In this document: one piece after another, positions 1 through 64,000 of the stretch
Position numbering within the stretch: position 1 is the stretch's first letter
Layout: every line of letters starts with the position of its first letter
DNA from: Candidatus Omnitrophota bacterium
GTDB taxonomy: Bacteria > Omnitrophota > Gorgyraeia > Ghiorseimicrobiales > Ghiorseimicrobiaceae
Length of the DNA: 64,000 bases
Direction of reading: 5' to 3'
Assembly (NCBI GenBank): GCA_030681595.1
Contig: JAUXSB010000003.1
Span: 31,207-95,206, forward strand
Program-made: the position numbers and the translations under genes
Notes under the pieces: model-generated
What the model was told of the DNA's origin: nothing
The model's input: the letters and a program-made list of their open reading frames with translations, nothing else
The model's database searches: none

Positions 1-531
1 ACGGTAATTTTCAACGCTGGTGGCGGCGATATTCACGTTAATCCTGCGGATATTGCCCTTAGCGGTTTGCACTGCGTAAATCTCATTAATTGTTTGCCTG
101 ACATAATCGATATTGTTGTTTTCCGGGTCTTCTCCGAATTCAATTAACAGCCGCTTATGCCCCATATTGATTAAGGTTTCAACCTGTTCTTTTATTTCGA
201 ACGAAGAAAGTTTCTTGCGCGCCAGCCCTTTATTGCTGGTATGAAAGTTACAGTATCGGCAGTCATTGACGCAAAAATCAGAAATGTATAAGGGGGCAAA
301 AAATACGATCCTCTCGCCGTAAATTTGGTCTTTGACTAGGCTGGCAATCCCAAAAAGCTCCTCTTTAAAGCCGCTATGATTAAGATTTAAGAGGCATCCC
401 ACTTCCTCTAAACTTAACCCTTTTTTATTTTTGGCCTTATCAAGAATAGAGGTAATATCTTCTTGGCTGGTATTCTCTGTTTTTCTTAGAATACTAAAAA
501 TCTTATCTTCGTTGATTATATTTTGCGGCAT
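1..531 (-). CDS. radical SAM protein, ThiH/HydG-like (2-iminoacetate synthase family), N-terminal ~177 aa only; the gene continues past the window start
   Basis: Own minus-strand translation from ATG at 531-529: MPQNIINEDKIF...ISDFCVNDCRYCNFHTSNKG (CxxxCxxC). It lies directly downstream of a ThiF-like gene. It is absent from the ORF track because it is cut by the window edge. Confidence 0.45.
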   Translation of the reverse strand, partial: MPQNIINEDKIFSILRKTENTSQEDITSILDKAKNKKGLSLEEVGCLLNLNHSGFKEELFGIASLVKDQIYGERIVFFAPLYISDFCVNDCRYCNFHTSNKGLARKKLSSFEIKEQVETLINMGHKRLLIEFGEDPENNNIDYVRQTINEIYAVQTAKGNIRRINVNIAATSVENYR

Positions 532-539
532 ATTTTCCT

Positions 540-1292
540 TTATTTTCTATAATCAGAACAAACCGTACACTCGGGATCATTCTTTACTCTTAGCTTCTTA
601 AAATCCATGGACTTGCCGTCAAAGACAAGCAGCTGGTTATAAAGATTACCCTCCATACCAAGCAGGCATTTTAACACTTCGGTTGCCTGGATACATCCGA
701 TTATGCCGGGAGTTGCACCAACCACCGGGAATACCCCGACAGGCGGAGACTCAGGGAATATACAATGAAGACAGGCCGTGTAAGGAATACGTATAGTGGT
801 AACCCTGCCCTCAAAACCCCAGATGCTTGCGTGCACAAGAGCTATCTTTTTTTCGACACAAAACTTATTCAATACATAACGCGTAGGAAAATTATCCATA
901 CAGTCAACAATAACCGACGAATCGCCGGCCAATTCCGCGATACTCTCTTCGTCAATTTTTTTATCAAAAGCATCCACCTCTACATGAGGGTTTATTCTTC
1001 TTAGGGTCATTTTAGCGCTTAGCGCCTTATATTTACCTATGCGCGTATGAGTATGCAAAATCTGCCTGTTAAGGTTTGAGATTTCAAGCGTATCGTAATC
1101 ACAGATGCGTATCCTGCCGACTCCGGCAGCGGCTAAATATATCGCCGCGGGGCTGCCTAACCCGCCTGCCCCGGCAATAAAAACAGTAGATTTTTTTAAC
1201 CTCTCCTGCCCTTCTCTGCCCCAGCCGTCAAGAAGCATCTGGCGATGATAACGTTTTAATTCCGGGTTAGTCAGTATTTTTTTATCGGCCAT
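540..1292 (-). CDS. ThiF/MoeB/HesA-family E1-like adenylyltransferase
   Basis: 250 aa with GAGGLGSPAAIYLAAAGVG nucleotide fold, DYDTLEISNLNRQ, and a C-terminal CxxC...CxxC motif. Confidence 0.75.
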   Translation of the reverse strand: MADKKILTNPELKRYHRQMLLDGWGREGQERLKKSTVFIAGAGGLGSPAAIYLAAAGVGRIRICDYDTLEISNLNRQILHTHTRIGKYKALSAKMTLRRINPHVEVDAFDKKIDEESIAELAGDSSVIVDCMDNFPTRYVLNKFCVEKKIALVHASIWGFEGRVTTIRIPYTACLHCIFPESPPVGVFPVVGATPGIIGCIQATEVLKCLLGMEGNLYNQLLVFDGKSMDFKKLRVKNDPECTVCSDYRK

Positions 1293-1300
1293 CGGCGGGG

Positions 1301-1786
1301 TTACTTTCTTAATTCATTATTAATAAATAAAGCTATCTTCCTTACAATTTCCTTTTTTTTCTTTTTAAGCTCGCGGCTTAAACCTTCACCAAAAGAAACA
1401 TCCTTTATTTGAATACCGGCAAGGTAAATTTTTGTTTTAACGCCTAATCTTTTAGAGAGCTCAAATAAATCTTTGAGGTTTAACTCATGAGAAGATACCG
1501 CCGGTAAATTTAAATCATATTCTATTTTTTCTAAATCAGAAATTATCAATTTACCGCAAGCTTGCCCCGCGTCTATGGCGTCAATTAAAAGGGCTTTATC
1601 GTAATCCATAAGGCGGGAAATAAGGTCGATGCTGGCACTACCGAAATTAAGGTAATCGATACCTTTTGTTTTTTGCAACGCTAAGAGGGAATCAAGGACA
1701 ACTATCCCGATTGCGTCGTCTCTGCGCGAAAGGCTGCCCAAACCAATTACGGCTTTTTTAGACACTTCGACTCTCTTCAGTGTCAA
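1301..1786 (-). CDS. NiFe hydrogenase maturation endopeptidase (HyaD/HycI family)
   Basis: 161 aa (VIGLGSLSRRDDAIGIVVLD...). It sits immediately downstream of a large-subunit gene that carries a C-terminal extension after DPCxxCxxH. Confidence 0.7.
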   Translation of the reverse strand: MTLKRVEVSKKAVIGLGSLSRRDDAIGIVVLDSLLALQKTKGIDYLNFGSASIDLISRLMDYDKALLIDAIDAGQACGKLIISDLEKIEYDLNLPAVSSHELNLKDLFELSKRLGVKTKIYLAGIQIKDVSFGEGLSRELKKKKKEIVRKIALFINNELRK

Positions 1787-3156
1787 TGGTGAGCGTTAGG
1801 CAAACCATTGACAAATTTTACATCCAAAAGGTGTGTGGCGCATGATATGCAAGGGTCATATGAACGCGCGAGCATTTCCAAATCCAAAGTAATCTGCGCT
1901 TGGGTCCTTTTACCTAAAAGCTCGGGTACGAGTTTACGCATATCCGCCTCTAAATTACCCATGTTCTGGTTCGTAGGGATAACACAATTAGCGTAAGAAA
2001 TGTTGCCTTTATTATTTATTGTATAATCATGAAATAACGAACCGCGCGGTACCTCGACACAGCCTACGCCTGAATTAGGCTTGTATTTAATTTTGCGCAA
2101 CTCGCTCCTCTTTGGCCATGAAGAGACTACTGTTTTTTTACTTAAGCCGTCGCCGAGAATCTTCTCCATAATTACGATTGACTCTTCCAAGCAATGCACC
2201 CATTCTACCAGTTGTATCGCGGTATTTAGATAAGGGTTATAACACGGCGCCTTTAACCCTAATTCCTGTACCGCTTCTTTGGCCTTTTTATTTAATTTAG
2301 CGCCGTTATTATTAAAACGCGAAATTGCCCCCACGGCATACGGCTTATTATTAATAGTAGAGATCTTTGCCCGCGAGTGCTCCACCACAGTTTCGGTAAA
2401 TAATTTCTTGTAATCCTTTGCCTTTATTTTATTTCTGCCGTTTACGGCCAAATCCCCGTCATACATCGCATACTCCGTATCATTAGCAAGCGACATATAT
2501 TGGGTGGGGCGTTCAAACTTCGGAAATTTAAGTTTTTTAATTACCTTTAGTGTTTCCTCGCCATCTTTGCGCGCCTCCAGCATCATCTTATATAATTTTA
2601 CCAAGCCTTCCCGCGAAGGCAGCTGGGTTAAGCCGCCGATAACATAACTTATAGGATGGATATGGCGGCCGGCAAGGACTTCTCCGGCATAGTCGCTCAT
2701 CCGTTTCATGCGCAGGGCCGTCTCAATTACCGGCCGGTGCGTCTGAATCAGCGGTATTACGCTTTTTACGCCTAAAAGATCCGGTGCCACCAAAAAATAA
2801 ATATGCAGGATATGGCTATCCATCTGCTCGGTGTATAAAAGGAGCTTACGCAGCATCACTGCCTCGTCAGACGGCTCAACTCCTAAAGCGGCCTCTGCCG
2901 CCTTTATGCTGGCCAGGCTATGCCCGCAGGCGCAAATTCCGCAGATACGGCTGGTCAAATGCTGTGCCTCCCAGATAGAGCGGCCTACCAGCATTGACTC
3001 AAAAAAACGCGGCGACTCAATTACCTGAAATTCACATTTAGTGAGTTTTCCGTTTTTTACATCCACGACTATATTGCCGTGGCCTTCGACACGCGTAAGG
3101 TAATGTACGTCGACTTTAACATCCTTAGAATAAACTTTAGGCGAAACTTTGCTCAT
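1783..3156 (-). CDS. NiFe hydrogenase large (alpha) subunit, group 3b sulfhydrogenase type
   Basis: 457 aa with N-terminal RICGICACGH and C-terminal DPCISCATH Ni-binding motifs. Gene order beta-gamma-delta-alpha matches Pyrococcus hydBGDA. Confidence 0.85.
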   Translation of the reverse strand: MSKVSPKVYSKDVKVDVHYLTRVEGHGNIVVDVKNGKLTKCEFQVIESPRFFESMLVGRSIWEAQHLTSRICGICACGHSLASIKAAEAALGVEPSDEAVMLRKLLLYTEQMDSHILHIYFLVAPDLLGVKSVIPLIQTHRPVIETALRMKRMSDYAGEVLAGRHIHPISYVIGGLTQLPSREGLVKLYKMMLEARKDGEETLKVIKKLKFPKFERPTQYMSLANDTEYAMYDGDLAVNGRNKIKAKDYKKLFTETVVEHSRAKISTINNKPYAVGAISRFNNNGAKLNKKAKEAVQELGLKAPCYNPYLNTAIQLVEWVHCLEESIVIMEKILGDGLSKKTVVSSWPKRSELRKIKYKPNSGVGCVEVPRGSLFHDYTINNKGNISYANCVIPTNQNMGNLEADMRKLVPELLGKRTQAQITLDLEMLARSYDPCISCATHLLDVKFVNGLPNAHH

Positions 3157-3901
3157 ATTTATCTCCTGAGGAAGCGTTATATAAAGTAAAATGTTTTAAT
3201 ACATCTTCTAATTTTAATCCGTATTTTAATAATATATCTTTCTGGCCGTCGGAAGCCGGATTATCCACTAAGCCGCGGCAGCCATAGCAACGGTTGCCAT
3301 TATTTACACACCAGGAATTACAGCCTGCGCGCGTAACCGGGCCCATACACTCTTCATCTTTTTCATAGCGGCAGACATTTTCGTTCATCTTACATTCCAC
3401 GCAAACAGCGTAATTAGGCACTGTATAAGCTTTTCCTAAAAGCAGGCATTTTATCACCGAGACTATCTCAGGTATATACGGCGGACAGCCATTAATAACA
3501 TAATCAACTTTTACCACTTCTTGTATCGGCATAACCTTAATCGTATTCACTTTATCCGATTTTTCGCCGTAGACCCGCTTCTTAGCCAGCTCAAGCGAAT
3601 GGAGATTTTTGATCCCGTTTACCCCGCCGATTGAAGCACAAGCACCAAACGCTACCACAACCTTTGCCTTTTCCCTAATCTTTTTAATCCGTTTAACATC
3701 ATTATCCGTAGAGATGCTCCCCTCAACAAAGGCGATATCATAGTCATCACTCGCCTCCGACATCGCCTCGCGGAAATTTACAATATCCACCAATTTTACA
3801 AGCTCTAAAAGGCTGTTGCCCATATTAACAATCTGTAATTGACAGCCTTCGCAGTCAGTAAAATCAAAAAAAGCCAGCTTCGGCTTAGCTTGTTTTTTCA
3901 T
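3137..3901 (-). CDS. NiFe hydrogenase small (delta) subunit
   Basis: 254 aa with FTDCEGCQ proximal-cluster motif and further Cys clusters (GCPPYIP..., CxxC). Confidence 0.8.
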   Translation of the reverse strand: MKKQAKPKLAFFDFTDCEGCQLQIVNMGNSLLELVKLVDIVNFREAMSEASDDYDIAFVEGSISTDNDVKRIKKIREKAKVVVAFGACASIGGVNGIKNLHSLELAKKRVYGEKSDKVNTIKVMPIQEVVKVDYVINGCPPYIPEIVSVIKCLLLGKAYTVPNYAVCVECKMNENVCRYEKDEECMGPVTRAGCNSWCVNNGNRCYGCRGLVDNPASDGQKDILLKYGLKLEDVLKHFTLYNASSGDKYEQSFA

Positions 3902-4751
3902 GGCATTCTCCTTTAAAATCCCTTAGTTCATGATAGGTAAAAACCGGGCCTGACTGACAGACATATTTCCCTTCAATCTGGCAATGCCCGCATTTGCCCA
4001 ACCCGCAACGCATCCTGCGCTCAAGAGAAACTATAATTTGATGATCGGGGATAGTCTTCTTAAGCAGTTCCTTAATTACAAACTTATACATTATCGGCGG
4101 ACCCACTACCACGGCATAAGTCCTTGCCGGATTAATATCCACTCCCGGAATTAAAGTCGTAATTAAACCCACATTTCCCTTCCAGTCGGGATCTGCCATA
4201 TCTACCGTACAGTTAGATTTAATCTCAGCCCGCTTCATCCACTCGTTGGTCTCCTGCCAAAACAAGAAATCTTTCGGCGTCTTACATCCCAATAATATCT
4301 GCACATAGCCAAAATCATTCCTCTGGCTCATAACATACCTAATTAAAGAACGCAGCGGCACAATCCCCAAGCCTCCTGCGACGATAACCAAATCATACCC
4401 AAACATATTATCTATGGGAAACCCCCGGCCAAAAGGCCCCCTTATCCCGATGGTATCGCCCTTATCCAATTTATGCATTGCATTAGTCAAGGTGCCGACA
4501 TTTCTTACGGTTAAATCAAAAAATCCTTTATCCGTAGGAGATGAACAAATAGAAATCGGCGCCTCTGCGTAGCCAAAGATAGAAACCATTACAAACTGCC
4601 CCGGTTCATGGGCAAGGTTAATTTTTCCTTCAAGCTCTATCCGGAAAAACTTTTCCTTATCGGTAAGCATCTTTGTTTCGATAATCTTTCCCCGCATCGG
4701 CTTATAGGGGGATGTCTTCATTTTTTCTAAAAGTATTTCGCGGTCAATCAT
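3885..4751 (-). CDS. hydrogenase gamma subunit, FAD/NAD(P)-binding oxidoreductase with C-terminal 2Fe-2S (AsrB-like)
   Basis: 288 aa; C-terminal RMRCGLGKCGHCQ...C; flavodoxin-reductase-like fold. Confidence 0.7.
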   Translation of the reverse strand: MIDREILLEKMKTSPYKPMRGKIIETKMLTDKEKFFRIELEGKINLAHEPGQFVMVSIFGYAEAPISICSSPTDKGFFDLTVRNVGTLTNAMHKLDKGDTIGIRGPFGRGFPIDNMFGYDLVIVAGGLGIVPLRSLIRYVMSQRNDFGYVQILLGCKTPKDFLFWQETNEWMKRAEIKSNCTVDMADPDWKGNVGLITTLIPGVDINPARTYAVVVGPPIMYKFVIKELLKKTIPDHQIIVSLERRMRCGLGKCGHCQIEGKYVCQSGPVFTYHELRDFKGECHEKTS

Positions 4752-4799
4752 CTTTTAACTCCTTTAATGAACCCCGCAGATGGCGGGGCAAATTCGGGT

Positions 4800-5858
4800 T
4801 TATAACTTATGCCGCTTCGTTCTATAAGTTATACCCTCATTTAAAAGCGCATTTACAGTATCAACAAGATTAATCTGCGCCATACAGGTACGCGTGCACC
4901 TTCCGCAACCGGTACAGAAATAACGGTTATATTTATCCACGGAATATTTAAACTTACGGTAATATCTGTGCTTTTGCCTGCCGTCGCGCCCATGCCTAAA
5001 ATCTTCGCCTCCGGCAACTTTAGCGAAATCGTCCATCTGGCAATAATTCCAGATACGGTACCTAATGCCTTCATTTAAAGATAGTTCCATTTCATCTACC
5101 ACGTCGAAACAATAACAGGTTGGGCACACCGCGGTGCAATTTCCGCAGGCAACACACCTCTTTCCCACATTCTGCCAAACTTTAGAGTTAAAGCCTCTGT
5201 CAAAGGCGTCATATACTACGGGAAGAGCATCCCCTAATTCCTCCTTGAACACCTTCTTTTTTTCTTCTCTTATTTGCTCAAGCAAAGAAACCTCTGATTC
5301 TTTTGCCTCCCGGATATAGCCTAAACCTGTAACCAAACCTTCGCCTTTTTCTGAATTGATATGAATAATAAAACTTTTGCCTAAGTCTGTCAGCATCAGG
5401 TCATATCCGCCGCGGGGATTATGATTCCCCATCGAAGCACAGTTGGCAAATTTGTCGCAATAGTTGAGGCATTCAATACCAATTATAGTCATCTTATCCT
5501 TACGATTTAAATAATTGGGGTCTTCCGGGCTATCCCTAAATACCACATCCATACACTGTATTCCGGCAATATCGCAAGTATGTACCCCAAAAAGTATATA
5601 TTCCTCAAAAACATCTATTGCCTTTGCGGTCTTAAAAGGCCGAACACTAAACTTCAGCAGTTTCTCTTTCTGGGGAAAATAATATTTCTTGGGAGGAAGT
5701 ATCGTAGGAATATATTCCAAACATACTTCACTGATATCCCTTACCGGCCTAAAAACAAAAGAATTTTCCTTCTTTCTGGGCGCATAAAGCCGGGCCCTAC
5801 TCTTTAAATGTTCGAGCCATTTGCTCAAGCCCTCTTTCTGAATAATTGCGTATTTCAC
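4800..5858 (-). CDS. hydrogenase beta subunit, 4Fe-4S ferredoxin-like (AsrA-like)
   Basis: CVACGNCTAVCPTC and CTGCGRCTRTC motifs. I moved the start from the track TTG (5897) to the in-frame GTG at 5858, which is preceded by GAGGAG plus a 6-nt spacer. The 13 upstream codons are encoded by the conserved leader motif CTCATTGAGGAG. Confidence 0.7.
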   Translation of the reverse strand: MKYAIIQKEGLSKWLEHLKSRARLYAPRKKENSFVFRPVRDISEVCLEYIPTILPPKKYYFPQKEKLLKFSVRPFKTAKAIDVFEEYILFGVHTCDIAGIQCMDVVFRDSPEDPNYLNRKDKMTIIGIECLNYCDKFANCASMGNHNPRGGYDLMLTDLGKSFIIHINSEKGEGLVTGLGYIREAKESEVSLLEQIREEKKKVFKEELGDALPVVYDAFDRGFNSKVWQNVGKRCVACGNCTAVCPTCYCFDVVDEMELSLNEGIRYRIWNYCQMDDFAKVAGGEDFRHGRDGRQKHRYYRKFKYSVDKYNRYFCTGCGRCTRTCMAQINLVDTVNALLNEGITYRTKRHKL

Positions 5859-6020
5859 AAAATTCTCCTCAATGAGCACATAAGTTACAGAACACAATGA
5901 TGTAACTTATAAGTGCGAATTGATCCCGTTGAGTGCCTAAAAATTATAGTATAGAATTTTTAGGCATATTACGAAACGGGATAGATCCGATTAATGAGCC
6001 CCGAAGCTTCGGGGCGAATT
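5859..6020 (-). promoter_or_regulatory. conserved structured intergenic/leader cassette, copy 1 (extended, with two GGGATCAATTCG boxes)
   Basis: Shares with three other loci, read in minus sense: a GC stem-loop, GGGATCAATTC(C/G)G, hairpin B (cataagttac...gtaacttatg), then (A/G)TG(T/C)(G/C)CTCATTGAGGAGG and the start codon. Local perfect palindromes gcctaaaaatt-N9-aatttttaggc and gccccgaag-c-ttcggggc. Confidence 0.6.
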
Positions 6021-6046
6021 GATCCCAACGATATGTCGGGATGGCT

Positions 6047-6289
6047 TCATTTAAAATTAATCTTGGTTATCTCAAACTCCGGGCCATATTTTACTTTCTT
6101 TATCACAATGGTTAAGCCTGACCATTTTGTGCCAGAAGTAACCTCTTTAAAATGTTCTAAAAAATGTTGTGCCGTAATAGCGCCGAATTCAGAAAGCGTT
6201 ACGTGTATCTTTTTAATCTTACGGCGTGTTTTGCTTTCCTCGTTTTTAAGGTATTTTAGGATATTATCAATAAGGTGCGTTTCATGCAT
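6047..6289 (-). CDS. HypA-like nickel metallochaperone N-domain, lacking the zinc-finger half
   Basis: 80 aa starting MHETHL... (MHE Ni-binding N-terminus, matching the HypA N-domain pattern). There are no Cys residues, so the CxxC...CxxC Zn module is missing. Possibly truncated by the adjacent cassette. Confidence 0.4.
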   Translation of the reverse strand: MHETHLIDNILKYLKNEESKTRRKIKKIHVTLSEFGAITAQHFLEHFKEVTSGTKWSGLTIVIKKVKYGPEFEITKINFK

Positions 6290-6364
6290 ATAAGTTTTCT
6301 AGATTATGTTAAATTGTGAAATGTTTCACAAAGTATATATTACTGTAATATTTTTTATTGTCAA

Positions 6365-6612
6365 GAAAAATCTGCCAATGCCGCCGTTGGCGGCACCCCG
6401 CTATTCGGCGGTGGCTGGCGATTCCCGCCGTAGGCGAATCCGCCTACGGCGGAAGATTTTGCGCGATGCCGCACATACTTGTGCGGCGCAAGAAAATTTT
6501 ACAGACTTGCCGCGCCCGAACCCGCCCGACCAAACATTCGTCCAGTCCGACTTCGGCCTGCCCGAATTAAGTCTGGCGGGTCTGGCGGGTTCGGGCGCGG
6601 CGCAAGATTTTT
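6365..6612. other. GC-rich cluster of perfect palindromes (possible structured ncRNA or REP-like element)
   Basis: gccgcc-gtt-ggcggc; ccgccgtaggcg-gaatc-cgcctacggcgg (12-bp perfect stem); ccgcaca-tactt-gtgcgg; a long-range inverted repeat ccgcgcccgaacccgcc...ggcgggttcgggcgcgg (17 bp) followed by TTTTTTT. It sits in AT-rich intergenic DNA between the glycosidase stop and the hypA-like start. Confidence 0.5.
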
Positions 6613-6643
6613 TTAAAAAGTTTTACCGGAAAATTAACCGTGC

Positions 6644-7900
6644 TTAATCTACCGAGATTGTTTTACTTGCCGAAGAAACATTCCCTTTGTTGTCGTAGGC
6701 AAATAAATAAACCCGGTAAAGGCCTTTCTTAGAAGGTAATTCTACTTTTGCCGCGCCATCTCTTATCGTCAAGGAAACATCTATGAAATCATTAACGTAA
6801 TATTGTAAGATGCCTTCGTGTGTGGTACTTAGTTTAATTTCATAGCGTAATCTATCCTTCTCCTCATCTTCAGCAAAAAACCTTACATCTATAATCTCGC
6901 CCGGTTTTACGCTGGCCCTATCCAGCGTAAAGAGTTTAATCTGTGGTGGCATATTCAATGGTTTTTTGCCGGTATAAAACTCATAGACAACCCAAAATGG
7001 CAGCCTTTTAAACATGGAATAATTTATATTCCACCATGTCATTGATTCCTGCGTTGTCTCGCCTAAATGAAAAACAAAGCCGCCTAAATTAAAACCCCTA
7101 AATTCCTCTATTTGACTGCAAAGCTCGCGATACCAGATTGCCTTTGCTTTATCATTAAGCTCAATTGCGGCGCCGTTTTCTTCCTTTCTGGATTGTGAAG
7201 CTATCGGCGGGCCAAATTCGCTTAAGGCATACGGCTTATTCATTTTTAAATAAAGATATGTACCGTGACAGGGGCGCAAAGTCGGGTACACATTCATTCC
7301 TATAATATCTACGGAGGGCATATATTCTTTTATATACTTTAGCTCCACATAGTTTGAGCCTGTATACATTACCGGATGTTTTGGGTCTATCTTATGGATT
7401 TTTTCTGCCAAATAATTTATAAATTTTGCCAAGGCAATTTTTTCATCCTCATCCTGCGTAAAAAATATGCACTCATTTCCTACGCCCCATATTAAGATAG
7501 CGTCGTGGCCTTTATATCGCTCGACATAATCCAGCACTTCCTTTTCTTTCTTCCGTTTATACCCGATGTCGAAATAGCTTACCCCCTTCTCCGGCAAGGC
7601 GCTGTTAATCCATATTCCTGCGCATACATAAATGCCGTATTTTCGCGCCTTCTCTAAATATTCTTCTGTCCCTTGATCTATGCCCCAGGTGCGTACAGTA
7701 TTTGCCCCTAATTCCTTAGCTAGCTTAAGATAATCTTCGCCGCCTTTACCCTTATGCAAGCCGCATCCAGCACCATTAATATAAAAAGGCGCTCCGTCAA
7801 CTAATAGCTGCCATGCGCCTTCCTCACCGTCAATTTTTACTTCTGTGCAATGCGCAATAGTGGAAAAAAATAAAAATAGCAAAGCAAAAAAACATCGCAT
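6644..7900 (-). CDS. secreted glycoside hydrolase, clan GH-A TIM barrel (GH5-like) with C-terminal beta-sandwich domain
   Basis: 418 aa with N-terminal signal peptide MRCFFALLFLFFSTIAHC, a GNECIF (NE catalytic-acid-like) motif and a TIM-barrel-like pattern. Confidence 0.5.
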   Translation of the reverse strand: MRCFFALLFLFFSTIAHCTEVKIDGEEGAWQLLVDGAPFYINGAGCGLHKGKGGEDYLKLAKELGANTVRTWGIDQGTEEYLEKARKYGIYVCAGIWINSALPEKGVSYFDIGYKRKKEKEVLDYVERYKGHDAILIWGVGNECIFFTQDEDEKIALAKFINYLAEKIHKIDPKHPVMYTGSNYVELKYIKEYMPSVDIIGMNVYPTLRPCHGTYLYLKMNKPYALSEFGPPIASQSRKEENGAAIELNDKAKAIWYRELCSQIEEFRGFNLGGFVFHLGETTQESMTWWNINYSMFKRLPFWVVYEFYTGKKPLNMPPQIKLFTLDRASVKPGEIIDVRFFAEDEEKDRLRYEIKLSTTHEGILQYYVNDFIDVSLTIRDGAAKVELPSKKGLYRVYLFAYDNKGNVSSASKTISVD

Positions 7901-7904
7901 AGCG

Positions 7905-8543
7905 CTAACCCTTCTTTTTTAACCTTTCCATATCCGAAGGTAATTCCGAATAGATATCTAAGCGTTTACCGGTTACGGGGTGATCAAAAGTAAGGCGGGA
8001 TGAATGAAGGGCAAGGCGCTTAAACTTTACCTCAAAATCCCTGCCGAAAGCAAATTTTCTTTCGCCTAATAGAGGATGGCCGATTTGCTTAAAATGAATG
8101 CGGATTTGGTTGGTCCTACCGGTGCGCGGGAAAACTTTAATCTCACTAAAACCATTAAAAAAATTCGCTACCTCAAAATCAGTAACGGCCAATTTTGGCT
8201 CTTCTCTCTCATCGTGCCTGATATAACTTTTTATGCGCCCCGAAGATTCTTTCAGTTTACCGCGCACAAAGGCGATATACTCCTTATATACTTTTTGCCG
8301 ATGGAAACTTTCCATCATTGCCTGCTGCGCTCTTTTAGTTTTAGCGTATATTATCAACCCGGAGGTCTGGCGGTCTAAGCGATGGCAGGGATAAAGCCGT
8401 AAATTTGGCTCTTTCTTTTCCGCCTCTTCATTAAGGATAGCAGTAAGGGTGCGGAATTCTTTTTTAGGAGTAGGGATTGTCAGAAGGCCGGAAGGCTTAT
8501 CCACGATAAGCAGATAGTCATCTTCATAGATAGTTTTGATCAT
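7905..8543 (-). CDS. RluA-family pseudouridine synthase
   Basis: 212 aa with HRLDRQTSGLIIYAKT catalytic Asp motif. Confidence 0.8.
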   Translation of the reverse strand: MIKTIYEDDYLLIVDKPSGLLTIPTPKKEFRTLTAILNEEAEKKEPNLRLYPCHRLDRQTSGLIIYAKTKRAQQAMMESFHRQKVYKEYIAFVRGKLKESSGRIKSYIRHDEREEPKLAVTDFEVANFFNGFSEIKVFPRTGRTNQIRIHFKQIGHPLLGERKFAFGRDFEVKFKRLALHSSRLTFDHPVTGKRLDIYSELPSDMERLKKKG

Positions 8544-8545
8544 GT

Positions 8546-8583
8546 GTCAAGCTGCAAGCTGCAAGCTCCAAGCTGCAAGCTTT
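8546..8583. repeat. heptamer microsatellite (caagctg/caagctc) x5
   Basis: caagctgcaagctgcaagctccaagctgcaagc read directly. Confidence 0.6.
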
Positions 8584-8595
8584 TAGCCTGAAGCC

Positions 8596-8650
8596 TGTGG
8601 CTTTGGCTATATTGAAAGCCAAACCACTGCCCTCTGGCTGGTGGCTTGTA
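8596..8650. repeat. single degenerate copy of the 44-bp repeat family (ggctttggctatattgaaagccaaacc core)
   Basis: tgtggctttggctatattgaaagccaaaccactgccctctggc is ~88% identical to the unit of the array at 35608-35795. Confidence 0.6.
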
Positions 8651-8679
8651 GCATGAAGCATATTTTCTCGCTACTTCTT

Positions 8680-10800
8680 TCATTTAAACAGACTATTCGA
8701 TACAATAAACGAGGCAAAAACGATAGAAATCATAGACATGAGCTTTATAAGAATATTTAAGCTCGGCCCTGAGGTATCTTTAAACGGATCCCCTACAGTA
8801 TCTCCGACAACACCTGCCTTATGCGCTAAAGAGCCCTTTCCGCCGAAATGCCCTTCTTCAATATATTTTTTGGCATTATCCCATGCGCCGCCAGAATTTG
8901 CCATCATTACCGCAAGGACAAAACCGCTGACAGTAGCGCCGGTTAAAAATCCGGCAACAGCGTTAACGCCTGCAATCATTCCTACTAAAATAGGGGCGAT
9001 TATGGCTAAGAGTGAAGGCAAAATCATTTCCTTTTGTGCTGCAGAGGTTGCGATATCTACGCAGCGCGCGTAATCCGGCTTTACCTCTCCAGACATAAGG
9101 CCGGCGATTTCTTTAAACTGACGACGCACCTCTACAACAATCTTGCCTGCGGCGCGGCCAACCGCGCGCATAGTCATAGAACAAAATAAAAACGGAAGCA
9201 TCCCGCCTAAAAATAAACCAACTAAGGTAGCCGGATTCATAATGCTCAGATCTAAAGAAATATTTAAGCCTTTCTCTTTTACGATTAGGCCTATCTGATC
9301 GCGGTAAGCGGCAATTAAGGCAAGAGCGGTAAGTGCTGCCGAACCGATAGCAAAGCCCTTACCGGTGGCAGCAGTAGTATTACCCAATGAATCCAAGGCA
9401 TCGGTCCTCTTTCTTACTTCCGGATCCAGATGCGACATCTCGGCATTGCCTCCGGCATTGTCAGCTACCGGCCCATAGGCATCGGTTGCCAAAGTAATCC
9501 CTAAAGTAGAAAGCATACCTACGGCAGAAATAGCAACGCCGTAAAGACCGATGGCAGGGTTTGCGGCTCCCCCGGATAAAAAATAACTTGCCAATATTGC
9601 TGCTGCAACGATAATTACCGGAAGCGCCGTAGACATCATTCCTACGGCAAGCCCGCCGATAATCACAGTTGCGGGGCCGGTTAAGGATTGCTCGGCAATA
9701 AAACGCGTAGGCTTAAACAAGCTTGAGGTATAATATTCAGTAGAGAGTCCGATTAACACGCCTGCCAATAAACCCGCCAATATCGACCAATAGACTCCGA
9801 TATGCTGCCAGCCTAAACAATTCCAAATAAGAAAAAACGAAATTACCGCCACTAAAAATGAACTGGTAAAAACTCCCTTACGTAAAGCCGCGAGTAATAC
9901 TCCTTGAGATGCCTCTTCGCGGCTTTGTACAAAAAACGTCCCAATTATGGAAGAAATTACCCCGACTGCCGCCATAACCATCGGCACCGTGACACCCGCA
10001 AGCCCCAAACCCGCAGCAACGCCTAAGGCGGAAGTCGCGACAATCGAGCCCACATAGGATTCATAAAGATCAGCGCCCATCCCGGCAACATCGCCTACGT
10101 TATCACCGACGTTATCGGCAATTACCGCCGGATTTCTCGGATCATCTTCAGGGATGCCCGCCTCAATTTTTCCTACTAAATCAGCTCCTACATCCGCGGC
10201 CTTGGTAAATATGCCTCCCCCGACTCTGGCAAAAAGCGCCTGGGAAGAAGCGCCCATGCCAAAACAAAGCATAGTTGAAGTAATCGCGGTAATCTTATCA
10301 ATTCCTATAGGTATCGGATGGCTAGAATAATACCAATTAAGAAAATAATACCAAATACTTAAATCCAAAAGGCCCAAACCGACCACGGTTAAACCCATTA
10401 CTGTCCCGCTGGAAAAAGCCACGCGCAGGCCGGAATTTAGGCTCTTCATTGCTGCGGCTGCCGTACGAGCCGAAGACTGTGTGGCAATAGCCATCCCGAT
10501 AAAACCGGAAAGCCCGGAAAATAAACCACCGGTTAAAAAAGCAAATGGCACAAAAATCACCAGATATTTATTCAGCGCCAAAACCAAAAGAATAAAAAAT
10601 ACTATTGCAAAAAATAAAAATACGCCTAAATATTGCCGCTTAAGGTAGGCCCACGCGCCGATTCTAACTGCCTGGGCGATTTCGCGCATTTGCGCGTTAC
10701 CTTCATCTTTTTTTAAAATTGACAACGCCAAATACAGCGCAAACAAAAGCGCTATGATCGAACTTATGGGCGCTAAATATAATATATCAAAACTAGACAT
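8680..10800 (-). CDS. hppA: membrane-bound proton/sodium-translocating pyrophosphatase
   Basis: 706 aa polytopic protein; [17 protein letters not shown]...[17 protein letters not shown] signature. Confidence 0.9.
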
Positions 10801-10900
10801 TTATTCTTTTAACCCGAATCGTGCATTAAAAATGGATGAAGATTAGCCATATTCACCATGATCTAATGCACAATTTGGGTTTAACCCTCTTAAAATTTTT

Positions 10901-10947
10901 TGGGCCAGGCTTAATTCAGGTTCTTCTCTGATTTTAAAGCCTGGCCC
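10901..10947. terminator. perfect 11-bp stem hairpin (gggccaggctt-N24-aagcctggccc) between the membrane-protein gene and hppA
   Basis: Read directly. A/T runs lie on both sides. Function uncertain (terminator, attenuator or processing site). Confidence 0.2.
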
Positions 10948-10960
10948 CTTATTTATTATA

Positions 10961-11631
10961 TTATTTCTTTCTTAACTTTTCTACTGCCTCGGAAACCATT
11001 TTACCTACCAGATCCTTGCATCCTAAACCAAACGCCAAAGCAAATCCTATCCCTAAAGACGCCAAAACAATGGTTATTAAAATATTTATAACCGCGGCGC
11101 CTATACTAAGCTGCTCTAACGCAATCACTACCGCAAGGACAGCAATAGCCACTTCAACAACCTTGGCTAAAATCTTTGCTTGTTCAATTCCGGCGTTTAT
11201 TGCCGCGGTACGTACTGTTGCCGCTAAGAACGTTGAAAGGAATATACCTAGCGCCAAAACAATAATCGCGATAATAACATTGGGCACATACAGTACCATC
11301 CTGTTTAACAGGTCTGCGGCTACGGTCAAACCGACAGCATTAACCGCCACCATTATCACGATCAAGACAACCAGCCAATAACATATAGCCCCTATCAATT
11401 CCGCAAGAGTTAATTTTATACCGCCTTTACTCAAGAAAGAATTAGCCCCAATCTGATCTGCGATAGAATCAATCTTGATAAGCTTAAAAAGCCTGGTAAT
11501 TAAATTCTGTACAAGTTTGGCGATAAGCCAACCTATGACTAAAATTACAATTACCAAAAGCAAATTGCTCACTAAAGTACCAATACGGTTGAGCAGGTTA
11601 CTTACCGGCTCAAAAAGAATTGTTTTCCACA
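10961..11631 (-). CDS. membrane protein with conserved TM-helix repeats (mechanosensitive-channel-associated TM_helix type)
   Basis: Hydrophobic repeats. I moved the start from the track GTG (11656) to ATG 11631, preceded by AAGGAGG plus 4 nt. The track N-terminus SSLKGGS is the translated leader motif TCGTCATTGAAAGGAGG. Confidence 0.4.
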
Positions 11632-11828
11632 TACTGCCTCCTTTCAATGACGACACAACTTATGGAGTCACGGACGGCATAAGTTGTATGTCGGAATTGA
11701 TGCCGAAAGCTACGAGAAAATTTGTAGCAAATTTTCGAGTGTTTTGCTTTCGGCGCAATGCATAACTTACAAATTCCAAAACCTCCGGATGAACGAGTTA
11801 TTTACGCGTAGTAAAACCTACCTTTTCA
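11632..11828 (-). promoter_or_regulatory. conserved structured intergenic/leader cassette, copy 2
   Basis: Sense orientation: gccgaaagc[aaaacactcgaaaatttg-cta-caaattttctcg]gctttcggc, ATCAATTCCG, hairpin acaacttatg...cataagttgt, GTGTCGTCATTGAAAGGAGG, cagt, ATG. It fills the whole pyrG-stop to next-start gap. Confidence 0.6.
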
Positions 11829-13460
<1,632 letters not shown>

Positions 13461-13536
13461 TTATGGCTCTGTCAATATGCAAATTAAGCTATTTGCTTAA
13501 GGGCATCGGGAATACCTATCATTGTGGATCAAAAGA

Positions 13537-15117
13537 TTAGCCGGGCTTCTCGATATCCAAAAGCGCACTGACTATCTTTTTGTCAAAATGGGTCCCCGCC
13601 TCTTTCTTCAATATCGTAAGCGCTTCTTTCCGGGAATACGCCTTCCTATAAGGCCGGTCGGAAGTAAGCGCTTGATAGGCATCGGCTATGGCAACAATGC
13701 GGGCGCTTAAAGGGATTTCCCCGTCCTTTAAGCCCGAAGGATACCCCTGTCCGTCAACCCTCTCATGGTGATGCAGAATTATCGGCGCAACATCCCTTAA
13801 AAAATGCACCGCCCGGATAATCTCAGCGCCTATCTGTGGATGCGTTTTTATTATTTTATATTCTTCGAAACTAAGCTTACCTTTTTTCCGCAGTATTGCG
13901 TCGCTTATGCCTATCTTGCCGATATCATGCAAGACTGCCGCCCGCTCTAAGCTTTCCAGCATATTTTTAGTAAAACCCATTTTTTTGCCGATACTTAAAA
14001 CTATGGAAACCATCCGCTCGGCATGTTCGGCAGTATAATAATCCCTTGCTTCCAAAGATTTGGAAAAAGCATACATCGACTCAAGCACAGTCTGGTCTAC
14101 GCGCTGGCCCAGCTTAACTATCTTTCTTTTTAAAACTTCCACCTCTTTTCTGTGGTCAATCCTTGCTGCCTTCTTTCTTATATTTCTATACATAGAGCTA
14201 AAAAGCATCGCCCTGTTTCCACCGGACTCTTTGGCGCGCTGCAAAGCGTTATCAGCCGCATCAAGGATCTCCTTCGTAGTGGTTAAGCCGCTGTCCAGAG
14301 AAAAATTCGATACGCCCATACTTAGTTTAACCTTAATGGAAATCTTATCTATCTTAAAAATATGGTTATTTAAACGCTCAATTATTCTGCTTGCGATATA
14401 TAAAGCGTTTTTCTTTTCTGTCTGCGGCATTATTGCCACAAATTCTTCTCCGCCGTATCTGGTTAAAATATCGGTCCTGCGCAAGAGATTCCTGACGAAA
14501 TCAGTAAAATCCGACAACAACCTGTTACCTGTTTGATGGCCGTATACATCATTTATGGATTTAAAATAATCTATATCCATAAGCATAACCGAGAGGTTTA
14601 AAGAATGCCGCCTCGCCAACTCAATTTCCGAAGTAAGCCTCTCCATCATGTAGCGGTAATTATAAAGCCCCGTATGCGGGTCTCTCACCGCCAGCTCTCT
14701 GAGCTTTTCCATCTGCCTGCGGTTCTCTTCTTCTAACTTTTTGCGCTCGGTAATATCCCGGGAGATATGGGCAATTGCTTTTATACCACCCTTTTTGCCG
14801 AAGATCGGGTAAGTAATAATTTCTGAATAGTACATTTCCTTATTTTTGCCATGATGTAGATGTTCAGCCTTGGCTACCTTACCGGTCTTTATTGTCTCAA
14901 GCATAGGGCAGGCATCATTCGGCGGAAGGCACTGCGATGTCCTCCTGTGCGTAATCTCGTAACACTTCTTCCCTTTAATGTCTTTTAAGGAAAGGCCCTC
15001 TTTATCCAAATACTGTTTATTTACCGTAACAATTGTGTAATCTTTCGGATTAACAATTAACACTATATCCGAGATAGCGTCAATTATTTCTTTAAAAAGT
15101 TCTCTGGTGATTTTCAT
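13537..15117 (-). CDS. PAS-GGDEF-HD-GYP c-di-GMP signalling protein
   Basis: 526 aa with RYGGEEF (GGDEF) and HHERVDGQGYP (HD-GYP) motifs. Confidence 0.8.
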   Translation of the reverse strand: MKITRELFKEIIDAISDIVLIVNPKDYTIVTVNKQYLDKEGLSLKDIKGKKCYEITHRRTSQCLPPNDACPMLETIKTGKVAKAEHLHHGKNKEMYYSEIITYPIFGKKGGIKAIAHISRDITERKKLEEENRRQMEKLRELAVRDPHTGLYNYRYMMERLTSEIELARRHSLNLSVMLMDIDYFKSINDVYGHQTGNRLLSDFTDFVRNLLRRTDILTRYGGEEFVAIMPQTEKKNALYIASRIIERLNNHIFKIDKISIKVKLSMGVSNFSLDSGLTTTKEILDAADNALQRAKESGGNRAMLFSSMYRNIRKKAARIDHRKEVEVLKRKIVKLGQRVDQTVLESMYAFSKSLEARDYYTAEHAERMVSIVLSIGKKMGFTKNMLESLERAAVLHDIGKIGISDAILRKKGKLSFEEYKIIKTHPQIGAEIIRAVHFLRDVAPIILHHHERVDGQGYPSGLKDGEIPLSARIVAIADAYQALTSDRPYRKAYSRKEALTILKKEAGTHFDKKIVSALLDIEKPG

Positions 15118-15131
15118 AGATTTAGCCCGAT

Positions 15132-15380
15132 TTAATGGTTTATATGCGGATGTTTTAGCTTATACCATTCGCAGAAAAAGCATTTCTCAATGCCGCGTTT
15201 ATCGCTGACTCTGCCGCAATATTGAGCCGCGACATGCCAACACTCTTTATCCGATTTATGGCTTTGGCGATATGGAAAGCCAAACCATTGCCTTGCCGGC
15301 TTATAGGCGGGGCAATTTTCTCTTGATTCTATTTTACATTCAAAATATTCCCAGCATGTTTTGGCATCTTTGTCAGGCAT
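15132..15380 (-). CDS. small Cys/Trp-rich protein (two-CW-like), paralog of 25662-25904, carrying an in-frame repeat-derived insertion
   Basis: 82 aa from ATG 15380, which overlaps the upstream hybrid-kinase stop as ATGCCTGA. KTCWEYFECKI...CPAYK aligns with KTACWEVRGCEI...CAAYK of the paralog. The extra 16 aa ARQWFGFPYRQSHKSD are encoded by a copy of the 44-bp repeat. Confidence 0.45.
   Translation of the reverse strand: MPDKDAKTCWEYFECKIESRENCPAYKPARQWFGFPYRQSHKSDKECWHVAAQYCGRVSDKRGIEKCFFCEWYKLKHPHINH
15254..15307. repeat. copy of the 44-bp repeat family embedded in-frame in a coding sequence
   Basis: ttatggctttggcgatatggaaagccaaaccattgccttgccggcttat is ~92% identical to the array unit. 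Confidence 0.6.
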
Positions 15381-16917
15381 GCTTTTTAGGTATAGTAAAG
15401 ATGAATTTGCTCCCCTCGCCCGGTTCCGACTCAACCCAAATTTTACCTTTATGCGCCTCAACAATTGCCTTTACTATGGATAAACCTAAGCCGGTTCCTC
15501 CCTGTTTACGTGATTCCCTATCGTATATTTGCTTAAATTTATCAAAAATTTTTTCCTGATCCTCTTTGGCTATGCCTTTTCCGGTATCAGAAACCGAACA
15601 CTCTATTGCTCCGGAAACATCTTTAACATCAATATGGATCCGGCCGTTTTCCGGAGTAAACTTAACCGCGTTAGAGATAAGATTAATAAAAACCTGCTCC
15701 AGCTTACTAAAATCTGCTAAAAACTCTACCCCTTCAGAAATAGAATAACCGGCGTTAAGATGCCGCTGCGCTATTAGAGGCTCAAAATCCGCCAGGCATT
15801 GTTGAATAAGCCGTTTTATATCTATCCGCTCTATATTTAGCTCATATTCTCCGGATTCTATTTTAGATAAATCCAACAGGTCTCCGGCCAAACCCAAGAG
15901 GCGGCTCGAAGTATTCCTGATTATTTCCAGGCATTGTTTCTGCTCTTCATTTATCGCGCCGGTTATCCCATCCAATACATTATTTACGCTTGCCTTGATT
16001 ATAGACAAAGGGGCCTTTAATTCATGGGTAACCATAGAAACAAAATCTGCCCGCATCTTCTCTATCGCCCTAATCTTACTGATATCTTTAAAAACCCAAA
16101 CGGCTCCGGTAACCCTGCTGTCGTTATCTTTTAATAATGAAAGACTGCTTAGGACAGGGATCTTCGCGTTGGGGCTGGGGCTTAATATAAATTCTGCCTC
16201 AAGAGTATTGCTGCCTGATGAAAGTAATTTTTCAAAATAGCAAACATTTTCGCATAGCGATCCAGAAAAAACCTGACAACACTCCCTGCCTAATACGTCC
16301 TTAGCCAAAAACCCGCTCATCAGTTCCATCGCGGGGTTAAAAGAGGTGATTTTTTTTTCGGAATCTAGGGTAATCAGGCCCTCGGTAAGGCTTAAAAGTA
16401 TAGCTTCAAGCTTTGTCTTTTCTAATGTCAGGCGATAGAGTTGCTTGTCTAAAAGGATGCTTACCTTAGAAAGGATCTCAACCGGATCCGAAGGAGAAAT
16501 AACCGCATCCGGTATGGCAATATCCCGCTTAGCCTTCCGGTAACCAGCAATAAATTTTTTAACTGTCTTTATGATTATTTCCGGAGTGTTAAAATCCTTA
16601 ACCATGAATTCATCTGCGCCGGTCTCAAGGCTCCAGAATTTTTCACTCTCTCCCTCCCGGCTGGTTAACATTAACACGGGTATACCAGAAATATCTTTAT
16701 CATCTTTAAGCAGGCGGCAAACCTGATAACCGTTCATCCGCGGCATAAATATATCCAAAAGTATTATATCCGGCCGCTCCCGATAAACGCTCCTGATGGC
16801 TTCGATTCCATCCGATGAAGTAACTGTCAAATACCCCTCATTTTTAAAAATGGAACTCAGCATATCCCTAACGGTAGGGCTGTCATCAGCGATTAAAATT
16901 TTCCCTTTATTATTCAT
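15373..16917 (-). CDS. hybrid sensor histidine kinase (REC-PAS-HisKA-HATPase)
   Basis: 514 aa; N-terminal receiver ILIADDSPTVRDM...LLDIFMP; H-box MVTHELKAPL; HATPase G-boxes. Confidence 0.8.
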   Translation of the reverse strand: MNNKGKILIADDSPTVRDMLSSIFKNEGYLTVTSSDGIEAIRSVYRERPDIILLDIFMPRMNGYQVCRLLKDDKDISGIPVLMLTSREGESEKFWSLETGADEFMVKDFNTPEIIIKTVKKFIAGYRKAKRDIAIPDAVISPSDPVEILSKVSILLDKQLYRLTLEKTKLEAILLSLTEGLITLDSEKKITSFNPAMELMSGFLAKDVLGRECCQVFSGSLCENVCYFEKLLSSGSNTLEAEFILSPSPNAKIPVLSSLSLLKDNDSRVTGAVWVFKDISKIRAIEKMRADFVSMVTHELKAPLSIIKASVNNVLDGITGAINEEQKQCLEIIRNTSSRLLGLAGDLLDLSKIESGEYELNIERIDIKRLIQQCLADFEPLIAQRHLNAGYSISEGVEFLADFSKLEQVFINLISNAVKFTPENGRIHIDVKDVSGAIECSVSDTGKGIAKEDQEKIFDKFKQIYDRESRKQGGTGLGLSIVKAIVEAHKGKIWVESEPGEGSKFIFTIPKKHA

Positions 16918-18470
16918 TTTGGTTTTACTGTTTCTATGTTTTTTTTGCAGGCGGCAAGCAATACTCCCGTGGTGACATCTTCCGAAAAAACAACCACTTC
17001 GTCTTTAGGCCTCTTAGCTAATATCTCCGAAGCGTTTCTAAATTCCCGCTCTGCTTTTTTAAATCTTTTCTGGCAATAAAAAATATTCCCCAGGTTAAAA
17101 TAGGCTAAGGCCATCGCCGGGTTAATATAGATCACCTTCTGAAAACCCTCTATCGCCTTATCCAAATCGCCCAACCTATTGAAAAGTACCCCCATTAAAT
17201 AATAAGCCTCTATAAAAAGGTTATCCACCTTGATAATCCGCTTTAATTCAGCTACGGCTTTTGCGTATTCGGCTTGATTAGAAAGTATCGTGGCTTTGGC
17301 AAAATATGCCTGGGTAAACTCGCGGTCTTCGGAAATTATCTTGTCAAAAACCGTAAGGGCTCTGTCGTATTTTTTCTCCTTAAACAACCTTACCCCTTCT
17401 TCAAAATCCGCTAAGTGCGCATCAAGAGCGGGCTTCTTCTCCGGTTCTTCCTGCCTTAAGGCAGGTTCTGCTATTTCCGGCAGCTCTTCGGCAACATGTA
17501 ATACCGACTCCAGATCAAGCTCCGGAATATTTATAAAAGGTTTTTCTGTTTCAATGGCTGCGCCGATTTGTTTTCTGTGAATAAAAACGTGGGGGAATTC
17601 AACTGCGCGAAATTTATTGGAAATCTGCCACAGGCTTTCTGCCGGGCCGATAAAAAGATATCCTTCGTCATTTAAGCAATTATAAAAATTATCAATAATC
17701 TTTTTGGTATTGGCTAAATCAAAATAAATAAGCACATTACGGCAGAAAATTATATCCAGATCCTGCATGTCGCCTAAATCAAATTCATCTTTAGACAAAT
17801 TATGGCGGGCGAATTTAACCATCATTCTTAGCGAAGGGCTGACCTCATACTTATCTCCGGCCGGAATAAAATATTTCTCAAGGATTTCCGGGCCTAAATT
17901 TCTTACTGCCTTTTTACTATAAAGGCCGAGCCTTGCTTTTTCAAGGCGCTCTCTGTTCACATCGGTAGTAAATACCGAAACTGCCCCATAGGCTGCCTGC
18001 GGTATCGTTTCCAGGGCATTTATTGCTATGGTGTAAGGCTCCTCACCTGTTGAACATCCCGCAGACCATATCTTAATCACCGGCTCGATATGGCCCGCCT
18101 CATTCTGCTTTGAAAGTTTATTTAAACGAGCAAATTTCCTGCGCGCAATCTCCGGCAGGATAAACTCACGTAAAACATCAAAATGCGCGGGGGTCCTGAA
18201 AAAGTCTGTTTCTCCTACTGTAATCAAATCAAGAAGATTAAAAATCTCCCTTCTACCCTCTAATCCGGAAGTTAAAAAACTATAGTAATCAGCAAAAGAC
18301 CGCTTGCCTGCCTTTTCCATTCTTTCTACAAGGCTAAAAGAAAGCGAATCCTTCTGGTCGATATTAAAATATATGCCGCTTTCTTGTAAAATAATCGGTT
18401 GGAATAAAGCGAACTCTTCTTTGGTCAGGGCATTAGGGTTAACTTTAAGATCCGGCATAGTTAAGATCAA
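16914..18470 (-). CDS. cheR: chemotaxis methyltransferase CheR fused to C-terminal TPR repeats
   Basis: 518 aa with DFFRTPAHFDVL and IWSAGCSTGEEPYTIAI motifs; TPR-like C-terminal half. Confidence 0.8.
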   Translation of the reverse strand: MILTMPDLKVNPNALTKEEFALFQPIILQESGIYFNIDQKDSLSFSLVERMEKAGKRSFADYYSFLTSGLEGRREIFNLLDLITVGETDFFRTPAHFDVLREFILPEIARRKFARLNKLSKQNEAGHIEPVIKIWSAGCSTGEEPYTIAINALETIPQAAYGAVSVFTTDVNRERLEKARLGLYSKKAVRNLGPEILEKYFIPAGDKYEVSPSLRMMVKFARHNLSKDEFDLGDMQDLDIIFCRNVLIYFDLANTKKIIDNFYNCLNDEGYLFIGPAESLWQISNKFRAVEFPHVFIHRKQIGAAIETEKPFINIPELDLESVLHVAEELPEIAEPALRQEEPEKKPALDAHLADFEEGVRLFKEKKYDRALTVFDKIISEDREFTQAYFAKATILSNQAEYAKAVAELKRIIKVDNLFIEAYYLMGVLFNRLGDLDKAIEGFQKVIYINPAMALAYFNLGNIFYCQKRFKKAEREFRNASEILAKRPKDEVVVFSEDVTTGVLLAACKKNIETVKPK

Positions 18471-18472
18471 CT

Positions 18473-18841
18473 TTAATCAAGAACAAGCATGCTCTTGGCA
18501 GTATTAATTATCTCACGGGGGTCTGTTTCTTTAGTTACGTATTTATCCGCGCCACATTCTAAGCCTAAATTTTTGGAACTGTCGTCTTTTCTTCCGGTCA
18601 GCATCAATACTTTTATTTTTTTAAGTTTCACGTCTTTCTTAACCATCGCACAGACATGAAAACCGTCTAACTGGGGAAGCATTAAATCTAAAATTATCAA
18701 ATCCGGTATTTCCTTGCGAGCTACAGTTAAGGCGTCTACGCCGTTATTCGCGGTTAATATGGTATTTTCGCTATCCTCCAATCCTTTACTCAGCATCTGA
18801 ACTATTGTAGGGCTATCATCGACAATTAAGATCTTAGGCAT
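18473..18841 (-). CDS. CheY-like single-domain response regulator
   Basis: 122 aa with ILIVDDSPTIV...ILDLMLP. Confidence 0.8.
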   Translation of the reverse strand: MPKILIVDDSPTIVQMLSKGLEDSENTILTANNGVDALTVARKEIPDLIILDLMLPQLDGFHVCAMVKKDVKLKKIKVLMLTGRKDDSSKNLGLECGADKYVTKETDPREIINTAKSMLVLD

Positions 18842-19346
18842 TGCCTTCCCTCCTTCGAATACCCACGAGATGTCTTAATTCTTCCTCATCCAAGACTAAA
18901 TCTAAACTAAGAATAAAAACCATTTTGTCATCTTTTTTAGCTACTGCCTTAATGAAGCTATTTTTTACTTCTAGGTTTACCAGCGGCGGCGCCGCTTCAA
19001 CAGCCTCTTCAGGAATACTCGTTACCTCAAGTACGCTGTCTACAATAAGGCCGACTAAAGCATTTTTTATGCGTACGATCATAATTCGTGTTTCTTTATC
19101 AAATACCTGTTTCTTTAATTCAAAAAGTTTCCTTAAGTCAATAACTCCTATTATGTGGCCCCTTAAATTTATTACCCCTTCAATAAAAGGCGGCATCTTG
19201 GGTAAAGGAGAAATCTCCTGAATTTTTAAAACTTCTCTTATATTTTTAACATCTACCCCGAATCGTTCTTTGCCTAAAGTAAAAATCACCACGTTTAAAT
19301 TTTGCCTTTTTTCCTTAATGAAGTCTCCCATAATCTTTCCCCGCAA
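18834..19346 (-). CDS. cheW: CheW coupling protein
   Basis: 170 aa CheW-like domain. Confidence 0.75.
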   Translation of the reverse strand: MRGKIMGDFIKEKRQNLNVVIFTLGKERFGVDVKNIREVLKIQEISPLPKMPPFIEGVINLRGHIIGVIDLRKLFELKKQVFDKETRIMIVRIKNALVGLIVDSVLEVTSIPEEAVEAAPPLVNLEVKNSFIKAVAKKDDKMVFILSLDLVLDEEELRHLVGIRRREGNA

Positions 19347-19351
19347 ACAAC

Positions 19352-20395
19352 CTACGAATTATTTATGAGTTCGTTGGCTATTTTATCAATGGGCAGCACC
19401 TTGTCTACCGCGCCCAGATCAATTGCCTCCTTGGGCATACCGAAAACTATGCAAGTTTTTTCATCTTGAGCGATAGTCTTACCGCCTGCTTCTTTAATTG
19501 CCTTAATGCCGCCTGCGCCGTCTCGGCCCATGCCGGTTAATATTACTCCCACGCTTTCATTCTTATAAACATCCGCCACTGACTTAAAAAGGATATCTGC
19601 GGATGGCTTAAAATTACCATAAGGCGCTTCGTCACTAAGTTCAATCGCCCCCGATTTTACTACCTTCATTTGAAAATCATTAGGCGCCACATAAGCTGTA
19701 CCCGCCTCGATACCTTCGTTATTCTCGGCTAATTTTATCTTAAGCGCACAGCAATTCGCCAGCCATTCCACCAATCCCTGGTCAAAACCTTTAGCAATAT
19801 GCTGGACTATCAGTATGCCCCAGGGAAAATTTTTAGGAATTCCGGTCAGAATAGAAGACAGGGCCTGAGGGCCTCCGGTAGAGGCGGCGATAGCCACAAT
19901 CTTTTTAAGCAATGCTTCTTTCGGAGGTGCCTGCCCTGATTTAACAGAGACTATAGGCACTGCTGATTTTTCTAACTTTGCCAAAGGGTGCTTGATTACT
20001 TTTACTTTAGACAAAAGCTTAATTTTATCAATAAGGGCGTCCTTTACTTTCTCTTCGATAAAGTCATTTTCAAAATTAATTTTCTCTACTACATCCAGCG
20101 CACCGAAAGAAATAGCCTTAAAAACCTCATCCATTTTACGCGGATAAGACGAAGTCAAAAGTAAAATAGGGGTAGGTTGGTAAGCCATGATCTGCTTAGT
20201 CGCTTCAACGCCGTTAATATCCGGCATCATAATATCCATCGTAATAATGTCCGGCTTAAGCGAAAAAGCAAGCTTTATCCCTTCTCTGCCGCTTGCGGCA
20301 ATACCAACAACTCTTAATTCCCGGTCAGAATCAAAAAGTTTTGTTAAGACCTTACTCACTAAAGGTGAATCCTCAACGATGAGAATGTTAATCAA
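19352..20395 (-). CDS. cheB: chemotaxis methylesterase CheB (REC plus methylesterase)
   Basis: 347 aa; N-terminal REC; IAASTGGPQAL and GMGRDGAGG motifs. Confidence 0.85.
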   Translation of the reverse strand: MINILIVEDSPLVSKVLTKLFDSDRELRVVGIAASGREGIKLAFSLKPDIITMDIMMPDINGVEATKQIMAYQPTPILLLTSSYPRKMDEVFKAISFGALDVVEKINFENDFIEEKVKDALIDKIKLLSKVKVIKHPLAKLEKSAVPIVSVKSGQAPPKEALLKKIVAIAASTGGPQALSSILTGIPKNFPWGILIVQHIAKGFDQGLVEWLANCCALKIKLAENNEGIEAGTAYVAPNDFQMKVVKSGAIELSDEAPYGNFKPSADILFKSVADVYKNESVGVILTGMGRDGAGGIKAIKEAGGKTIAQDEKTCIVFGMPKEAIDLGAVDKVLPIDKIANELINNS

Positions 20396-20463
20396 ATTAT
20401 AAACCTCCTTTAAAATAAATGGCGCTAAAAAATTTAGCCAAAAACCTGCGCTTTTTTTATTTA

Positions 20464-21738
20464 TTACTCCAATTTAAATTTACTAATAGACGACTTAAAT
20501 GCCTCGGATAATTTATTCAACTGCATAGCGCTATTGGCTATCTGCTTGGCCGCCACAGCAAACTGCTTGGTAACCGTATCAATGTTTTTCATTGCCTCGG
20601 CGACTTGCGAGGAGGCGGTCTTCTGCTGCTGGGTAGCCAGCGAGATTTCCTTGGAAATCTTGGCACTGTCTTCTACCATCTTTAAACCTTCGGAAACTCC
20701 CTGCGTTGAGTCTTCTATGCCCATTACTACATTATTAGTCTCGGATTGTATTTCACCAATCAGCTGCCTAATCTCACCGGTAGACTCTATGGAACGCTCG
20801 GCTAATTTCCTTACCTCGGAAGCGACTACGGCAAAGCCGCGCCCTGCCTCTCCTGCGCGCGCCGCCTCAATAGCGGCATTTAAAGCCAAAAGGTTGGTCT
20901 GGCTTGAGAGGTCGTCAATCATGGAAGTAATCTTGCCGATGGCCTGCGATTTTTCGCCTAGGCATAAGATTTTCTTGGCGGCATCGGAAACTTTGGCGTT
21001 TATCTCTTTCATTTCAAGCAGGGTGCGCTCTGCGGCACGGGTGACGTTAAAGGCATTTTCGGCAATCGCTGTGGCTGTGCGGGAAAGCTCTTCCATCGTA
21101 GAAGTGGTTTCAGTAACAGCGGAAGCCTGCTCAGTTAAAGCTACGCTCTGCTCTTCGGCGGCAGAACGAATCTGCGTAGTTTCAGCGCTCACTTCCAAGC
21201 CAGCCTCACGAATTTGTTTAATCAACTCTTTCAGGCTTTTAATCATATGGTTGAAAGATTCTACCAGAGGCTTAAGCACAGGCAAGATATCTAAGGCCAT
21301 CTCCTGCGCCAGATTGTTTTCTTTCGAAGCATTTATTGTAAATACAGTTAACCTGCTTATGTCTTCCTCTAATTCCCTTCTTGCCCTAACCGCAGACCCC
21401 TCTTCCATCCTTTTATCTATAAGCATCTGATGCAAGATTTCAACGGTCTTATTAAAAGTCTCGGAGAATTTCCCAAACTCATCATTTGTTTTTACATCTA
21501 ATACTAAATCGTAATTACCCATAGCCAGGCCTTTAGAGGTAATCAATATTATGTCTATGGCGGCTACTATCCCGCGGATCTTCCGCCAGCTAAAAAAAAC
21601 ACATACCCCTACTAATACCAATTGTATCAACACCTTTAAAATTATGGGTATATTCAATAATCCCACCGCTAAAATTCCAAGCGAACCGGCAACAGTACAG
21701 CTGCCGCTTACCAAAATCAATTTATGCCTGACTAGCAT
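20464..21738 (-). CDS. methyl-accepting chemotaxis protein (MCP-1)
   Basis: 424 aa; TM plus HAMP; [34 protein letters not shown] signalling domain. Confidence 0.85.
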
Positions 21739-21891
21739 TTAACACCCCCGTTTAAAAACTTAAAAATAAAAAGTAAAAAATAAAATATTATGACTGTTTG
21801 ATTCTCGCGATTTTTAAGCTTCAGTTGTCATTTTTTATTATTGGCTTTTAGTTTTTTATATTTAATATTTAATTTTTATTTTAGTTTTTAA

Positions 21892-24216
21892 CTATCCTGC
21901 CAGCCTCTCGATAGTCTCCAATAAATTAGTCTGGTCAAAGGCACTTTTAACAATATAAGCCTGGGCTCCTACTTCAATGCCGCGCCTCTTGTCTTCTTCT
22001 TTGGCAAGAGCCGTAACAAATATTAAAGGAATATCTTTATACTGCTCCTTTTGTTTAAAAGTCTTGCAAAATTCAAATCCGTCCATTCTCGGCATCTGCA
22101 CATCACAGACAATCAAATCATATTTTACCTGCGCTAATTTATCCAAAGCATCCAAACCGTCTATAGCGGTATTCACATGGTACCCTTGAGATTCCAAAAT
22201 ACTGCGTTCTAGTTCGCGCGTGGTAAGCGAATCCTCTACCACCAATATCTTCTTCTTTGCTTTCTCTTCTATTGAGAAAGTTTTCTGCTGAGCGAGTGCC
22301 GAATGGTCCATCCGGCTTGAAGCAATTAAATCCGCTACGTCTAAAATTACAATCACCTTGCCTGTCCCTAAAACCGTTGCCCCCGCGATGTTCTTGATTT
22401 TACCTAAATGCGGGCCTAAACTTTTAATGAATACCTCCTGCTCCGCCACAATGGTATCTACGATAAAACCAACCCGTTTTTCTAAAGAGGTAACGATAAT
22501 TACATTCAACTCTTCTTTATTTCTTCGTTCTTCATCTTCCTTAATTATGGCCGGTAAACCCAAAACATCGCTTAAACGCACCAATGCAACAGTACGCTCC
22601 CTTACCCGAATAGCCATTTTGTTCTCGACCGTAGAGATATCGGAGGGCTTAATTTTTAAAATCTCCTCTATTGAAAGCATAGGAAAAGCGTAGCTCTGAG
22701 CGTTAACATTAGCCAAAAGCACATCAATTATGGCGATAGTTAACGGCAATTCTAAAATTATCTTTGTACCCTTACCTTTTTCAAAAGTAATATGAACCTT
22801 ACCTTTTAACTTGTCGATCTGGGTCTTGACAATGTCTAACCCTACCCCTCTTCCGGAAATATCGGTGATAATAGGCGAGGTGGAAAACCCGCTCCTGAAA
22901 ATAAATAACGATACCTCTTCTTCGTTCATTTTATGTAATTCTATTTCTGAAGCCAGCCTCTTTTTAAGGATAATTTCTTTAATTTTATCAATATTTAAGC
23001 CCCGGCCGTCATCGGAAACCTCAATAACAACTTGGCCGCCTTCCTGGGCGGCATAAATGCGTATGGTTCCCTCCTCATTCTTACCGGCGGCCTTCCTTTC
23101 CTCGGGTAATTCTATCCCATGGTCAACGCAATTCCTCAAGATATGTATCAGCGGATCCTTTATTGCCTCCAGTACTTTTTTATCCAATTCCGTTTCATCC
23201 CCTTTTACTATCAGATTAATTTTTTTTGCCTGTTCAAATGCGATATCGCGCACCAGGCGCGGAAAATCGTCAAATATCGTTGAACACGAAAGCATCCTTA
23301 TCTCTTTCATCCGCTGTTGCAGCTCATCAATAATCGGATCCATGTGTATGGCTTCATTGGAAATTTCTTCAAATATAGCCGCCATTTCTTCCTTTATTTT
23401 TTCCGCGTCAACATTACACTGGTGCAAAACATCAAGGGAGCGCTTAAAATCAGCGCTGTTTTTAAAATCATCATTATTTTTAAAATCATCAAAAAAAACG
23501 GATAATCTCTTTTGGTGTTCTTTGGTAGACTTAGTTATTTTTTTAAGGGCGATTATTTTCTGCGATGCCTTAATTTTGTTTATCACCATCTCGCCTAACA
23601 GGTTAAGCAGCTTATTTATGCGGCTTAAAGAAACGCGCACATATTCGTCTATCGGCGCAGGCGAGGCTTGCGGCAGGGTGGAATTATTGACAGTTTCAAG
23701 AAAGCTCTCCTCTTTCTTTTTAATAACCTCCTCCTCGGCGGCAGGAGACTCTTTTTTCCTTTCCTCTTTTTTATCTTTTGCGCGGGATTGGGCCTTTAAT
23801 TCCTTATGCAGAGATTTACTATCCCTGCTTACTAAACATAATTCCAGCTCGCTGCATACCACGCTAACATCTATATCAACATGCTGGCCGCGTATAATCT
23901 TATCTAAAATGATTTTTATGGAATCTAAAGCTTTAAAAGTCTTATTTGCTATTTCCGATGAAAACTTCAAATTCTTTTCGGTTAGGGCGCCAAAAATATC
24001 CTCTATGCGGTGGGCGATCTCTTGTATCTCAAAAAAACCCATCATCCGGGCTACGCCTTTTAAAGTGTGCGCTACCCTAAAGAGCTCCTTTAGAAGCTCG
24101 GCATCATCAGGGTTTTTTTCCAAAACCACTAAACCCTTGCTTAATTTGCCTAAATGCTCCTCGGCTTCTGTCTTAAAAGTGGCGATAAACTCTGCCCTGT
24201 TAAATGCCCCTGACAT
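21892..24216 (-). CDS. cheA: chemotaxis histidine kinase CheA with C-terminal receiver domain
   Basis: 774 aa; Hpt AHTLKGVARMMGF; HATPase; CheW-like domain; C-terminal REC KKILVVEDS...CDVQMP. Confidence 0.9.
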   Translation of the reverse strand: MSGAFNRAEFIATFKTEAEEHLGKLSKGLVVLEKNPDDAELLKELFRVAHTLKGVARMMGFFEIQEIAHRIEDIFGALTEKNLKFSSEIANKTFKALDSIKIILDKIIRGQHVDIDVSVVCSELELCLVSRDSKSLHKELKAQSRAKDKKEERKKESPAAEEEVIKKKEESFLETVNNSTLPQASPAPIDEYVRVSLSRINKLLNLLGEMVINKIKASQKIIALKKITKSTKEHQKRLSVFFDDFKNNDDFKNSADFKRSLDVLHQCNVDAEKIKEEMAAIFEEISNEAIHMDPIIDELQQRMKEIRMLSCSTIFDDFPRLVRDIAFEQAKKINLIVKGDETELDKKVLEAIKDPLIHILRNCVDHGIELPEERKAAGKNEEGTIRIYAAQEGGQVVIEVSDDGRGLNIDKIKEIILKKRLASEIELHKMNEEEVSLFIFRSGFSTSPIITDISGRGVGLDIVKTQIDKLKGKVHITFEKGKGTKIILELPLTIAIIDVLLANVNAQSYAFPMLSIEEILKIKPSDISTVENKMAIRVRERTVALVRLSDVLGLPAIIKEDEERRNKEELNVIIVTSLEKRVGFIVDTIVAEQEVFIKSLGPHLGKIKNIAGATVLGTGKVIVILDVADLIASSRMDHSALAQQKTFSIEEKAKKKILVVEDSLTTRELERSILESQGYHVNTAIDGLDALDKLAQVKYDLIVCDVQMPRMDGFEFCKTFKQKEQYKDIPLIFVTALAKEEDKRRGIEVGAQAYIVKSAFDQTNLLETIERLAG

Positions 24217-24219
24217 AGC

Positions 24220-25374
24220 TTAAGTTTCCCTATCTGCTATTTCTTCCCTGAATTTGACTACATGTTTTTTAAGATTATCCGCGAGATCATTCAGCTTGGT
24301 GGAACTAGCAACTGACTGCTTGGCCGCCACGGCAAACTGCTTGGTAACCGTATCGATGTTTTTCATTGCCTCGGCGACTTGCGAGGAGGCGGTCTTCTGC
24401 TGCTGGGTAGCCAGCGAGATTTCTTTGGAAATCTTAGCACTGTCTTCTACCATCTTTAAACCTTCGGAAACACCGCGTGTTGAATCTTCTATGCCCATTA
24501 CTACGCTGTTAGTTTCCGCCTGTATTTCATTAATCAGCTGCCTAATCTCCTCGGTGGACTCGACTGAACGCTCGGCTAATTTCCTTACCTCGGAAGCGAC
24601 TACGGCAAAGCCGCGCCCTGCCTCTCCTGCGCGCGCCGCCTCAATAGCGGCATTTAAAGCCAGGAGGTTGGTCTGGCTTGAGAGGTCGTCAATCATGGAA
24701 GTAATCTTGCCGATGGTCTGCGATTTTTCGCCAAGTGCCAATATTTTCTTGGCGGCATCGGAAACTTTGACGCTTATCTCTTTCATTTCAAGCAGGGTGC
24801 GCTCTGCGGCACGGGTGACGTTATACGCGTTTTCAGCGATAGATGAAGCGGTACGGGAGAGCTCTTCCATTGTGCTGGTAGTTTCAGTGACGGCGGAAGA
24901 CTGTTCAGAGGCACCCGAGGCCTGTTCTTCGGTCGAGGCCATTATTTGGGCAGCGCAGGAAGTTACTTCCAGGCTTGCCTGCTGGATCTGATACATTAAA
25001 TTTCTTATACTTGCTATCCTCTTTACTGCCGCTCCTTCTTCCATCCGTTTATCAATAAGCATCTCATGAAGGATATCTATGGTGCGGTTAAAACTTTCGG
25101 CGAATTTACCAAATTCATCCTTGGTTTTTATATCCAACACTAAATCATAGTTGCCATAATTAAGCCCTTTGGATACATCCACAATCAACTCTAAAGGCGC
25201 AAGAAGCCTAAAAATGCCATATATGATAAGAATTACGCTAACCGCTATTAAGATAAACTTTGAACCGAGGTTTAAAGAAGGGGTTAATTGCAGGGTGTCT
25301 ATCCAGAATAAGCCGATAAAAAGCAAAATAATAGCTGCGCCGGTGATTAATAATAATTTATACTTTACACGCAT
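24220..25374 (-). CDS. methyl-accepting chemotaxis protein (MCP-2), paralog of MCP-1
   Basis: 384 aa. Its signalling domain is near-identical to MCP-1 (about 97% DNA identity over 150 compared bases, 24320-24480 vs 20534-20700). The N-terminal sensor/TM part differs. Confidence 0.85.
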
Positions 25375-25547
25375 AACTACCTCCTATCCCGCGTAAAAAA
25401 TTTTACTAAAAAATAAGTAAACTTTCATCGTCACGGCAGCCACAAAAATACCTGCTAAATAAATCAACTTTTCTGCCGGCCTGAAAGATTCTTTAAATAA
25501 ATGGGATCCGGTAGCCTTATTTAGCCTCTAAAAAACCTAGCGCGGGA

Positions 25548-25665
25548 TTTACCCCGTTAGAGAAACCGTCTTATTTTAGTCAGCGGTCATTACTAAATCC
25601 AACGATGGTCAAAACTCAGCGTCAGCGCAAACCATTAGAGAATTTCGTTCTCTAACGGGGTTTAC
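25548..25665. repeat. MITE-like element A with 14-bp terminal inverted repeats (accccgttagagaa / ttctctaacggggt)
   Basis: Read directly; ~118 bp; interior differs from copy B. Confidence 0.5.
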
Positions 25666-25904
25666 TGACTAACCTTAATTTCATCCCCTTTACCGTGATC
25701 CTTATAGACCTTACAAATCTTACAAACGCTGACATCTATGCCGGATTCGCCTTTACAGATAGTACCTTTTATTATCCAGCAAGGATATTCCTGTTTTTTG
25801 TATGCCGCGCAACTTGGCGCCCCACCGGGCTTAATCTCACAACCTCTTACTTCCCAACAAGCTGTTTTTCCGGACCAGAATCCTGTTCCTTTTGGTAAAG
25901 CCAT
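25662..25904 (-). CDS. small Cys/Trp-rich protein (two-CW-like)
   Basis: 80 aa with motifs ACWEVRGCE and YPCWIIKGTIC and 8 Cys. The ATG is preceded by GGGGAGG plus 5 nt. Confidence 0.45.
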   Translation of the reverse strand: MALPKGTGFWSGKTACWEVRGCEIKPGGAPSCAAYKKQEYPCWIIKGTICKGESGIDVSVCKICKVYKDHGKGDEIKVSQ

Positions 25905-26040
25905 CTTTTCCTCCCCTCAATGACGGCATAACTTATGGAGCCAGAGACGACATAAGTTATCAGCCGGAATTGATCCCGATAGTTACAAGAAAATTTAGTA
26001 TAAATTTTCGCAGTGTTTTACTATCGGGACAATGATCCCC
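25905..26040 (-). promoter_or_regulatory. conserved structured intergenic/leader cassette, copy 3
   Basis: Sense orientation: tcccgatagt[aaaacactgcgaaaattta-tac-taaattttc]ttgtaactatcggga, TCAATTCCG, hairpin cataacttatg...cataagttatg, CCGTCATTGAGGGGAGG, aaaag, ATG. Confidence 0.6.
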
Positions 26041-26147
26041 GTCGGTTATCTTATCCTCTGCAATTCGAAGAATTACGAGGACTTAGTCCCTGAAATTGCT
26101 TCGCAATTTCTAGGGGCGAGACGGGACAAACCGACCTTTCTATTTTC

Positions 26148-26669
26148 TTACCTCTTTAAAGCAAAAATCTTTTCTACGTTTAAAATCGCGAAAAAAACAT
26201 CGCCGGATTTGCATTCTCCGACAATATATTCCGCCCGCTCCGGATCCAGCGTCTCCAGCGGCGGGTCGATATTATTTAATTCCACGTCTGCAACTTTAGA
26301 TATCTCATCTACGACTATGCCGGTTTCAAACTCGTTTGCGCGGATAACCAAGATCCGGCTTTCCCTGCCAATAGGCAGAGGTGTAAGACCGAATATCTTT
26401 TTTAAATCAGTAATAGATAAAATATTGCCTCTTAGGTTAACTATACCGGCAATATGTGCCGGCGCGCAAGGAAGATAGGTAAGTTCAAATATTTTTGCCA
26501 CATCTTTTACCTTAGAAATTTCAACCCCGTACCACTCCTTACCGAGCCTAAAATTAATAAAGCGGAGTTTCCGCGCTTCCGGCCGCCTCTCTTCATCATA
26601 AAAATCCTTATCAAGGCCAACCCCTGCTTCCAATGCAGCATCCTTATTTTGCGCTAATTGATTATCCAT
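26148..26669 (-). CDS. CheW-like coupling protein (second copy)
   Basis: 173 aa CheW domain. Confidence 0.7.
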   Translation of the reverse strand: MDNQLAQNKDAALEAGVGLDKDFYDEERRPEARKLRFINFRLGKEWYGVEISKVKDVAKIFELTYLPCAPAHIAGIVNLRGNILSITDLKKIFGLTPLPIGRESRILVIRANEFETGIVVDEISKVADVELNNIDPPLETLDPERAEYIVGECKSGDVFFAILNVEKIFALKR

Positions 26670-26726
26670 AATTATGTTACAATAACATAAATAACGCTTT
26701 AAGGCAATTATTTTTACAGAGATATT

Positions 26727-27617
26727 TTAGTTCTTATACCTTCCTGAGACATTCGGCTTCGGCTCCATATGTATAATAACATCCGAAACACCTGAGATTT
26801 TATCTTTTATTTCTGTTTCTATTCTGTAACTTAATTTATGGGCGATATCCATACGCATATCATTCATTACTAAAACATGTAGGTCAACATGTATGTCATC
26901 ACATCTGCCGCGCGTACGGATCTTATGGACGCTCAAAACTCCTTCTATGGACATGGCTATTTCCTCTATCTTTTTTGTATCTACCACCGCTGAATCGCAA
27001 AGCACTAACGCGCTGTCCCTTAAAATCTCTACAGCGGCATGGGCGATAAATACCGAAATAAAGATAGCGATAAGCGGGTCCAGGAAATACCACCCTGACT
27101 TTACCGCGAATAATGCCGCAATTACAGAAAACGAAGTAAGTATATCCGCCTTAGTATGCGCGGAATCTGCTATTAATATATCGCTCTTTAGGCGCCTGCC
27201 TGCATTATATTCATAGAACACAACCATAAAATTAATAATTAAAGTGGCAAACATCACCGCAAAACTTAAAAAGTTCGCATCGGGGACAACCGGTTTGCGA
27301 AAACGCTCTATGCTTTCATGGATTATCCCGATACAGACAAAGAACAATAAAAATGCAATCCCTATAGAGGCGAACGTTTCGTACTTTTTGTGGCCGTATG
27401 GATGAGATTCGTCTTTCGGGCGCGAGGCAAGCCAGATACCCAGAAAGCCGATGATGTTTGATGCTCCATCAGACAAAGAATGATAACCGTCGGCGACCAT
27501 AGAACTGCTTTTAATAATATAGCCCATGATAAGTTTGGCCAAAGCGACCACCCAGTTTAAGGCTAATACATAAATAAGCAGCCTCTTTATTTCTAACGCC
27601 CTATTTTTGGCACCCAT
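26727..27617 (-). CDS. cation diffusion facilitator (CDF) metal efflux transporter
   Basis: 296 aa with HSLSDGASN and HPYGHKKYE motifs; 6 TM plus a C-terminal cytoplasmic domain. Confidence 0.8.
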   Translation of the reverse strand: MGAKNRALEIKRLLIYVLALNWVVALAKLIMGYIIKSSSMVADGYHSLSDGASNIIGFLGIWLASRPKDESHPYGHKKYETFASIGIAFLLFFVCIGIIHESIERFRKPVVPDANFLSFAVMFATLIINFMVVFYEYNAGRRLKSDILIADSAHTKADILTSFSVIAALFAVKSGWYFLDPLIAIFISVFIAHAAVEILRDSALVLCDSAVVDTKKIEEIAMSIEGVLSVHKIRTRGRCDDIHVDLHVLVMNDMRMDIAHKLSYRIETEIKDKISGVSDVIIHMEPKPNVSGRYKN

Positions 27618-27963
27618 ATTTATCCAATATCCCGTCTAACTGTTTGAGCATAAAAGGTTTTCTTAGAAATTCATCCACGCCGGCGACTTTCGCGAAAACT
27701 TCGCCTATATCCTTATACCCGGAAATCATAACCAACTTTGCCTGAGGATTTTCTTTTTTTATCGTCTTGATCAAATCTACGCCTGATAAATACGGCATAT
27801 CGCAATCAATAAATACAATATCATAGGTATCGCTTTCCACGCAACGCTTGGCTTCCCGTCCGTCAAAGGCAAGGCTTATTTCGTAATCATTATTTTTCTT
27901 CTTGAGGTATCTCTTCAGCGATAAACAATACTCTCTATCGTCGTCAGCAATAAGAATTTTCAT
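27601..27963 (-). CDS. single-domain response regulator receiver
   Basis: 120 aa with ILIADDDRE...IDCDMP. Confidence 0.8.
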   Translation of the reverse strand: MKILIADDDREYCLSLKRYLKKKNNDYEISLAFDGREAKRCVESDTYDIVFIDCDMPYLSGVDLIKTIKKENPQAKLVMISGYKDIGEVFAKVAGVDEFLRKPFMLKQLDGILDKYGCQK

Positions 27964-27971
27964 TTTTTATT

Positions 27972-28098
27972 TTTTACCCCGTTAGAGATACCCTATCTAC
28001 TGCTTAAGACCAACTACTTATTTATAGAAGCTCTATTCTGTTTTTGCCTATCCCGTAATAGACGGCCATCTATGATGGCCTATCTCTAACGGGGTTTA
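27972..28098. repeat. MITE-like element B with 15-bp terminal inverted repeats (accccgttagagata / tatctctaacggggt)
   Basis: Read directly; ~127 bp. It overlaps the last codons of the aldolase gene and contains the internal palindrome ggccatc-tat-gatggcc. Confidence 0.5.
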
Positions 28099-28877
28099 TG
28101 CTTTATCTCTTCATACAGCTCAAATGCCTGTTTTACCTTCGCCTTCTTATGTACGATTTCCCTCACTGCCATAATCATTCCAACAGGACAGTCAGATTGA
28201 AAAATATTCCTGCCCATATCCACCCCTATCGCTCCGTCGGACACTGCATTAAACGCCAGCTCCAGGGCAGCTTTTTCCTCAATTTTTTTTCCTCCGGCAA
28301 TAACCACCGGAACCGGGCATTCCTTAACTACCTGCGTAAAATTCTCGCAATAATAAGTTTTTACAAAATGCGCACCCAATTCCGCGGCAATCCTGCAACA
28401 CAGGCTCAAATAACGCGCGTCGCGGTTCATTTCTTTGCCTACGGCAGTAACTGCTAATACCGGAATGCCGTACTTTTGGCCTTCATCTACAAGATGAGCA
28501 AGGCTCAACAGCGTCTCTTTCTCGTATTCGCTACCCACAAATATCGAAAGAGCAACCGCGGAAACATTTAACCGTAAAGCATCCTCCATTGAAACAGTGA
28601 GCCCTTCGTTAGCTAAGGATTTTCCGATAACGCTTGTGCCTCCGGAAACGCGCAAAACAACCGGGACGTCATCTTGGGCATTAACGGACGCACGCAAGAT
28701 ACCCCGAGTAAGCATAAGAGAATCCGCGTACGGCAGAAGCGGCTTAATAGTTTCTTTCGGCTCTTCTAAACCTGAAGTAGGCCCTAAAAAATAACCATGG
28801 TCTATAGCCAGCATTACAGTACGTCCTGTCTCCGGTTTTATTATACGAGATAACCTGTTTTTTAATCCCCAATCCAT
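28086..28877 (-). CDS. DhnA-type class I aldolase family protein
   Basis: I moved the start from track ATG 28901 to ATG 28877, preceded by GGAGG plus 6 nt; the track N-terminus SSLRRKS is the translated leader motif. AIDHGYFLGP and GAHFVKTYY motifs. Confidence 0.55.
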   Translation of the reverse strand: MDWGLKNRLSRIIKPETGRTVMLAIDHGYFLGPTSGLEEPKETIKPLLPYADSLMLTRGILRASVNAQDDVPVVLRVSGGTSVIGKSLANEGLTVSMEDALRLNVSAVALSIFVGSEYEKETLLSLAHLVDEGQKYGIPVLAVTAVGKEMNRDARYLSLCCRIAAELGAHFVKTYYCENFTQVVKECPVPVVIAGGKKIEEKAALELAFNAVSDGAIGVDMGRNIFQSDCPVGMIMAVREIVHKKAKVKQAFELYEEIKHKPR

Positions 28878-29013
28878 GGATTTCCTCCTCAATGACGACA
28901 TAATTTACGGAAACGAAGTTGACGTAAATTATATGTCGGAATTGATCCCGCCGAATGTACCAAAATTATAGAATATAATTTTGGTACATTTTATGAGGCG
29001 GGATAAACATTAA
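28878..29013 (-). promoter_or_regulatory. conserved structured intergenic/leader cassette, copy 4
   Basis: Sense orientation: cccgcc...[gtaccaaaattata-ttc-tataattttggtac]...ggcggg, ATCAATTCCG, hairpin gacatataatttacg...cgtaaattatgtc, GTCATTGAGGAGG, aaatcc, ATG. Confidence 0.6.
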
Positions 29014-30063
29014 TCATTTCTGCGGATAAATAATTACTTTCACCGATTCTTTTGCCTCACTGACTAATTTAAAACCCAAAGCCGTATCTTTAAGCGGAAG
29101 CCGGTGCGTAATCATTTTCTCTAAACTAAGGCGCCCGGATTTTATCCAATCTAGCGCCTCGATGTGGTCGCAAGGGCTGCCTGCGTATGAAGAAATAATT
29201 TTACGCTCTGTACGCCAAAAGAGCTTATTTACCGGTAAATTTACGGCCGCGTCTTTATCGGTAGGCGCAAAAAATATTATTGTCCCTGCCAAATCCACTG
29301 ATTCAAACGCCTGATTTATAGCACTTGTTGCTCCCGTGCATAAGATAACTACATCAGCAAACCTTCCTTTATTGAGCTGGTAAAACCCTTGAGGCGTAAA
29401 TTCTTTTGCGTTTACGGCAAAGTCTGCGCCTAACTCTTTAGCTTTACTAAGCCGATGCTCATTGATATCTACCGCTACAATTAAACCAGCACCGCTTGCC
29501 CGCGCAAGATGGATATGTAAAAGCCCGGCTATTCCGCTTCCAATAACTAAAATTGATTGGTTCTTAGATAGATCGGCAATTCTTTGAGCTCGCAAGACAC
29601 AGGCAAGCGGCTCAATAAATGTAGCCAAATCAAAAGAAATATTTTCCGGCAGGCGATATACGCCGTCACGCACATTTATCGCCGGCAGGCGCACATATTC
29701 TGAAAATCCCCCGGGATAAAAATTAGTTTTACGCAGCGTCTCGCAGACCGTCTGGTAGCCATTTTTACAATAATAACACTCGTTGCAAGGGACATGGTGC
29801 GAAGCAGAAACCCTATCGCCCGTATCATATCCTTTAACGCCTTCTCCAACCTCAGCAACAGTCGCGGCTATTTCATGGCCCAATACTAAAGGAACCTTAT
29901 CTTTCCTGTACCACTCCATCACATCAGAACCGCATATCCCTGATGCCTCAACGCGTAACAAAAGCTCGCCCCTGCCTATTTTAGGCTTATCCGTTTCTTC
30001 GATACGCACATCAGAATTGCTGTAATATTTTGCTATACGCATATTCGTCATTCTTCCGAGCAT
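29014..30063 (-). CDS. zinc-dependent medium-chain dehydrogenase (threonine/sorbitol dehydrogenase-like)
   Basis: 349 aa with GHEIAATVAEVGEGV and CNECYYCKNG structural-Zn motif. Confidence 0.75.
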   Translation of the reverse strand: MLGRMTNMRIAKYYSNSDVRIEETDKPKIGRGELLLRVEASGICGSDVMEWYRKDKVPLVLGHEIAATVAEVGEGVKGYDTGDRVSASHHVPCNECYYCKNGYQTVCETLRKTNFYPGGFSEYVRLPAINVRDGVYRLPENISFDLATFIEPLACVLRAQRIADLSKNQSILVIGSGIAGLLHIHLARASGAGLIVAVDINEHRLSKAKELGADFAVNAKEFTPQGFYQLNKGRFADVVILCTGATSAINQAFESVDLAGTIIFFAPTDKDAAVNLPVNKLFWRTERKIISSYAGSPCDHIEALDWIKSGRLSLEKMITHRLPLKDTALGFKLVSEAKESVKVIIYPQK

Positions 30064-30202
30064 GTTTAAATCTACTCGTCATTAAAATAAAAATGCTTCT
30101 GAAACTTTATAAAAAAGCGATAGATGTTTCTTTTGTCGCCCGATGTTTTTCACTTCGCTGGGCACATTTTAGGCGCAGGGATTTGCTTAAAAAACCACTC
30201 CT

Positions 30203-30778
30203 TCATCTTAAACAAAAGGTTTTGCCATCCATCATTTTTTCCAGCCAAAAAACCTTCGTTATTTCATGCACTTCAGTGCTTCCGACAAACAAAAAATCTA
30301 ATTTCGGCCCCATTTGTTTTAAATATTCCTCTAACAAAATAAACTCATCTTTTTGATCATCATAACGTGTTAAAATTAAACGGCCGCCGGATTCGAGCAT
30401 GTCGAGATATCTCTTTAAGTATTTTTCTTGGCCTCTTTTCCCCCTCAAATCAAAAGATGTACAGATAAAAGTAAATTTTCTCTTTGGTTTAAATTTATAT
30501 TTGTCAGCGACCATGAAATTCATTTTAAATCCGGGAATCTTTTCTTTGCACTCTCCTACAAGCTCTTTACTAATATCAATTCCGAAAGGTATGAGGGTAA
30601 TGCCTTTCTCCTGCGCCCAAATACATAAATCTCTGAGTAAAATACCATTTGCACACCCAACGTCAAGAAAAGTTCCGTCTTTATGAACGCCTTCTAAAAT
30701 TACTTCTCTTGCTTTTCGCCACATTTCTTTCGAATTCAGCCAGGAAGATCGCGTTAGTTCAACATCGCAATTATCCAT
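30203..30778 (-). CDS. class I SAM-dependent methyltransferase (small)
   Basis: 191 aa with FLDVGCANG motif I. Confidence 0.5.
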   Translation of the reverse strand: MDNCDVELTRSSWLNSKEMWRKAREVILEGVHKDGTFLDVGCANGILLRDLCIWAQEKGITLIPFGIDISKELVGECKEKIPGFKMNFMVADKYKFKPKRKFTFICTSFDLRGKRGQEKYLKRYLDMLESGGRLILTRYDDQKDEFILLEEYLKQMGPKLDFLFVGSTEVHEITKVFWLEKMMDGKTFCLR

Positions 30779-30838
30779 AAATTTTTTCCAGCGGCGCTTC
30801 GCTCACCGCAATCTTTCTCTATTCCAAGTCTAAATTTA

Positions 30839-30926
30839 CGGAGGCGGAAGGATTCGAACCTTCGATCCACTTGCGCAGACTCCGGTTTTCGAAACCGGTG
30901 CACTCAACCAACTATGCGACGCCTCC
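30839..30926 (-). tRNA. tRNA-Ser (anticodon CGA), 88 nt, type II with long variable arm; CCA not encoded
   Basis: Manual fold: acceptor GGAGGCG/CGCCTCC, D-arm GCAT..GTGC, anticodon stem CCGGT/ACCGG with loop TTCGAAA (anticodon CGA), long variable arm, T-arm GAAGG-TTCGAAT-CCTTC. Confidence 0.8.
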
Positions 30927-31057
30927 AAAATATTTCCGCCGAAGGCGAAACCTCGCCAAACTAAAAGTTTGGCGGGCGAGAACGGCCCGTTATGACCACT
31001 TCGGTACCTCTCCAAAGTAAAAACAATAAATACAAAAACTAAAAATTAAGGAATCTT

Positions 31058-33265
31058 CTAGTAACTCTGCGAGCCCTCCTTGGGAGCATGGTAACCATTG
31101 CTAAACTCTACGCCATTTTCCGGAAACGCCTTTATCCTAAAAACCAAAAATATCTCTTCTCCGTATCCACGCCTTACATTATAATTAATCTCAACCTGCC
31201 AACAATGTAAATTTTTATATATTATATAGTTTTGCTCGCGGACACCGCCTGTCTCTCTTTCCCATCTTTCATAAACCCTAAACTTCCAATCCTCGTTTAA
31301 CCTATAAACAAGCTGGCCGGTAAATTGATTACGGTTATTTCTCTGATAGCGATAACCTGCGCCAAAAAAGTATTTGTAATCATCGCCTTCTGTTTTATGA
31401 TTTTCCTTATCGCCCATTAGCACCAAATCAAAGTTCGCGGCCTTAAAGGCACGGTCATCTTTGTCGTATTCTGAATCTGCCTCAAAACGCATCCATTCGT
31501 AAGGCGTAGCCTCAAAGTCAAAATTAATATTGCCAAATCTTGAACCTTGCGGCTTTAAGTGAAAATCATATCTGGTGTCCATGATAAACCTGACTAAATC
31601 TACGCTTTTTCCGCTGCGCTTGGTCTGCAATTTATTCTCTAGCCCCAAAGAGGCAGAATTAGACTTGGCTATGGAATCAATTCCATCAAAAGCAAAAAAT
31701 TTGGAAGAAGGCACTGTCGGCTCATGGATATACCCATAGCTTACCGAAGGCGTAATAACGTGGCGTAATTTATTAATGTCCAGTTTTAAAAAATCAGTCT
31801 TTGCGTCAAAAATACGGTAAAACTTAGTACTCATATCTATACCGGTATAAAAAGTACTGCGTAAAGCATCATCGCTTTCAGAATCCCTGTCCCTATCATA
31901 ATAGGTCTCTCTTAAAGCGACATAAGGGCTAGTCTCCACAAAACCGATTTTTTTAGGGTAGGAAAGCTGACTGTAGCTATCAATCCTGCTTACGTGATTG
32001 GTAGTATCGGACGGAGCGGCGGCCTTACTGTTTAAATTAACGACAGAGGCGACTCCGCTATAATAGAGCTTCGTTTCCCCTATTTCAGTGCTTGAAATAT
32101 CCCACTTTACTTCAGGCAGCTTTTCAGTTTCCGCCATAAATCTGTTTGTCCTCTTTTGGGCAAGAATGCTAAAAGTAGAAAAAGGCATGAGGCGTGTAAA
32201 TAAAAGATAAGAAGTATTGGTTACATCTTTTTCTTGTTCACGCAAAAAATAGTCATTCATAAAATTCGCATCGCTTAAACGGCTATACTCCAGTTTAAGG
32301 CTAGTGTCTTCATCCATATCCCACTTATGCCGCAGGCTGATCCTATACCTCTCCCGTTCAACTGTATTGCGGTTTTTTTCATCTACGTCTTCTTTCTTAA
32401 GTATTTCTTCGTTGATATTTTCCGAGAGGGAATTTATCCAAGGCTTCTTTAATTCCACATTTCTTTCATTCATATAATAAGTACGCAAGAACCCTTCGCC
32501 GAATAAATGCGTTTCGTATTTAGTGTCAAAACCGGAGGCGAAGTCCTTTCTTTCGCGGTAATCCAAATGGATCCTTCCGCGTAAATCCTCATTAAGATAA
32601 TACCTCCACGCGCTCAAAACATAATAACCCCAATCCTTAGACATCCCCGGAGTAACCGTAACCCTCGGGCGGTTGTCGTTTAAAGGGTGGACATAATTAG
32701 GCAGATAGGCAAGGGAAGAATTATAAAGCATGAAGTCGATACCGCGGGCGGTAACTTTTTCTCCTAAAGCAAAATCTATTTCTTTTGCCTTAAGCCTGTA
32801 ATGTGGCTTATCCCGGTCGCAGGTAGTAAAATACCCTTTATACATCCTTACCTCTTTATCTGATATTTTTTCCATGAGGTCCGCGGAAGCATAAAAAGGC
32901 AAAGATGTTAAGCGGGCGTTATCCATCGTCCCTTTTTGGGTATCTAAATTATAATTTGCTTCATCCGCTAATATTACGCTTCCTTCGCTCTCTATCCTGA
33001 CATTGCCAAAAGCGTGCGCGTCTTTAGTCTGTGTATTTACTGTCACTTTATCGCAGGTCAGCTTCGAGCCCTTATGGACAATAACGATATTTCCTTCAGC
33101 CAGAATTTTATTTTCTCCGCTGATAACTTCTACCTTATCACCGTCTACAATTATCGGCTCTATCTCTTCTGCGCAAAAACCAGAGGCGCTACCATAAGAT
33201 ATCAAAAACACCTGGATTAACGCAGCTATAACCCTGTTGTTTAAAAAATTTGAATTTAACCTCAA
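31058..33265 (-). CDS. lptD: LPS-assembly outer-membrane protein LptD/OstA family
   Basis: 735 aa with signal peptide and OstA N-domain, then a large beta-barrel-like region rich in aromatic residues. Confidence 0.7.
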   Translation of the reverse strand: MRLNSNFLNNRVIAALIQVFLISYGSASGFCAEEIEPIIVDGDKVEVISGENKILAEGNIVIVHKGSKLTCDKVTVNTQTKDAHAFGNVRIESEGSVILADEANYNLDTQKGTMDNARLTSLPFYASADLMEKISDKEVRMYKGYFTTCDRDKPHYRLKAKEIDFALGEKVTARGIDFMLYNSSLAYLPNYVHPLNDNRPRVTVTPGMSKDWGYYVLSAWRYYLNEDLRGRIHLDYRERKDFASGFDTKYETHLFGEGFLRTYYMNERNVELKKPWINSLSENINEEILKKEDVDEKNRNTVERERYRISLRHKWDMDEDTSLKLEYSRLSDANFMNDYFLREQEKDVTNTSYLLFTRLMPFSTFSILAQKRTNRFMAETEKLPEVKWDISSTEIGETKLYYSGVASVVNLNSKAAAPSDTTNHVSRIDSYSQLSYPKKIGFVETSPYVALRETYYDRDRDSESDDALRSTFYTGIDMSTKFYRIFDAKTDFLKLDINKLRHVITPSVSYGYIHEPTVPSSKFFAFDGIDSIAKSNSASLGLENKLQTKRSGKSVDLVRFIMDTRYDFHLKPQGSRFGNINFDFEATPYEWMRFEADSEYDKDDRAFKAANFDLVLMGDKENHKTEGDDYKYFFGAGYRYQRNNRNQFTGQLVYRLNEDWKFRVYERWERETGGVREQNYIIYKNLHCWQVEINYNVRRGYGEEIFLVFRIKAFPENGVEFSNGYHAPKEGSQSY

Positions 33266-33289
33266 AGCTATTACGCCCTTTCTTTAATC

Positions 33290-34201
33290 TTACTCAATGA
33301 ATAATAATGCCGCGCCAATTATCCCCGCGTCCTGGCCTAATTTTGCCCTAACAATTTTTACGATATTTTTTGCCGGAGCCATCGCCCGCCCTATGACAAC
33401 TTTTTCTACGGCGTCAAAAAGAATACTCCCTGCGCCGGCAACCCCTCCGCCAATCACAATACAATCCGGATTAAAAAAGTTAACTATGCCGGATAAGCAT
33501 AAGCCTAAATAGCTGCCCACCTCCTGCCATAGTTTTCTCGCTTCTCTATTGCCATGCCTTGCTTTTTGAGTTAATTCTTCCAGCTTGATAGCGCCGAATA
33601 AAGCCTTTGCCTTCTTTAAAATGCGGCTGTTACCGATATAGCTTTCCAGGCATCCTTTTGCGCCGCAGCCGCACTTAGGCCCATCCGCGGCAACAGGAAT
33701 ATGCCCTATCTCTCCCGCAGAAAGGCTTGAACCGCGATAAAGCTTGCCCTCTACTATTATCCCTCCTCCTACGCCTGTACCTAAAGTCAAACAAACCATG
33801 TTACGGGATTTTTTCCCCGCCCCAAGTTTAAATTCAGCAAGCGTGATAAGATTTACGTCGTTATCAATTAATACAGGAAGGTGGATTTTCTGCCGGATAA
33901 TTCTGGCAAGAGAAACCTCCTTCCATCCGGCGATATTAGGGAAATAATGCACGATGCCTTTTTGGCTGTCTATCGGCCCGGGCAAACCTATACCTACACC
34001 CCGGACTTTTTCTTTACGTATCTTATGCTTATTTAATAAGTTTTGAATATAAAAAAGGAGTGCGTTAATGAGGCACTCTTTTCCGCGGAATTTCTGGGTA
34101 GAAAAAATAATCTTATCTTTAATTTTAAGCCTATTGTCTAGAAGCCCGATTTTAGTATTAGTCCCGCCTAAGTCTATACCAATGATAAAATCCTGGCTCA
34201 T
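33290..34201 (-). CDS. ROK-family glucokinase
   Basis: 303 aa with IGIDLGGTNTK and ROK zinc motif CGCGAKGCLE. Confidence 0.7.
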   Translation of the reverse strand: MSQDFIIGIDLGGTNTKIGLLDNRLKIKDKIIFSTQKFRGKECLINALLFYIQNLLNKHKIRKEKVRGVGIGLPGPIDSQKGIVHYFPNIAGWKEVSLARIIRQKIHLPVLIDNDVNLITLAEFKLGAGKKSRNMVCLTLGTGVGGGIIVEGKLYRGSSLSAGEIGHIPVAADGPKCGCGAKGCLESYIGNSRILKKAKALFGAIKLEELTQKARHGNREARKLWQEVGSYLGLCLSGIVNFFNPDCIVIGGGVAGAGSILFDAVEKVVIGRAMAPAKNIVKIVRAKLGQDAGIIGAALLFIE

Positions 34202-34314
34202 ATATAAGAGTATTTAAATTTATTAAGGTATAAAAATAAAAAACTTATTAAAAAATTATACCATTGAAAAATTTGAGAGGCAAGTTTTATTATTAAACAG
34301 TTAAACAAGTATTT

Positions 34315-35364
34315 TTAGGCAGGATTCACAAAGAAAAGCGAAGGGAATACATTCATCAGGATTATAAATATGGCAACTACTATTATCCAACCCGCCAACG
34401 CAGATAATATACTTAAAGCCGCTTCTTTCTTCAAAACTCTCCTGATATCGCAGGTAAGGCCGATGGCCGCCAGGGCCGCGCCGAAAATAATCTTATACCA
34501 TGGCTTAATCAGGGGCGAATATTGCTCTAGGGGCGTATAAGTAAAAAGCAGGGCCGCGCCAAAGAACAAATAAGCGATAGTTAAGCTGTATTTAATTACC
34601 GAAAGGCGTATCTCTGCGGTAGCTTTTTTTGACTTTAACTGATTCAAGAAAAGCACGATAAAACTAAACGGAAGGATGAGCGTGGTGCGGATATATTTAA
34701 CATTCAAGGCGAGCTTATCCAGGCCCTTTTCCATAAAAGTTCCTGCCGTCTGGACTAAGCCATCCTGATTAAAGGTCAACCCGCAGAATATGGCAAACTT
34801 TTCGCCATAAACATCGGCCGCGAAAAACAATTTATTCAGGAAAAATACACTGGCAAAAAATGACACCACGCCTACGAGAAGTATGCTGATAAGCGCTTTA
34901 GTCACATCTTCTTCCTCGGCATCAACCATGGGAGAACTTACCGCGATGGCGGCCACCCCGCATATAGCCGAGCCCACAGATGTAAGAAGGTTAGTCTTGT
35001 ACGTTACCTTGAGTAACTTATTAAGAAAATAAACTATTAAAAAAGTAAGCGCTGAATAAATTACGCATTGGAAGAGGATATCGCTGCCGATAACGCAGCA
35101 TAAAGCGATCTTTTTAAAATTAATCTCGGTGCCGTACAAAAACAAACCTACGGGCAAAAGAATATCTTTGCATAATGCCGTACCTATCCAAAGCGAATTT
35201 TTACGCGGAAAACAAGAACCGATAATAACGCCGATAATTACCGCGACAGCGAACGCGTTAATAAACTTATACAAACCGGATAACCAATAACTAAAAATAG
35301 ATATGCCCAAGGCAAGCAAAAAACCGGGTAACGCTAAAGCAAACAATCCCTTTTCTTTACCCAT
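34315..35364 (-). CDS. polytopic membrane protein (possibly YeiH/UPF0324-type exporter)
   Basis: 349 aa, highly hydrophobic; family assignment is tentative. Confidence 0.3.
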   Translation of the reverse strand: MGKEKGLFALALPGFLLALGISIFSYWLSGLYKFINAFAVAVIIGVIIGSCFPRKNSLWIGTALCKDILLPVGLFLYGTEINFKKIALCCVIGSDILFQCVIYSALTFLIVYFLNKLLKVTYKTNLLTSVGSAICGVAAIAVSSPMVDAEEEDVTKALISILLVGVVSFFASVFFLNKLFFAADVYGEKFAIFCGLTFNQDGLVQTAGTFMEKGLDKLALNVKYIRTTLILPFSFIVLFLNQLKSKKATAEIRLSVIKYSLTIAYLFFGAALLFTYTPLEQYSPLIKPWYKIIFGAALAAIGLTCDIRRVLKKEAALSILSALAGWIIVVAIFIILMNVFPSLFFVNPA

Positions 35365-35593
35365 GGCTCTTTTCCCCTTCTTGGCTTAAACCAGATATAG
35401 TCAAACTATCGGTTTTAAGTATTTTTTTTGCTTCTTCGACAAGCTTTGTTTCCAGCTGCACGTCATCAGGCGTATCTTCGGAAAAACTCTCCACATCCTG
35501 GCCAAGCTTGAAACTCAACATCGCCACAGCCAGATTCTTAAAAACAGACCTCGCCTTTACTACATCAACTATCGCCTTAAGTTTTCCCGCCAT
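35357..35593 (-). CDS. small acidic hypothetical protein
   Basis: 78 aa ORF overlapping the downstream gene by 8 nt; no recognisable motif. Confidence 0.3.
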   Translation of the reverse strand: MAGKLKAIVDVVKARSVFKNLAVAMLSFKLGQDVESFSEDTPDDVQLETKLVEEAKKILKTDSLTISGLSQEGEKSHG

Positions 35594-35607
35594 AAATTAC
35601 CTTTGCA

Positions 35608-35795
35608 CTTATGGCTTTGGCTAAATTGAAAGCCAAACCATTGCCTTGTGGCTTATGGCTTTGGCTATATTGAAAGCCAAACCATTGCCTTGTGGCTTAT
35701 GCCTTTGGCTATATTGAAAGCCAAACCATTGCCTTGTGGCTTATGCCTTTGGCTATATTGAAAGCCAAACCATTGCCTTACCGGCTTATGCCTTA
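35608..35795. repeat. tandem array, ~4.4 copies of a 44-bp unit (cttatggctttggctatattgaaagccaaaccattgccttgtgg)
   Basis: Read directly with period 44 bp. Copies differ at 1-3 positions. The unit contains the hairpin tttggc-N10-gccaaa. It lies at the left boundary of the low-GC radical SAM island. Confidence 0.85.
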
Positions 35796-36032
35796 TTCAA
35801 ATTTACTATTTTAATTATATCAACTTTCTTCAAATATTGCAACCCAATAAATTACCGCGAGCCTTATTATAGTTATAGCACATAAATTAACTACTGGCGC
35901 AGAAAATAACGCCTTATACATAAGCGCATTAAGGTTACAAGACATTCTGCTATGCAGGCAACACTTCAACTTATCTTTCCGCATTAATGCTCATTTAAAT
36001 ATAATGCTGCTTATGAAAATATTAATGCAGTA

Positions 36033-36956
36033 TCACAAAAACCAGGTTATAAGCGCTCCGGAAAACATCCAAAAGGCAAAGGGCGTAGTTTTCTGAATAG
36101 TTCTTTCGGAATAAAAATCAATTATTTTCTTAAGCATAGGGAACAGCAGCATAATCAATACGGTCGATATGAATGTATTTTTTATTTCAAAAATAAATCT
36201 TTTATCCGTATACACAAAGTATAGTATCAAAAAAACAAAAGTAATCATTATAAATTTGGTATTTTTTTTAAACATTTTGGAAAGCTTTTTAAAAAGCAAT
36301 AGGGCGATCAACATCAAAATATTCTGATCGGGTAAAATCCTACCGATTAAATTTTGTAATGCTTGTCGTAAAACCTTAAAAGCTAGAAAAAGAGTAAGAA
36401 AGCCAAAAAAGACTTTGCTTAATTCAATTTTATTAAATTTACTCTTCTCTTTAATTAATTCTGCGGTTTGCTTCTTTAATTTCCCAAAATTAAATTTTTT
36501 AATAAAGTAGGCGCATGACCGCAAAAAAAGATAAGCTGTCGCCGGTATAAAAATACTTAACAACAATGAAAAGGAAGCAAAGTAATAATTAAAATAAACC
36601 CGAGAATACTGCCCCATTGGAATAAGGGCAGAATAGCAGATAAAAAGCTTCGCATCCCCTGCTCCCCACATCTTAAAATACCATAGCGAATATGCCACAA
36701 TTATACTCGTTATTAAATTAACGCACCATTTGTCAAAATTATGGACTAAACCAGAAGATATTTCTGCTAAAACATTATTCGTAATTCCGCTTAAGGACAG
36801 ATAATAAATAATCCAGGAGGATAAATATAAAACACATGCGTAGATTAATCCTATTAAAATCCACTTATTTCTGATTTTAGAATACCTTAAGTCTTCGTAA
36901 GACGTAACAAGCCCGATAAAGAAAATTATCGGCAAAAAAATAATATTATTAATCAT
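36033..36956 (-). CDS. A24-family aspartic peptidase-like polytopic membrane protein (prepilin/preflagellin peptidase-like)
   Basis: 307 aa with SYEDLRYSKIRN (first catalytic Asp context) and WGAGDAKL (the GxGD-type second Asp motif of PilD/FlaK). Confidence 0.45.
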   Translation of the reverse strand: MINNIIFLPIIFFIGLVTSYEDLRYSKIRNKWILIGLIYACVLYLSSWIIYYLSLSGITNNVLAEISSGLVHNFDKWCVNLITSIIVAYSLWYFKMWGAGDAKLFICYSALIPMGQYSRVYFNYYFASFSLLLSIFIPATAYLFLRSCAYFIKKFNFGKLKKQTAELIKEKSKFNKIELSKVFFGFLTLFLAFKVLRQALQNLIGRILPDQNILMLIALLLFKKLSKMFKKNTKFIMITFVFLILYFVYTDKRFIFEIKNTFISTVLIMLLFPMLKKIIDFYSERTIQKTTPFAFWMFSGALITWFL

Positions 36957-37214
36957 ATAACTAATAAGCTTTGTTAAAATTTATTTTATTTATTCTTGTT
37001 TCTAAATTATTACTATTACAACACATTGGCAACAAACAAGTTATGTATTTTTTAAAGCATCGTTAATAAATAAGGTTATATCTTTGCAACGCATAACCAT
37101 AACGTAACGCATTGCATTACAATAAGTTGTGAAAGAAGATTTCGCAAGATGCCCCTATTTTTAATAAAGCCCTGTAATAAATATTCCTCACGTAATTTTT
37201 TCTGTATTAAAGAT

Positions 37215-37700
37215 TCAAATATTATTGGATAATATCTTTTCCGAAATTTCTAACACCAAGCTTTTCAACTTAGAAAAATTGTTAGCATTTAATTTTAGAT
37301 ATTTATAGTAATATATAACGTAATCATGGTTAAAAAGTATGCCGTTACTCAGTTTATATTCGCCAAGATGCCGTAAAGCGAAAGCTAAATCTATCCAGTT
37401 ATCAAGATTGTCGGGGTTACGAGAAATGGATTTTAAAAAATATTTCTTCGCCTGAGAAAAGTCTTCGGCGATATAATAAATATATCCTGCAAGCGAAAAG
37501 ATTGTTTCTATCTGTTCTTCTTTTAACCAATTTTTAATTTTCCCTTGCAACATTCTTAATTTCTCGGGAGAAGAAAAATAAAGAATGGATAACCGGTAGA
37601 AAAGCGAATCTATCCGTTCAATATAGCCAGAAATATAATTTGTCTGACGAGGCGAGAGATCAAAACCAGCAATATTTTTAAATTCGTTACATATATCCAT
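37215..37700 (-). CDS. TPR-repeat protein
   Basis: 161 aa with TPR-like helical repeats (AKKYFLKSISRNPDNLDNWIDLAFAL). Confidence 0.45.
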   Translation of the reverse strand: MDICNEFKNIAGFDLSPRQTNYISGYIERIDSLFYRLSILYFSSPEKLRMLQGKIKNWLKEEQIETIFSLAGYIYYIAEDFSQAKKYFLKSISRNPDNLDNWIDLAFALRHLGEYKLSNGILFNHDYVIYYYKYLKLNANNFSKLKSLVLEISEKILSNNI

Positions 37701-38770
37701 TAATTAAACTGAACAATAAAAGGTATCTCCGGGGCAAAATTTCTCCTCTGCCATCTGATCCTTCTTATCAACTTGCCATTATTCAAAATCACAACATCTC
37801 TATCCTCTAAAAATACACAGTTTCCTCTTTTTAAGTCACTTTCATAAAGGTTATTTTCAGACATTTGACCAATGAAGTAGACATCTTTATAATGTAACTT
37901 ACCATTTTTAATCTCGCCATCAAAGGCATAAAATTTTATTTCATAAAAGATTAATAGGGGTAGTTTTAAATGCCTATCAATCTTTTCTACAAATTCCGGC
38001 TCTTCCGCATAAATCGCTTTTTTTATTTTTCTGGCCAATTCTATCGTAGCCTTACAATTATAAGCACAAGGCATATGATAGATATAGGAATAGGTAATAT
38101 CCCTAGTACAAGGATTAGATAAATAATGGTATCTATTTTTCTTGGTATTCTTAAATGCTTCATAAAGATAACTATACTTATACCAGTTATTAAACTGTCG
38201 AAAAAAACCGACACAACATTTTGGATATCCAAGGTTATATCCAAATTTAAAAATATCTATACCAGGCCTATCAATTACTCTATGTTTGATTATTAAAGGA
38301 TACCATCCATCTCTAAAACAATTTTCTAAGTTACCTTTTGATTTAGCAATAAATACATGAACAAGGCCATCTTTGCTTGACCCATTAAACGGTAAGCCAA
38401 ATGCATAAGTCGTAGTTAGGCGTTTACCACCTATAACATTTTTTAAAATATTTTTCTTTTTTGACATCCTAAAAACAGTATCGGTCCTTACAATAAGACC
38501 ATAGCGTTTGCATATTCTACGGTATTCATCATATCTATCCACCCTTACCCAGTCGTCCATCGCTGGCTTTATCTCTTTCACTGTAGCCATTATATTCACT
38601 AACTGCCCACTGCCCTTAATCTGGACAAATTCTCTACAGAATTTTTTTGGATAATAGGATTCAAACATTATAGATATAATGAAACTCCATGGCTTTACAG
38701 ACGCAGCACCCAAGAACCGCCTGCGCTTCGTTTTAGCTATGCCTGAAAGCAGGCATAGCTGCGACATCAC
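37700..38770 (-). CDS. hypothetical protein (no rSAM motif), cluster member
   Basis: 356 aa, tightly coupled (start/stop overlaps) with neighbours; GYPKCCVGFF motif of unknown meaning. Confidence 0.3.
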   Translation of the reverse strand: MMSQLCLLSGIAKTKRRRFLGAASVKPWSFIISIMFESYYPKKFCREFVQIKGSGQLVNIMATVKEIKPAMDDWVRVDRYDEYRRICKRYGLIVRTDTVFRMSKKKNILKNVIGGKRLTTTYAFGLPFNGSSKDGLVHVFIAKSKGNLENCFRDGWYPLIIKHRVIDRPGIDIFKFGYNLGYPKCCVGFFRQFNNWYKYSYLYEAFKNTKKNRYHYLSNPCTRDITYSYIYHMPCAYNCKATIELARKIKKAIYAEEPEFVEKIDRHLKLPLLIFYEIKFYAFDGEIKNGKLHYKDVYFIGQMSENNLYESDLKRGNCVFLEDRDVVILNNGKLIRRIRWQRRNFAPEIPFIVQFN

Positions 38771-38794
38771 GCCACAACGCTTTTTGCGGATAAC

Positions 38795-39766
38795 TTAAGC
38801 GCCTTTTATCGGCCTGAATTCTTCAGAGCCATATGCCTTTAAATAATGGACATATGGCCCAAGACAAAGGCTATTGAATACGCACCCACTACAAGAAACC
38901 ACCTTCCTTCTAGAGGTATATTTAAATGAATCATCTTTATTCTTTACACTCACCAAATAACCTCTGGAAATTTTTAATATTACGCATCTGAACATCTCCT
39001 TGTCAATCTTATTAATTATGCAAAATGGCATAGAGAGAAAATATCTTGCAAAATATATAAATAAATCAGAATGATAACGATATCTTTTTGTATACAACTC
39101 TACGGCTTTTTTAAAATACCTTATGACCTTTGTATATCTGGGCATTAGAAAATGGTAAAAAATAAGGGAAGCGGCATGCGGCCTATAATGATCTATCATA
39201 AAACGCATTCCAGGAAACTGTTCAATTTTAAGCCTTACCAAAGATGGAATATCCGCATAATTTTGCGTTAAAAAAATACCGTTTAATGTTACGGGTAAAT
39301 CAAACCGAGATAAATTGTTCAATGCCTCCATCAAATCAACAAATGAACCTGGAGAATTAGTTATCGCATCGTTTATCTTTGCAGTAGATCCGTAAATAGG
39401 AACATGAAATCCATTAGCTCCTGCCGTTACGACTTTCTTTAGAAAAACAAAATTCTTTAATTTTCTTCCCGTGGTTTGAACGGTGATATTTGTAAAAGAT
39501 AATTTACGCGCAAAAACTAATAAATCAATAATGGATGAACGGTTCAGTATTTCGTTACCCGTAAAGCATATCTTGCGAAAACCAAGCGACTTCGCAAGGC
39601 GTATCCTACATTTAATTGTATTTATATCATCCGGCTCATCATGGGTAAGTTGTTGCGTATTTTTTCCATGTACTAATCGGCTGTTCTGACAAAACACGCA
39701 AGAGTTATCGCATTGCGAATCTAATACTAAAATTATTTCATCGTTGTTTTGGAGAATAGGCATCAC
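38795..39766 (-). CDS. radical SAM protein, island paralog family (twitch-like C-terminal 4-Cys)
   Basis: 323 aa with CDNSCVFC and a C-terminal FCIIN...CSGCVFNSLCLG...YGSEEFRPIK. Confidence 0.7.
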   Translation of the reverse strand: MMPILQNNDEIILVLDSQCDNSCVFCQNSRLVHGKNTQQLTHDEPDDINTIKCRIRLAKSLGFRKICFTGNEILNRSSIIDLLVFARKLSFTNITVQTTGRKLKNFVFLKKVVTAGANGFHVPIYGSTAKINDAITNSPGSFVDLMEALNNLSRFDLPVTLNGIFLTQNYADIPSLVRLKIEQFPGMRFMIDHYRPHAASLIFYHFLMPRYTKVIRYFKKAVELYTKRYRYHSDLFIYFARYFLSMPFCIINKIDKEMFRCVILKISRGYLVSVKNKDDSFKYTSRRKVVSCSGCVFNSLCLGPYVHYLKAYGSEEFRPIKGA

Positions 39767-40650
39767 TTAACAGGTTTAAACTCTTGCCACCCAAAAAACT
39801 CAGGATATTCACGCCAGGGTCCCTCGCAAATTTTGAAATATTTGCATTCTTCACACTTCGGCCCTTTAAGTTTTCCATGTTCTCTGCGCCACTGGTTAAA
39901 ATTGGTTATCGGTTTAATATCAAATACCTTGGTTTCAGGAATAATCGCTTCACTAGCACAATTGGCATATTCGCTTAAAAAACAATACGGTATGGCTTCA
40001 GTTTTTGGCATTTTTTTCTTCCTAATGCCAATTTCCAGGCCGCGTTTTAAATAAAGAATAATATCTTTTTTCTGCGGTATTAGCCAACTATGATTCGCTA
40101 ATGCGTTTCCTAAAATATGAGGAAAGGAAAAACGATATTCAACCACCCCTAAGCCAACTAACATCAAAGCAATCTTAGGTAAAAAGCGGTAATTCAATGC
40201 AGTAATAACTGTATTAGTAAATACTACGCGACCAGAAGAAAGGAGATGCTTAATACCACAAATCGTCTGAGCGAAACTTCCCCTCGCTCCCGTATGGCTA
40301 TCATGCAACTCAGCATTATGTCCATGTACCGATATAGTAAAAAGACTTGCACCTGCCTCTATCATTTTTTTACAAAAATCTTTATACCTAAACATTCTTC
40401 CGTTGCTTTGAATATGAACAATATATCCTAACTTTTTAGAATATCTTACCAAGTCTATGATATCAAAACGTATTGTAGGTTCTCCACCTGTAAAAATTAC
40501 CTCTTTATAACTATCTTTCGAATCAGCTAAAATAGTTTCTATCTGTGAGCGCGCCATATCGTTGTAGATTTTGCGCTTGTTACCTTGGACACAAAAACTA
40601 CAGTGGTTATTACATCTAAAACTAATTTTTATATCCAGCCTCTTATGCAT
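39763..40650 (-). CDS. radical SAM protein, island paralog family
   Basis: 295 aa with CNNHCSFC, FTGGEPT, SVHGHNAELHDSHTG, and C-terminal IPYCF...CEECKYFKICEG...FGWQEFKPV. It is a close paralog of 55967-56872. Confidence 0.75.
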   Translation of the reverse strand: MHKRLDIKISFRCNNHCSFCVQGNKRKIYNDMARSQIETILADSKDSYKEVIFTGGEPTIRFDIIDLVRYSKKLGYIVHIQSNGRMFRYKDFCKKMIEAGASLFTISVHGHNAELHDSHTGARGSFAQTICGIKHLLSSGRVVFTNTVITALNYRFLPKIALMLVGLGVVEYRFSFPHILGNALANHSWLIPQKKDIILYLKRGLEIGIRKKKMPKTEAIPYCFLSEYANCASEAIIPETKVFDIKPITNFNQWRREHGKLKGPKCEECKYFKICEGPWREYPEFFGWQEFKPVK

Positions 40651-40681
40651 ACATCTATCCTAACCTTAATTATCCGTTGTC

Positions 40682-41614
40682 TTACGGCTCGCTTTTAACA
40701 TGTTTTATTGTCTCTTCTTTGGAAACAAAAACAGCGTATAGTTCTTGCGAAGAAAAATATTTATCCATCGCATAAAGGCCGGGACATATTTCATTCAAAA
40801 AACAAACACTACAACACTCAACCTTGCCATATGACCATCCTCTTTGGACTTTAAGGCCCTTTTCATCTAAGAAATAAATCGCGCGCTTCTCTCTCTTTAT
40901 TATTTTTCTGGCTTCCGTAGAACAATGTGCAAAATCAGCCATGTAACATAAGGGTACGCGTTCCGCCCTAAAAGTTCTCTTTTGCTCGGCTAAAAAATGC
41001 ATTGCCCTATTGAGCTCTAATTCAAAATCTATCAGTCGGGGAATCGTATCGGGATTTTCTGATGCGCGGTTCATCGAAGGGTCAATATTATTCCAGATAA
41101 AATGGCGAATAAACGGATATCTATTCACAAGCCACGCCGTAATTCTGCTTAAATGATCGGCATTATATTTATTAATCACGGTAATAACATCAACCTGCAA
41201 ATTTAACTTTTTGGCATTGTTAAGCGTTTTTTTAATGTTACATAAAGAATCCTTGTTCTCAGTAAGAAAACCCTGAATATCAGCACTATCAGAGTAGATG
41301 GATAAATTGATATGGTTTAATCCTGCCTCTGCCAATGAGTTAATATATTTAAAGTCGGCTGTTTTTTGGCCATTCGTTATTATTCTGACTGGAAAATTTT
41401 TGTTTGTTGCATACGCGATCAATTCAATGAGATCTGGATATAGGGTCGGCTCTCCTCCGCTTAAAATAACCCCATCGCAACCTATCTTGACATAATAATC
41501 AATTAACTCCTTAGCTTTCTTAAGAGATATGGTTTTATCAAACGACGGATTAGAACAAAATCTGCATTTTTGATTACAAATACGCGTAACCTGTATATAA
41601 GCTAATTCGGCCAT
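40682..41614 (-). CDS. radical SAM protein, island paralog family
   Basis: 310 aa with CNQKCRFC, LSGGEPT, and C-terminal VPLCY...CCSVCFLNEICPG. Confidence 0.7.
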   Translation of the reverse strand: MAELAYIQVTRICNQKCRFCSNPSFDKTISLKKAKELIDYYVKIGCDGVILSGGEPTLYPDLIELIAYATNKNFPVRIITNGQKTADFKYINSLAEAGLNHINLSIYSDSADIQGFLTENKDSLCNIKKTLNNAKKLNLQVDVITVINKYNADHLSRITAWLVNRYPFIRHFIWNNIDPSMNRASENPDTIPRLIDFELELNRAMHFLAEQKRTFRAERVPLCYMADFAHCSTEARKIIKREKRAIYFLDEKGLKVQRGWSYGKVECCSVCFLNEICPGLYAMDKYFSSQELYAVFVSKEETIKHVKSEP

Positions 41615-41618
41615 GTTT

Positions 41619-42644
41619 TCAGTAATTGCATTTATGTTTATGCTTGTTTTTTATTTCTGAATCAAATATGCTAATCCGCTCTAAAGTATGCAATATTTCT
41701 TTCGGATTTTTATCTGAAAGCGTTAGATTAAAATTAGGATAAACTTTTAGATAATCTCTTCTTACCCCCGGGCATATTTCACACAAAGAACAGCCTCTGC
41801 ATTCTCTGTATTTATAAAAATCTTCTTTGGCGATATCATTTTGAGTCCTGAGATTATTTATCCCGCGCGAATCAAGATATAAGTTATTATGATATAAATT
41901 TTCTTTTAATTCAACACTGGACCATTCATAAGAAGAGAGGATACATAACGGAAAACCGCAAGCAGAAATTTTATCCGTAGGGTTATCCCCTCCTAACGCC
42001 TTTAACGCTTTTAAAAGATAAGGCTGAATCTTATTTAGCGGAGGAAGTATCTTTTTGTAAAAAGTACTGTCATTGCCGCCTAAATCCATAAATTTAAATT
42101 TTACCCTGAATGGCGTATGCCTTAATATTTTTTTAAGATGAGTCGCCATGCCCTCTAATTCTTTATAATTCAAGCTATTAATTACCGTGTTGAAATTAAT
42201 CGCTAGCCTTTCTCTTATCTTTTTATTATCCTTATTAAATGATTCGATATTTAGTAAAGCCTTTTCCTGTAAAGAATGGCAAAACTTATTTCTTGATATG
42301 GCATTTGCAACCTTTGGGATATGCGAGTGAAAAGAAAAATTTATCTGCACGACTCCGCCTTTAATAACCTTAACTAAAAAATCATAGTAACTAAGCATTG
42401 AACCGTTAGTTGTAACCTTAAGTTTTAAATTACATTTTTTGGCTTCTTCCAATATTTTTAAAAAATCTGGCCTAATGAATGATTCCCCGGTCATTAACAT
42501 AACTGTATCTTCCTTGTAACTCTTAACTTTTTGAAACAATTGCCTAATTTCTCCAAAAGAAAGATCTTTTTTATGCTTATGCTGCCTATCCAGACAAAAT
42601 AAACAGTTGAAATTACATTTTTGGGTAATGCCTGTAATAATCAT
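41619..42644 (-). CDS. radical SAM protein, island paralog family (divergent)
   Basis: 341 aa with CNFNCLFC and C-terminal FPLCIL...CRGCSLCEICPG. Confidence 0.65.
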   Translation of the reverse strand: MIITGITQKCNFNCLFCLDRQHKHKKDLSFGEIRQLFQKVKSYKEDTVMLMTGESFIRPDFLKILEEAKKCNLKLKVTTNGSMLSYYDFLVKVIKGGVVQINFSFHSHIPKVANAISRNKFCHSLQEKALLNIESFNKDNKKIRERLAINFNTVINSLNYKELEGMATHLKKILRHTPFRVKFKFMDLGGNDSTFYKKILPPLNKIQPYLLKALKALGGDNPTDKISACGFPLCILSSYEWSSVELKENLYHNNLYLDSRGINNLRTQNDIAKEDFYKYRECRGCSLCEICPGVRRDYLKVYPNFNLTLSDKNPKEILHTLERISIFDSEIKNKHKHKCNY

Positions 42645-44734
42645 TAATTTTCTATCGGCTTTAAATCAGAAAACGAATAAATTAATGCGTATTCTCGCCA
42701 TACGCCATTACAAAAATTATATAAATTACATTTAACACAATTTGGCCCCTTAATTTTGCCTAAATTTAAATTATTTTCCCGCGAATTAAATCTTAAAGTA
42801 TTTTCGGTATATTCCACACATTGGCTAAGGTACTTATGCCATCCTCCTATACATAACGGGACACCGCAATATGGATTAAATATCATTAAATCACATTTTT
42901 TAGCCAGCTCGACTGCCTTTTTGATATAGGGAGAGATTATTCCATATGACGGTATAAGATACTTATTTATTAATGCCCGCTCCCGCGGCTGGATAACCGA
43001 AAGCGAGATATTTTTAATTTGGGGAAATTTATTATGAACAAATTTTATGTATTCGGGTAACTCTTTGTAATTTTGGGTAGTTATAACCGGATTTAAGGTA
43101 ACATCAATATTTAATTCTAATGAATTCCTAATCCCTGCGATAGCCATATCGAAGGCACCCTCCAACCCTACCAGCTTATCATGAATTCCAGGTACTGAAG
43201 AATGCAGGCTAATAAATAGCTTATTCAGCCCGGCATATTTCAATTTTTTTAAATAATCGTTATCGGATAGCCTTATCGCGTTAGTTTGAACCTGAACTAT
43301 TTTTACTCCTTTTCTATGGGCATATTTTATCAACTCCGAAAGGTCTTTTCTCAGGGTAGGCTCACCGCCGGTAATATCCAACTCCAACCTTAATTCCTTA
43401 TCAAGTGCGGTCAAGCGGCCTATTTCAAGTTTAGCCTGTTTAGTCGAAAGCTCTTTTAGAGCATACGATTCCGGAGGAACATTACAAAATAAACATCCGG
43501 CATTACACGCTGAGCCTAATCGTAAAAGCTTATATGGGGAGTTTTTCTTGACATCACCAATACTAATTTTCTTTAACCCGGCTTTAATCGGTGATAAAAC
43601 CTCAAATCCGTGCTTACGGATATAATTACACTGCATTCCAGCACAGCCTGCCATATGTTTGCACTCCTTGCATCTTTTACTTTTCAAAAAATATCTGTGT
43701 TGAATATAAAAATCAAGAAACTTTAAAATATCTTTATTTTTTTGGTCATTTTGCACATATACTGCCGGCCTGCCCGAATATCCCGGTTCATTTATTTCCC
43801 CTAAACAAAAAGGGGAGGCATGCGAAAGTATTTTATTTTTTTTCTTTAATTCTATTAAATCCTTACAAAAATTTTCTAAAAAACAAAACCGGCACCTCAA
43901 GCCTTTACAATCCATCACTTTGCCTTTAAAAAGAAAATTATTAAACATATCCTTGCGGCCGCCTACTTCATCGTATAATTTAGCCGGGTGCTGGATTAAA
44001 TATTCAAATCCTTCAAGATACTGCGGGGGGAAACGATTTGTCCATATATGTAGCCGCGGATCTTTGGATAGCATAAAAGCTTTGCGCAAAAATTTAATTG
44101 ATTTTTGAATATCATAAAAGAGAATATCCCTCTTAGCCCATGCTTGCCCAAATGGGATAACTTGCAAAAGATCAAACTCATATACGCCCAAATTAATAAA
44201 GAATTCTAAAATACTTGCTAAATACATTACATTAATTTTGTTTATCACAATATCAACACTAACAATCAAATCTTTTTCTTTTAAAGCATTAACTAAGGCT
44301 ACTAACGACTGCTGAAATGATCCCGGTACTTTAGTTTGTTGATCATGAAGCCTGCTATTATGCCCATGCAGCGAAAAGGTTATTTCTGATACACCGCTTT
44401 CTATTGCCTGCTTTAAGAAGCTCTGGTAGGCAAACATCCGGCCATTGGTAATAACTTGAATATGGCTGTATCCTAATGTCCTCGCCATATTAACAATATT
44501 AAAAAAATCCGGATGGATTGTTGGTTCTCCCCCGCTTAAAACAACTCGTCTTATCCCTAAACCTCTGCCTTTTTGTAAATCGGCTTTGATCTTCTCTAAA
44601 GGGATTACGCTCCCATCATGGGCTTCTTTATCTAAACAAAAGAGGCAGCGGTTATTACAACCCCGGGTTAGCCGTACCCAGTGTCTTTTTACCTGTGGTA
44701 TAATTTCTCGTTGCATAGAATAGCCTTTTATCAT
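42644..44734 (-). CDS. tandem-fused double radical SAM protein (two complete paralog-family modules)
   Basis: 696 aa. Module 1 has CNNRCLFC...SLHGHNSRLHDQQT...CKECKHMAGCAG. Module 2 has CNAGCLFC...SLHSSVPGIHDKL...VPLCIGG...CVKCNLYNFCNG. Confidence 0.75.
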   Translation of the reverse strand: MIKGYSMQREIIPQVKRHWVRLTRGCNNRCLFCLDKEAHDGSVIPLEKIKADLQKGRGLGIRRVVLSGGEPTIHPDFFNIVNMARTLGYSHIQVITNGRMFAYQSFLKQAIESGVSEITFSLHGHNSRLHDQQTKVPGSFQQSLVALVNALKEKDLIVSVDIVINKINVMYLASILEFFINLGVYEFDLLQVIPFGQAWAKRDILFYDIQKSIKFLRKAFMLSKDPRLHIWTNRFPPQYLEGFEYLIQHPAKLYDEVGGRKDMFNNFLFKGKVMDCKGLRCRFCFLENFCKDLIELKKKNKILSHASPFCLGEINEPGYSGRPAVYVQNDQKNKDILKFLDFYIQHRYFLKSKRCKECKHMAGCAGMQCNYIRKHGFEVLSPIKAGLKKISIGDVKKNSPYKLLRLGSACNAGCLFCNVPPESYALKELSTKQAKLEIGRLTALDKELRLELDITGGEPTLRKDLSELIKYAHRKGVKIVQVQTNAIRLSDNDYLKKLKYAGLNKLFISLHSSVPGIHDKLVGLEGAFDMAIAGIRNSLELNIDVTLNPVITTQNYKELPEYIKFVHNKFPQIKNISLSVIQPRERALINKYLIPSYGIISPYIKKAVELAKKCDLMIFNPYCGVPLCIGGWHKYLSQCVEYTENTLRFNSRENNLNLGKIKGPNCVKCNLYNFCNGVWREYALIYSFSDLKPIEN

Positions 44735-45693
44735 TTAATTGCCCTGAATTCGCCCCAGCCAACCTTTTCGGCATAAAGATTATCTATACCGCTGCATTTA
44801 TAATAATATTTGCATGGTTTACAGCTTTTATTTTTTATATTCCTTGATTCACGAGGTAATATTTCTACTCTTTTATTTTTAACCTGAAGTGGGATTTCGG
44901 ATTCCCCGACGTAATTTTCATAACCTACCATCAAACAAAGCGGCACAGGAGATATCTGTATAACGCCGGATAATCTAAACAGCTTATCTACTTTTAACCT
45001 ATCAATTACATTCCTAACTTCTTTAGCTACATCCAAATAAGTAACAAATAACTGACTGAAGAATCTTTCTGCGTTGCCGGAATACATTGGCATATTTAAC
45101 ACAATGCTATCTACTTTATTAAACGGTAAGATTTTTCTTAAGAAATTTTCAATATCTCTGTAGTTAATTTTTGTCATGGTAAAATTAACATTAAGCCGAA
45201 ATCTATATTTTTCCTTTAAAGAGACCATGTTGCATAACCCTTGCCATGTTTGTTCAAATGCACCGCTGCTACGAGTTAAGGCATCATGGATTTTTTTATT
45301 ACTCCCGTGAAGAGAAATATTAATCTCATTTAGCCCGCTATCTAATAATTCAATGCAAAAGTTTTTATATCTTAATAAACGCCCGTTTGTCTGTAGGCAA
45401 ATATCTTTATATCCCCACTTCTTAGATAATCTTATGAAATAAAGTAAGCCCTTATTCAGCGTTGACTCTCCCCCCGTAAATGATATGGAATCGACTTCTT
45501 TTGTTTTTCTTCCATCTCTTTTAAACATATCCAGATTTAAAAATGGTTCTCCGTTGACACTGCAATAATATTTTGACAACATATTCTGGCCATTAATACA
45601 ATCGCGATCACAGCAAAAAATACAATTATTGTTACAACACCCGCTGGTTTTAATATGAATTCTACTATCAGGGCTTATAATTACGTTATCCAT
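44731..45693 (-). CDS. radical SAM protein, island paralog family
   Basis: 320 aa with CNNNCIFC, FTGGEST, SLHGSNKKIHDALT, and C-terminal CKPCKYYYKCSG...VGWGEFRAIK. Confidence 0.7.
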   Translation of the reverse strand: MDNVIISPDSRIHIKTSGCCNNNCIFCCDRDCINGQNMLSKYYCSVNGEPFLNLDMFKRDGRKTKEVDSISFTGGESTLNKGLLYFIRLSKKWGYKDICLQTNGRLLRYKNFCIELLDSGLNEINISLHGSNKKIHDALTRSSGAFEQTWQGLCNMVSLKEKYRFRLNVNFTMTKINYRDIENFLRKILPFNKVDSIVLNMPMYSGNAERFFSQLFVTYLDVAKEVRNVIDRLKVDKLFRLSGVIQISPVPLCLMVGYENYVGESEIPLQVKNKRVEILPRESRNIKNKSCKPCKYYYKCSGIDNLYAEKVGWGEFRAIK

Positions 45694-45696
45694 TCT

Positions 45697-47055
45697 CTAA
45701 CGGTAAAAAAATAATGCGTAGATATATTTTTCTTCCGGCTTATCAAAATAAAAACAAATGTAATCATCAAAAATCTTTATTTTTCCAAGCCGCTTTAAAG
45801 CGTAAATAGCATAAGGAAAGGCAACAAAAATACTTGTACCAAACACAGCCTCAAATATTTTTTGAGGAACCTTGGATTCTAAGGCTAAATGATTTATTAT
45901 AAATTTTATCATCGCCTCTTTTTTCCTTAATATTCTACCCTCATATATTTTACTATCAAACTCAAAATGCCTCGGTTGCTTAACTTGACGATACTCCAGC
46001 ATACCATGTATATACGACCTGGAAAATGTTCCCAGGCCAAAGGTACACCCTGCGTATTCACCGGAATAATCTTGGGAAAAACTAGAGTCAAGATGTTCCT
46101 TATGGCGAAAGCCCCAATGGAACCTGGCAGGGTCAAAAGAGTCCGCTACATAGCCGAATTTCCGGCTTAATACACGCATAATTTTTAATGCCCGTGAAAT
46201 CATGGATGGATAATGCTTTTGAAAATAATCTGCGCGGCTCATCTTGAAATATTTACGCAGATATCCGTCATTAGGCGGCATTAAACCATAGACAACGATA
46301 TTATAAGGCCTTAATTTAGCAATTTCAGAAAAACTTTTTGTAAAGCCATTTGGGCTATCCCCTGCGAGACCGGCTATTAAATCGACACTAATATCCCTAA
46401 AACCATTTTCTTTTACCAGCCCAATTGCTTTTTTAATGCTCGCGTAATCCTGATAGTCCCTTTTATGAATTTTTAAAACCTTAGCATTTAAAGTTTGCAC
46501 GCCAAAACTAACTCTATTAAATCCAAAATGCTTAAGTAAGCTCAATCTTGAATTTCTTGTACTGCCTGGATTACATTCGGCTGTTTTTTGGCTATCGCCA
46601 CAAAATGAAAAATACCGGAAAAGATTTGTGAGAACCTTATCAAGTTGTTTGCTGTTTAAAATACTTGGTGTACCGCCTCCGACATAAAGATTACGGAATT
46701 TAATTTGGCTGAATGTATCGGAAAAAAAACACATATTCTCAATCAAATAATCCACATACCGGTCTATCTCTCTCCTGTCTCTTGCTGTCTGCGAAGGATA
46801 CGAACAATAAACACATTTTGACTGACAAAATGGGATATGGATGTAGAAATCGATATCGCACGGGTTGTTTTTATTTTTAGCATACTGGATAAATTTAGCC
46901 CAATAATCTTTAATTAGGCGGGGGCTAATCTGCCGGTTATAATCGGAATATGTATGCAGTTGATTAATATCATAAAAATAATCCCTCCGCCTAAGAATAT
47001 TTTCAAAATACGACACCTCATTCCTTAATATTTTTAAAATGTTGTTATCGCTCAT
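45697..47055 (-). CDS. HemN/HemW-like radical SAM protein (class-C-like)
   Basis: 452 aa with YIHIPFCQSKCVYCSYPS signature. Confidence 0.7.
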   Translation of the reverse strand: MSDNNILKILRNEVSYFENILRRRDYFYDINQLHTYSDYNRQISPRLIKDYWAKFIQYAKNKNNPCDIDFYIHIPFCQSKCVYCSYPSQTARDRREIDRYVDYLIENMCFFSDTFSQIKFRNLYVGGGTPSILNSKQLDKVLTNLFRYFSFCGDSQKTAECNPGSTRNSRLSLLKHFGFNRVSFGVQTLNAKVLKIHKRDYQDYASIKKAIGLVKENGFRDISVDLIAGLAGDSPNGFTKSFSEIAKLRPYNIVVYGLMPPNDGYLRKYFKMSRADYFQKHYPSMISRALKIMRVLSRKFGYVADSFDPARFHWGFRHKEHLDSSFSQDYSGEYAGCTFGLGTFSRSYIHGMLEYRQVKQPRHFEFDSKIYEGRILRKKEAMIKFIINHLALESKVPQKIFEAVFGTSIFVAFPYAIYALKRLGKIKIFDDYICFYFDKPEEKYIYALFFYR

Positions 47056-47063
47056 ATGAATAA

Positions 47064-47990
47064 CTAAATAGGGCTTAATTCTTTATCGCCAAATTCTTTA
47101 TAATAACGCTTAAATATTCCCCCGCAGATATTCTTCTTTGCGCAACGCTGGCATACAACTGTATAGATCCTCCCCCTAACCGGCCTGTACGAATGCGTAA
47201 CCTTAAGAAATCTTTGGCTACTTCTATGCATCTTTTCGATTGTCGTCCGGGGAGACCACCAAAGATCATTAGAACAGCCCTGATAATTATTCAATATACA
47301 AAGCGGTATCCCAAAAAATCTAACAACCAAAGAATTCCTATCGGCTTCGGATATAATTGTTCTAATGTTTTCTTTAATTAACTTAAGGGGCACGGATAGC
47401 TCGCAAAAATTATCCAAAGCATTGCCTTCAGGAGCAATATTAGAAATGAGTATCTGCTTTATTTTTTTGAAATTAGAGATAAATTTGATTATGCGATCTA
47501 GCGATCCAAAATTATACCGCGTCAATACGATATTAACAATGCCGAATATGTCTTTCGGATGCCTATCTATATTTTTTAACGCACGAAGCAAATTATCAAA
47601 ACTATGTTCGTTATTTGTATGAAAATTATGGAGTTTAGCGCTGTGGCCATGCAAAGAGAAGCAGAACTCATCAACATAATTTAAGGCCTCCCGAGTGAAA
47701 TCTTTTAAATAAAATAATCCTCCGTTACTCGTAGTATAAGTTTTATAGCCTTTAGTTTTTGCTAATTTAACTATTTCCACAAAATCGGGATGAAAAGTCG
47801 GTTCTCCTCCGGTAAAAGTAACATGATTAATTCTTCCCTTGTGATATTTTTCCAAAACGTTATTTACAACCGATTTCGGCAAAAAATACCCTTTAAACTT
47901 TATTAGCTGCTTATGCTCACTGCAAAAAATACAGTTATTTACGCAATCATAGGATATATGCAATTCTAATCGTTGTATATTATTTTCCAT
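47064..47990 (-). CDS. radical SAM protein, island paralog family
   Basis: 308 aa with CVNNCIFC, FTGGEPT, SLHGHSAKLHNFHT, and C-terminal IPLCIL...CQRCAKKNICGG...FGDKELSPI. Confidence 0.75.
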   Translation of the reverse strand: MENNIQRLELHISYDCVNNCIFCSEHKQLIKFKGYFLPKSVVNNVLEKYHKGRINHVTFTGGEPTFHPDFVEIVKLAKTKGYKTYTTSNGGLFYLKDFTREALNYVDEFCFSLHGHSAKLHNFHTNNEHSFDNLLRALKNIDRHPKDIFGIVNIVLTRYNFGSLDRIIKFISNFKKIKQILISNIAPEGNALDNFCELSVPLKLIKENIRTIISEADRNSLVVRFFGIPLCILNNYQGCSNDLWWSPRTTIEKMHRSSQRFLKVTHSYRPVRGRIYTVVCQRCAKKNICGGIFKRYYKEFGDKELSPI

Positions 47991-47994
47991 ATCA

Positions 47995-48912
47995 TTATTT
48001 AATCGGCTTTATTTCGCGATCACCATAATATTTTAGGTATATATCCCAAACACCTTTACACTTATCAGCAATCTTACAAAATAAACATTTTCTAATTTTT
48101 ATTCGATTAATTATTTTTTTTGACTCGATATTTTCGTACTGTTCAATTTTATTTTTAGATATCAACCGAGGCGTACTTTCAAACGAATATTCATTTTCCT
48201 CGATAGTACCGGATATCTGCTTAAGATAGTCCCCAAAATAGCATAAGCAGGGAACATTTAAAGCCGCATAGCTAACCTCATCATCTAACCGCCCAATATC
48301 TAAAAATTTGCGAATATAATACGCGGCTGTAGAAATACGCGGCGTATATTTATAAAAATCACGCGGGGAACTAACATAAATGAGGCATGCCGTTTTTATC
48401 CCAACACGATAGATTAACTTACCTATATCATATAAATATTTATAATTCTGCTTAACAATTACCGTGTTTGTACCTATATTATCAAACCCGAATTTCCTAA
48501 GGTTGGCAATCCCTTCCTTAAGATGTTTAAAGCTCCCCTCTACCTGCGATAGATAATCGTGTAATTTTGCATTATGCCCGTTGATCGTAAAGATTATACG
48601 AGAAATTCCTGCCTCAATAGCCCTACGAGTAAAATCTTCATAAGAGAAAAACCTGCCATTTGTAGTCAAAGTGATATTTTGAAAACCTATATTTTTGGCA
48701 AATTTTAGCAAATAAAAAAAGTCCGGCCTAATCGTAACCTCCCCCCCGGCAAAAAAAGCATCAACAGCCCCAGCTTTTTTCGCTTCTTTAATCTCCCGCA
48801 TTATTTCCTGTGTCGTTTTAACAGGAATACCCCTATATGCCCTATCGCCGCAAAAACGGCAATAATTATTACAGGAATAACCGGTAAGAAATTTTGCTGT
48901 TTTATCTTGCAT
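47995..48912 (-). CDS. radical SAM protein, island paralog family
   Basis: 305 aa with CNNYCRFC, FAGGEVT, TINGHNAKLHDYLS, and C-terminal CLFCKIADKCKG...YGDREIKPIK. Confidence 0.75.
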   Translation of the reverse strand: MQDKTAKFLTGYSCNNYCRFCGDRAYRGIPVKTTQEIMREIKEAKKAGAVDAFFAGGEVTIRPDFFYLLKFAKNIGFQNITLTTNGRFFSYEDFTRRAIEAGISRIIFTINGHNAKLHDYLSQVEGSFKHLKEGIANLRKFGFDNIGTNTVIVKQNYKYLYDIGKLIYRVGIKTACLIYVSSPRDFYKYTPRISTAAYYIRKFLDIGRLDDEVSYAALNVPCLCYFGDYLKQISGTIEENEYSFESTPRLISKNKIEQYENIESKKIINRIKIRKCLFCKIADKCKGVWDIYLKYYGDREIKPIK

Positions 48913-48922
48913 TGATAATAGT

Positions 48923-50455
48923 TTATTGCTTGGAGTTAGAGTTGAAGCACCGATTGTACTGCCCGCATTCTCGGCAAAATCCCCGCCATAAGTTTAAATT
49001 GAGATTATCCACCATAAGGCGACTTTGTGTTAACGCCGCAAGATATTTCGATTTCTTATAAATACAATAGATCTCGGAATGATACAACTTCAAAATTTCG
49101 CTGATATCGGCTTCGGAAAAAAATTCTGTGCAATATGGGATGACGGATAAATTAGATTTGGAGAAATTATAAAAATCCTTTAAGGAATTTACTTTACTTA
49201 ATACTCCGTATTTTTCTGGATAAAGGAATAGTGGAGAAGCAGGGTCAATCGCAGTTGAGTCCTGGCGTATTTCAACATTCGCTAATCTATTCCGTATGGA
49301 ATTAATGAATTTTAATGTTTCATATATATTTTTTTTTGTTTCAAAAGGCAAACCCGCGGAAAACGATAAGCATAATTTAAGATTTTTTTTATTGGCATAC
49401 AATAAAATCTCTAATATTTCATTATTTGAATAGCCCGCCTCTTTATTCATTTTCCTGATTTTTCGCGATCCGCTTTCTAAAAAAATTGAAATAATTGACC
49501 CCCTTTGAAATGTTTTCGCGAATTCGTCAATAAATACCTTTGTTGATAATCTGCAATCACCAAAATTTATAGTTAGGTCGATTTTATTTTTCCGTATTTC
49601 TTTAAACAAATCCATAAAATATGCATCATTCTGGCTCACCGCATACATATGCAGTTTATTGATATTATATTTTTTCAGTCTTTTTAAATCCTTAATCACA
49701 TATTTCACATCGGCAAAAACAATTTTACTTCTCTTGTTAATATTTTTTTGGGCCGAACACCCTCCCCCACAAAAAGAACAGCTCCTGACGCATCCCCGGC
49801 TAGCAGTATAATAAAATATTGGTTCGCTATCCTTATTGTTTAAATCCATAGAGAAGAATCTTATATATTTATCGTGGTTACGAATAAGTTTAAAGTTCGC
49901 ATATGATAATCTGTTAATTATGGCTTTGCCGGCAACATAAGTATGGGGGTTTTCAACTATGCCTTCACCGTCTCTCCATACCAAGTTCGGGATAAGGCGC
50001 AACCCCTCCGGAGATTTACTTCGGATACTATTTAAAAGCGCTAATAAAGGGATTTCCGCATCACCCTTGATGACAAAATCTATTTCTTTATATGTACGCA
50101 TAATTTCAGTGGCGAAAAGTGAAGCCGTCATCCCGCCTACTATCACCGTAATCTTTTTAATCCCGCGTTTTAAATATTTAATCGCCTCCAATACTTCGTA
50201 TGTATGCTGATACCAATGAAGATCAAATAATACTGCCCAATAACCTCTACTTATAACAAAATTTTTCAAGTCAAAACTGGGATTTAAGCTTTTTTCCAGG
50301 CCCAGATGAATAATAGACGGTTTAAAGCTATTTTTTGATAAATAGTCTGCGATGCCTATCATGCCGCGAGGCATCAATTTTATGCTAGGATTTTTCCCCT
50401 CTCTGGATACATGGACAAAACAAACTTTATTATTAAGCTTAAGGTTAGCAGCCAT
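48923..50455 (-). CDS. B12-binding-domain radical SAM protein (class-B-like)
   Basis: 510 aa with an N-terminal Rossmann-like cobalamin-binding region (IVGGMTASLFATE...FVIKGDAEIPL) and CVRSCSFC. Confidence 0.65.
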   Translation of the reverse strand: MAANLKLNNKVCFVHVSREGKNPSIKLMPRGMIGIADYLSKNSFKPSIIHLGLEKSLNPSFDLKNFVISRGYWAVLFDLHWYQHTYEVLEAIKYLKRGIKKITVIVGGMTASLFATEIMRTYKEIDFVIKGDAEIPLLALLNSIRSKSPEGLRLIPNLVWRDGEGIVENPHTYVAGKAIINRLSYANFKLIRNHDKYIRFFSMDLNNKDSEPIFYYTASRGCVRSCSFCGGGCSAQKNINKRSKIVFADVKYVIKDLKRLKKYNINKLHMYAVSQNDAYFMDLFKEIRKNKIDLTINFGDCRLSTKVFIDEFAKTFQRGSIISIFLESGSRKIRKMNKEAGYSNNEILEILLYANKKNLKLCLSFSAGLPFETKKNIYETLKFINSIRNRLANVEIRQDSTAIDPASPLFLYPEKYGVLSKVNSLKDFYNFSKSNLSVIPYCTEFFSEADISEILKLYHSEIYCIYKKSKYLAALTQSRLMVDNLNLNLWRGFCRECGQYNRCFNSNSKQ

Positions 50456-50800
50456 TTAAAAGCGTGAAAATGTGTTTTCTTTCGAATAAATACGCAAATT
50501 ACTGTGAATCATTTTTTTAAATTTACGGTTATCCCCCTAGGTGTTTAAAAGTATATCCCGTATAGACGAAGAGGTTTTTCCGATATCATCCAAACTTTTT
50601 ATATCATTCACTGTGCCAAAATAAAATTCTCTTTTTAGCTTTTTAAATTTAGTCTCAAGCAATGGCCCCCCACAAAATATATCCCCCCGTCGCAATCAAC
50701 AGCCGGTTCAGAAGATATGATCCGCTCACCTTCCCGAATTTTGAAATTCGCTATAAAATTAATAATCTATTGATACTGGGTAAAACTTGCGTATCCATAA

Positions 50801-51742
50801 TCATTTTATCGGCTTTAATTCTGAATCGCCGTATAGCTTATAATAAGGCCGAAAAATTCCTTTGCAAAAATTATTTTTTTTACATACCCTGCATAATCTG
50901 GTTTTAGCGGCCATTGGGGTAGAGCGATTAATTTTTCGCAGGCGCAAAGAACCTTTCTTGTACTCCATTCTATCGTATTGCTCGTTAGCCTCTGCACTAC
51001 AATCATCTATATTGCCTGAAAAATCAGGCAGTACACAAGAAGGAACCCCAAAAATCCTGATATTCATCTTCAGGATTTGAGCTAAATTAAAAATGAGATG
51101 CGCTTTTTTTTCCCATTTACTTAACCTTACCGTATATTCCATGATAAATTTTTTATTTGCCGTTACGGGGACCATATTTGAAAATAACACCCTCTTTACT
51201 CCCAAATTATGCAACCCTATAATTATATCTTTTAAATATGGAAAATTATATTTTGTGACTACGGAGTTAGTTAATAAGTTAATTCGCGGATTTATGTCCA
51301 GGATATTCCGTAAGGCGCCGATTACTTTTTTGAAACTTCCGGGATTATTGGTATGACTATCATGAAGCCCAGCATTATGGCCATGCATAGAAATAACTAT
51401 CTCATCAATAAATGGGACTACCTTAGCCGCGAAAGAATACGAACTAAGCATAACGCCATTAGTGTTAAGATGCACCTCAAAACCATGGCTTTTTGCGGCA
51501 TAAAGAACATCGAAAAAATACGGATACAGCGTCGGTTCTCCCCCGGTAATAAATAGTGAACTATATTTCCCGGAATTTTTTTTAAAGAATGCGGTAATCC
51601 TATTCAAAGCAAAAGGTTGTAGGCTAAGATTCTCCTGTGCTCTGTTATCGGCTTCCAAACAAAAATCGCAATTGTTGGTACAGGCATAAGAAAGCATTAT
51701 TTCTAAGCGCTTTATTTGCTTACTCTTCTTCAATGTATGCAT
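50801..51742 (-). CDS. radical SAM protein, island paralog family
   Basis: 313 aa with CTNNCDFC, ITGGEPT, SMHGHNAGLHDSHT, and C-terminal VPSCVLP...CRVCKKNNFCKG...YGDSELKPIK. Confidence 0.75.
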   Translation of the reverse strand: MHTLKKSKQIKRLEIMLSYACTNNCDFCLEADNRAQENLSLQPFALNRITAFFKKNSGKYSSLFITGGEPTLYPYFFDVLYAAKSHGFEVHLNTNGVMLSSYSFAAKVVPFIDEIVISMHGHNAGLHDSHTNNPGSFKKVIGALRNILDINPRINLLTNSVVTKYNFPYLKDIIIGLHNLGVKRVLFSNMVPVTANKKFIMEYTVRLSKWEKKAHLIFNLAQILKMNIRIFGVPSCVLPDFSGNIDDCSAEANEQYDRMEYKKGSLRLRKINRSTPMAAKTRLCRVCKKNNFCKGIFRPYYKLYGDSELKPIK

Positions 51743-53114
51743 CTAAGTCTTGATGTTCTATATCATTAATTCTACTTTTAGCAACAGAATACTTACTTTT
51801 AAAAATATTCATAACTTTTTTGCTGTAAAAAATTTTGGATAAGATAAAATACTGTTTTTTATCCTTAAAATTTGGCCGAAAAATTAAACTGCTGTCTAAA
51901 CAATTTAAATTTCGCTTTAAAAAACTAATTTCTTTTTTAAAGGCCGGATTAAAATCAACGCCAAACAGCTTAAAAAACTTTCTTTTGTTTATCCCTTGAT
52001 AAAGAAACTTAATAATATAATATCTGCTTTCTTCATCCCTGTTCATTTTATAGCCATTATATAACTGGGCTGATTTAAAATAATTATTAATACCGGTTGA
52101 TAAACGGTAACATCTGTTTGCAAACGCATAAGATATCGCGCCGTATCCTAAGCCCAAAATAGATACCTTAAAATCTGGGGACTCAAATAAATTAATCTGC
52201 GGGTTTATTGCTTCCTTTGATAAAGCCGACCCTGCGCGGCCGATGCTTTTATAGCCAGAAAATTTCTCTAAAATATTTCTCTTGATATCAACCATCATCT
52301 TCCTTCTTCTTATGTCGCGTTGCGTAAATTTAAAATTTTTCCTTGAAAATAAGGTATTTTTATCTGGCAAAAAAGGATTAACATGAATAATATCGGGGTG
52401 CAATTTAACAACCATCAATAATGATTTAACGAATGACTGTATTGTCTGCCCCGGTAAGCCAGCCATTAAATCAATATTCAAATACGGAATGCCTATTTCT
52501 CTTGCCTGAGTAAACGCTCGGTAAACTGAATCTCGGGTTTGTTTTCTCGCCATCTTTACCAATACTTTTTTATCCAGTGTTTCTACGCCGATAGTCAGGC
52601 GCTTTAATCCTAGATCCTTAAGTAATCTTAACTTACCGCTATCAAGAGAATTCGGATGCGCATCAATGGCGAATAAAAAATAATCCTCAAAGCAGAACTT
52701 TCCTTTTATGTATTGAATCAAATCTGCAATCTGCTGGTTTCTCAATACAGTCGGCGTGCCTCCTCCTATATATAAAGAACTAAATTTAATGCCCCTGAAT
52801 AGGCTATGAAAAGAATCGATTTCTTTCTTTAAAGCTCCCAGGTAAGTATCAAGCTGAGAGAAACTCGATAGCGGGAAAGAAACACAATTACAATAAACGC
52901 ATTTTGTCTGGCAAAAAGGAATATGTATATAAAGGCATATTTTATTAAGACGGGGGTCTCGCTTTAAATTACGGGCAACGTTTTTCCATGATTTAATAAT
53001 CTCATCCTTGCTAACATTAGACCAAATCAAAGGCGGAGGATATAATACGGGATAACCATCTTCCAAAGAATGCAATGTGATATTTGTAAAAAGCGCATTA
53101 TCCATAATATCCAT
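51720..53114 (-). CDS. HemN/HemW-like radical SAM protein (class-C-like), second copy
   Basis: 464 aa with YIHIPFCQTKCVYCNC signature. Confidence 0.7.
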   Translation of the reverse strand: MDIMDNALFTNITLHSLEDGYPVLYPPPLIWSNVSKDEIIKSWKNVARNLKRDPRLNKICLYIHIPFCQTKCVYCNCVSFPLSSFSQLDTYLGALKKEIDSFHSLFRGIKFSSLYIGGGTPTVLRNQQIADLIQYIKGKFCFEDYFLFAIDAHPNSLDSGKLRLLKDLGLKRLTIGVETLDKKVLVKMARKQTRDSVYRAFTQAREIGIPYLNIDLMAGLPGQTIQSFVKSLLMVVKLHPDIIHVNPFLPDKNTLFSRKNFKFTQRDIRRRKMMVDIKRNILEKFSGYKSIGRAGSALSKEAINPQINLFESPDFKVSILGLGYGAISYAFANRCYRLSTGINNYFKSAQLYNGYKMNRDEESRYYIIKFLYQGINKRKFFKLFGVDFNPAFKKEISFLKRNLNCLDSSLIFRPNFKDKKQYFILSKIFYSKKVMNIFKSKYSVAKSRINDIEHQDLDAYIEEE

Positions 53115-54082
53115 TAATTAATAGACGTGAAATCGTCAACGCCAAAATTATCGATATAATCTTTATATGGCCCGATACAGCTGTTCCTTCTCTTGCAATC
53201 CAGGCATTTATCAATCGGGGGATTTTGAATAATTACCTCCTTAGCATATAAATTGGGGTAAGAATCTAAATTTAAAACTTTTTTATCAAACGCAATACAA
53301 AATGGAAGTTCGGAAGAAGCGTCGTTTAGTTTACCGAATCTCTCCAAAACACAAACCGGAAAACCACGGAGAAATTCTTTTGACTTTTTTAGCTTGAAGA
53401 ATAAATTACGATACGGAACCATTAAATCCTTATAGTTAATGTCCTTGGGAAATGGATGAAATTTAACATGGATGAACCCATCAAAAAAAAATCTTGGGAA
53501 GGCATAATTACAAAACCCGAGAATATCATCTAAAAAACAATAATTTTGCTTTAATACAATGGAATGAAGATTGATATTCAACTCCCTAATCTTATTTAAT
53601 GCGCGTAAAACGCTGACAAGCGCTTCAAATGAACCTTTTTTCCGGACAACTCTGTCATGCACTCTAGCATCGGCGCCATAAATCGGTATATAGAAATTAA
53701 ATTTTAAAGGCAGACGCAAGATATTATCTAATGTATCTTTTTGTCCTAATTTTAACCCGGAAGTATGCAGATTGACTTCTTCATAGCCAAGCTTATGGCT
53801 AAAATTTAAAATTTGCGCTATAAATGGATGTGCCAGAGGCTCATCACCGCTTAAAAATATCTTTTTTAACTTTAGCCGCCTTCCAATGGCTAAAAGCCCT
53901 TTTATCCTAAACAATTCGCTATTAAGGCTATTATTTTTAATTTTACCCGGCTTACCGGGATAATTGGAAGTGCAAAAAATACAGTCATAGTCGCATTTAC
54001 TTGAAATTGGCAGAAGCGCATATTCAATTTTATTTAAAAGGGGCAAATTCTTTGTCACCATAGATTTTAAGGTATTCTTCAA
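53114..54082 (-). CDS. radical SAM protein, island paralog family
   Basis: 322 aa with CDYDCIFC, LSGDEPL, and C-terminal FPVCVL...CLDCKRRNSCIG...FGVDDFTSI. Confidence 0.7.
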   Translation of the reverse strand: MKNTLKSMVTKNLPLLNKIEYALLPISSKCDYDCIFCTSNYPGKPGKIKNNSLNSELFRIKGLLAIGRRLKLKKIFLSGDEPLAHPFIAQILNFSHKLGYEEVNLHTSGLKLGQKDTLDNILRLPLKFNFYIPIYGADARVHDRVVRKKGSFEALVSVLRALNKIRELNINLHSIVLKQNYCFLDDILGFCNYAFPRFFFDGFIHVKFHPFPKDINYKDLMVPYRNLFFKLKKSKEFLRGFPVCVLERFGKLNDASSELPFCIAFDKKVLNLDSYPNLYAKEVIIQNPPIDKCLDCKRRNSCIGPYKDYIDNFGVDDFTSIN

Positions 54083-54977
54083 AGATTCCTCCGCATACAG
54101 AAAATAGCCGGCATTTTATACATTTAGCGATTTTTATTCTCGACATATCAATTATATTGCTGGAAAAATTTGATATTGATTTTCGCGTGCTTATTTCCCT
54201 ATTCCAAAGGCACATTTCTGAGTCATTCTTAAACCTTTTACCTATCCTCATCTCTGGCTCATAAACTTCAAAAGCATACATAAAATTATCCTTGCCTAAA
54301 ATACATAACGGCACGCCCCCGAATCTTAACGGTATCCCGGATTCTTTTGAATATTCTGCCAATTTAAGGATATATTGCTTAAGCTTACTAAAATTTACTA
54401 CTAAATTTTTATAATCGTTTTTCGCATTTCCGCTAGGGACCAAATTTAAGTACCTTACGCAGCGGGGGCTATATTTAGACACGACTTTAAATATATCCAG
54501 CAATGACGCGGCATTATGTTTTGTTATGGTTACATTTACAAGAAATGCTTTTTTATAATATTTCCTAACATTTTTAAAAGCTTTTATCAATATCTTAAAA
54601 CTATTCTTATTGCCGGTATGTAAATTATGCACATATTCATCCGGGCCTTGTATTGAAAGGCACAAATCGTCGATATATTCAAAAGCCCTATTGCAAAAAA
54701 CTTTATCGGTAAACATAACACCATTCGATATAACATAAATTTGATAATTTAGATTTTTTGCGGCATGTAAAATTTCAAGAAACTTAGAATGCAAAGTTGG
54801 TTCTCCTCCCATAAAATGGACTAAACGCGCTCCCCGCTTTTTCTCTTTTTTCAGAACTTTTATTATAAATCCAAACGGGAGTTCACTATTATCAAACCTT
54901 GAATTCTCGCTGCAAAAAATACAGTTATTTGAACATTTATTCGCGATAAATAATTCTATCCTGTTTATTTTAAACAT
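54030..54977 (-). CDS. radical SAM protein, island paralog family
   Basis: 315 aa with CSNNCIFC, FMGGEPT, SIQGPDEYVHNLHT, and C-terminal VPLCILG...CIKCRLFSVCGG...YGDKEFAPFK. Confidence 0.75.
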   Translation of the reverse strand: MFKINRIELFIANKCSNNCIFCSENSRFDNSELPFGFIIKVLKKEKKRGARLVHFMGGEPTLHSKFLEILHAAKNLNYQIYVISNGVMFTDKVFCNRAFEYIDDLCLSIQGPDEYVHNLHTGNKNSFKILIKAFKNVRKYYKKAFLVNVTITKHNAASLLDIFKVVSKYSPRCVRYLNLVPSGNAKNDYKNLVVNFSKLKQYILKLAEYSKESGIPLRFGGVPLCILGKDNFMYAFEVYEPEMRIGKRFKNDSEMCLWNREISTRKSISNFSSNIIDMSRIKIAKCIKCRLFSVCGGIFEEYLKIYGDKEFAPFK

Positions 54978-55977
54978 ATGATTTATGTTTTATGGAAAAA
55001 TGCAGGTCTGCCTTATAATTCATGCCCTGATTTCGTTTCCTGTCCGTACTGATAATGCATGGATACATAACAAAATCATTTTTATCGCAAATTTTAATAA
55101 GATCTTCAATCGCGTTAAGATGAGATCTTAAATTCCAGCATTTCAAAAAATTAAAAATCTCTTTGTACGAGCTACTGAAATCGGAAATATTGTTTTCGTA
55201 AATTTTTAATATTTTTAACGGAATAAGGTGGCCGCCCTTATCAAAACGGTATGCGATTTGGTAAAAAGCGGACTTTTCTTTTGTGAATTTTTCAAAGAAA
55301 TTTTCAAAATAAGCATACTGCCGCCAAGTAAGCAGGTCTCTATACCTGCCTAAACTCAAATGCTTTGAATAATTGTATATTTTAATGCTGTATGTTGAAT
55401 CGCAAAAAAAATCTATCCCAATAACACTTATTAAATAATCTTTTAAGGCAGTAATAATATCTTCGCCATTAAAATTTATAATTTTACTAATAGTTGAAAT
55501 TTTGTTAAGCCTGCTCTTTTGAGAATCAGAAATGAGTAATTCTTCTAAGTATATTTTTAATCTTGGGTATGAGCCTATAGGCCAATCCATGCCGAATGTG
55601 GTCTGATGTTTATCCCTAACTTTTATCGCATTGAAAATCTCTTTAAGCTTGAGTGTGTTGTAGCGTGTTTTATAATTATAATTCAATACGTTAAAAGCAT
55701 TAATTATTTTTTTATCAAATGATTGTTTTTCATTATAATTGTTGTAGGTAAACCTAAAATTTGAAATATGGTCATACCCTTTGATTAAAGAAAAGGAAAA
55801 GTCAAATTTAAAATGCGCCGGGACATCTCTATGGTTGGAATGTTTTATTATCGAATCTTTTACTGCGCTTACAACTTTTTTATTAATGCTACCGCCTATC
55901 TCGCCTAACAGATAGCCTATAATATTCGAGATGGATAAAAAAAATAAACGATTTCTATTTATTGCGCTATCGCCCAT
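54970..55977 (-). CDS. hypothetical protein (non-rSAM) embedded between rSAM genes
   Basis: 335 aa, Asn/Tyr/Phe-rich, no recognisable motif; overlaps both neighbours by 8-11 nt. Confidence 0.3.
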   Translation of the reverse strand: MGDSAINRNRLFFLSISNIIGYLLGEIGGSINKKVVSAVKDSIIKHSNHRDVPAHFKFDFSFSLIKGYDHISNFRFTYNNYNEKQSFDKKIINAFNVLNYNYKTRYNTLKLKEIFNAIKVRDKHQTTFGMDWPIGSYPRLKIYLEELLISDSQKSRLNKISTISKIINFNGEDIITALKDYLISVIGIDFFCDSTYSIKIYNYSKHLSLGRYRDLLTWRQYAYFENFFEKFTKEKSAFYQIAYRFDKGGHLIPLKILKIYENNISDFSSSYKEIFNFLKCWNLRSHLNAIEDLIKICDKNDFVMYPCIISTDRKRNQGMNYKADLHFSIKHKSYV

Positions 55978-56872
55978 ATTTTTTTAGGACAGGGACAAAT
56001 TCTGACCAGCCAAATTTTTCAGGATACTCTTTCCACGGCCCTTCACAAATTTTATAATGATAGCAATGCCTGCAAGACAAATTCTTCGCTTTTCCTTCTT
56101 TTTTACGTACTTTCGTAAAATCATCGATAACCTTTCCAAGGTCATAAATTATTGTTTCGGGTATAATCTTTTCAGCGATATAATCTTCATAGCCTTGCAT
56201 GAAACAATAAGGTATTGCTTCTGTCATGACTTTTTTATTAGCCTTGATACCTATACCCAAACCTTCCTTAACATAGGGCATAACCATTGAAATTCTCGGC
56301 ACAACAGAATAAAAATTATCGCCTGCCGAACCGGCAGCATGGACAAATGCAAATTGAAATTGGTCAACGCCAAGTTTTACCAAAAGCTCAGCGATTTGCG
56401 CTAGATGCCTATAATTAGGTTTAGTAATAACCGTGTTAGTGATTACAGTTTGATTTCGTTGTTTTAAATTTATTATTCCCGCGACAGTCTCGTTAAAGCT
56501 GCCGGCAGAAGAAGTCAAATAATCATGGACTTGGGCGATATGCCCATGGAGTGCCGGAGAAAATTCATTCGCCCCTGCGGCAATAATTTCATCGCAAAAC
56601 TTTTTATAATAGAATATCCTGCCGTTAGTTTGTATTTGGATAATTTTAAATTTCAATCTTTTGGCATGGCCAACCAAATCTAAAATATCGCTTCGTATTG
56701 TAGGCTCGCCTCCGGTAAAAACAACCCCATCGCAGTCTCGCCTGGCATCCTCTAAAATCTTCTTTATAGCAAGAGTATCTTTATCGCTTTGCAGGTGTCT
56801 CTTCTTGCCCTGGACGCAAAACCGGCAATGGTTATTGCAAGCAAATCCGATTTTAATATCAACTCTTTTCAT
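55967..56872 (-). CDS. radical SAM protein, island paralog family (close paralog of 39763-40650)
   Basis: 301 aa with CNNHCRFCVQGKKR, FTGGEPT, ALHGHIAQVHDYLT, and C-terminal IPYCFMQ...CRHCYHYKICEGPWKEYPEKFGWSEFVPV. Confidence 0.75.
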   Translation of the reverse strand: MKRVDIKIGFACNNHCRFCVQGKKRHLQSDKDTLAIKKILEDARRDCDGVVFTGGEPTIRSDILDLVGHAKRLKFKIIQIQTNGRIFYYKKFCDEIIAAGANEFSPALHGHIAQVHDYLTSSAGSFNETVAGIINLKQRNQTVITNTVITKPNYRHLAQIAELLVKLGVDQFQFAFVHAAGSAGDNFYSVVPRISMVMPYVKEGLGIGIKANKKVMTEAIPYCFMQGYEDYIAEKIIPETIIYDLGKVIDDFTKVRKKEGKAKNLSCRHCYHYKICEGPWKEYPEKFGWSEFVPVLKKYGR

Positions 56873-57842
56873 TTTTAAGGTAGCGCACGAAAGATGTTAA
56901 AACTTTATCTACTGCCATTGTAGAATCAAAAATCGGCTTAGAGACGCCCTCTTTAATTATTTGCCTAATATTTGCCAAACCGGGAAAATGAGTTTTTATA
57001 AAAGGAAGGCTTCTAACGGACCCGATCTTAAGTTGTTTTCTAAAAGGGGCGAAATATTTAGCCAAAAATAAATTATTTGTGAAAATGTCGCCATTACAGT
57101 CAACGACTAAACCGGCGTTAAATAAAGGAACGGTATTCGTAAAGTCTAAATTCCTAATATAGATATCCATTTTATTTCTGTTCCCTAGTATAAATCTTGC
57201 GATTTTATAAAAATTATTTTTCAACAATTTTATTTTATTTTTATCCCAATAAATAAAATAAGCCGGCAAAAAGTTAAAACGATTAAAACCCAGCTTCAGG
57301 ACATAGATAAAATTATTATAAAATACCTCTGCGGTATTGGGCGCAATAACCATATTTATAGTTACGCGGCCCGGATAAGAAGAAAAGAGTTTGTGTCTAT
57401 TTAAAATTATTGTATCAAACGATTCTTTTTTATTCTTTGTAATCCTATTGCGTAATTGGGTATCTCGATCGCCATCTAAACTTATAATTAATTCTATATC
57501 CCTGTTTGTCTTTAAAAAATCTATGATTTTATTGTTTAATAACGACCCGTTGGTCGTCAGTTGAAATTGAATTTTTTTATGCAAAATTTCCGCTTTTTTT
57601 CTTGCGAATATTATAATATCCCTTAGCAAAGCAAAATTCATTAATGGCTCGCCGCCGGAAAATTTGATTAAACAATTATCGGGCGCGATTTTCAAAAAAA
57701 AATCTACGGATATTATGGCGATATCATAATTTATCTTTGAAAAATCACGTATGGTTGGACAATACCGGCACTGGAAATTACAGCGATGGTTTATTATAAT
57801 TATTAGTTGCGGGGGGAGCGAATTAATATTACCATTGGCCAT
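56859..57842 (-). CDS. radical SAM protein adjacent to the His-Xaa-Ser precursor (HxsB/HxsC-like partner)
   Basis: INHRCNFQCRYC. I moved the start to ATG 57842 (MANGNINSLPP...), overlapping the last 4 codons of the precursor. The track N-terminal extension MAPMAPMAP is the alternate frame of the precursor's 9-bp DNA repeat. Confidence 0.6.
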   Translation of the reverse strand: MANGNINSLPPQLIIIINHRCNFQCRYCPTIRDFSKINYDIAIISVDFFLKIAPDNCLIKFSGGEPLMNFALLRDIIIFARKKAEILHKKIQFQLTTNGSLLNNKIIDFLKTNRDIELIISLDGDRDTQLRNRITKNKKESFDTIILNRHKLFSSYPGRVTINMVIAPNTAEVFYNNFIYVLKLGFNRFNFLPAYFIYWDKNKIKLLKNNFYKIARFILGNRNKMDIYIRNLDFTNTVPLFNAGLVVDCNGDIFTNNLFLAKYFAPFRKQLKIGSVRSLPFIKTHFPGLANIRQIIKEGVSKPIFDSTMAVDKVLTSFVRYLKNEKS

Positions 57843-58125
57843 GAGAACCATGGGAACTATGGGAGCCATGGGAGCCATGGGAGCCATGCGGAGTGCCCGA
57901 ATTATGCCCTCCTCTGCCGGCTGTAACAAGAGCATTAGCATGGTTATTATGCGAAGCATGGCTGGCAGCCTGGGCAGAATCAGGCTTAAACATCGCGGAT
58001 AAAACAGCTAAAGATATCCCTATCTTAGCGATATCCTTTTTGCTAATTTTACCTTCTTCTCTTAAAAGGAAATCTTTTATTTGCTTCTTGATCCGCGGTA
58101 ACCTACTTTCGTTTTTTTCTTTCAT
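57829..58125 (-). CDS. His-Xaa-Ser repeat precursor protein (HxsA-like)
   Basis: 98 aa. Charged N-region, hydrophobic IAKIGISLAVLSAMF, AQA-AS signal-peptidase-like site, then a His-rich core ASHASHNNHANALVTAGRGGHNSGTPHGSHGSHGSHSSHGSHGQW. G-rich SD 4 nt before the ATG. It is encoded by a ccatgggag tandem DNA repeat. Confidence 0.6.
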   Translation of the reverse strand: MKEKNESRLPRIKKQIKDFLLREEGKISKKDIAKIGISLAVLSAMFKPDSAQAASHASHNNHANALVTAGRGGHNSGTPHGSHGSHGSHSSHGSHGQW

Positions 58126-58154
58126 CGTACCCCCCCCTTGCTTATAGCTAGAAA

Positions 58155-58895
58155 CTACTCTACCGGCTGTCTATCGGCTTCTTTAGAAAAACTATCTTTT
58201 GAAGCTGGATAATACTGTTCAAAGAAATTTCTAAAACTTTTGCATTTCTTGCAAACACTCTCATCCCGTGATACGCTGCCTTTACATAACATGCTAAGGT
58301 ATTCATCGCTTATCTCATTACACTTATTAACATCATTAGTTTCCAACGCCTGTATATAATAAACCCTACCGGTGCACTTCTTATCCCCTTTACTGCAATA
58401 CTTAGGGTCTCTAAGCCTAAGCGCCATACAGTCATTTTTCTGGTCCTTACTTATTGAATTATCACACGCAGCAACATCTTGAGCAAAAAAACTGTCCGCT
58501 ACTTTACGGCAATCTACGGCAGTTGGTTTACCTTCCTGTTTCTGGCAGGCCTCCATAAACTTCTGGGTAACAGAACCCATCACAACCAGTTCGCTAAAAA
58601 ATCTGTGGAAACCATAGAAATTACGCCTACATAAATTAGCTTCATCTTTCGATAAATTATTGCATACACTTACGTTATCTCTAGCGGCTGCTAAACACGT
58701 CAGATATGTATCTAAAAAACCCTGCCTTTTCGAATAACCTTCAAATATAACTTTACTTAAATTGTCTATATTAAAATCATTGATTGCTTGTTCCTTGGCA
58801 TTATCTTCGGCCAAAGCATTACAATTATTAAACCCAACTAAAAAGCATCCACCCAACAAAGCTATTACTAAAAACCTGAATATGAAAGTTTTCAT
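58155..58895 (-). CDS. secreted Cys-rich lipoprotein-like protein
   Basis: Start taken at ATG 58895, which overlaps the upstream gene stop as ATGA. MKTFIFRFLVIALLGGC lipobox-like signal. About 18 Cys residues scattered through the mature part. Confidence 0.45.
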   Translation of the reverse strand: MKTFIFRFLVIALLGGCFLVGFNNCNALAEDNAKEQAINDFNIDNLSKVIFEGYSKRQGFLDTYLTCLAAARDNVSVCNNLSKDEANLCRRNFYGFHRFFSELVVMGSVTQKFMEACQKQEGKPTAVDCRKVADSFFAQDVAACDNSISKDQKNDCMALRLRDPKYCSKGDKKCTGRVYYIQALETNDVNKCNEISDEYLSMLCKGSVSRDESVCKKCKSFRNFFEQYYPASKDSFSKEADRQPVE

Positions 58896-60361
58896 AGCGC
58901 CGCCTTTCCTTTCGTGCAATCTTTTACCCAGCGTTCAAATATATTCTTATATTGACTATTCTGTAATTTTTCAAAGAGATAGTCCAAAATCGCGCCGTTA
59001 ATCTTACATCTTCCATTAAAAGGCTGAAATATATTTTTGCTTTCCGTATAATTTAATAAAGGGCACACACCGCAATATGGTTTATAGACACATTGGCTGC
59101 ACTCAGGGATATTATCTAAACAGGAGCTTATACACATCGCCTTAACAGTTGGATGCTCAATTATATTTTTATATGTGTCGGTTTTTACGTTTCCGACCTT
59201 AAATGATTCATCTCCTAGCCTGCTAAGCATCCTGCCTTCGTCGCATGTGTAGATATCACCGTTATAATTATAAGCTACTTGGCCGATACCGGCGCCGCAA
59301 GGAGAGCGCATATCCATATAGCCGGGGTCATAATCAGTAAGTATTTTATATAGGAATATGAACGCCGTCCTCTCGTAAAAATTGCTTCCTTTTAAATTTA
59401 ACTCTAAGATATAATCCAGGGATTCTTTATAAAACTCAATAAATTCTCCCCACGAATACGCGAGGCTATCCGCCTTGGGCGCCAATGCAAATGTGGACAA
59501 GGGACGTAAATGGATACAATCTAATCCACCCTTTATATACTCATCAATAATCTCTTTGGAATGGCCGAAACAACGATTGGTCACCGTCAATAATGCATTT
59601 GGGCGGTGCTTAAAACCCGTTTTTTCAAATTCTATTTTTATCTTCCTAAGCCACTTTACGGTATTGCGGTAGCTATTGATATTCTTATTAAGGCTTACGC
59701 GATTTCTATTATGTATATGTTCCGGGCCATCAAGCGATGTACAAATACTTACGTCATTTTTTATTAAAAATTTTAATATCTCATCTGTTAAACAACTCAA
59801 ATTAGAAACAAGAGAAAGCGTTAATTTTTTTTCTTTATTCTTATTTTTTTTCTTGGCATATTCAATTATAAATTTTACTGTATTAAAATTAAGTAACGGC
59901 TCTCCTCCTTGAAATTCGATAGTAATTTCGGGGGCCGGAAATTCAAAAATTTTATCAACAACAGACTTGGCTGTCGGGATATCCATATCTAAACCGGCCG
60001 TCTTAATGCCTCCGGAGTTAGCTTGACAATAGGCGCATTTGTGGTCGCATCTTAATGTTACCACTATTATATGCAAGCTAGTCCCTCGAGATAAAAAATC
60101 GTGCTTGTTTGCATATTTGGCAATTAACTTATCAAAATCTAATTTATTACGCACAAAACTTTTGTTTATAAGCTCATCGTATTTAACCTCATCCTGCTTC
60201 ATAATCTCGTTAATCTCTCCCTTTATGAAGCTATTAAACCAGCCCGGTTTTAAAAAACAGTATTCTCCTACATCATTAGTGACAAGATAGCTGCCGTTAA
60301 ACCTCTTGAAACGAAAGTATGAAACCGCTTTCTTGTCAATCAAATTTACATCTATAGCCAT
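58892..60361 (-). CDS. radical SAM/SPASM-domain maturase (HxsB-like)
   Basis: 489 aa with VVTLRCDHKCAYC rSAM motif and a C-terminal SPASM-type Cys cluster CGAG...YTCDEG...CISSCLDNIPECSQCVYKPYCGVCP. Confidence 0.65.
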   Translation of the reverse strand: MAIDVNLIDKKAVSYFRFKRFNGSYLVTNDVGEYCFLKPGWFNSFIKGEINEIMKQDEVKYDELINKSFVRNKLDFDKLIAKYANKHDFLSRGTSLHIIVVTLRCDHKCAYCQANSGGIKTAGLDMDIPTAKSVVDKIFEFPAPEITIEFQGGEPLLNFNTVKFIIEYAKKKNKNKEKKLTLSLVSNLSCLTDEILKFLIKNDVSICTSLDGPEHIHNRNRVSLNKNINSYRNTVKWLRKIKIEFEKTGFKHRPNALLTVTNRCFGHSKEIIDEYIKGGLDCIHLRPLSTFALAPKADSLAYSWGEFIEFYKESLDYILELNLKGSNFYERTAFIFLYKILTDYDPGYMDMRSPCGAGIGQVAYNYNGDIYTCDEGRMLSRLGDESFKVGNVKTDTYKNIIEHPTVKAMCISSCLDNIPECSQCVYKPYCGVCPLLNYTESKNIFQPFNGRCKINGAILDYLFEKLQNSQYKNIFERWVKDCTKGKAAL

Positions 60362-60561
60362 TCTTTATTACTCCATAAGGCATAATTGGCAAACTCGTCA
60401 ACAAATACTTTTTTAAAATCTTGATCAATATCATTTATTTCTACCTGCGTATAGTTTTTAGTATTTTTAATTATAAATTTCGCCAAATGGGCATAAGCCG
60501 AAACTGCCGCTTTAACCGCCCTCCTATTATATAATTTATTATTAAACTTTAGATTCCACAT
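60352..60561 (-). CDS. small protein coupled to the SPASM maturase (possible HxsD-like)
   Basis: 69 aa, overlapping both neighbours by 10-20 nt; DEFANYALW motif. The HxsD assignment is from memory of that family only. Confidence 0.25.
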   Translation of the reverse strand: MWNLKFNNKLYNRRAVKAAVSAYAHLAKFIIKNTKNYTQVEINDIDQDFKKVFVDEFANYALWSNKEWL

Positions 60562-60967
60562 TATCTTTTTTTACTTTTTTATTTTTACCGTATTTATCTT
60601 CCCAGGGCACAGCTATCCCAAGCGGATCATCGCGATAATCCAGCTTTTCATCAGAAGAAAACAAATCAAAATTTGAATCCGGCGGAGTAGAGTATAGGGC
60701 ACGGGCAACAACATATTCGCGTATCTTCTTATTATTTTTACTTACTATACACCTTAAAGCAGAATATAATAGTTCATTCATAAAGCTATCTTTCAGTAAC
60801 TCTATTTGCCTATCGGAAAGTTTCTTTTTGGGCTTAAGCGAAACTACCACCTTCTCGTCTTTACCGGCATCTAAATCCAGAAAAAAATAAATAGAATCAA
60901 TAAAAAGATAACACGTGCTTAAAATGGCTTCTAACGGATATATTTTGGTTCTTAGTTCTATTTTCAT
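60542..60967 (-). CDS. hypothetical protein
   Basis: 141 aa ORF translationally coupled to the downstream gene. Confidence 0.3.
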   Translation of the reverse strand: MKIELRTKIYPLEAILSTCYLFIDSIYFFLDLDAGKDEKVVVSLKPKKKLSDRQIELLKDSFMNELLYSALRCIVSKNNKKIREYVVARALYSTPPDSNFDLFSSDEKLDYRDDPLGIAVPWEDKYGKNKKVKKDNVESKV

Positions 60968-61010
60968 GCCTCACCTTTTTTAAAAAGCTAATCTGGATAT
61001 CACTACAATA

Positions 61011-61601
61011 CTATGTTTCACAACACATCATCGATCCGGCTTTAGGCAAAACCATATCCGTACAGCTTGTGCTAGCTGCTGAAGTAGTGCAAGTCCCGCC
61101 TTGCGTAAAAGGTATATAAGACAAGCGTGAAGTGCAACTCTCCCCCGCATCAGTACAGACACCATTATTATTCCAATCGCCGCATTGCATCAACGAAGGA
61201 ACATCATTAGCAGTAAAAGTCATCAGACGACAACCGAGTCCTGCGGCTTGAATTCGCGCAAGCTGAGCAGTCCGAATATTCCAGAAAGTTACAGTATTTG
61301 AGAATGTCGCTCCATCACTAATTCTTATCTCTAAATCATTAGCTCCGGCATCACCGCCGATACCGATTACATCTCCATAACCTGTCCTAACTATGGCGAA
61401 ATTCGGCCACCAAGTAACATCACCAACAGGAAAACCAACCCTAGCTCGTTGCGCTTCAAGGTCTCCGTAAACCCCAAAAGGCGAAGGGTAATAATTAGTG
61501 ATGGTGATATCTTCAGCTTGAGATAAAACAGGGGATGCGGAAAATAAAAGGCAGGAAAAAGAAAAAAGAAAAACAGCAACAATTAATTTTACCTTTTGCA
61601 T
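61011..61601 (-). CDS. secreted protein with Cys-rich C-terminus (first gene of the island)
   Basis: 196 aa with signal peptide MQKVKLIVAVFLFSFSCLLFSASPVLSQA. The C-terminal 60 aa contain 9 Cys and end in CCET. Confidence 0.4.
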   Translation of the reverse strand: MQKVKLIVAVFLFSFSCLLFSASPVLSQAEDITITNYYPSPFGVYGDLEAQRARVGFPVGDVTWWPNFAIVRTGYGDVIGIGGDAGANDLEIRISDGATFSNTVTFWNIRTAQLARIQAAGLGCRLMTFTANDVPSLMQCGDWNNNGVCTDAGESCTSRLSYIPFTQGGTCTTSAASTSCTDMVLPKAGSMMCCET

Positions 61602-61674
61602 AAAAGATAATTAGTGATACTTTATGATATAATTTTAATTTACAACTTAAATATACCTCAATTACCCACGGCTG

Positions 61675-62997
61675 TCAACTTATTTTTGCCTTGCTTTTAA
61701 GCTTTCCAATCATTACGCCTGAAGCACATTCCACTAAGAGCGCTTTTATTAACCTGTTTTTTAAATCAGCGCGGCTTTTAATCAAAACTTTAATATAGTT
61801 ATCTGTATGGCCCTGCCAAAAATACGGCTCTTCTTTAGAACGGTTTTCAATAAGCACAAAAGGTTCCTTACCTAGAAACCTCTTTCGATAAACCAAAGAA
61901 CAATCGTTGGCGACACCTTTAAGATATGCCGCTCTGCGTTTAACTGTTTGCGGCGCGATATTACTTTTAAATTTTTTTGCCGCGGCCGTAGGCTCTCTTC
62001 TGGAATAACAAAAGATATGTGTCCTTAGGGGGTTAATCTCCCTGATTAAATTAACGGTGTTTTGAAAATTTTCTTCGCTCTCACAAGGAAAACCTACTAA
62101 GACATCAGTAGTAATAGCAATACCTTCAATCAACCCTTTTATCTCATTAATCAGCCGTAAGTACGTGGCGCTATCATAATTACGATTCATCATTTTTAAA
62201 ATACTGTCGTCGCCTGACTGCAGCGGAATATGCAAATGCCGGCATAATTTTTTCGAACTGCGTAATTTTCTAATTAAGGCGGCATTAACATCCATTGGCT
62301 CAATAGAGCTTAAGCGGATGCGTAAAAGGCCGCCGATATTTTCCAGGCTTTCTATTACTTCAACTAAATTTGCCTCCTGAAGGCCATCCTTACCGTAGGA
62401 ACCTAAGCATATGCCGCATAAGACGATCTCTTTAACCCCGGTTTTTACCAAACGCTCTGCCTCAAGCGTAACCTCTGAAAGCGTACGGCTGCGGGACCGC
62501 CCACGCACATAAGGGACTTTACAGAAACTGCAAAAGTTGTTGCAGCCATCTTGTATTTTTAAAAAAGCGCGGGTATTACCTTTAAAAACGCCTATACCAT
62601 CAGGAAAAAAGCTTTTAGAGATGATGAAATCTACATCGGGCACACCGGAAAGAGACGGGGCATCTTTTTGCGCTAAACACCCTGTTACAATAATTTTAGC
62701 ATCGGGATTTTCTCTTTTTATGCGCCGGATAAGCTCACGGCTCTTTGCATCGGCAACAGCAGTAACTGTACAGGTATTAATCAGGCAGAAACGCGAAGGA
62801 CAACCGTTATCAAGCTCTTCAAAACCGGCGCGCATAAAGCGTGCCCTGATGCTCTGTGTATCGTATTGATTGACTTTACAACCAAGAGTATAAAATTTAA
62901 TGGTTCGACTACGTGCTTCGACAGGCTCAGCATCCTGAGCGGAGTCGAAGGACTCACCATTAATCCTGAGCGAAGTCGAATGGTTAATTGTTTTCAT
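61675..62997 (-). CDS. MiaB/RimO/MtaB-family radical SAM methylthiotransferase
   Basis: 440 aa with MTTase N-domain FYTLGCKVNQYDTQ, rSAM IQDGCNNFCSFC, and a C-terminal TRAM-like region. Confidence 0.75.
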   Translation of the reverse strand: MKTINHSTSLRINGESFDSAQDAEPVEARSRTIKFYTLGCKVNQYDTQSIRARFMRAGFEELDNGCPSRFCLINTCTVTAVADAKSRELIRRIKRENPDAKIIVTGCLAQKDAPSLSGVPDVDFIISKSFFPDGIGVFKGNTRAFLKIQDGCNNFCSFCKVPYVRGRSRSRTLSEVTLEAERLVKTGVKEIVLCGICLGSYGKDGLQEANLVEVIESLENIGGLLRIRLSSIEPMDVNAALIRKLRSSKKLCRHLHIPLQSGDDSILKMMNRNYDSATYLRLINEIKGLIEGIAITTDVLVGFPCESEENFQNTVNLIREINPLRTHIFCYSRREPTAAAKKFKSNIAPQTVKRRAAYLKGVANDCSLVYRKRFLGKEPFVLIENRSKEEPYFWQGHTDNYIKVLIKSRADLKNRLIKALLVECASGVMIGKLKSKAKIS

Positions 62998-63032
62998 CCC
63001 TTAGAAATTATATCCCGCAGAAATATCAATTT

Positions 63033-63770
63033 CTAACGGGACAGGTACAACTTTATAAAACTCACAACTGCTATCGCGGCAGTTTCCACACGCATTACCA
63101 AATCCCCTAATGAAACCGGGATAAATCCTTTTTGCACCGCTAGCTCAACTTCCTGAACGCTGAAATCGCCTTCTGGCCCAATAAGGATCAGTATTTCTTT
63201 ATAATCAGAACGTATAAAAACATCTTTTAGGGGCTTGTGGCTTCCGCCTAAAGTAGGTATCAATTTCAAATCAAAATCACCTGCCTTGGAGAAAACTTCC
63301 CCTATTCCTCTAACCGGCTCAACAATGGGCAAGCCGCTTCTCTGGCTCTGTTTGCTTGCGCTTAAAGCAATTTTTTGCCAACGCTGATGATGTTTTTCTT
63401 TCTGCTCATTGTTCCACCTGACAACAGTATGTTCTGTCAGAAGAGGGATTATTCTATTTGCTCCCAATTGGGTAAGCTTATCTATAATATCATCCATCTT
63501 GCTACTCTTAGGCACAGCGCAGGCGATGGCGATATTTATCTTGTTATCTCTTGTAGCAGCTGTCTTAATTTTTTGTATCTTTACAGCGACAAAATCCGGA
63601 TTTATTTTATGAATCGCACCTTCATATTCATAACCTTTATCATTAAACACAACAACCTTATCATTTACCTTCATACGTAAGACATTTTTGATATGATGCA
63701 GCTCTTTTGTATCTTTAATATAGATATAGCTGCCTGTTATATCAGCATTTCCACAATAAAATCTCTTCAT
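63033..63770 (-). CDS. rsmE: 16S rRNA (uracil1498-N3)-methyltransferase RsmE family
   Basis: 245 aa RsmE-like; PUA-like N-terminus plus SPOUT C-terminal pattern (LIGPEGDFS). Confidence 0.65.
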   Translation of the reverse strand: MKRFYCGNADITGSYIYIKDTKELHHIKNVLRMKVNDKVVVFNDKGYEYEGAIHKINPDFVAVKIQKIKTAATRDNKINIAIACAVPKSSKMDDIIDKLTQLGANRIIPLLTEHTVVRWNNEQKEKHHQRWQKIALSASKQSQRSGLPIVEPVRGIGEVFSKAGDFDLKLIPTLGGSHKPLKDVFIRSDYKEILILIGPEGDFSVQEVELAVQKGFIPVSLGDLVMRVETAAIAVVSFIKLYLSR

Positions 63771-64000
63771 TATTCGGAGAATACTTCTGCGGTGAAGGTA
63801 TAGAGCTCAGTATCCTTATCTTTCCAGGCATCTGGGGGCAATCCGGCCTTATGGGAGCAAAGATTAGAAAGGAATTCTTCGCGGCTCCAGCCGGTTTCAG
63901 CAGCAACTTGCGGAAGGAATACCCCGGAATAAAAACCTTTTTTTACGATTACGCCGTGTTTACCCATAATAATATTAGCGGGGTTAAATTCACGCGCAGG
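63770..64000 (-). CDS. AMMECR1-domain protein, C-terminal part; the gene continues past the window end
   Basis: GVFLPQVAAETGWSREEFLSNLCSHKAGLP AMMECR1 C-terminal signature; the frame is open to position 64000. Confidence 0.5.
   Translation of the reverse strand, partial: PAREFNPANIIMGKHGVIVKKGFYSGVFLPQVAAETGWSREEFLSNLCSHKAGLPPDAWKDKDTELYTFTAEVFSE

Follow-up and report, generated by a model that had tools for sequence, protein, structure and literature searches.

A repeated two-hairpin cassette stands directly before many unrelated genes in Omnitrophota and some of their phages

We found that four stretches within a 64,000-nt segment of Candidatus Omnitrophota bacterium DNA (JAUXSB010000003.1, positions 31,207-95,206, forward strand; this whole segment is called the window, and positions are counted from its first letter) are genuine copies of one cassette of about 120 bases with two hairpins. 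The cassette is specific to Omnitrophota, is used by some Omnitrophota phages, and stands directly before many unrelated genes for which heavy use is probably expected. How it works we infer from sequence comparison and predicted folding: it could be a generic structured leader, or intercistronic "punctuation", that insulates and stabilises RNA and probably marks it for processing, a reading that we prefer but hold tentatively. No Rfam family matches the cassette. With Rfam 15 at the gathering threshold the whole window yielded only a tRNA; a search of 25800-29100 with E up to 10 gave sub-threshold microRNA-type matches to the AT palindrome and a weak Cyano-2 match; and 15 related loci returned only tRNA and tmRNA. 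Likewise, we found no published description of it in the literature on Omnitrophica/Omnitrophota RNA motifs or repeats.

An intact copy consists, in order, of hairpin A, box 1 (GGGATCAATTC), hairpin B, box 2 (CTCATTGA), a strong Shine-Dalgarno site and a start codon. Hairpin A has an AT-rich centre inside GC clamps and an ATCCC/GGGAT base, in which GGGAT, part of box 1, forms the 3' side and pairs with ATCCC. The TCAAT of box 1 pairs with the ATTGA of box 2 and so closes hairpin B, whose geometry is 5 bp, a 2x2 TC/TC bubble, 4 bp, a bulge and 10 bp; alternatively, the same TCAAT can pair with an ATTG upstream of hairpin A. The ends of the cassette read TT(A/G)TCCC and TCATTGA, and the flanks are unrelated. 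Stems vary freely, several B types coexist within one genome, and in some copies hairpin A is short and GC-only and hairpin B is GC-rich.

The window carries four intact copies, a truncated unit and a short derivative on its minus strand, and one inverted degenerate copy on its plus strand:

4749-4788, minus strand: short derivative before the gene at 3885-4751 (sequence).
4782-4849, plus strand: inverted degenerate B module, the fifth copy (covariance-model match, 47 bits).
5856-5858, minus strand: copy 1, GTG start of the first gene of a hydrogenase-type cluster.
5865-5868, minus strand: copy 1, Shine-Dalgarno GGAG.
5869-5876, minus strand: copy 1, box 2 CTCATTGA.
5869-5923, minus strand: copy 1, hairpin B (sequence, fold, covariance model).
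5917-5927, minus strand: copy 1, box 1 GGGATCAATTC.
5923-5982, minus strand: copy 1, hairpin A of type II, ATCCCGTT...AACGGGAT (fold, type II alignment and covariation).
Within 5923-5982, minus strand: copy 1, inner AT-rich palindrome of hairpin A, TGCCTAAAAATT / AATTTTTAGGCA.
5985-6029, minus strand: truncated unit upstream of copy 1, without a Shine-Dalgarno site (covariance-model match, 26.5 bits).
11630-11756, minus strand: copy 2, whole (sequence, fold, covariance model).
11630-11632, minus strand: copy 2, ATG of a membrane-protein gene upstream of the pyrophosphatase gene.
11637-11651, minus strand: copy 2, box 2 and AAGGAGG.
11644-11700, minus strand: copy 2, hairpin B.
11694-11704, minus strand: copy 2, box 1 variant GGCATCAATTC.
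11700-11756, minus strand: copy 2, hairpin A of type I.
25902-26030, minus strand: copy 3, whole (sequence, fold, covariance model).
25902-25904, minus strand: copy 3, ATG of the gene for an 80-aa protein.
25910-25924, minus strand: copy 3, box 2 and GGGGAGG.
25917-25973, minus strand: copy 3, hairpin B.
25967-25977, minus strand: copy 3, box 1.
25973-26030, minus strand: copy 3, hairpin A of type I.
26035-26127, minus strand: enlarged second A-type hairpin upstream of copy 3, GTCCCGTCTCG ... GACGGGGAT.
28875-29004, minus strand: copy 4, whole (sequence, fold, covariance model).
28875-28877, minus strand: copy 4, ATG of a DeoC/DhnA-type aldolase gene.
28884-28896, minus strand: copy 4, box 2 and GGAGG.
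28889-28945, minus strand: copy 4, hairpin B.
28939-28949, minus strand: copy 4, box 1.
28945-29004, minus strand: copy 4, hairpin A of type II.

Read from its base upward, hairpin B of copy 1 comprises TCAAT/ATTGA, the TC/TC bubble, a 4-bp GCAC/GTGC helix, a 2-nt bulge and the 10-bp ATAAGTTACA/TGTAACTTAT. The truncated unit upstream of it consists of GGGATCAATTCG, a GC hairpin CCCCGAAGCTTCGGGG and then CTCATTAA; a decayed B unit also lies, apparently and by eye only, upstream of hairpin A of copy 2. The enlarged A-type hairpin near copy 3 has an inserted three-hairpin block, also found in relatives (L061, L065, L083 and L103), and is followed by CATTG. Upstream of copy 4, the stop codon of the preceding gene is at 29014-29016. 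The inverted copy has GGGGCAAATTC as box 1 and CCTCATTTA as box 2; it overlaps the 3' end of the ORF at 4800-5858 and, with the ORF as called, provides its last ~16 codons and stop. The short derivative begins with a GC hairpin, CCCCGCCATCTGCGGGG (4772-4788), and continues with TTCATTAAAGGAG; TCATTAA lies at 4764-4770, AGGAG at 4759-4763 and the ATG of the cluster's second gene at 4749-4751.

The four copies lie where a preliminary description of this DNA had placed them, on the minus strand and with the layout it gave, and the hairpin-B arms it quoted for each copy are correct and complementary. Its interval for the first copy, 5859-6020, does contain one full unit (5865-5982) but also takes in most of the truncated unit (5985-6029). 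A chance origin of the copies is excluded by several lines of evidence: exact repeats (five exact occurrences of GGATCAATTC in the window, all on the minus strand), an excess over shuffles (4 occurrences of TCATTGARRRGRRG, compared to 0.53 expected), the scores of the four copies with a box 1-hairpin B-box 2 covariance model (71-86 bits, E 1e-20 to 1e-24), the complementary hairpin-B arms, and the folding predictions, in which every copy forms hairpin A and hairpin B with z-scores of -3 to -9.

The cassette is not confined to the window. We identified more than 118 loci in a sequence-pattern scan, and the covariance-model search for further copies, suggested in the preliminary description, found about 190 in 58 species-level assemblies, nearly all labelled Omnitrophota. 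A few contigs that carry it bear the labels Planctomycetia, Methanosarcinales, Smithellaceae or Saccharibacteria. It is found on genuine phage contigs as well: one copy lies inside a cluster of Mu-like tail genes, where a small ORF and then the tail sheath gene follow it (L003), and another contig also has a terminase (L005). Among 80 metagenome loci encoding aldolase homologues (252 kb), there was at most one match, at the closest relative of the window's aldolase (L125, 86% identity); these loci are a weak negative control only, since the others probably come from other phyla. Comparison of synteny between the window and the fetched loci recovered no orthologous cassette site. Orthologous genes with 55-92% protein identity retain the cassette in different genomes.

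Both hairpins and the box 1/box 2 helix are under selection for pairing, as the preliminary description had argued from compensatory changes. Changes on both sides were seen in 17 of the 19 modelled pairs of hairpin B and in 13 of 21 pairs of type II hairpin A, and 96.9% of hairpin B cells pair, compared to 22-42% in slid controls. Of 136 distinct sequences, 111 have TCAAT/ATTGA as the closing helix, in the context GATCAAT/ATTGAGG; the closing pair is CG (111), AU (10) or UA (6). The TC/TC bubble is invariant: one side has T in 138/138 and C in 136/138, and the other has T in 138 and C in 138.

A start codon and ORF follow 106 of the 118 high-scoring copies, and about 90% of good copies have the sense orientation and the same spacing to the start codon, mostly 10-12 nt from box 2 (10-12 nt in the intact copies of the window). 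The commonest Shine-Dalgarno sequence, GGAGGT, matches the 16S 3' end GGAUCACCUCCUUUCU. Hairpin A often begins a few nucleotides after the upstream stop codon, so that the cassette spans the gap from stop to start and supplies the ribosome-binding site, as first proposed. An ORF heuristic, which took as neighbour the closest upstream ORF with 90 or more codons, gave a co-directional neighbour in 82 of 96 cases; the apparent divergent ORFs were mostly shadow ORFs, and only two (L052, murJ; L123, rpoN) looked real. In two loci the cassette adjoins a structural RNA directly, the mature 5' end of tmRNA, after smpB (L071), and the mature 5' end of tRNA-Glu (L096).

The downstream genes are very diverse and mostly housekeeping. 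Proteins downstream of 121 copies fall into 144 Pfam families, including ATP synthase c, ClpP, RpoA, IF3, IlvC and P-II. Given these 144 families and the abutment on tmRNA and tRNA, we conclude that the cassette is not a regulon marker, a riboswitch or a purely translational signal; the regulon of hydrogenase, pyrophosphatase, chemoreceptor and aldolase genes that had been envisaged does not survive this diversity, to which phage tail genes also belong. We considered, more generally, that the cassette might be a signal-sensing cis-regulatory RNA (riboswitch-like) or the target of one global regulator protein or small RNA (as in a CsrA-like leader). Conserved boxes in a structured 5' leader, with GGA in both box 1 and the Shine-Dalgarno site, would fit such a role, as would the alternative structures offered by the two partners of TCAAT, and the similarity of copies within a genome could mean co-evolution with one trans-acting factor. 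However, the Shine-Dalgarno site is sequestered in neither alternative fold, stems vary freely with several B types per genome and form no conserved pocket-like multi-helix junction, Rfam gave no match even at E up to 10, and the targets range over tRNA, tmRNA, phage tail genes and 144 protein families. We therefore consider regulation of this kind very improbable.

Ordinary promoters lie outside the cassette. In about 10 loci, TTGACA-like/TATAAT-like promoters end ~7-110 nt upstream of hairpin A, within ~20 nt of it in three (L086, L009 and L033) and also at L078, L046, L103, L027 and L069. Thus, with ordinary sigma-70 promoters upstream of hairpin A, the cassette is transcribed, and both hairpins are present in the RNA at those loci. 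We nevertheless looked for a promoter or operator in the cassette itself, in which hairpin A would be a bidirectional AT-rich promoter or a global factor site and hairpin B the initial transcribed region. Such a role might explain why the 3' end of the loop and the stem of type II hairpin A read nAnAAT (GATAAT, TATAAT, GACAAT), why hairpin A often directly follows the upstream stop codon with no room for another promoter, and why the divergent murJ and rightward gene at L052, each with its own B unit, share one hairpin A. Against it, a consensus scan of 105 copies revealed no positional peak of sigma-70-like sites inside the cassette, with a similar result for the antisense control, and no -35 partner was found, by scan and hand inspection, for the -10-like GATAAT of hairpin A or TAAGTT of hairpin B. 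Upstream of the -10-like hexamer of hairpin A, the sole conserved block is 20 bp away rather than at the 16-18 bp of a hexamer pair, and the "GA" of GATAAT belongs to the covarying stem. Moreover, short GC-only A hairpins stand before tmRNA and other genes, GC-rich variants have neither box, and variable sequence with compensatory change is unlike the evolution of a protein operator. The built-in promoter of the preliminary description is not supported as a general feature: the GC-rich variants have no -10-like box, ordinary promoters are found upstream in ~10 loci, and the Omnitrophota rRNA operon has an ordinary TTGACA/TATATT promoter and no cassette. We regard a promoter or operator role as quite improbable.

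A Rho-independent terminator was also rejected. The defining T run does not directly follow either hairpin, the sequence being ATCAATTC after hairpin A and TCATTGA after hairpin B, and a terminator scan gave no prediction at copies 1, 3 or 4.

The details of pairing bear on whether the hairpins are read in RNA or in DNA. The stems show no preference for G-U wobble, with G-U no commoner than A-C: the non-standard cells of hairpin B comprise 25 G-U, 30 A-C and 42 others out of 1881. Were an RNA helix under selection on one strand, one would not usually expect this absence of a wobble preference. In addition, the antisense (template) strand is the better predicted folder in 138 of 149 B modules (by a mean of 3.8 kcal/mol) and in 61 of 80 A hairpins; read in antisense, the TC/TC bubbles become tandem G-A and the TTC/TTAC loops become GAA/GTAA. 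These two results, for which we have no explanation, keep a DNA-level alternative alive, in which A and B are extruded cruciforms or folded single-stranded DNA. They might then be read by a structure-specific DNA-binding protein, by a hairpin-promoter RNA polymerase as in phage N4 or by a recombinase, or might buffer supercoiling upstream of heavily transcribed genes. Covariation that is Watson-Crick only, and a template strand that folds better than the sense strand, with tandem G-A and GAA/GNRA-type loops, speak for such a signal. Furthermore, the AT-rich centre between GC clamps in hairpin A favours extrusion, the invariant mismatch bubbles and fixed bulge resemble protein-read features of folded DNA sites, and heavy transcription is expected of the genes that the cassette precedes, among them tRNA and tmRNA genes, for which translation plays no part. 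On the other hand, a topological or DNA-binding role would not call for strict orientation and exact fusion to a Shine-Dalgarno site or mature 5' end, extrusion as a cruciform is made less favourable by mismatches and bulges, and the ordinary upstream promoters mean that the sequence is transcribed anyway. The GC-rich B and short GC-only A variants also keep their position despite very different extrusion properties. Finally, quasi-palindromes are known to undergo template-switch "self-correction", from which the Watson-Crick-only pattern could itself stem. On balance we judge a DNA-level signal unlikely, though deserving serious consideration.

We also considered that Omnitrophota and their phages might use, rather than an ordinary RNA leader, a hairpin-dependent signal read in folded DNA or on both strands and, related to it, a dedicated phylum-specific RNA nuclease that cuts after box 2, a pair of proposals that we likewise rate as unlikely. 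The folded-DNA version draws on the Watson-Crick-only covariation, the invariant TC/TC (equivalently GA/GA) bubbles and the better-folding template strand; the signal may mark heavily used gene starts, and its reader may be a dedicated polymerase-associated factor, nuclease or recombinase. In the nuclease version, the cut after box 2 may make the 5' ends of mRNAs and, in two loci, those of tRNA and tmRNA.

In our preferred reading, that of a modular structured leader which is transcribed and acts as intercistronic punctuation, RNA would be stabilised and probably processed. The cassette is placed exactly at the boundary where the upstream gene ends and the downstream RNA functionally begins, with a strong Shine-Dalgarno site (10-12 nt ahead of the start codon) or a mature tRNA or tmRNA 5' end as this beginning, and the two hairpins would uncouple the downstream RNA from anything upstream. 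The task of hairpin A would be to cap the upstream message at its 3' end, and hairpin B would protect the 5' end of the downstream message from end-dependent decay. The conserved junction (box 1, bubble and box 2) would serve as the recognition site, and probably the cleavage site, of a host endoribonuclease, candidates being an enzyme of RNase III type acting in the bubble or of RNase E/Y type acting in the linker; the modelled geometry of hairpin B is compatible with an RNase III processing site. Self-folding of the leader would leave the Shine-Dalgarno site just as accessible as without a leader. In agreement, the mean predicted probability that the Shine-Dalgarno site is unpaired is 0.49 with the native leader, 0.49 with none and 0.33 with a shuffled leader, a modest predicted gain in accessibility. 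The net result might be high, context-independent expression where most genes have no Shine-Dalgarno site: in the window, any Shine-Dalgarno-like tetramer occurs at 13 of 58 starts, and the cassette family accounts for 5 of the 11 strong ones.

At the tRNA and tmRNA loci, the foot of the closing helix coincides with the RNase P site. If this helix persisted in the RNA, RNase P should be hindered rather than helped, which counts against punctuation.

The many copies per genome raise the further possibility of a REP/BIME-like or MITE-like repeat, spread and homogenised by a transposase or gene conversion, that is mainly selfish or neutral and happens to carry a ribosome-binding site. The arrangements include mosaic, tandem (B-A-B) and inverted (Brc-A-B) ones with decayed members, and at least 7 of the ~190 copies, perhaps 12 or more, stand before no gene and are inverted, decayed or both, which also counts against punctuation. 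In two genomes an antisense copy adjoins a truncated tRNA 5' half, and in the window the inverted copy makes the 3' end of an ORF. Copies are also more alike within than between genomes (0.70 compared to 0.55 at variable stem positions), and nearly identical orthologous proteins (92%) are preceded by different B types. Yet a stem identity of only ~70% within a genome argues against recent bursts, and there are no terminal inverted repeats or target-site duplications. Moreover, about 90% of good copies share orientation and spacing to the start codon, the boxes are conserved over 58 species-level assemblies, the cassette is kept before orthologous genes, and it is present within phage structural gene clusters. 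Thus, we find a mainly selfish repeat improbable. A MITE in particular was rejected on the ends, which are not inverted repeats, the unrelated flanks, the ~0.70 identity and the ~90% sense orientation.

Comparison with known systems shows partial likenesses. Like the enterobacterial REP/BIME elements associated with RAYT, the cassette is an interspersed extragenic palindrome in many copies, in mosaics with tandem and inverted members and in a lineage-specific family; these elements are also transcribed within operons, and REPs act as barriers to mRNA decay. Whereas the cassette precedes genes and has the sense orientation, REPs are found behind genes, facing either way, with no fixed link to a ribosome-binding site, and each is a ~35-nt single hairpin with a conserved GTAG-type tetranucleotide rather than two elaborate hairpins with fixed bubbles. 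The neisserial Correia and pneumococcal BOX elements resemble it in length (~100-150 nt), in their many copies near gene starts and in their long hairpins; both are co-transcribed and change expression, BOX is modular (boxA/B/C), and Correia RNA is cut by RNase III. However, Correia elements have 26-bp terminal inverted repeats, TA target duplications, both orientations and near-identical copies, unlike the cassette, and neither family gives a Shine-Dalgarno site at a fixed distance or covariation like that of the cassette. Compared to the IS200/IS605-derived PATE, bulged hairpins, a sharp right end and TTGAT-like sequences (the reverse complement of box 1) are present, but cassette copies are old, diverse and tied to gene starts.

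Integron attC sites (Vibrio VCRs) share a length of ~60-140 nt, conserved structure with variable sequence, bulges and a bubble, and the filling of gaps between unrelated co-directional genes; they are read as folded single-stranded DNA and have strict Watson-Crick arms. We rejected this identity because the core sites are absent (R'' RYYYAAC and R' GTTRRRY in attC, compared to GATCAAT / ATTGAGG), because attC has one hairpin and the cassette two, and because core housekeeping genes in conserved synteny lie alongside (smpB-ssrA, and also atpE and rpoA).

The phage T7 RNase III sites (such as R1.1) are likewise intercistronic bubble hairpins, beside the downstream ribosome-binding site of a polycistronic transcript, at which the upstream product keeps a protective 3' hairpin. 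Cleavage there is experimental and phage-specific, whereas for the cassette, of unrelated sequence, it is only inferred; unlike the T7 sites, the cassette forms a cellular, phylum-wide family and also precedes tRNA and tmRNA genes. The leaders of ompA (E. coli) and aprE/ermC (B. subtilis), the cryIIIA STAB-SD and RiboJ similarly have a stable hairpin right upstream of an exposed strong Shine-Dalgarno, and give long mRNA life and context-independent expression; these, however, are single-gene or engineered elements, and none is known as a repeated family with conserved boxes shared by many genes across a phylum.

Other identities were set aside. A hammerhead ribozyme was rejected by eye on both strands: the antisense CUCAAUGA-stem-GAAU has no G5, U4 or C3 and there is no three-way junction, nor was there an Rfam match. 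A leader peptide was rejected as well: although ATG...TAA mini-frames of 2-7 codons turn up in some A hairpins of type II, neither their length nor their presence is conserved. The likeness of CTCATTGA followed by GGAGG to the T7/T3 promoters (CTCACTATA followed by GGGAGA) was put down to coincidence, given the variability of the 40 bp upstream. Box 1 has GGAUCA in common with the 16S 3' end, and this sequence complements UUGAUCC at the 5' end; pairing of box 1 with the 16S rRNA ends was left as a probable coincidence.

Omnitrophota is a widespread uncultured phylum of very small bacteria that are possibly predatory or host-dependent, and to our knowledge almost nothing is known of gene expression in it. 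That one easily recognised cassette precedes many core genes, a tRNA, the tmRNA and structural genes of phages indicates that gene expression here has a lineage-specific layer, whether RNA punctuation and stabilisation or a DNA hairpin signal. Compensatory change without wobble, together with invariant mismatch bubbles, makes the cassette a clean test case for hairpin selection at the RNA as opposed to the DNA level. As a marker, it lends itself to predicting probably highly expressed genes in MAGs, flagging mis-binned contigs and tying phage contigs to Omnitrophota hosts. If it is an insulator, the cassette would be a natural counterpart of synthetic-biology parts such as RiboJ.

The four intergenic intervals named in the preliminary description share a common order of parts, all on the minus strand: hairpin A, box 1, hairpin B, box 2, a strong Shine-Dalgarno site and the start codon. 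These intact copies precede a hydrogenase-type cluster (copy 1), genes for a membrane protein and a pyrophosphatase (copy 2), a gene for an 80-aa protein (copy 3) and a DeoC/DhnA-type aldolase gene (copy 4). Hairpin A has an ATCCC/GGGAT base, followed by a variable complementary outer stem and an AT-rich inner palindrome. Box 1 is (C)GGGATCAATTC and box 2 is (C/G)TCATTGA; GGATCAATTC has five exact matches in the window, on the minus strand every time, and TCATTGARRRGRRG occurs 4 times compared to 0.53 expected. RNA structure prediction, which the preliminary description had proposed, folded every copy into two hairpins (z-scores -3 to -9) and went beyond its account in two respects: GGGAT of box 1 is part of hairpin A, and the TCAAT of box 1 and the ATTGA of box 2 pair with each other, such that hairpin B is closed by the two conserved boxes. 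From the base upward, hairpin B begins with a 5-bp helix (TCAAT/ATTGA) and continues with a TC/TC bubble (2x2), 4 bp, a 5'-side bulge of 2 nt, ~10 bp, in most cases a second TC/TC bubble, and a short tip of 3 bp.

A covariance model (R1) of the B module (box 1, hairpin B and box 2), likewise proposed earlier, was run on the entire window with filters off. The four copies scored 71-86 bits, and the model found two further units, listed here with an enlarged hairpin:

5985-6029, truncated unit (found by R1)
4782-4849, plus strand, inverted, degenerate copy (found by R1)
26035-26127, minus strand, enlarged A-type hairpin that precedes copy 3

ORF 4800-5858 (minus strand), the first gene of the hydrogenase-type cluster, ends within the inverted copy, which supplies its final ~16 residues (...NEGITYRTKRHKL) and its stop codon, in what looks like a repeat-derived C-terminal tail. 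Directly after the inverted copy lies a short derivative (a GC hairpin, TTCATTAA and AGGAG), with the next gene downstream. The enlarged hairpin A carries an inserted block (~75 nt) that contains three small hairpins (GAAATTGC-GAA-GCAATTTC; GGGACTAAGTCC; GTAATTC-TTC-GAATTGC), and hairpins with this block are also found in related assemblies ahead of different genes (L061, L065, L083 and L103); Rfam gave only a weak sub-threshold Cyano-2 match near it, just upstream at 26112-26266. By eye, we noted an apparent decayed B unit (ATAACT...AGTTATGCATTG) at 11757-11828 (minus strand), upstream of the copy 2 hairpin A, which is absent from the covariance-model matches in the window.

The window also contains a second repeat family, unrelated to the cassette: a 44-nt unit (CTTATGCCTTTGGCTATATTGAAAGCCAAACCATTGCCTTGTGG) with its own hairpin (GGCTTTGGC...GCCAAAGCC type), present as 4.2 tandem repeats at 35608-35794 in a 668-nt gap and as solitary intergenic copies at 8582-8669 and 15256-15304. 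Other tandem repeats are (CAAGCTG) x4.9 at 8548-8581, in the gap that precedes gene 7905-8543, and six repeats of a 9-nt unit (GCCATGGGA) at 57838-57893, at the overlap of ORFs 56859-57959 and 57829-58125. Paralogous ORFs 20464-21738 and 24220-25374, 3.7 kb apart, hold stretches of 74-88% identity (20515-20814 vs 24289-24588; 21389-21537 vs 25025-25173).

The wider search called for in the preliminary description, an exact-box scan of one genome per species, yielded >118 loci, a lower bound. Among the matches listed, nearly all were MAGs labelled Candidatus Omnitrophota, and several single assemblies contributed many loci. The covariance model, applied to 8-kb tiles around these seeds, recovered at least ~190 copies in at least 58 assemblies; given such tiles and seeds chosen by exact boxes, copies per genome and class distribution are at best lower bounds. 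The ~60 copies that were not selected by the pattern give an unbiased view of conservation, and in these the boxes and the TC/TC bubble are almost invariant. In 252 kb of metagenome loci encoding aldolase homologues, the single model match (L125) precedes the homologue nearest to the aldolase of the window (86% identity). We found no matching family in Rfam 15 for the window and related loci and no description of the cassette in the literature; as far as could be found, it is undescribed so far.

The earlier proposal of a selected secondary structure with compensatory changes is borne out. In 138 B modules, in an alignment fitted to the covariance model itself, 17 of 19 hairpin B pairs changed on both sides, 96.9% of cells were paired (compared to 22-42% with partners slid 1-3 columns), and 0 of 500 shuffles reached the observed values. 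An independent MAFFT alignment of 67 sequences left the picture unchanged (14 of 19 pairs, 96% paired). Covariation extends to the box 1/box 2 helix (CG 111, AU 10, UA 6 at one pair), with variants including AAATTC...TCATTTA and TAATTC...TCATTAA. Hairpin A occurs in about three sequence types, with compensatory changes in 13 of the 21 predicted pairs of type II, and at the related locus L096 two adjacent near-identical copies differ by one compensatory double change.

We examined what the cassettes adjoin, calling genes on both sides by simple ORF rules. A start codon and ORF lie within a few nt of 106 of 118 high-scoring copies, and the remaining copies mostly stand at the end of a locus or upstream in a tandem array. 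Box 2 is 10-12 nt from the start codon in most copies, and GGAGGT, the most frequent Shine-Dalgarno sequence after it, complements the 3' end of 16S rRNA, GGAUCACCUCCUUUCU, as read in L069. Since only 13 of 58 starts in the window have any Shine-Dalgarno-like tetramer, the genome seems to initiate translation mostly without such pairing; 5 of the 11 strong sites in the window belong to the cassette family. On the upstream side, the closest ORF that spans 90 codons or more is co-directional in 82 of 96 cases by these rules, under which several seemingly divergent neighbors are shadow ORFs, and all 58 large ORFs of the window are on the minus strand. Box 1 often lies 55-75 nt from the upstream stop, and thus hairpin A starts within a few nt of the stop.

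The regulon suggested earlier (hydrogenase, pyrophosphatase, chemoreceptor and aldolase) did not hold: 121 downstream proteins are mutually unrelated, match 144 Pfam families, and include ATP synthase subunit c, ClpP, RpoA, IF3, ketol-acid reductoisomerase, P-II and type II/IV secretion ATPases. With such targets before us, we regard a leader that senses a signal or binds a regulator as highly improbable. Moreover, at L071 the cassette occupies the entire gap from the smpB stop (TAG overlapping ATCCC) to the first tmRNA base, and at L096 the first base of tRNA-Glu adjoins box 2, with a second cassette after the tRNA, ahead of a protein gene. Thus, the cassette is not solely a translation signal.

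Omnitrophota use ordinary promoters: the L069 rRNA operon is preceded by TTGACA, ~17 nt and TATATT, with no cassette near this promoter, and the cassette of L069 has TTGAAC-17-TAGAAT ~45 nt upstream of hairpin A. In a consensus scan of 105 copies, strong promoters end ~7-110 nt upstream of hairpin A in ~10 loci (within ~20 nt in L086, L009 and L033; also upstream in L078, L046, L103 and L027), which places A and B within the 5' untranslated region there. A promoter/operator module is very unlikely in our judgment. Where loop and stem meet in hairpin A type II, the hexamer nAnAAT does look like a -10 element, but it has no -35 partner 16-18 bp away, and its first bases covary with the stem. Furthermore, the scan gave no peak of promoter-like sites inside the cassette, and nothing resembles nAnAAT in the short GC-only A hairpins (before tmRNA and in L016) or the GC-rich B hairpins (L015, L034, L109 and L120). 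We therefore discard the built-in promoter as a defining part of the cassette, while some AT-rich A hairpins could conceivably also act as promoters. A case in point may be L052, at which murJ and a divergent gene have one B unit each and a single hairpin A in common.

From the sequences, we tentatively favor a transcribed structured leader, or intercistronic punctuation cassette. Hairpin A would cap the upstream RNA and hairpin B the downstream RNA, the conserved junction would be the recognition site, and probably also the cut site, of a host endoribonuclease, and the self-contained fold would keep the Shine-Dalgarno site as open as it is without a leader (predicted unpaired probability 0.49 with the native leader, 0.49 with none and 0.33 with a shuffled one). 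Punctuation fits how exactly the cassette fills gaps between co-directional genes, its fixed orientation, its strong Shine-Dalgarno site where most genes of the genome have none, the housekeeping targets and the upstream promoters. It also fits a phage case: L003 is a real phage fragment (Mu Gp37, tail sheath protein, DNA circularisation protein), with its cassette immediately ahead of a small ORF and the sheath gene. Less easily accommodated are the tRNA and tmRNA cases, in which a helix ends right at the RNase P site.

Two signatures are left unexplained by punctuation. In an RNA helix under selection on one strand, G-U normally builds up to levels far beyond those of A-C. The stems of hairpin B have no wobble preference (1784 Watson-Crick cells, 25 G-U, 30 A-C and 42 other at 14 variable pairs), and hairpin A has only a mild excess (59 G-U vs 35 A-C). 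Folding predictions with RNA parameters favor the antisense strand in 138 of 149 B modules (mean 3.8 kcal/mol) and in 61 of 80 A hairpins, because on it the invariant TC/TC bubbles turn into tandem G-A mismatches and the tips, rich in pyrimidines (TTC, TAC, TTAC; 66% pyrimidine), become GAA, GTA and GTAA loops. Either the structure is read in DNA or in both strands, or a DNA-level process quickly erases single mismatches, with the bubbles and bulge retained by selection; template switching, known to perfect quasi-palindromes, is a candidate. A hairpin signal acting in DNA is unlikely, though worth weighing.

The cassette is kept at orthologous genes (55-92% protein identity) in different assemblies, with differences in hairpin B sequence and even B type. 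Identity at variable stem positions is 70% within and 55% between assemblies, which argues for old, individually maintained copies with some homogenisation and against a recent transposition burst. We consider a REP/MITE-like repeat without host function distinctly unlikely: arrangements are modular (B alone, A-B, B-A-B, inverted Brc-A-B), and in distal or inverted units the boxes are decayed and the Shine-Dalgarno site is missing, but the copies lack the terminal inverted repeats and target duplications of a MITE. In two assemblies, at L043 (~1675-1770) and L085 (~1054-1147), an antisense cassette adjoins a truncated tRNA-like 5' half (GTAGCTCA(A/G)TTGGATAGAGCA(C/T)CTG) just downstream of intact tRNA-Pro, which suggests rearrangement or insertion there.

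Functionally, the cassette comes closest to REP/BIME decay barriers, T7 RNase III sites, 5' stabiliser hairpins and RiboJ, a synthetic insulator; its organisation recalls BIME and BOX mosaics. Integron attC sites similarly conserve structure over sequence, with a bubble and bulge. The cassette lacks what defines attC sites, MITEs, terminators, sigma-70 promoters, hammerheads and each of the Rfam families, and we file it among structured intergenic repeats and leader hairpins.

The cassette is specific to Omnitrophota. Good copies occur on four IMG/VR contigs, and L005 (IMG/VR) encodes a large terminase. A few contigs with other labels also carry good copies (L115, Smithellaceae; L119, Methanosarcinales; L073, Saccharibacteria; L017, Eisenbacteria; L039 and L110, delta proteobacterium; all MAGs), as do many 'Planctomycetia' MAGs. 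L115 and L006 (IMG/VR) share an identical cassette with identical flanks (~90 nt upstream, 25 nt downstream). These labels probably reflect mislabelling or mis-binning, and the cassette may be a practical marker for mis-binned or mislabelled contigs of Omnitrophota or their phages.

Follow-up and report, generated by a model that had tools for sequence, protein, structure and literature searches.

Results

A G+C-rich island between two co-directional transcription units

The window, by which we mean the whole 64-kb stretch of DNA that was analysed, comes from a MAG of Candidatus Omnitrophota, and its proteins MDP1852618-624 are encoded on a 307-kb NCBI contig. Every gene-like ORF of at least 70 aa in these 64 kb lies on the minus strand, and the intergenic island studied here is therefore situated between two co-directional units. 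Read along the minus strand, the order is PPase, RluA, GH2-like gene, island, promoter, HypA-like gene and hydrogenase operon, with the following features:

10800..8680, minus strand: membrane pyrophosphatase (PPase)
8543..7905, minus strand: RluA
7900..6644, minus strand: GH2-like protein, stop codon at 6644
6306-6647, plus strand: 113-aa ORF across the island
6364..6337, minus strand: sigma-70-like promoter TTGACA-16-TAATAT of the hypA-like/hydrogenase operon, 10/12 matches, at the island boundary
6330..6315, minus strand: TGTGA-N6-TCACA palindrome just downstream of the hypA promoter, outside the repeat cluster
6289..6047, minus strand: HypA-like gene, 80 aa, followed by a four-subunit [NiFe]-hydrogenase operon

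The next-best homolog of the GH2-like protein is only 60% identical. With a G+C content of 0.64 (about 6374-6608/6614) against 0.39 in the window, the island forms the top G+C peak of the 64 kb, and its hairpins lie where an earlier note, made from the DNA letters, had placed a GC-rich island of palindromes. The island folds far beyond chance on both strands: on the plus strand the MFE of the whole island was -149.7 kcal/mol versus -97.0 +/- 4.9 kcal/mol for dinucleotide shuffles (z -10.7; 0/200 shuffles as stable), and on the minus strand z was -8.9.

The island is composed of four palindromic modules

Four modules, U1 to U4, are packed in 240 nt with recurrent linkers between them, as in a BIME cluster:

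6374..6420: U1, imperfect palindrome GCCAATGCCGCCGTTGGCGGCACCCCGCTATTCGGCGGTGGCTGGCG, holding the perfect 7-bp hairpin h1
6379-6395: h1, TGCCGCC/GGCGGCA, 7 bp
6421..6456: U2, ATTC-CCGCCGTAGGCG-AATC-CGCCTACGGCGG-AAGA, 12-bp perfect stem
6425-6452: h2, CCGCCGTAGGCG/CGCCTACGGCGG, 12 bp perfect, 4-nt loop
6459..6491: U3, TTGC-GCGAT-GCCGCACA-TACT-TGTGCGGC-GCAA, 8-bp perfect stem
6468-6487: h3, GCCGCACA/TGTGCGGC, 8 bp
6483..6505: repeat 'a', left copy GCGGCGCAAGAAAATTTTACAGA, flanking the U4 body
6506..6596 (extended U4 to 6608): U4 body, long hairpin with the imperfectly palindromic core CCGCCCGAC...GTCTGGCGG
6509-6531 and 6579-6601: U4 arms, 23 nt, 96%, of which 18 bp perfect
6597..6629: repeat 'a', right copy GCGGCGCAAGATTTTTTTAAAAAGTTTTACCGG, containing T7, directly 3' of the GH2-like stop codon
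6608..6614, plus strand: T7 run after the extended U4 stem, intrinsic-terminator-like
between modules: linker CGGCGSAAGAWWWTTTT

Modules U1 to U3 measure 33-47 nt with perfect stems of 7, 12 and 8 bp, which is the size of REP palindromes. The 12-bp stem agrees with the earlier note, whereas the other two stems, given there as 6 and 7 bp, were measured as 7 bp (h1) and 8 bp (h3). In a perfect-hairpin scan of the whole 64-kb window, no G+C-rich perfect hairpin with 8 bp or more turned up besides h2 and h3. The module hairpins on the minus strand have predicted energies of -16.5, -28.7, -27.8 and -67.4 kcal/mol.

U1 represents a decayed version of U2, in tandem with it; the repeat D2 joins 6374-6392 to 6418-6436 (79%, 44 nt apart), so that the two copies run head to tail, in direct orientation. 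On the minus strand, the GCCAA..TTGGC hairpin of U1 (6391-6374) is followed by AGATTTTTCT as the single match of the minus-strand terminator scan, and this hairpin with its T5 stands directly ahead of the hypA -35 box. U2 folds with -28.7 kcal/mol (z -5.8) and differs by one central base from the fully perfect 28-nt palindrome CCGCCGTAGGCGGATCCGCCTACGGCGG. As U2 is a near-perfect palindrome, its orientation is undefined. The tetranucleotides GTAG and CTAC occur in U2 only, where they are base-paired in the 12-bp stem (6430-6433 / 6444-6447).

U4 is by far the longest hairpin and folds with -64 to -67 kcal/mol on either strand (z about -6.5). The long-range inverted repeat with T7 that had been noticed before, as 17 bp, is formed by its arms and is perfect over 18 bp. 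The left arm repeats, in inverted form, the right arm together with the start of repeat 'a', into which the right arm runs for 5 nt; beyond a 2-nt bulge the stem extends to CTTG/CAAG, followed by A and T7. A 9-nt tandem duplication, GTCTGGCGG twice, lies within U4 at 6571-6588. The two copies of repeat 'a' (pair D1, 23-26 nt, 77% identity) are spaced by 114 nt. On the minus strand the T7 run is an A-tract ahead of the hairpin, and a plus-strand gene that U4 with T7 could terminate was found nowhere in the window.

The modules share further features. Termini of the form CCGCC...GGCGG are present in U1, U2 and the U4 core and, outside the window, in an additional palindrome of the relative L123 and in a GGCGGG..CCCGCC hairpin of the contig L120, both described below. 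The linker, CGGCG[GC]AAGAWWWTTTT in consensus form, recurs 3' of U2, U3 and U4 (direct repeats D1 and D4).

Close relatives carry different subsets of the modules

The closest syntenic relative, L123 (ENA ERZ21828306, a 76-kb contig), has the order PPase-RluA-hypA-hydrogenase at 84-90% nucleotide identity to the window. Its GH2-like gene is absent, and RluA is separated from the HypA-like gene by a spacer of 202 nt. This spacer keeps the promoter (TTGACA...TAAGAT), the same TGTGA-N6-TCACA palindrome, one repeat 'a' and U3; U1-U2 and the U4 body are missing, and a different 26-nt CCGCC..GGCGG palindrome is found at another point. In L123 the single copy comes just after RluA and corresponds by homology to the right copy of repeat 'a' in the window. 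Over about 2 kb around the hypA-like gene, DNA that is 84-90% identical thus carries three separate differences. No convincing clean target-site duplication was detected for U1-U2 in comparison with the empty site of L123, and the direct repeat that flanks U4, with 23-26 nt at 77%, is too long for a usual TSD. By itself, presence or absence in L123 does not separate insertion from deletion.

U3 is the sole module with an ortholog in L123 (TCGGTAAAATTTTTCTTGCGCCGCAAAAGGATTTGCG), which differs by one compensatory exchange (C:G to A:T) and one broken pair. Compared in this way, U3 appears to be a backbone hairpin inherited from the ancestral spacer, and the only module of such age. A direct hint that structure is under selection comes from its compensatory change alone.

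A second relative, the metagenome contig ORJL010573464.1 (L115), is 98% identical to window positions 6323-6470, which cover the promoter, U1 (with 2 substitutions), U2 and the edge of U3. Identity stops at 6470/6471. Past GCGCGATGCC, L115 continues with A8 (T8 in gene orientation) and then with the 3' end of a flavodoxin gene, without the U3 stem and without U4. The flavodoxin gene is 95% identical to that of the Logan contig L120, and the identity of L115 and L120 ends right after GGCATCGCGC. Thus, L115 represents a mosaic junction in which the flavodoxin gene is joined to U2-U1 and the hypA promoter, with the switch at GGCATCGCGC; the breakpoint shared with L120 is the GCGCGATGCC edge of U3. 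A mis-assembly of L115 is possible in principle, but the 10-15 nt in common at the junction do not suffice for a k-mer chimera.

Module copies at other loci

Contig L120 stems from run SRR13727519, which also holds the strain of the window, and carries the flavodoxin gene MDP1853012. Since this accession belongs to the series of the window genes (MDP1852618-624), the gene most likely comes from the same MAG. Its 3' flank consists of T8, GGCGGGGCATCGCGC and CCGCCTGACTTCATTCGGGCAG, and 20 of the last 22 nt match CCGCCAGACTTAATTCGGGCAG of the window. The 23-nt stretch of the U4 core, CTGCCCGAAT[T/G]AAGTC[T/A]GGCGGG, recurs here, 3' of the flavodoxin stop codon. Logan contigs are built with k=31, and both L120 and L001, which covers the GH2 side, end at the matching point of U4, the expected effect of a repeat that exceeds k=31 in length. 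From these 23 nt and the contig breaks we infer at least a second U4 locus in the same genome. In two other runs (protein identity at least 90%; 90.5% nucleotide identity to L115) the flavodoxin gene is followed by 28 AT-rich bases and then the next gene, that is, by an empty site, as no G+C-rich element is found there. The patterns in L123, L115 and L120 indicate that each module is present or absent independently.

A metagenome scan for GCCGTAGGCG-N3-5-CGCCTACGGC returned 56 contigs, most of which represent other hairpin families that merely have the same core (terminator- or REP-like, from G+C-rich taxa). The full 28-nt perfect palindrome CCGCCGTAGGCGGATCCGCCTACGGCGG with its GGATCC centre was present between unrelated flanks in L078, L080, L091, L094 and L115, and L095 contains a one-base variant. 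Contigs L094 and L095 belong to Omnitrophota, and L080 clusters with Verrucomicrobiota/Kiritimatiellota proteins. In L080 the palindrome lies beside classical REPs consisting of GTAG and a hairpin. In L094 it is placed in frame within RnfC, where it encodes SAVGGSAYGGS; the loop concerned varies between 0 and 14 residues among homologs with 72-77% identity, and such a variable-length loop is consistent with insertion, though not proof of it. Short direct repeats of 6-7 nt flank the palindrome in L094 (AGCTTT(C)) and L078, and none do in L080 and L091. The earlier note had suggested a search for the palindrome elsewhere in the genome: the 28-nt U2 palindrome occurs in other contigs, and no second copy exists in the 64-kb window, where further copies of any module were sought by pattern search, perfect-hairpin scan and blastn-short. 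The modules are separable units, with apparent copies at other loci of this genome as well as in further genomes of Omnitrophota/PVC.

These copies bear directly on the idea that the island is a local, non-mobile multi-hairpin terminator or insulator that evolved in place, with the similar sequences elsewhere being convergent G+C-rich hairpins. Such a structure would fit the retention of U3 in L123 with one compensatory pair, the A/T tracts that follow hairpins on both strands, and the many ordinary terminator-like hairpins of other taxa among the 56 contigs with the GCCGTAGGCG core. However, the whole 28-nt palindrome, loop included, is identical in five unrelated contexts, which is not expected from convergence; one copy is inside coding sequence, and a second site in this genome, empty in relatives, also has the U4 core. 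Four hairpins with up to -67 kcal/mol go far beyond the requirements of termination, and in L123 about 125 nt are enough. We therefore consider an origin in place rather unlikely.

The copy of the U4 core 3' of the flavodoxin gene also argues against a view of the island as a protein-coding remnant, or as a horizontally acquired fragment from a G+C-rich donor that arrived together with the GH2-like gene. A 113-aa ORF does exist, and GH2-like gene and U4 are both missing in L123. Furthermore, MDP1852621 is the accession between those of the hypA-like (..620) and GH2-like (..622) genes, from which it may be deduced that the annotation of the depositors probably calls a (spurious) CDS at the island. 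But the ORF has no Pfam match, its exact sequence is absent from the protein collection, and in both L123 and L115 the frame is broken, with large stretches of the ORF missing. The composition fits palindromes and not a gene, and plasmid and phage collections searched in distant mode gave nothing beyond chance. As the earlier note had supposed from its Arg/Pro/Ala-rich sequence, the ORF is a by-product of G+C-rich non-coding DNA and not a gene, and a coding or horizontal origin of the island is highly improbable.

The island is not conserved with the hydrogenase operon and matches no RNA family

Using a 352-aa hydrogenase subunit, 61 genome loci were collected, 52 of which keep the HypA-like gene directly upstream. 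No homologous island was detected upstream of the operon in the 61 loci (blastn, nhmmer and G+C profile), and none of the 52 has a similar sequence or a G+C island upstream of the hypA-like gene (0/52). The G+C peaks of L046 are tRNAs, and those of L034 and L055 are unrelated sequences. Viral contigs were scanned for U2 and the U4 core, with no match.

A comparison with Rfam, which had been proposed when the island was noticed, was run: at the gathering threshold no family matched in the whole window, and at E<=10 the region 5800-7000 gave only noise, e.g. miRNA and Plasmodium RUF6. A tRNA/tmRNA scan found nothing at the island. Conservation and covariation as expected of a structured RNA were likewise not observed, given that only U3 is kept in L123, with one compensatory pair.

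A minus-strand cis-regulatory leader or riboswitch of the hypA-like/hydrogenase operon might be suspected, since the island is immediately upstream of that operon and alternative pairings are possible among its GCCGCC/GGCGGC runs. Yet the island lies upstream of the -35/-10 elements (6364-6337), which are conserved in L123 and in L115, and it is thus outside the 5' UTR and is not the operon leader. Its absence from this position in about 50 relatives that keep hypA-like gene and operon, the lack of most of it in L123 and the missing Rfam match also speak against this function, which we regard as extremely unlikely.

A small RNA gene on the plus strand would be a somewhat better candidate, although still an improbable one. 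It would measure about 265 nt and comprise four hairpins, starting from a promoter-like TTGTGA-16-TATATT (6314-6341) and ended by U4 with T7, which has the textbook look of a terminator with a long G+C stem and a T run. The plus strand also folds slightly better than the minus strand (z -10.7), and the closing stem AAGAUUUUGCGC/GCGCAAGAUUUU contains G-U pairs that are possible only on the plus strand. Against such a gene, U4 with T7 is absent in L123 and L115 and U1-U2 in L123, so that even 84-98% nucleotide identity does not go along with conservation of the RNA as a whole. In addition, modules are found apart from one another in unrelated surroundings, in one case a coding region, nearly all stems are perfect, no Rfam family matches, and all other genes of the 64 kb are on the minus strand. 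The earlier note had left an ncRNA or riboswitch open; this now appears unlikely in view of the position upstream of the conserved -35/-10 elements and the loss of U4 with T7 in both close relatives. Most likely, the island is not a conserved RNA gene or riboswitch.

Discussion

A probable BIME-like mosaic of palindromic repeats

Altogether, the island is probably a BIME-like mosaic of dispersed palindromic repeats, U1-U4, located at the 3' end of a transcription unit. This reading follows from the lack of an RNA family match, the missing conservation with the operon, the absence of most of the island in L123 and the recurrence of modules elsewhere. A DNA-level repeat (REP/BIME-like or recently formed) had been preferred over an old structured RNA on first inspection, and the comparative evidence agrees with that.

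Classical REPs usually occur in more than 100 copies per genome, BIMEs contain REPs in alternating orientation, and a RAYT/TnpA_REP gene (Y1 HUH) is associated with them. The island resembles these systems in having G+C-rich palindromes of 20-40 bp with short linkers, arranged as a mosaic of related but non-identical module types. Its extragenic location, on the 3' side of a gene and between co-directional units, is also shared, as are the intragenic copies known in some species, represented here by RnfC of L094, the association with rearrangement breakpoints and plausible terminator or mRNA-stabilising side effects. REPs and BIMEs are known from Enterobacteria and Pseudomonas, and REPs tagged with GTAG/CGTC have been described in the PVC superphylum (PMC3733652, PMC2817692, PMC3333891). 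They are located mostly downstream of genes, between unidirectional or convergent ORFs, and GTAG/CGTC REPs have the unpaired tetranucleotide at one end of the stem-loop (PMC3733652).

In contrast to the latter, the island has no unpaired terminal GTAG/CGTC tag, GTAG and CTAC of U2 being paired in the stem; its termini are CCGCC/GGCGG, and the fully palindromic U2 type is without orientation. GTAGGSG was not enriched in the window (12 matches versus 8.5 expected). The apparent copy number is very low, with one cluster in 64 kb and one further copy of the U4 core in the same MAG/run; having no other copy in the 64-kb window, the modules reach a copy density far below that of classical REPs. No RAYT was seen among ten small ORFs of the window, in which a Pfam search detected no Y1_Tnp/Y1 transposase. 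The strict definition of REPs is thus matched in part, without the GTAG tag, and we class the island as REP/BIME-like and not as GTAG-REP.

Rickettsia palindromic elements (RPEs) measure about 100-150 bp and are specific to Rickettsia. The U2-type palindrome that is in frame in RnfC of L094, within a length-tolerant loop, is reminiscent of them, but the unit here has 28-36 nt and only one intragenic case was seen. Rho-independent, bidirectional terminators share with the island the G+C stem followed by a T run (U4 with T7 on the plus strand, the U1 hairpin with T5 on the minus strand), the A/T tracts on both sides and the position at a gene 3' end. They differ in that the island stacks four hairpins, whose stems reach 18-23 bp, over 240 nt and shares modules with unrelated loci, and in that its U tracts on the coding (minus) strand contain interruptions and do not adjoin the stems but start 6-9 nt past them. 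REPINs, as cited in PMC3733652 from Bertels and Rainey 2011, are REP doublets forming hairpins. U4 has the same size and shape, being a hairpin of about 100 nt with two inverted 23-nt arms around a spacer; however, its arms are not palindromic REPs, only two copies of the core are known, and a flanking direct repeat of 23-26 nt does not belong to REPINs.

In kind, the island is ordinary, such repeats being known elsewhere in bacteria. A literature search for REP/BIME-like repeats in Omnitrophota found none described, and for this phylum the island is new.

Possible origin and function of the modules

In the scenario that we favour for the BIME-like mosaic, modules would have accreted onto a short ancestral spacer with U3 only, between the PPase-RluA-GH2-like unit and the hydrogenase promoter. 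Spreading would occur at the DNA level via the hairpins, and two routes are conceivable: a REP-type Y1/HUH transposase that works in trans on single-stranded DNA, and duplication through fold-back/template switching. The second route would account for U4, with its perfect 18-bp arms and its flanking 23-26-nt direct repeat.

Transcription on the minus strand would make the modules the 3' end of the upstream unit. In this position the hairpins, all with tracts of the AAAAUUUUCUU type behind them, could stop read-through into the separately regulated hydrogenase promoter and protect the mRNA 3' end, and U4 with T7 on the plus strand might stop antisense transcription into the GH2-like gene. A role as terminator or insulator and in 3'-end protection is plausible, as judged from the location, the very stable minus-strand hairpins, the A/U tracts and the hairpin with T5 before the -35 box. 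The cluster may further act as a recombination breakpoint, as the junction in L115 suggests.

A less conventional possibility, to which we attach little weight, is an undescribed Omnitrophota/PVC class of self-propagating palindromes of about 28-70 nt, which would have CCGCC...GGCGG termini in place of a GTAG tag, insert into or beside one another and be moved by non-RAYT means, e.g. hairpin-primed template switching. Such elements would give rise to mosaics like the island and to nested palindromes like L061:6816-7009, and they might land in frame in coding loops, as in RnfC of L094.

The preferred reading as a BIME-like mosaic has consequences for how such regions are treated. The island is repeat DNA, for which annotation as a gene, sRNA or riboswitch is inappropriate, and intergenic spacers in the Omnitrophota lineage would be remodelled module by module. 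Contig breaks and a rearrangement junction fall at such palindrome clusters, which bears on MAG assembly, annotation and operon prediction. If the modules insulate, they would also be of relevance for the separate control of the hydrogenase operon.

A second repeat family in the window

Spacers of the window contain a second repeat family, a hairpin element of about 80 nt that is better supported than the island modules. It consists of CGGGAUCAAUUC, a covarying 14-bp stem and UCAUUGAGGAGG, and often ends at a start codon. Five full copies and one partial copy are present in the window, two of which are absent at the orthologous sites of L123, and more were found in four other Omnitrophota loci. 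Among 12 sequences of this family, compensatory changes were observed in 15 of 22 pairs, with 97% of the cells paired.

A covarying hairpin element of about 80 nt

The second repeat family has a unit length of about 80 nt and consists of CGGGAUCAAUUC, a covarying 14-bp hairpin and UCAUUGAGGAGG. A covariance model built on four copies gave 12 matches across five Omnitrophota genomes. Compensatory changes were found in 15 of the 22 pairs, with 97% of cells paired, and this level of covariation was reached by 0 of 500 shuffles. The element has no Rfam entry. In L123, the syntenic relative, and in locus L021 it is arranged as head-to-head doublets.

Copies of the ~80-nt element and of hairpin A
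Window 5856-5929, minus strand, full copy
Window 11628-11706, minus strand, full copy
Window 25902-25979, minus strand, full copy
Window 28873-28951, minus strand, full copy
Window 4783-4859, plus strand, full copy
Window 5975-6028, minus strand, partial copy
L123:5615-5691, minus strand, element
L123:5732-5812, plus strand, element
L095:4231-4315, element
L021:5133-5213, minus strand, element
L021:5257-5348, plus strand, element
L019:5108-5184, element
L002:4724-4802, element
Window 5930-5990, 11706-11770, 25979-26040 and 28951-29000, minus strand, hairpin A

Every full copy is preceded by a further structure, hairpin A (for example, the 17-bp perfect palindrome at window 28954-28990), whose base reads ATCCCG../..CGGGAT. 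Its upper part is an AT-rich palindrome that differs from copy to copy and is invariably of the AAAATT..AATTTT type. The segment L043:1238-1256 (ATCCCGCCTGCGGCGGGAT) looks like hairpin A minus the AT-rich insert; this suggests that palindromes are nested within the loops of other palindromes.

Four copies in the window stop 5-7 nt short of the start codons of unrelated genes (a hydrogenase subunit, a DeoC-like aldolase, an 80-aa ORF and an MscS-like gene). The Shine-Dalgarno sequence of these genes is therefore supplied by the element itself. One copy lies antisense to the 352-aa hydrogenase subunit gene and overlaps its last 20 codons. For two of the window copies the orthologous L123 sites lack the element, and the break of one Logan contig falls within a copy. 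Two possible identities for the element are a leader cassette that is mobile and a cis-acting RNA of a new kind.

Palindromes in other Omnitrophota genomes

Classical REPs that carry GTAG as their terminal tag, of the form (C)GTAGGGGCGRGC-TT-GCYCGCCC, were found in other Omnitrophota (GWA2_41_15 Hainich bins). Their stems covary, and 9 kb contain five copies, some of them paired at 50-90 nt spacing.

Palindromic features outside the window
L022:1940-1970, 2490-2570 and 8700-8820, GTAG-tagged REPs
L061:8950-9020, GTAG-tagged REP
L061:6816-7009, nested palindrome of 194 nt
L055:1003-1160, G+C-rich (0.72) island of perfect hairpins, Omnitrophota genome CG1_02_44_16
L094:2563-2598, 28-nt U2-type palindrome, in frame within an Omnitrophota RnfC gene

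The nested palindrome of L061 forms an insertion between the genes for the small and large hydrogenase subunits; in the window these two genes overlap. The palindrome is built of outer arms GTCATTGCGAGGA/TCCTCGCAATGAC, inner arms TTCCGCC/GGCGGAA and the centre CTACGGCGGATCCGCCGTAG, and shares the core GGCGGATCCGCC with U2, the island module with the 12-bp perfect stem. The L055 island is unrelated; its hairpins are GCCTGCC..GGCAGGC and TCCCGCC-AAA-GGCGGGA, inverted repeats of CTTGGTTTGGTTTGG form its boundaries, and a hypD-like gene lies just downstream. The RnfC loop that holds the L094 palindrome varies in length; in the homolog P0123, which is 76% identical, it reads SAFSLQPSAFSFQL and has its own SAFS duplication.

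The hypA-like gene and the neighbourhood of the island

Features flanking the island
Window 6047-6289, minus strand, HypA-like gene (Pfam HypA match)
Window 6315-6330, perfect CRP-type site TGTGA-AACATT-TCACA; also L123:6596-6611
Window 6644-7900, minus strand, GH2-like gene (compared with L123:6434-6637)
Window 8544-8583, read on the minus strand, seven-base tandem repeat AGCTTGC/AGCTTGG, five units

The HypA-like protein has just 80 aa and begins with the N-terminal MHE nickel-binding start. Because the match spans only positions 1-68 of 112 in Pfam HypA, the protein is missing the zinc-finger part. The short form is conserved: among 61 related loci, 52 have it immediately before the hydrogenase operon. 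The CRP-type site is placed between the -10 box and the HypA-like start codon and is kept in both the metagenome contig L115 and L123, and this suggests that a CRP/FNR-family regulator governs the hydrogenase operon.

The GH2-like gene is shared by the window and L124, a 98% identical strain. It is absent from L123, where the spacer comes straight after RluA; its presence or absence is a gene-level difference adjoining the repeat cluster. Judging from accession numbering only, the deposited annotation probably has a hypothetical protein in window 6290-6643, within the island, since MDP1852621 falls between MDP1852620 (HypA-like) and MDP1852622 (GH2-like); if so, it would be a spurious CDS. The strand bias of the window is unusually complete, the minus strand carrying every real-looking ORF of at least 70 aa in the 64 kb (window 1-64000).

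The tandem repeat lies immediately upstream of the RluA start. Over its whole length, the PPase-RluA spacer (8544-8679) is unalignable with that of L123, which holds two copies of the ~80-nt element instead.

What the first reader, a model, noticed from the sequence alone, without database searches (positions are those of the whole stretch)
35594..61675. The rSAM island is compositionally distinct (low GC) and bounded by a tandem repeat array
Spot GC counts on 60-nt lines give about 30-40% inside the island (lines 42001, 47401 and 55321). Flanking chromosomal genes give about 43-67% (hppA line 9001, MCP lines 20581 and 24601, MiaB-like line 62401), with some AT-rich flanking lines as well. Island proteins are strongly Asn/Lys/Ile/Tyr-rich. 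The left edge is the 4.4-copy 44-bp tandem array (35608-35795) and the right edge is a 73-bp AT-rich gap before the MiaB-like gene. This looks like horizontally acquired DNA or a fast-evolving accessory locus.
Basis: seen in the sequence. Interest (0 to 1): 0.6.

Follow-up and report, generated by a model that had tools for sequence, protein, structure and literature searches.

The report
Low-GC His-Xaa-Ser radical SAM cluster
A 26-kb AT-rich block in an uncultured Omnitrophota genome is a giant version of the His-Xaa-Ser peptide-maturation (antiphage-type) system with 17 radical SAM enzymes, and its low GC is a long-standing trait of this cluster within the phylum, not evidence of recent foreign import.

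Summary
The compositional observation is real. GC is 0.345 between about 35,792 and 61,018 and 0.420 outside, with no overlap between 1-kb windows.

The block is one co-directional cluster in a Candidatus Omnitrophota MAG: an expanded "type 4" His-Xaa-Ser (HXS) system. It encodes HxsD, HxsD-like, HxsB, a 98-aa HxsA4 precursor, two Cys-rich secreted proteins, 16 further radical SAM genes and an A24-type membrane peptidase.

Recent foreign acquisition is not supported:
- No integrase, transposase, tRNA or att repeats sit at the edges.
- The dinucleotide signature lies within the native range.
- The named HxsB relatives and nearly all named peptidase relatives are from Omnitrophota.
- The same cluster sits directly downstream of rsmE-mtaB in three other lineages (MtaB 48-58% identical), and a fifth lineage has a related cluster on the other side of that block.
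- The GC dip recurs in all 7 closest related clusters.

It still behaves as an accessory locus. It is absent from this site in some relatives, lies elsewhere in others, its rSAM content varies, and flank and island distances disagree.

The tandem array looks like the hairpin leader of the neighbouring operon, not an island junction. The compositional finding is ordinary. The cluster is an undescribed variant of a known system.

The parts
61650..61678 (-). Promoter-like site (TTGACA-17-TATATT, 11 of 12) in the 73-bp AT-rich gap, upstream of the first cluster gene
   Evidence: gap GC 0.247. Consensus match only, not proof of function.
61011..61601 (-). First cluster gene: 196-aa secreted Cys-rich protein (signal peptide, conserved ITITxYYPSPFGVY motif, C-terminal GS..xCC)
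   Evidence: No Pfam or NCBIfam family. Homologs precede HxsD in L082, L084, L086 and L154. GC 0.438 but GC4 0.287.
60542..60967 (-). HxsD
   Evidence: TIGR03976 55.4 bits, above the cutoff of 50. NCBI names it HxsD, MDP1852673.1.
60352..60561 (-). HxsD-like protein, 69 aa
   Evidence: NF038315 64.8 bits, above the cutoff of 41. NCBI MDP1852672.1.
58892..60361 (-). HxsB, radical SAM/SPASM maturase
   Evidence: TIGR03978 490 bits, above the cutoff of 370; SPASM domain present. Named relatives at 49-57% identity are Omnitrophota apart from two candidate-phylum bins.
58155..58919 (-). Cys-rich secreted protein (about 246-254 aa; start codon uncertain), conserved between hxsB and hxsA
   Evidence: No family hit. 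Orthologs in the same position in L082, L084, L086 and L154; 9 invariant Cys in alignment A2.
57829..58125 (-). hxsA4 precursor, 98 aa: conserved leader (IKDFLL.EEGKI), hydrophobic segment, AQA-A site, then a His/Ser/Gly-rich core ending GSHGSHGSHSSHGSHGQW
   Evidence: NF038313 60.7 bits, above the cutoff of 55. No Pfam domain. Strong Shine-Dalgarno GGGGGGGG about 5 nt before the ATG. Alignment A1. It is the only HxS-repeat ORF in the window.
57838..57893 (-). 9-bp tandem repeat (x6.1) that encodes the GSH repeats of HxsA4
56859..57842 (-). Radical SAM enzyme resembling the HxsB/PapB N-terminal part, without a SPASM domain. The ORF runs on to 57,959, but that extension is the other-frame reading of the hxsA repeats
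   Evidence: Orthologs in L084 (52%), L082, L154 and L136.
38795..56872 (-). Array of 15 more radical SAM genes plus one unknown gene. HxsC-like genes (12 genes, 13 domains): 55967-56872, 54030-54977, 53114-54082, 50801-51742, 47995-48912, 47064-47990, 44731-45693, 42644-44734 (fused double), 41619-42644, 40682-41614, 39763-40650, 38795-39766. HemN-like: 51720-53114, 45697-47055. B12-binding rSAM: 48923-50455. Unknown 335 aa: 54970-55977
   Evidence: Pfam and NCBIfam. Every domain has CX3CX2C. The HxsC-like set shares invariant CX3CX2C, a GGEP-type motif and C-terminal CX2CX5C. Paralogs are 21-35% identical, at most 50%. Collinear one-to-one orthologs at 42-71% in L084/L090.
37700..38770 (-). 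Unknown 356-aa protein with a weak DUF483 match
   Evidence: PF04467 22.3 bits, below the cutoff of 25. Not found in the relatives' clusters.
37215..37700 (-). TPR-repeat protein, 161 aa
36033..36956 (-). Last cluster gene: A24-type (prepilin-peptidase-like) polytopic membrane aspartyl peptidase
   Evidence: PF01478 24.3 bits, below the cutoff of 26.5. GAGDAK motif at residue 98 and Asp22 present. About 115 related clusters, named ones mostly Omnitrophota, and at least 12 sit on contigs of the same length as HxsB-carrying contigs. It ends the cluster in L088, L090, L154, L166 and (nearly) L136.
35909..35927 (-). Terminator-like hairpin after the last cluster gene
   Evidence: consensus match
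35814..35842 (-). Promoter-like site (TTGCAA-17-TG-TATAAT, 10 of 12) for the next transcription unit
35608..35794 (-). 44-bp x4.25 tandem array. Each unit folds into a hairpin. It lies between that promoter and the ATG (35,593) of a 78-aa ORF that overlaps yeiH, and is read here as the 5' leader of the neighbouring operon, outside the low-GC block
   Evidence: Fold -73.2 kcal/mol, z = -4.2. No copy elsewhere in the window or in the 170 loci held at that point.

Best explanation
The low-GC block is a single co-directional gene cluster (window 36,033-61,601, minus strand). It is an expanded 'type 4' His-Xaa-Ser (HXS) maturation system in a Candidatus Omnitrophota genome.

Shown:
- The cluster encodes bona fide HxsD, HxsD-like, HxsB and a 98-aa HxsA4 precursor, two conserved Cys-rich secreted proteins, 16 further radical SAM genes with intact Fe-S motifs, and a terminal A24-type membrane peptidase.
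- The same module order recurs in many Omnitrophota genomes.
- The cluster lies directly downstream of rsmE-mtaB in this genome and three other deeply diverged lineages.
- It is AT-richer than its flanks in all the closest related clusters.

Inferred about its history: the cluster belongs to the Omnitrophota accessory gene pool and has long been linked to the rsmE-mtaB neighbourhood. It is lost, moved or swapped between lineages over long times. Its AT-richness is a standing property of the cluster. The likely causes are AT-biased mutation acting on weakly constrained, probably low-expressed accessory genes, and circulation of cluster variants within the phylum. It is not the unameliorated mark of a recent foreign insertion.

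Inferred about how it works, by analogy with the E. coli HXS system (PMC13128918):
1. HxsA4 is made in the cytoplasm, and its leader is held by HxsD or HxsD-like.
2. HxsB and the HxsC-type enzymes, plus the HemN-like and B12-dependent rSAMs, install radical-mediated modifications in the His/Ser/Gly-rich core.
3. The peptide is processed at its AQA-A site or by the A24-type peptidase and exported to the periplasm.
4. There it acts as a defence-type effector, possibly against phage DNA entry.

The 44-bp array is the hairpin-rich 5' leader of the adjacent 78-aa-ORF/yeiH unit, not an island junction.
For: Composition.

Identity of the cluster:
- NCBIfam hits above curated cutoffs for HxsB (490 against 370), HxsD (55.4 against 50), HxsD-like (64.8 against 41) and HxsA4 (60.7 against 55).
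- 17 rSAM genes with 18 CX3CX2C domains.
- Conserved auxiliary-cluster motif in the HxsC-like set.
- Tight or overlapping gene spacing throughout.
- NCBI's own annotation names HxsA4, HxsD, HxsD-like and HxsB.

Native to the phylum: the named HxsB relatives are Omnitrophota apart from two candidate-phylum bins, and most named A24-like relatives are too.

Same locus in other lineages: L082/L083 (Memo/AMMECR1-rsmE-mtaB-x-HxsD-HxsD'-HxsB...), L004 and L154. L185 has the cluster on the other side of the same block.

Old, individually kept paralogs: within-genome identity is 21-35%, yet there are collinear one-to-one orthologs at 42-71% in L084/L090.

Recurring GC dip:
- L082/L088: 0.41 and 0.40 in the flanks, 0.31-0.32 in the island.
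- L084/L090: 0.38-0.39 in the flanks, 0.34-0.35 in the island.
- L086: 0.44 to 0.405. L154: 0.42 to 0.35-0.39, then back to 0.41-0.43.
- All 7 measurable clusters with HxsB at least 50% identical have arrays lower than their upstream flank. Across all loci it is 17 of 24 (Wilcoxon p = 0.027).

No mobility marks. Dinucleotide delta* is 51 between island and flank, against 25-67 for native 5-kb chunks. The composition-corrected tetranucleotide correlation is 0.93, against 0.956 within the flank. GC skew is continuous, -0.136 against -0.153.

Array as a leader.
Against: - Silent sites are also AT-shifted (GC4 0.42 against 0.50) and the edges are sharp. A fairly recent arrival from a lower-GC Omnitrophota donor would give the same picture.
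- Flank and island similarities disagree. RsmE and MtaB place the window nearer L154, while HxsD, HxsB, HxsA, A24 and the 55967 ortholog place it nearer L082. This points to lateral exchange, or to a rate change in L154.
- The cluster is absent downstream of mtaB in L005 and L008, and no island-protein hits were found downstream of mtaB in L009, L010, L014 or L019. It lies at unrelated loci in L084 and L086. The far-side flank is not conserved in any relative.
- The nearest available relative has only 59% MtaB identity, so no empty-site comparison was possible.
- The GC dip is not universal in more distant clusters.
- The B12-rSAM has sparse relatives, at most 46% identical, in several candidate phyla.
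- The cause of the AT bias, the chemistry of the 17 enzymes and any antiphage role are untested here.
Confidence: 0.65

Rival explanations
1. Recent horizontal acquisition: the 25-kb block was inserted not long ago from a lower-GC donor and has not yet ameliorated.
For: GC, GC3 and GC4 are all lower, with sharp change-points. The site is empty in L005 and L008. Flank and island distances are incongruent.
Against: No integrase, transposase, edge tRNA or att-like repeats. A homologous cluster sits at the same site in three other deeply diverged lineages. The di- and tetranucleotide signatures are within or close to the native range. GC skew is continuous. Named relatives of both end genes are nearly all Omnitrophota. 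The same AT offset is seen in 7 of 7 closest clusters in other hosts, which chance donor composition would not give. Viral contigs hold only HxsB relatives at 40% identity or less.
Confidence: 0.12
2. Cassette replacement at a conserved hotspot: the rsmE-mtaB-adjacent site has long held an HXS cluster, but the present version was swapped in by recombination from another, lower-GC Omnitrophota lineage. That would be horizontal transfer within the phylum.
For: In three-way identities, both flank genes pair the window with L154, while 5 of 6 island genes pair it with L082. The HxsB relative in L084 (61% identical, among the closest found) sits at a different locus. The rSAM content differs between syntenic clusters: 17, 9 and 6 rSAM genes.
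Against: Only three taxa and two flank genes were compared, so faster evolution of the reduced L154 cluster could mimic the pattern. No recombination junctions or repeats were seen. This does not by itself explain why clusters are AT-richer than their hosts in 7 of 7 close cases.
Confidence: 0.3
3. The low GC is only a by-product of protein composition, because radical SAM and Fe-S enzymes are rich in Asn, Lys, Tyr, Phe and Cys. On this view there is no difference in mutational or selective regime.
For: Asn, Tyr, Phe and Cys are enriched 1.5-1.8x and Ala, Val, Glu and Gly are depleted. GC1 drops by about 0.10.
Against: Fourfold-degenerate sites also drop (0.496 to 0.421) and GC3 falls by about 0.10. 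The intergenic gaps inside the block are AT-rich too (0.26-0.34). The flanking radical SAM gene mtaB has normal GC, 0.419. The Gly/Ala-rich 196-aa gene still has GC4 0.287.
Confidence: 0.05
4. A functional rival: the product is not a defence effector. It could be a His-rich metal-binding peptide or metallophore, a peptide-derived cofactor, or an antibiotic-type RiPP. The extra rSAM enzymes might instead act on the two Cys-rich secreted proteins.
For: The core has 10 His in about 45 residues and lacks the peptidoglycan-binding domain of E. coli HxsA. Two Cys-rich secreted proteins are conserved in the module. The HemN-like and B12-rSAM genes suggest methylation-type tailoring. PADLOC gives only generic viperin-like rSAM matches.
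Against: The HxsB, HxsD and HxsA families are the same as in the only experimentally studied HXS system, which is antiphage (PMC13128918). PADLOC-DB 2023 predates that paper, so its silence says little. No transporter, TonB receptor or immunity gene is present in the cluster.
Confidence: 0.3
5. The 44-bp tandem array is a junction or mobility relic of the island, such as an att site, a REP/BIME-type element or a degenerate CRISPR array.
For: It lies within a few bases of the left compositional change-point. Each unit is an imperfect palindrome.
Against: There is no matching copy at the right edge or anywhere else in the window. None was found in the 170 loci held at that point. The units are contiguous with no spacers. 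The array's GC (0.433) is host-like. It lies downstream of a promoter-like site and runs up to the next gene's ATG. There is no Rfam match.
Confidence: 0.07

Closest known systems
HXS antiphage system of E. coli and Klebsiella (HxsD-HxsB-HxsC-HxsA; Li et al., Nat Commun 2026, PMC13128918; families first defined by Haft and Basu 2011, as cited in PMC9062424)
   Same: HxsB and HxsD meet the same curated family models. There is a His-Xaa-Ser repeat substrate. The radical SAM enzymes are clustered with the substrate in a chromosomal locus, not a prophage. Export of the product to the periplasm is predicted here too.
   Different: - 17 rSAM genes instead of 2.
- No protein reaches the HxsC cutoff.
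- Gene order is X-D-D'-B-Y-A-rSAMs-peptidase instead of D-B-C-A.
- The substrate is a 98-aa peptide without a peptidoglycan-binding domain, against 214 aa with one.
- It adds two Cys-rich secreted proteins, an HxsD-like protein, and TPR and A24-type peptidase genes.
- The host phylum is Omnitrophota, whereas the paper reports 99.7% of systems in Pseudomonadota and more than 99.8% with four genes.
NCBIfam 'type 4' HXS models: HxsA4 (NF038313), HxsC4 (NF038332, 'rSAM_rare_HxsC4') and HxsD-like (NF038315)
   Same: HxsA4 and HxsD-like pass their cutoffs, and PGAP already names them in this MAG. Most of the small rSAM paralogs have HxsC4 or HxsC as their best family.
   Different: No paralog comes near the HxsC4 cutoff. 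The best single-domain score is 166 bits, against a cutoff of 500. No paper describing type 4 or its multi-rSAM arrays was found.
Classical genomic or defence islands (compositionally deviant accessory DNA; established general knowledge, from memory)
   Same: An AT-shifted, sharply bounded, accessory, defence-type gene set with patchy distribution among relatives.
   Different: No integrase, tRNA or att marks. The same chromosomal neighbourhood is kept across lineages with about 50% protein identity. The genome signature is close to native.
Multi-radical-SAM RiPP pathways such as the proteusins (polytheonamide), recalled from memory and not tested here
   Same: A ribosomal precursor with a leader, several rSAM tailoring enzymes, and B12-dependent rSAM methyltransferase-type genes.
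   Different: As far as I recall, those pathways use a few rSAM enzymes iteratively. Here 13 HxsC-like domains are kept as separate, individually conserved lineages.

Membership tests
His-Xaa-Ser (HXS) system | HxsB-type radical SAM/SPASM maturase | tested here: met
   TIGR03978 490.4 bits against a cutoff of 370, full-length match
His-Xaa-Ser (HXS) system | HxsD small partner protein | tested here: met
   TIGR03976 55.4 bits against a cutoff of 50. A second, HxsD-like protein scores 64.8 on NF038315 against a cutoff of 41.
His-Xaa-Ser (HXS) system | Substrate protein with His-Xaa-Ser repeats (HxsA) | tested here: met
   NF038313 (HxsA4) 60.7 bits against a cutoff of 55. It has 7 H-x-S motifs and 10 His in the core.
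His-Xaa-Ser (HXS) system | HxsC-type second radical SAM enzyme (equivalog TIGR03977) | tested here: not met
   The best single-domain score is 104 bits (55967-56872). The fused double enzyme sums to 187 bits. The cutoff is 267.9.
His-Xaa-Ser (HXS) system | [quoted passage not shown] | tested here: not met
   The cluster has 26 genes. The order is secreted protein, D, D-like, B, Cys-rich protein, A, 16 rSAM genes and others, peptidase.
His-Xaa-Ser (HXS) system | HxsA carries a peptidoglycan-binding domain (E. coli effector) | tested here: not met
   The peptide is 98 aa and has no Pfam domain.
His-Xaa-Ser (HXS) system | Confers resistance to phage by blocking DNA entry | not testable with these tools
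   Needs an experiment. PADLOC 2023 has no HXS models.
HxsC4 (NCBIfam NF038332) | Score at or above the curated cutoff of 500 bits | tested here: not met
   Scores range from 56 to 217 bits. The 217 is the fused two-domain protein.
Horizontally acquired genomic island | Base composition deviates from the flanking genome | tested here: met
   GC 0.345 against 0.420, and GC4 0.421 against 0.496
Horizontally acquired genomic island | Mobility genes (integrase, transposase, conjugation or phage genes) | tested here: not met
   None were found among the cluster genes or the roughly 20 nearest flank genes scanned.
Horizontally acquired genomic island | Insertion next to a tRNA gene and/or flanking direct repeats | tested here: not met
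   The only tRNA (Ser-CGA, 30,838-30,927) is about 5 kb and three genes away. No repeat pair spans the island.
Horizontally acquired genomic island | Oligonucleotide signature foreign to the host | tested here: inconclusive
   delta* is 51 against 39 within the flank. Island 5-kb chunks score 47-69 and native chunks 25-67. The tetranucleotide correlation is 0.93 against 0.956. This is a slight shift, not outside the native spread, and only 64 kb of host sequence was available.
Horizontally acquired genomic island | Absent from the same site in related genomes | tested here: inconclusive
   Present at the site in L082/L083, L004 and L154. Absent in L005 and L008, with no island hits downstream of mtaB in L009, L010, L014 or L019. 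No relative closer than 59% MtaB identity was available.
Peptidase A24 (prepilin peptidase) | Pfam PF01478 at the gathering score, and the two catalytic Asp motifs | tested here: inconclusive
   24.3 bits against a cutoff of 26.5. GAGDAK (GxGD) and an N-terminal Asp in YEDLRY are present. NCBI names it prepilin peptidase.
CRISPR or REP/BIME-type repeat array (for the 44-bp array) | Repeats separated by unique spacers (CRISPR), or many dispersed genomic copies (REP) | tested here: not met
   The units are contiguous with no spacers. There are no other copies in the 64-kb window or in the 170 loci held at that point. The rest of the genome could not be searched.

The most novel reading that the evidence does not exclude
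The cluster would be an undescribed class of HXS-derived pathway. At least 13 individually conserved HxsC-type radical SAM domains, two HemN-like enzymes and one B12-dependent enzyme would successively remodel one 45-residue His/Ser/Gly-rich peptide, or the two co-conserved Cys-rich secreted proteins, into a heavily modified periplasmic product. That would make it one of the most radical-SAM-dense maturation pathways known. It would be widespread in Omnitrophota and stably linked to the rsmE-mtaB neighbourhood. Its persistent AT-richness would be maintained by selection, for example for silencing or controlled expression of a costly defence module, and not by drift.
Probability: 0.25. Interest if true: 0.75.

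Novelty: new variant of a known kind. Interest (0 to 1): 0.42.

Why it matters
For genome scanning, this is a clear example where a sharp GC and codon discontinuity does not mean recent foreign DNA. Homologous clusters in other genomes carry the same AT offset, and three other lineages have the cluster at the same site. Composition alone would have mislabelled it.

For biology, the HXS system has only just been given a function: antiphage defence through an rSAM-matured periplasmic effector with an unexplained +8 Da modification. It was reported as a four-gene, essentially proteobacterial system. These Omnitrophota clusters show that:
- the HxsB/HxsD/HxsA core is common in another phylum;
- the precursor there is a small leader-plus-repeat peptide;
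- up to 17 radical SAM enzymes accompany it, kept as distinct orthologous lineages.

This gives natural variation that could help work out what HxsB- and HxsC-type enzymes do chemically.

Tried and rejected
1. One rSAM enzyme per HxS repeat. Across about 35 clusters the rSAM count does not follow the number of His or HxS motifs. Peptides with 16-20 repeats have 1-2 extra rSAMs, while the window has 7 motifs and 16 extra rSAMs. Rejected.
2. A phage or prophage vector. IMG/VR holds only HxsB relatives at 40% identity or less, none from the Omnitrophota clade.
3. att-type repeats or inverted repeats spanning the island. None were found. The long repeat families are just the conserved GGEP-type motif of the paralogs.
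4. Structured RNAs or riboswitches at the edges. Rfam finds only the tRNA.
5. Recent tandem amplification of one rSAM gene. Paralogs are 21-35% identical (at most 50%) and have one-to-one orthologs elsewhere.
6. PADLOC defence models. Only generic viperin-like rSAM hits, which are uninformative because the library predates the HXS paper.
7. It could not be done. The closest genome in the species-level collection has 59% MtaB identity and gene order on the far side is not conserved.
8. The 44-bp unit in related loci. No match.
9. Further precursor genes in the 345-bp and 258-bp internal gaps. Nothing convincing.
10. Literature on HxsA4/HxsC4 or on multi-rSAM arrays in Omnitrophota. None found.
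11. Structure prediction of the unknown proteins was not attempted. Alignments built from locus sequences are not accepted by the tool, and single-sequence models would be weak.

Full report
OBSERVATION

The window is almost entirely coded on the minus strand. GC in 1-kb windows is 0.39-0.49 from 1 to 35 kb and from 61 to 64 kb, and 0.29-0.38 from 36 to 61 kb. The two sets do not overlap: 0.421 +/- 0.023 against 0.345 +/- 0.023, Mann-Whitney p = 2.6e-11.

A maximum-likelihood two-change-point model places the edges at 35,792 and 61,018 and gains 184 log-likelihood units over a uniform model. The drop is seen at codon positions 1, 2 and 3, at fourfold-degenerate sites (0.496 to 0.421) and in the internal intergenic gaps (0.26-0.34).

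The 44-bp array is at 35,608-35,794 with 4.25 copies and 96% matches. The 73-bp gap at 61,602-61,674 has GC 0.247.

Three corrections are needed:
- The first gene (61,011-61,601) has ordinary bulk GC (0.438) because its product is rich in Gly, Ala, Thr, Ser and Cys. Its GC4 is 0.287, so it belongs to the block.
- Asn, Tyr, Phe and Cys are enriched 1.5-1.8x, Lys only 1.16x, and Ile not at all.
- The array lies outside the low-GC block, on one side only.

WHAT IS THERE

Pfam and NCBIfam scans show one tightly packed cluster. Most gene junctions are 31 nt or less, or overlap. In order of transcription it contains:
1. A promoter-like site in the 73-bp gap (11 of 12 matches).
2. A 196-aa secreted Cys-rich protein.
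3. HxsD (TIGR03976, above cutoff).
4. A 69-aa HxsD-like protein (NF038315, above cutoff).
5. HxsB (TIGR03978, 490 bits against a cutoff of 370, with SPASM).
6. A roughly 250-aa Cys-rich secreted protein.
7. A 98-aa HxsA4 precursor (NF038313, above cutoff).
8. Sixteen further radical SAM genes.
9. Two unknown genes and a TPR protein.
10. An A24-type membrane aspartyl peptidase (GxGD motif present).
11. A terminator-like hairpin.

The precursor has a strong Shine-Dalgarno sequence. Its GSH repeats are encoded by a 9-bp tandem repeat. It is the only HxS-repeat ORF in the window.

The 17 rSAM genes carry 18 CX3CX2C motifs. Twelve genes (13 domains, one fused double) are HxsC-like, two are HemN-like, one is B12-binding, one resembles the N-terminal part of HxsB without SPASM, and one is HxsB itself.

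The HxsC-like set keeps invariant CX3CX2C and a C-terminal CX2CX5C motif, with a conserved GGEP-type motif. These look like working enzymes with an auxiliary cluster. None reaches the curated cutoff of HxsC (267.9 bits) or HxsC4 (500 bits).

SOURCE AND PUBLIC ANNOTATION

HxsB and the other proteins match an NCBI MAG of Candidatus Omnitrophota exactly (307-kb contig, locus tags Q8L26_004xx). PGAP already names HxsA4, HxsD, HxsD-like and HxsB there, and leaves the rest as 'radical SAM protein' or 'hypothetical protein'.

IS IT FOREIGN?

1. Mobility marks. There is no integrase or transposase in the cluster or in the roughly 20 nearest flank genes. Those flank genes are chemotaxis genes, a CDF transporter, DeoC, an ADH, a methyltransferase, LptD, ROK and YeiH on one side, and MtaB and RsmE on the other. 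The only tRNA is about 5 kb away. No direct or inverted repeat pair spans the block. GC skew is continuous across it.

2. Genome signature. The dinucleotide delta* between island and flank is 51. The two flank halves differ by 39, native 5-kb chunks score 25-67 and island chunks 47-69. The composition-corrected tetranucleotide correlation is 0.93, against 0.956 within the flank. Base composition differs, but the signature barely does.

3. Relatives of the island genes. HxsB has thousands of homologs. Among the 120 best listed (49-62% identical), the named ones (49-57%) are Omnitrophota/Omnitrophica, plus one Schekmanbacteria and one Azambacteria bin. The A24-type peptidase family is small (about 115 clusters), its named members are mostly Omnitrophota, and at least 12 members sit on contigs of the same length as HxsB-carrying contigs.

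4. Synteny.
- In GCA_028716625.1 (L082/L088, a 984-kb contig) the order is Memo/AMMECR1, rsmE, mtaB, secreted protein, HxsD, HxsD-like, HxsB, Cys-rich protein, HxsA, eight rSAM genes, A24 peptidase. This is the same site and layout in about 15 kb.
- L004 has rsmE, mtaB, a PP-loop protein, HxsD, HxsD-like and an HxsC-like gene up to the contig end.
- L154 (a 130-kb metagenome contig) has rsmE, mtaB, secreted protein, HxsD, HxsB, Cys-rich protein, HxsA, four rSAM genes and A24, in about 9 kb.
- L185 has an HxsD/rSAM cluster on the other side of the same Memo/AMMECR1-rsmE-mtaB block.
- MtaB identities to the window in these genomes are only 48-58%, so the linkage is old.

5. The paralogs are old and individually kept. 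Within the window they are 21-35% identical, at most 50%. Yet L084/L090 (GCA_964536195.1, a roughly 27-kb cluster at a different locus) has collinear one-to-one orthologs of 47064, 42644, 41619, 40682, 39763, 55967, 56859 and 44731 at 42-71% identity.

6. The GC dip recurs.
- L082/L088: flanks 0.408 and 0.404, island 0.324 and 0.308. GC3 is 0.396 in the L082 flank against 0.271 in the island.
- L084/L090: flanks 0.377 and 0.391, island 0.341 and 0.354.
- L086: 0.444 against 0.405.
- L154: 0.42, then 0.35-0.39, then 0.41-0.43.
- In a survey of 80 metagenome loci found with an HxsB profile, the rSAM array is AT-richer than the upstream flank in all 7 measurable clusters with HxsB at least 50% identical, and in 17 of 24 overall (Wilcoxon p = 0.027).
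- Random donor composition would not give a one-sided offset.

IT IS STILL AN ACCESSORY, MOVABLE LOCUS

- Downstream of mtaB, L005 and L008 have unrelated genes and hppA within 2 kb. No island-protein hits were found downstream of mtaB in L009, L010, L014 or L019.
- L084 and L086 carry the cluster at other loci.
- The far-side flank is different in every relative.
- The rSAM gene count ranges from about 3 to 17.
- The B12-rSAM has only sparse relatives, at most 46% identical, although the best ones also sit in rSAM arrays.
- Three-way identities disagree. RsmE and MtaB place the window nearer L154 (49% and 58%, against 45% and 49% for L082). HxsD, HxsB, HxsA, A24 and the 55967 ortholog place it nearer L082 (57%, 57%, 64%, 53%, 59%, against 43%, 49%, 52%, 38%, 48%).

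That last pattern suggests exchange of cluster variants within the phylum at a conserved site, or faster evolution of the reduced L154 cluster. Three taxa cannot decide between these.

The nearest genome in the species-level collection is 59% identical in MtaB. The decisive empty-site comparison in a close relative therefore could not be made.

THE TANDEM ARRAY

On the transcribed strand the order is:
1. The last cluster gene (stop at 36,033).
2. A terminator-like hairpin (35,927-35,909).
3. A promoter-like site with an extended -10 (35,842-35,814, 10 of 12 matches).
4. The four 44-bp units (35,794-35,608).
5. The ATG of a 78-aa ORF (35,593) that overlaps yeiH.

The region folds into four similar hairpins, with an energy of -73.2 kcal/mol and z = -4.2. 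Its GC is host-like at 0.433. It has no other copy in the window or in the 170 loci held at that point, and no Rfam match.

I read it as the 5' leader of the neighbouring unit. This is an inference from position only.

HOW IT MOST LIKELY WORKS

The only studied HXS system, from E. coli, is a four-gene antiphage system. [quoted passage not shown] Mature HxsA then acts in the periplasm against phage DNA entry. HxsC binds HxsD (PMC13128918). That paper reports 99.7% of systems in Pseudomonadota and more than 99.8% with four genes.

In the window, the precursor family (alignment A1) has four parts:
- a conserved leader (IKDFLL.EEGKI.KK);
- a hydrophobic segment;
- an A-x-A site;
- a core of the form H.SH.NH...GGRGGH.SGTPH(GSH)nGQW.

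There is no peptidoglycan-binding domain.

Inferred mechanism:
1. The leader is bound by HxsD or HxsD-like.
2. Radical modification of the core is done by HxsB and the HxsC-type enzymes, with HemN-like and B12-dependent enzymes adding further tailoring.
3. The peptide is cleaved and exported, by signal peptidase at AQA-A and/or by the conserved A24-type peptidase.
4. It takes up a periplasmic, defence-type role.

The idea that each enzyme serves one repeat is rejected. What the extra enzymes act on is open. It could be the non-repeat part of the core, which is conserved in the multi-rSAM clade, or the two Cys-rich secreted proteins.

WHY THE CLUSTER IS AT-RICH

This part is inference. The offset is systematic, affects silent sites, and persists over divergences of about 50% protein identity. 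The simplest account rests on established general knowledge, recalled and not tested here: mutation is AT-biased in bacteria, and accessory or mobile genes are typically AT-richer than their hosts. That bias would act on weakly constrained, probably low-expressed genes, possibly reinforced by circulation of the cluster within an AT-richer accessory gene pool.

VERDICT

The 'recent HGT' reading is not supported, and the 'accessory locus' reading is. As a compositional finding it is ordinary.

The object behind it is a new variant of a known kind. It is an HXS system expanded to 17 radical SAM genes, common in Omnitrophota, already partly named by NCBIfam and PGAP, but not described in the literature I could search.

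Noticed in passing
window 57,829-58,125 and 57,842-57,959 (minus strand); L001: The gene calls on the Logan copy of this contig omit hxsA4. They extend the downstream rSAM ORF across it instead, and the extension (MAPMAPMAPIVPM...) is just the other-frame reading of the 9-bp GSH repeat. PGAP rescues hxsA4 with its 'exception' model.
   Followed up: partly
L084:12161-12457 against L085:7985-8263; window 57,838-57,893: Two near-identical clusters from different samples differ by a 6-residue deletion within the (GSH)n tail of HxsA (98 aa against 92 aa). Across metagenomes the tail ranges from about 4 to about 25 repeats. The 9-bp DNA repeat therefore seems prone to slippage, giving repeat-number polymorphism in the substrate peptide.
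   Followed up: partly
L001:408-2009; L082:4420-5925; L185:15415-18046: A fused Memo+AMMECR1 gene sits immediately upstream of rsmE-mtaB in this genome and its relatives. In L185 a 369-aa radical SAM gene directly precedes it. From memory this resembles the 'AmmeMemoRadiSam' trio. It is a second rSAM-linked system next to the HXS cluster.
   Followed up: no
L004:9094-10077: In L004 a 327-aa PP-loop-type ATPase (SGGKDS motif; weak argininosuccinate synthase and QueC N-terminal hits) lies between mtaB and HxsD, where the window has the secreted Cys-rich protein.
   Followed up: partly
window 37,700-38,770: A 356-aa protein with a weak DUF483 match and a GYPKCC motif, with 10 Cys. Together with the TPR gene (37,215-37,700) and the rSAM gene at 38,795-39,766, it is an insertion relative to L090, where the 39763 ortholog abuts the A24 peptidase.
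   Followed up: partly
window 54,970-55,977: A 335-aa Asn/Lys/Tyr/Phe-rich protein inside the rSAM array, with no CX3CX2C motif and no family hit. Its only relative seen was a 26% match in L136 (5693-6601), in the same relative position.
   Followed up: partly
window 35,357-35,593: A 78-aa ORF with no family hit. It overlaps the yeiH start by 8 nt and is preceded by the four-hairpin 44-bp array. Whether it is a real gene or part of a long yeiH leader is unknown.
   Followed up: partly
L149 (HxsA-like ORF within about 2.5 kb downstream of hxsB); L086, L091, L132, L155: Some HxsA-like peptides have different repeat chemistry, for example (HSSC)n in L149, and different C-terminal ends (GGWC, SSY or GSW instead of GQW). 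This suggests subfamilies of the substrate.
   Followed up: no
L099, L105, L108, L125, L137, L151, L162, L165, L169: HxsB relatives at 39-50% identity also occur on contigs with GC 0.6-0.73, far above the low-GC clade containing the window. The HxsA4-type system therefore extends to quite different hosts whose taxonomy is not known.
   Followed up: no
L186:9085-10722; L090:1-1802; L084:15338-18148: Related arrays contain unusual fusions: rSAM fused to a metallophosphatase, a 1,293-aa multi-rSAM protein, and a 936-aa B12-rSAM.
   Followed up: no
window 8,548-8,581; 21,753-21,891; 23,444-23,491: Other short tandem repeats in the flank: a 7-bp x4.9 repeat in the gap between the genes at 7,905-8,543 and 8,680-10,800 (hppA); AT-rich 14- and 19-bp repeats between an MCP gene and the cheA-like gene; and an 18-bp x2.7 repeat inside the cheA-like gene.
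   Followed up: no
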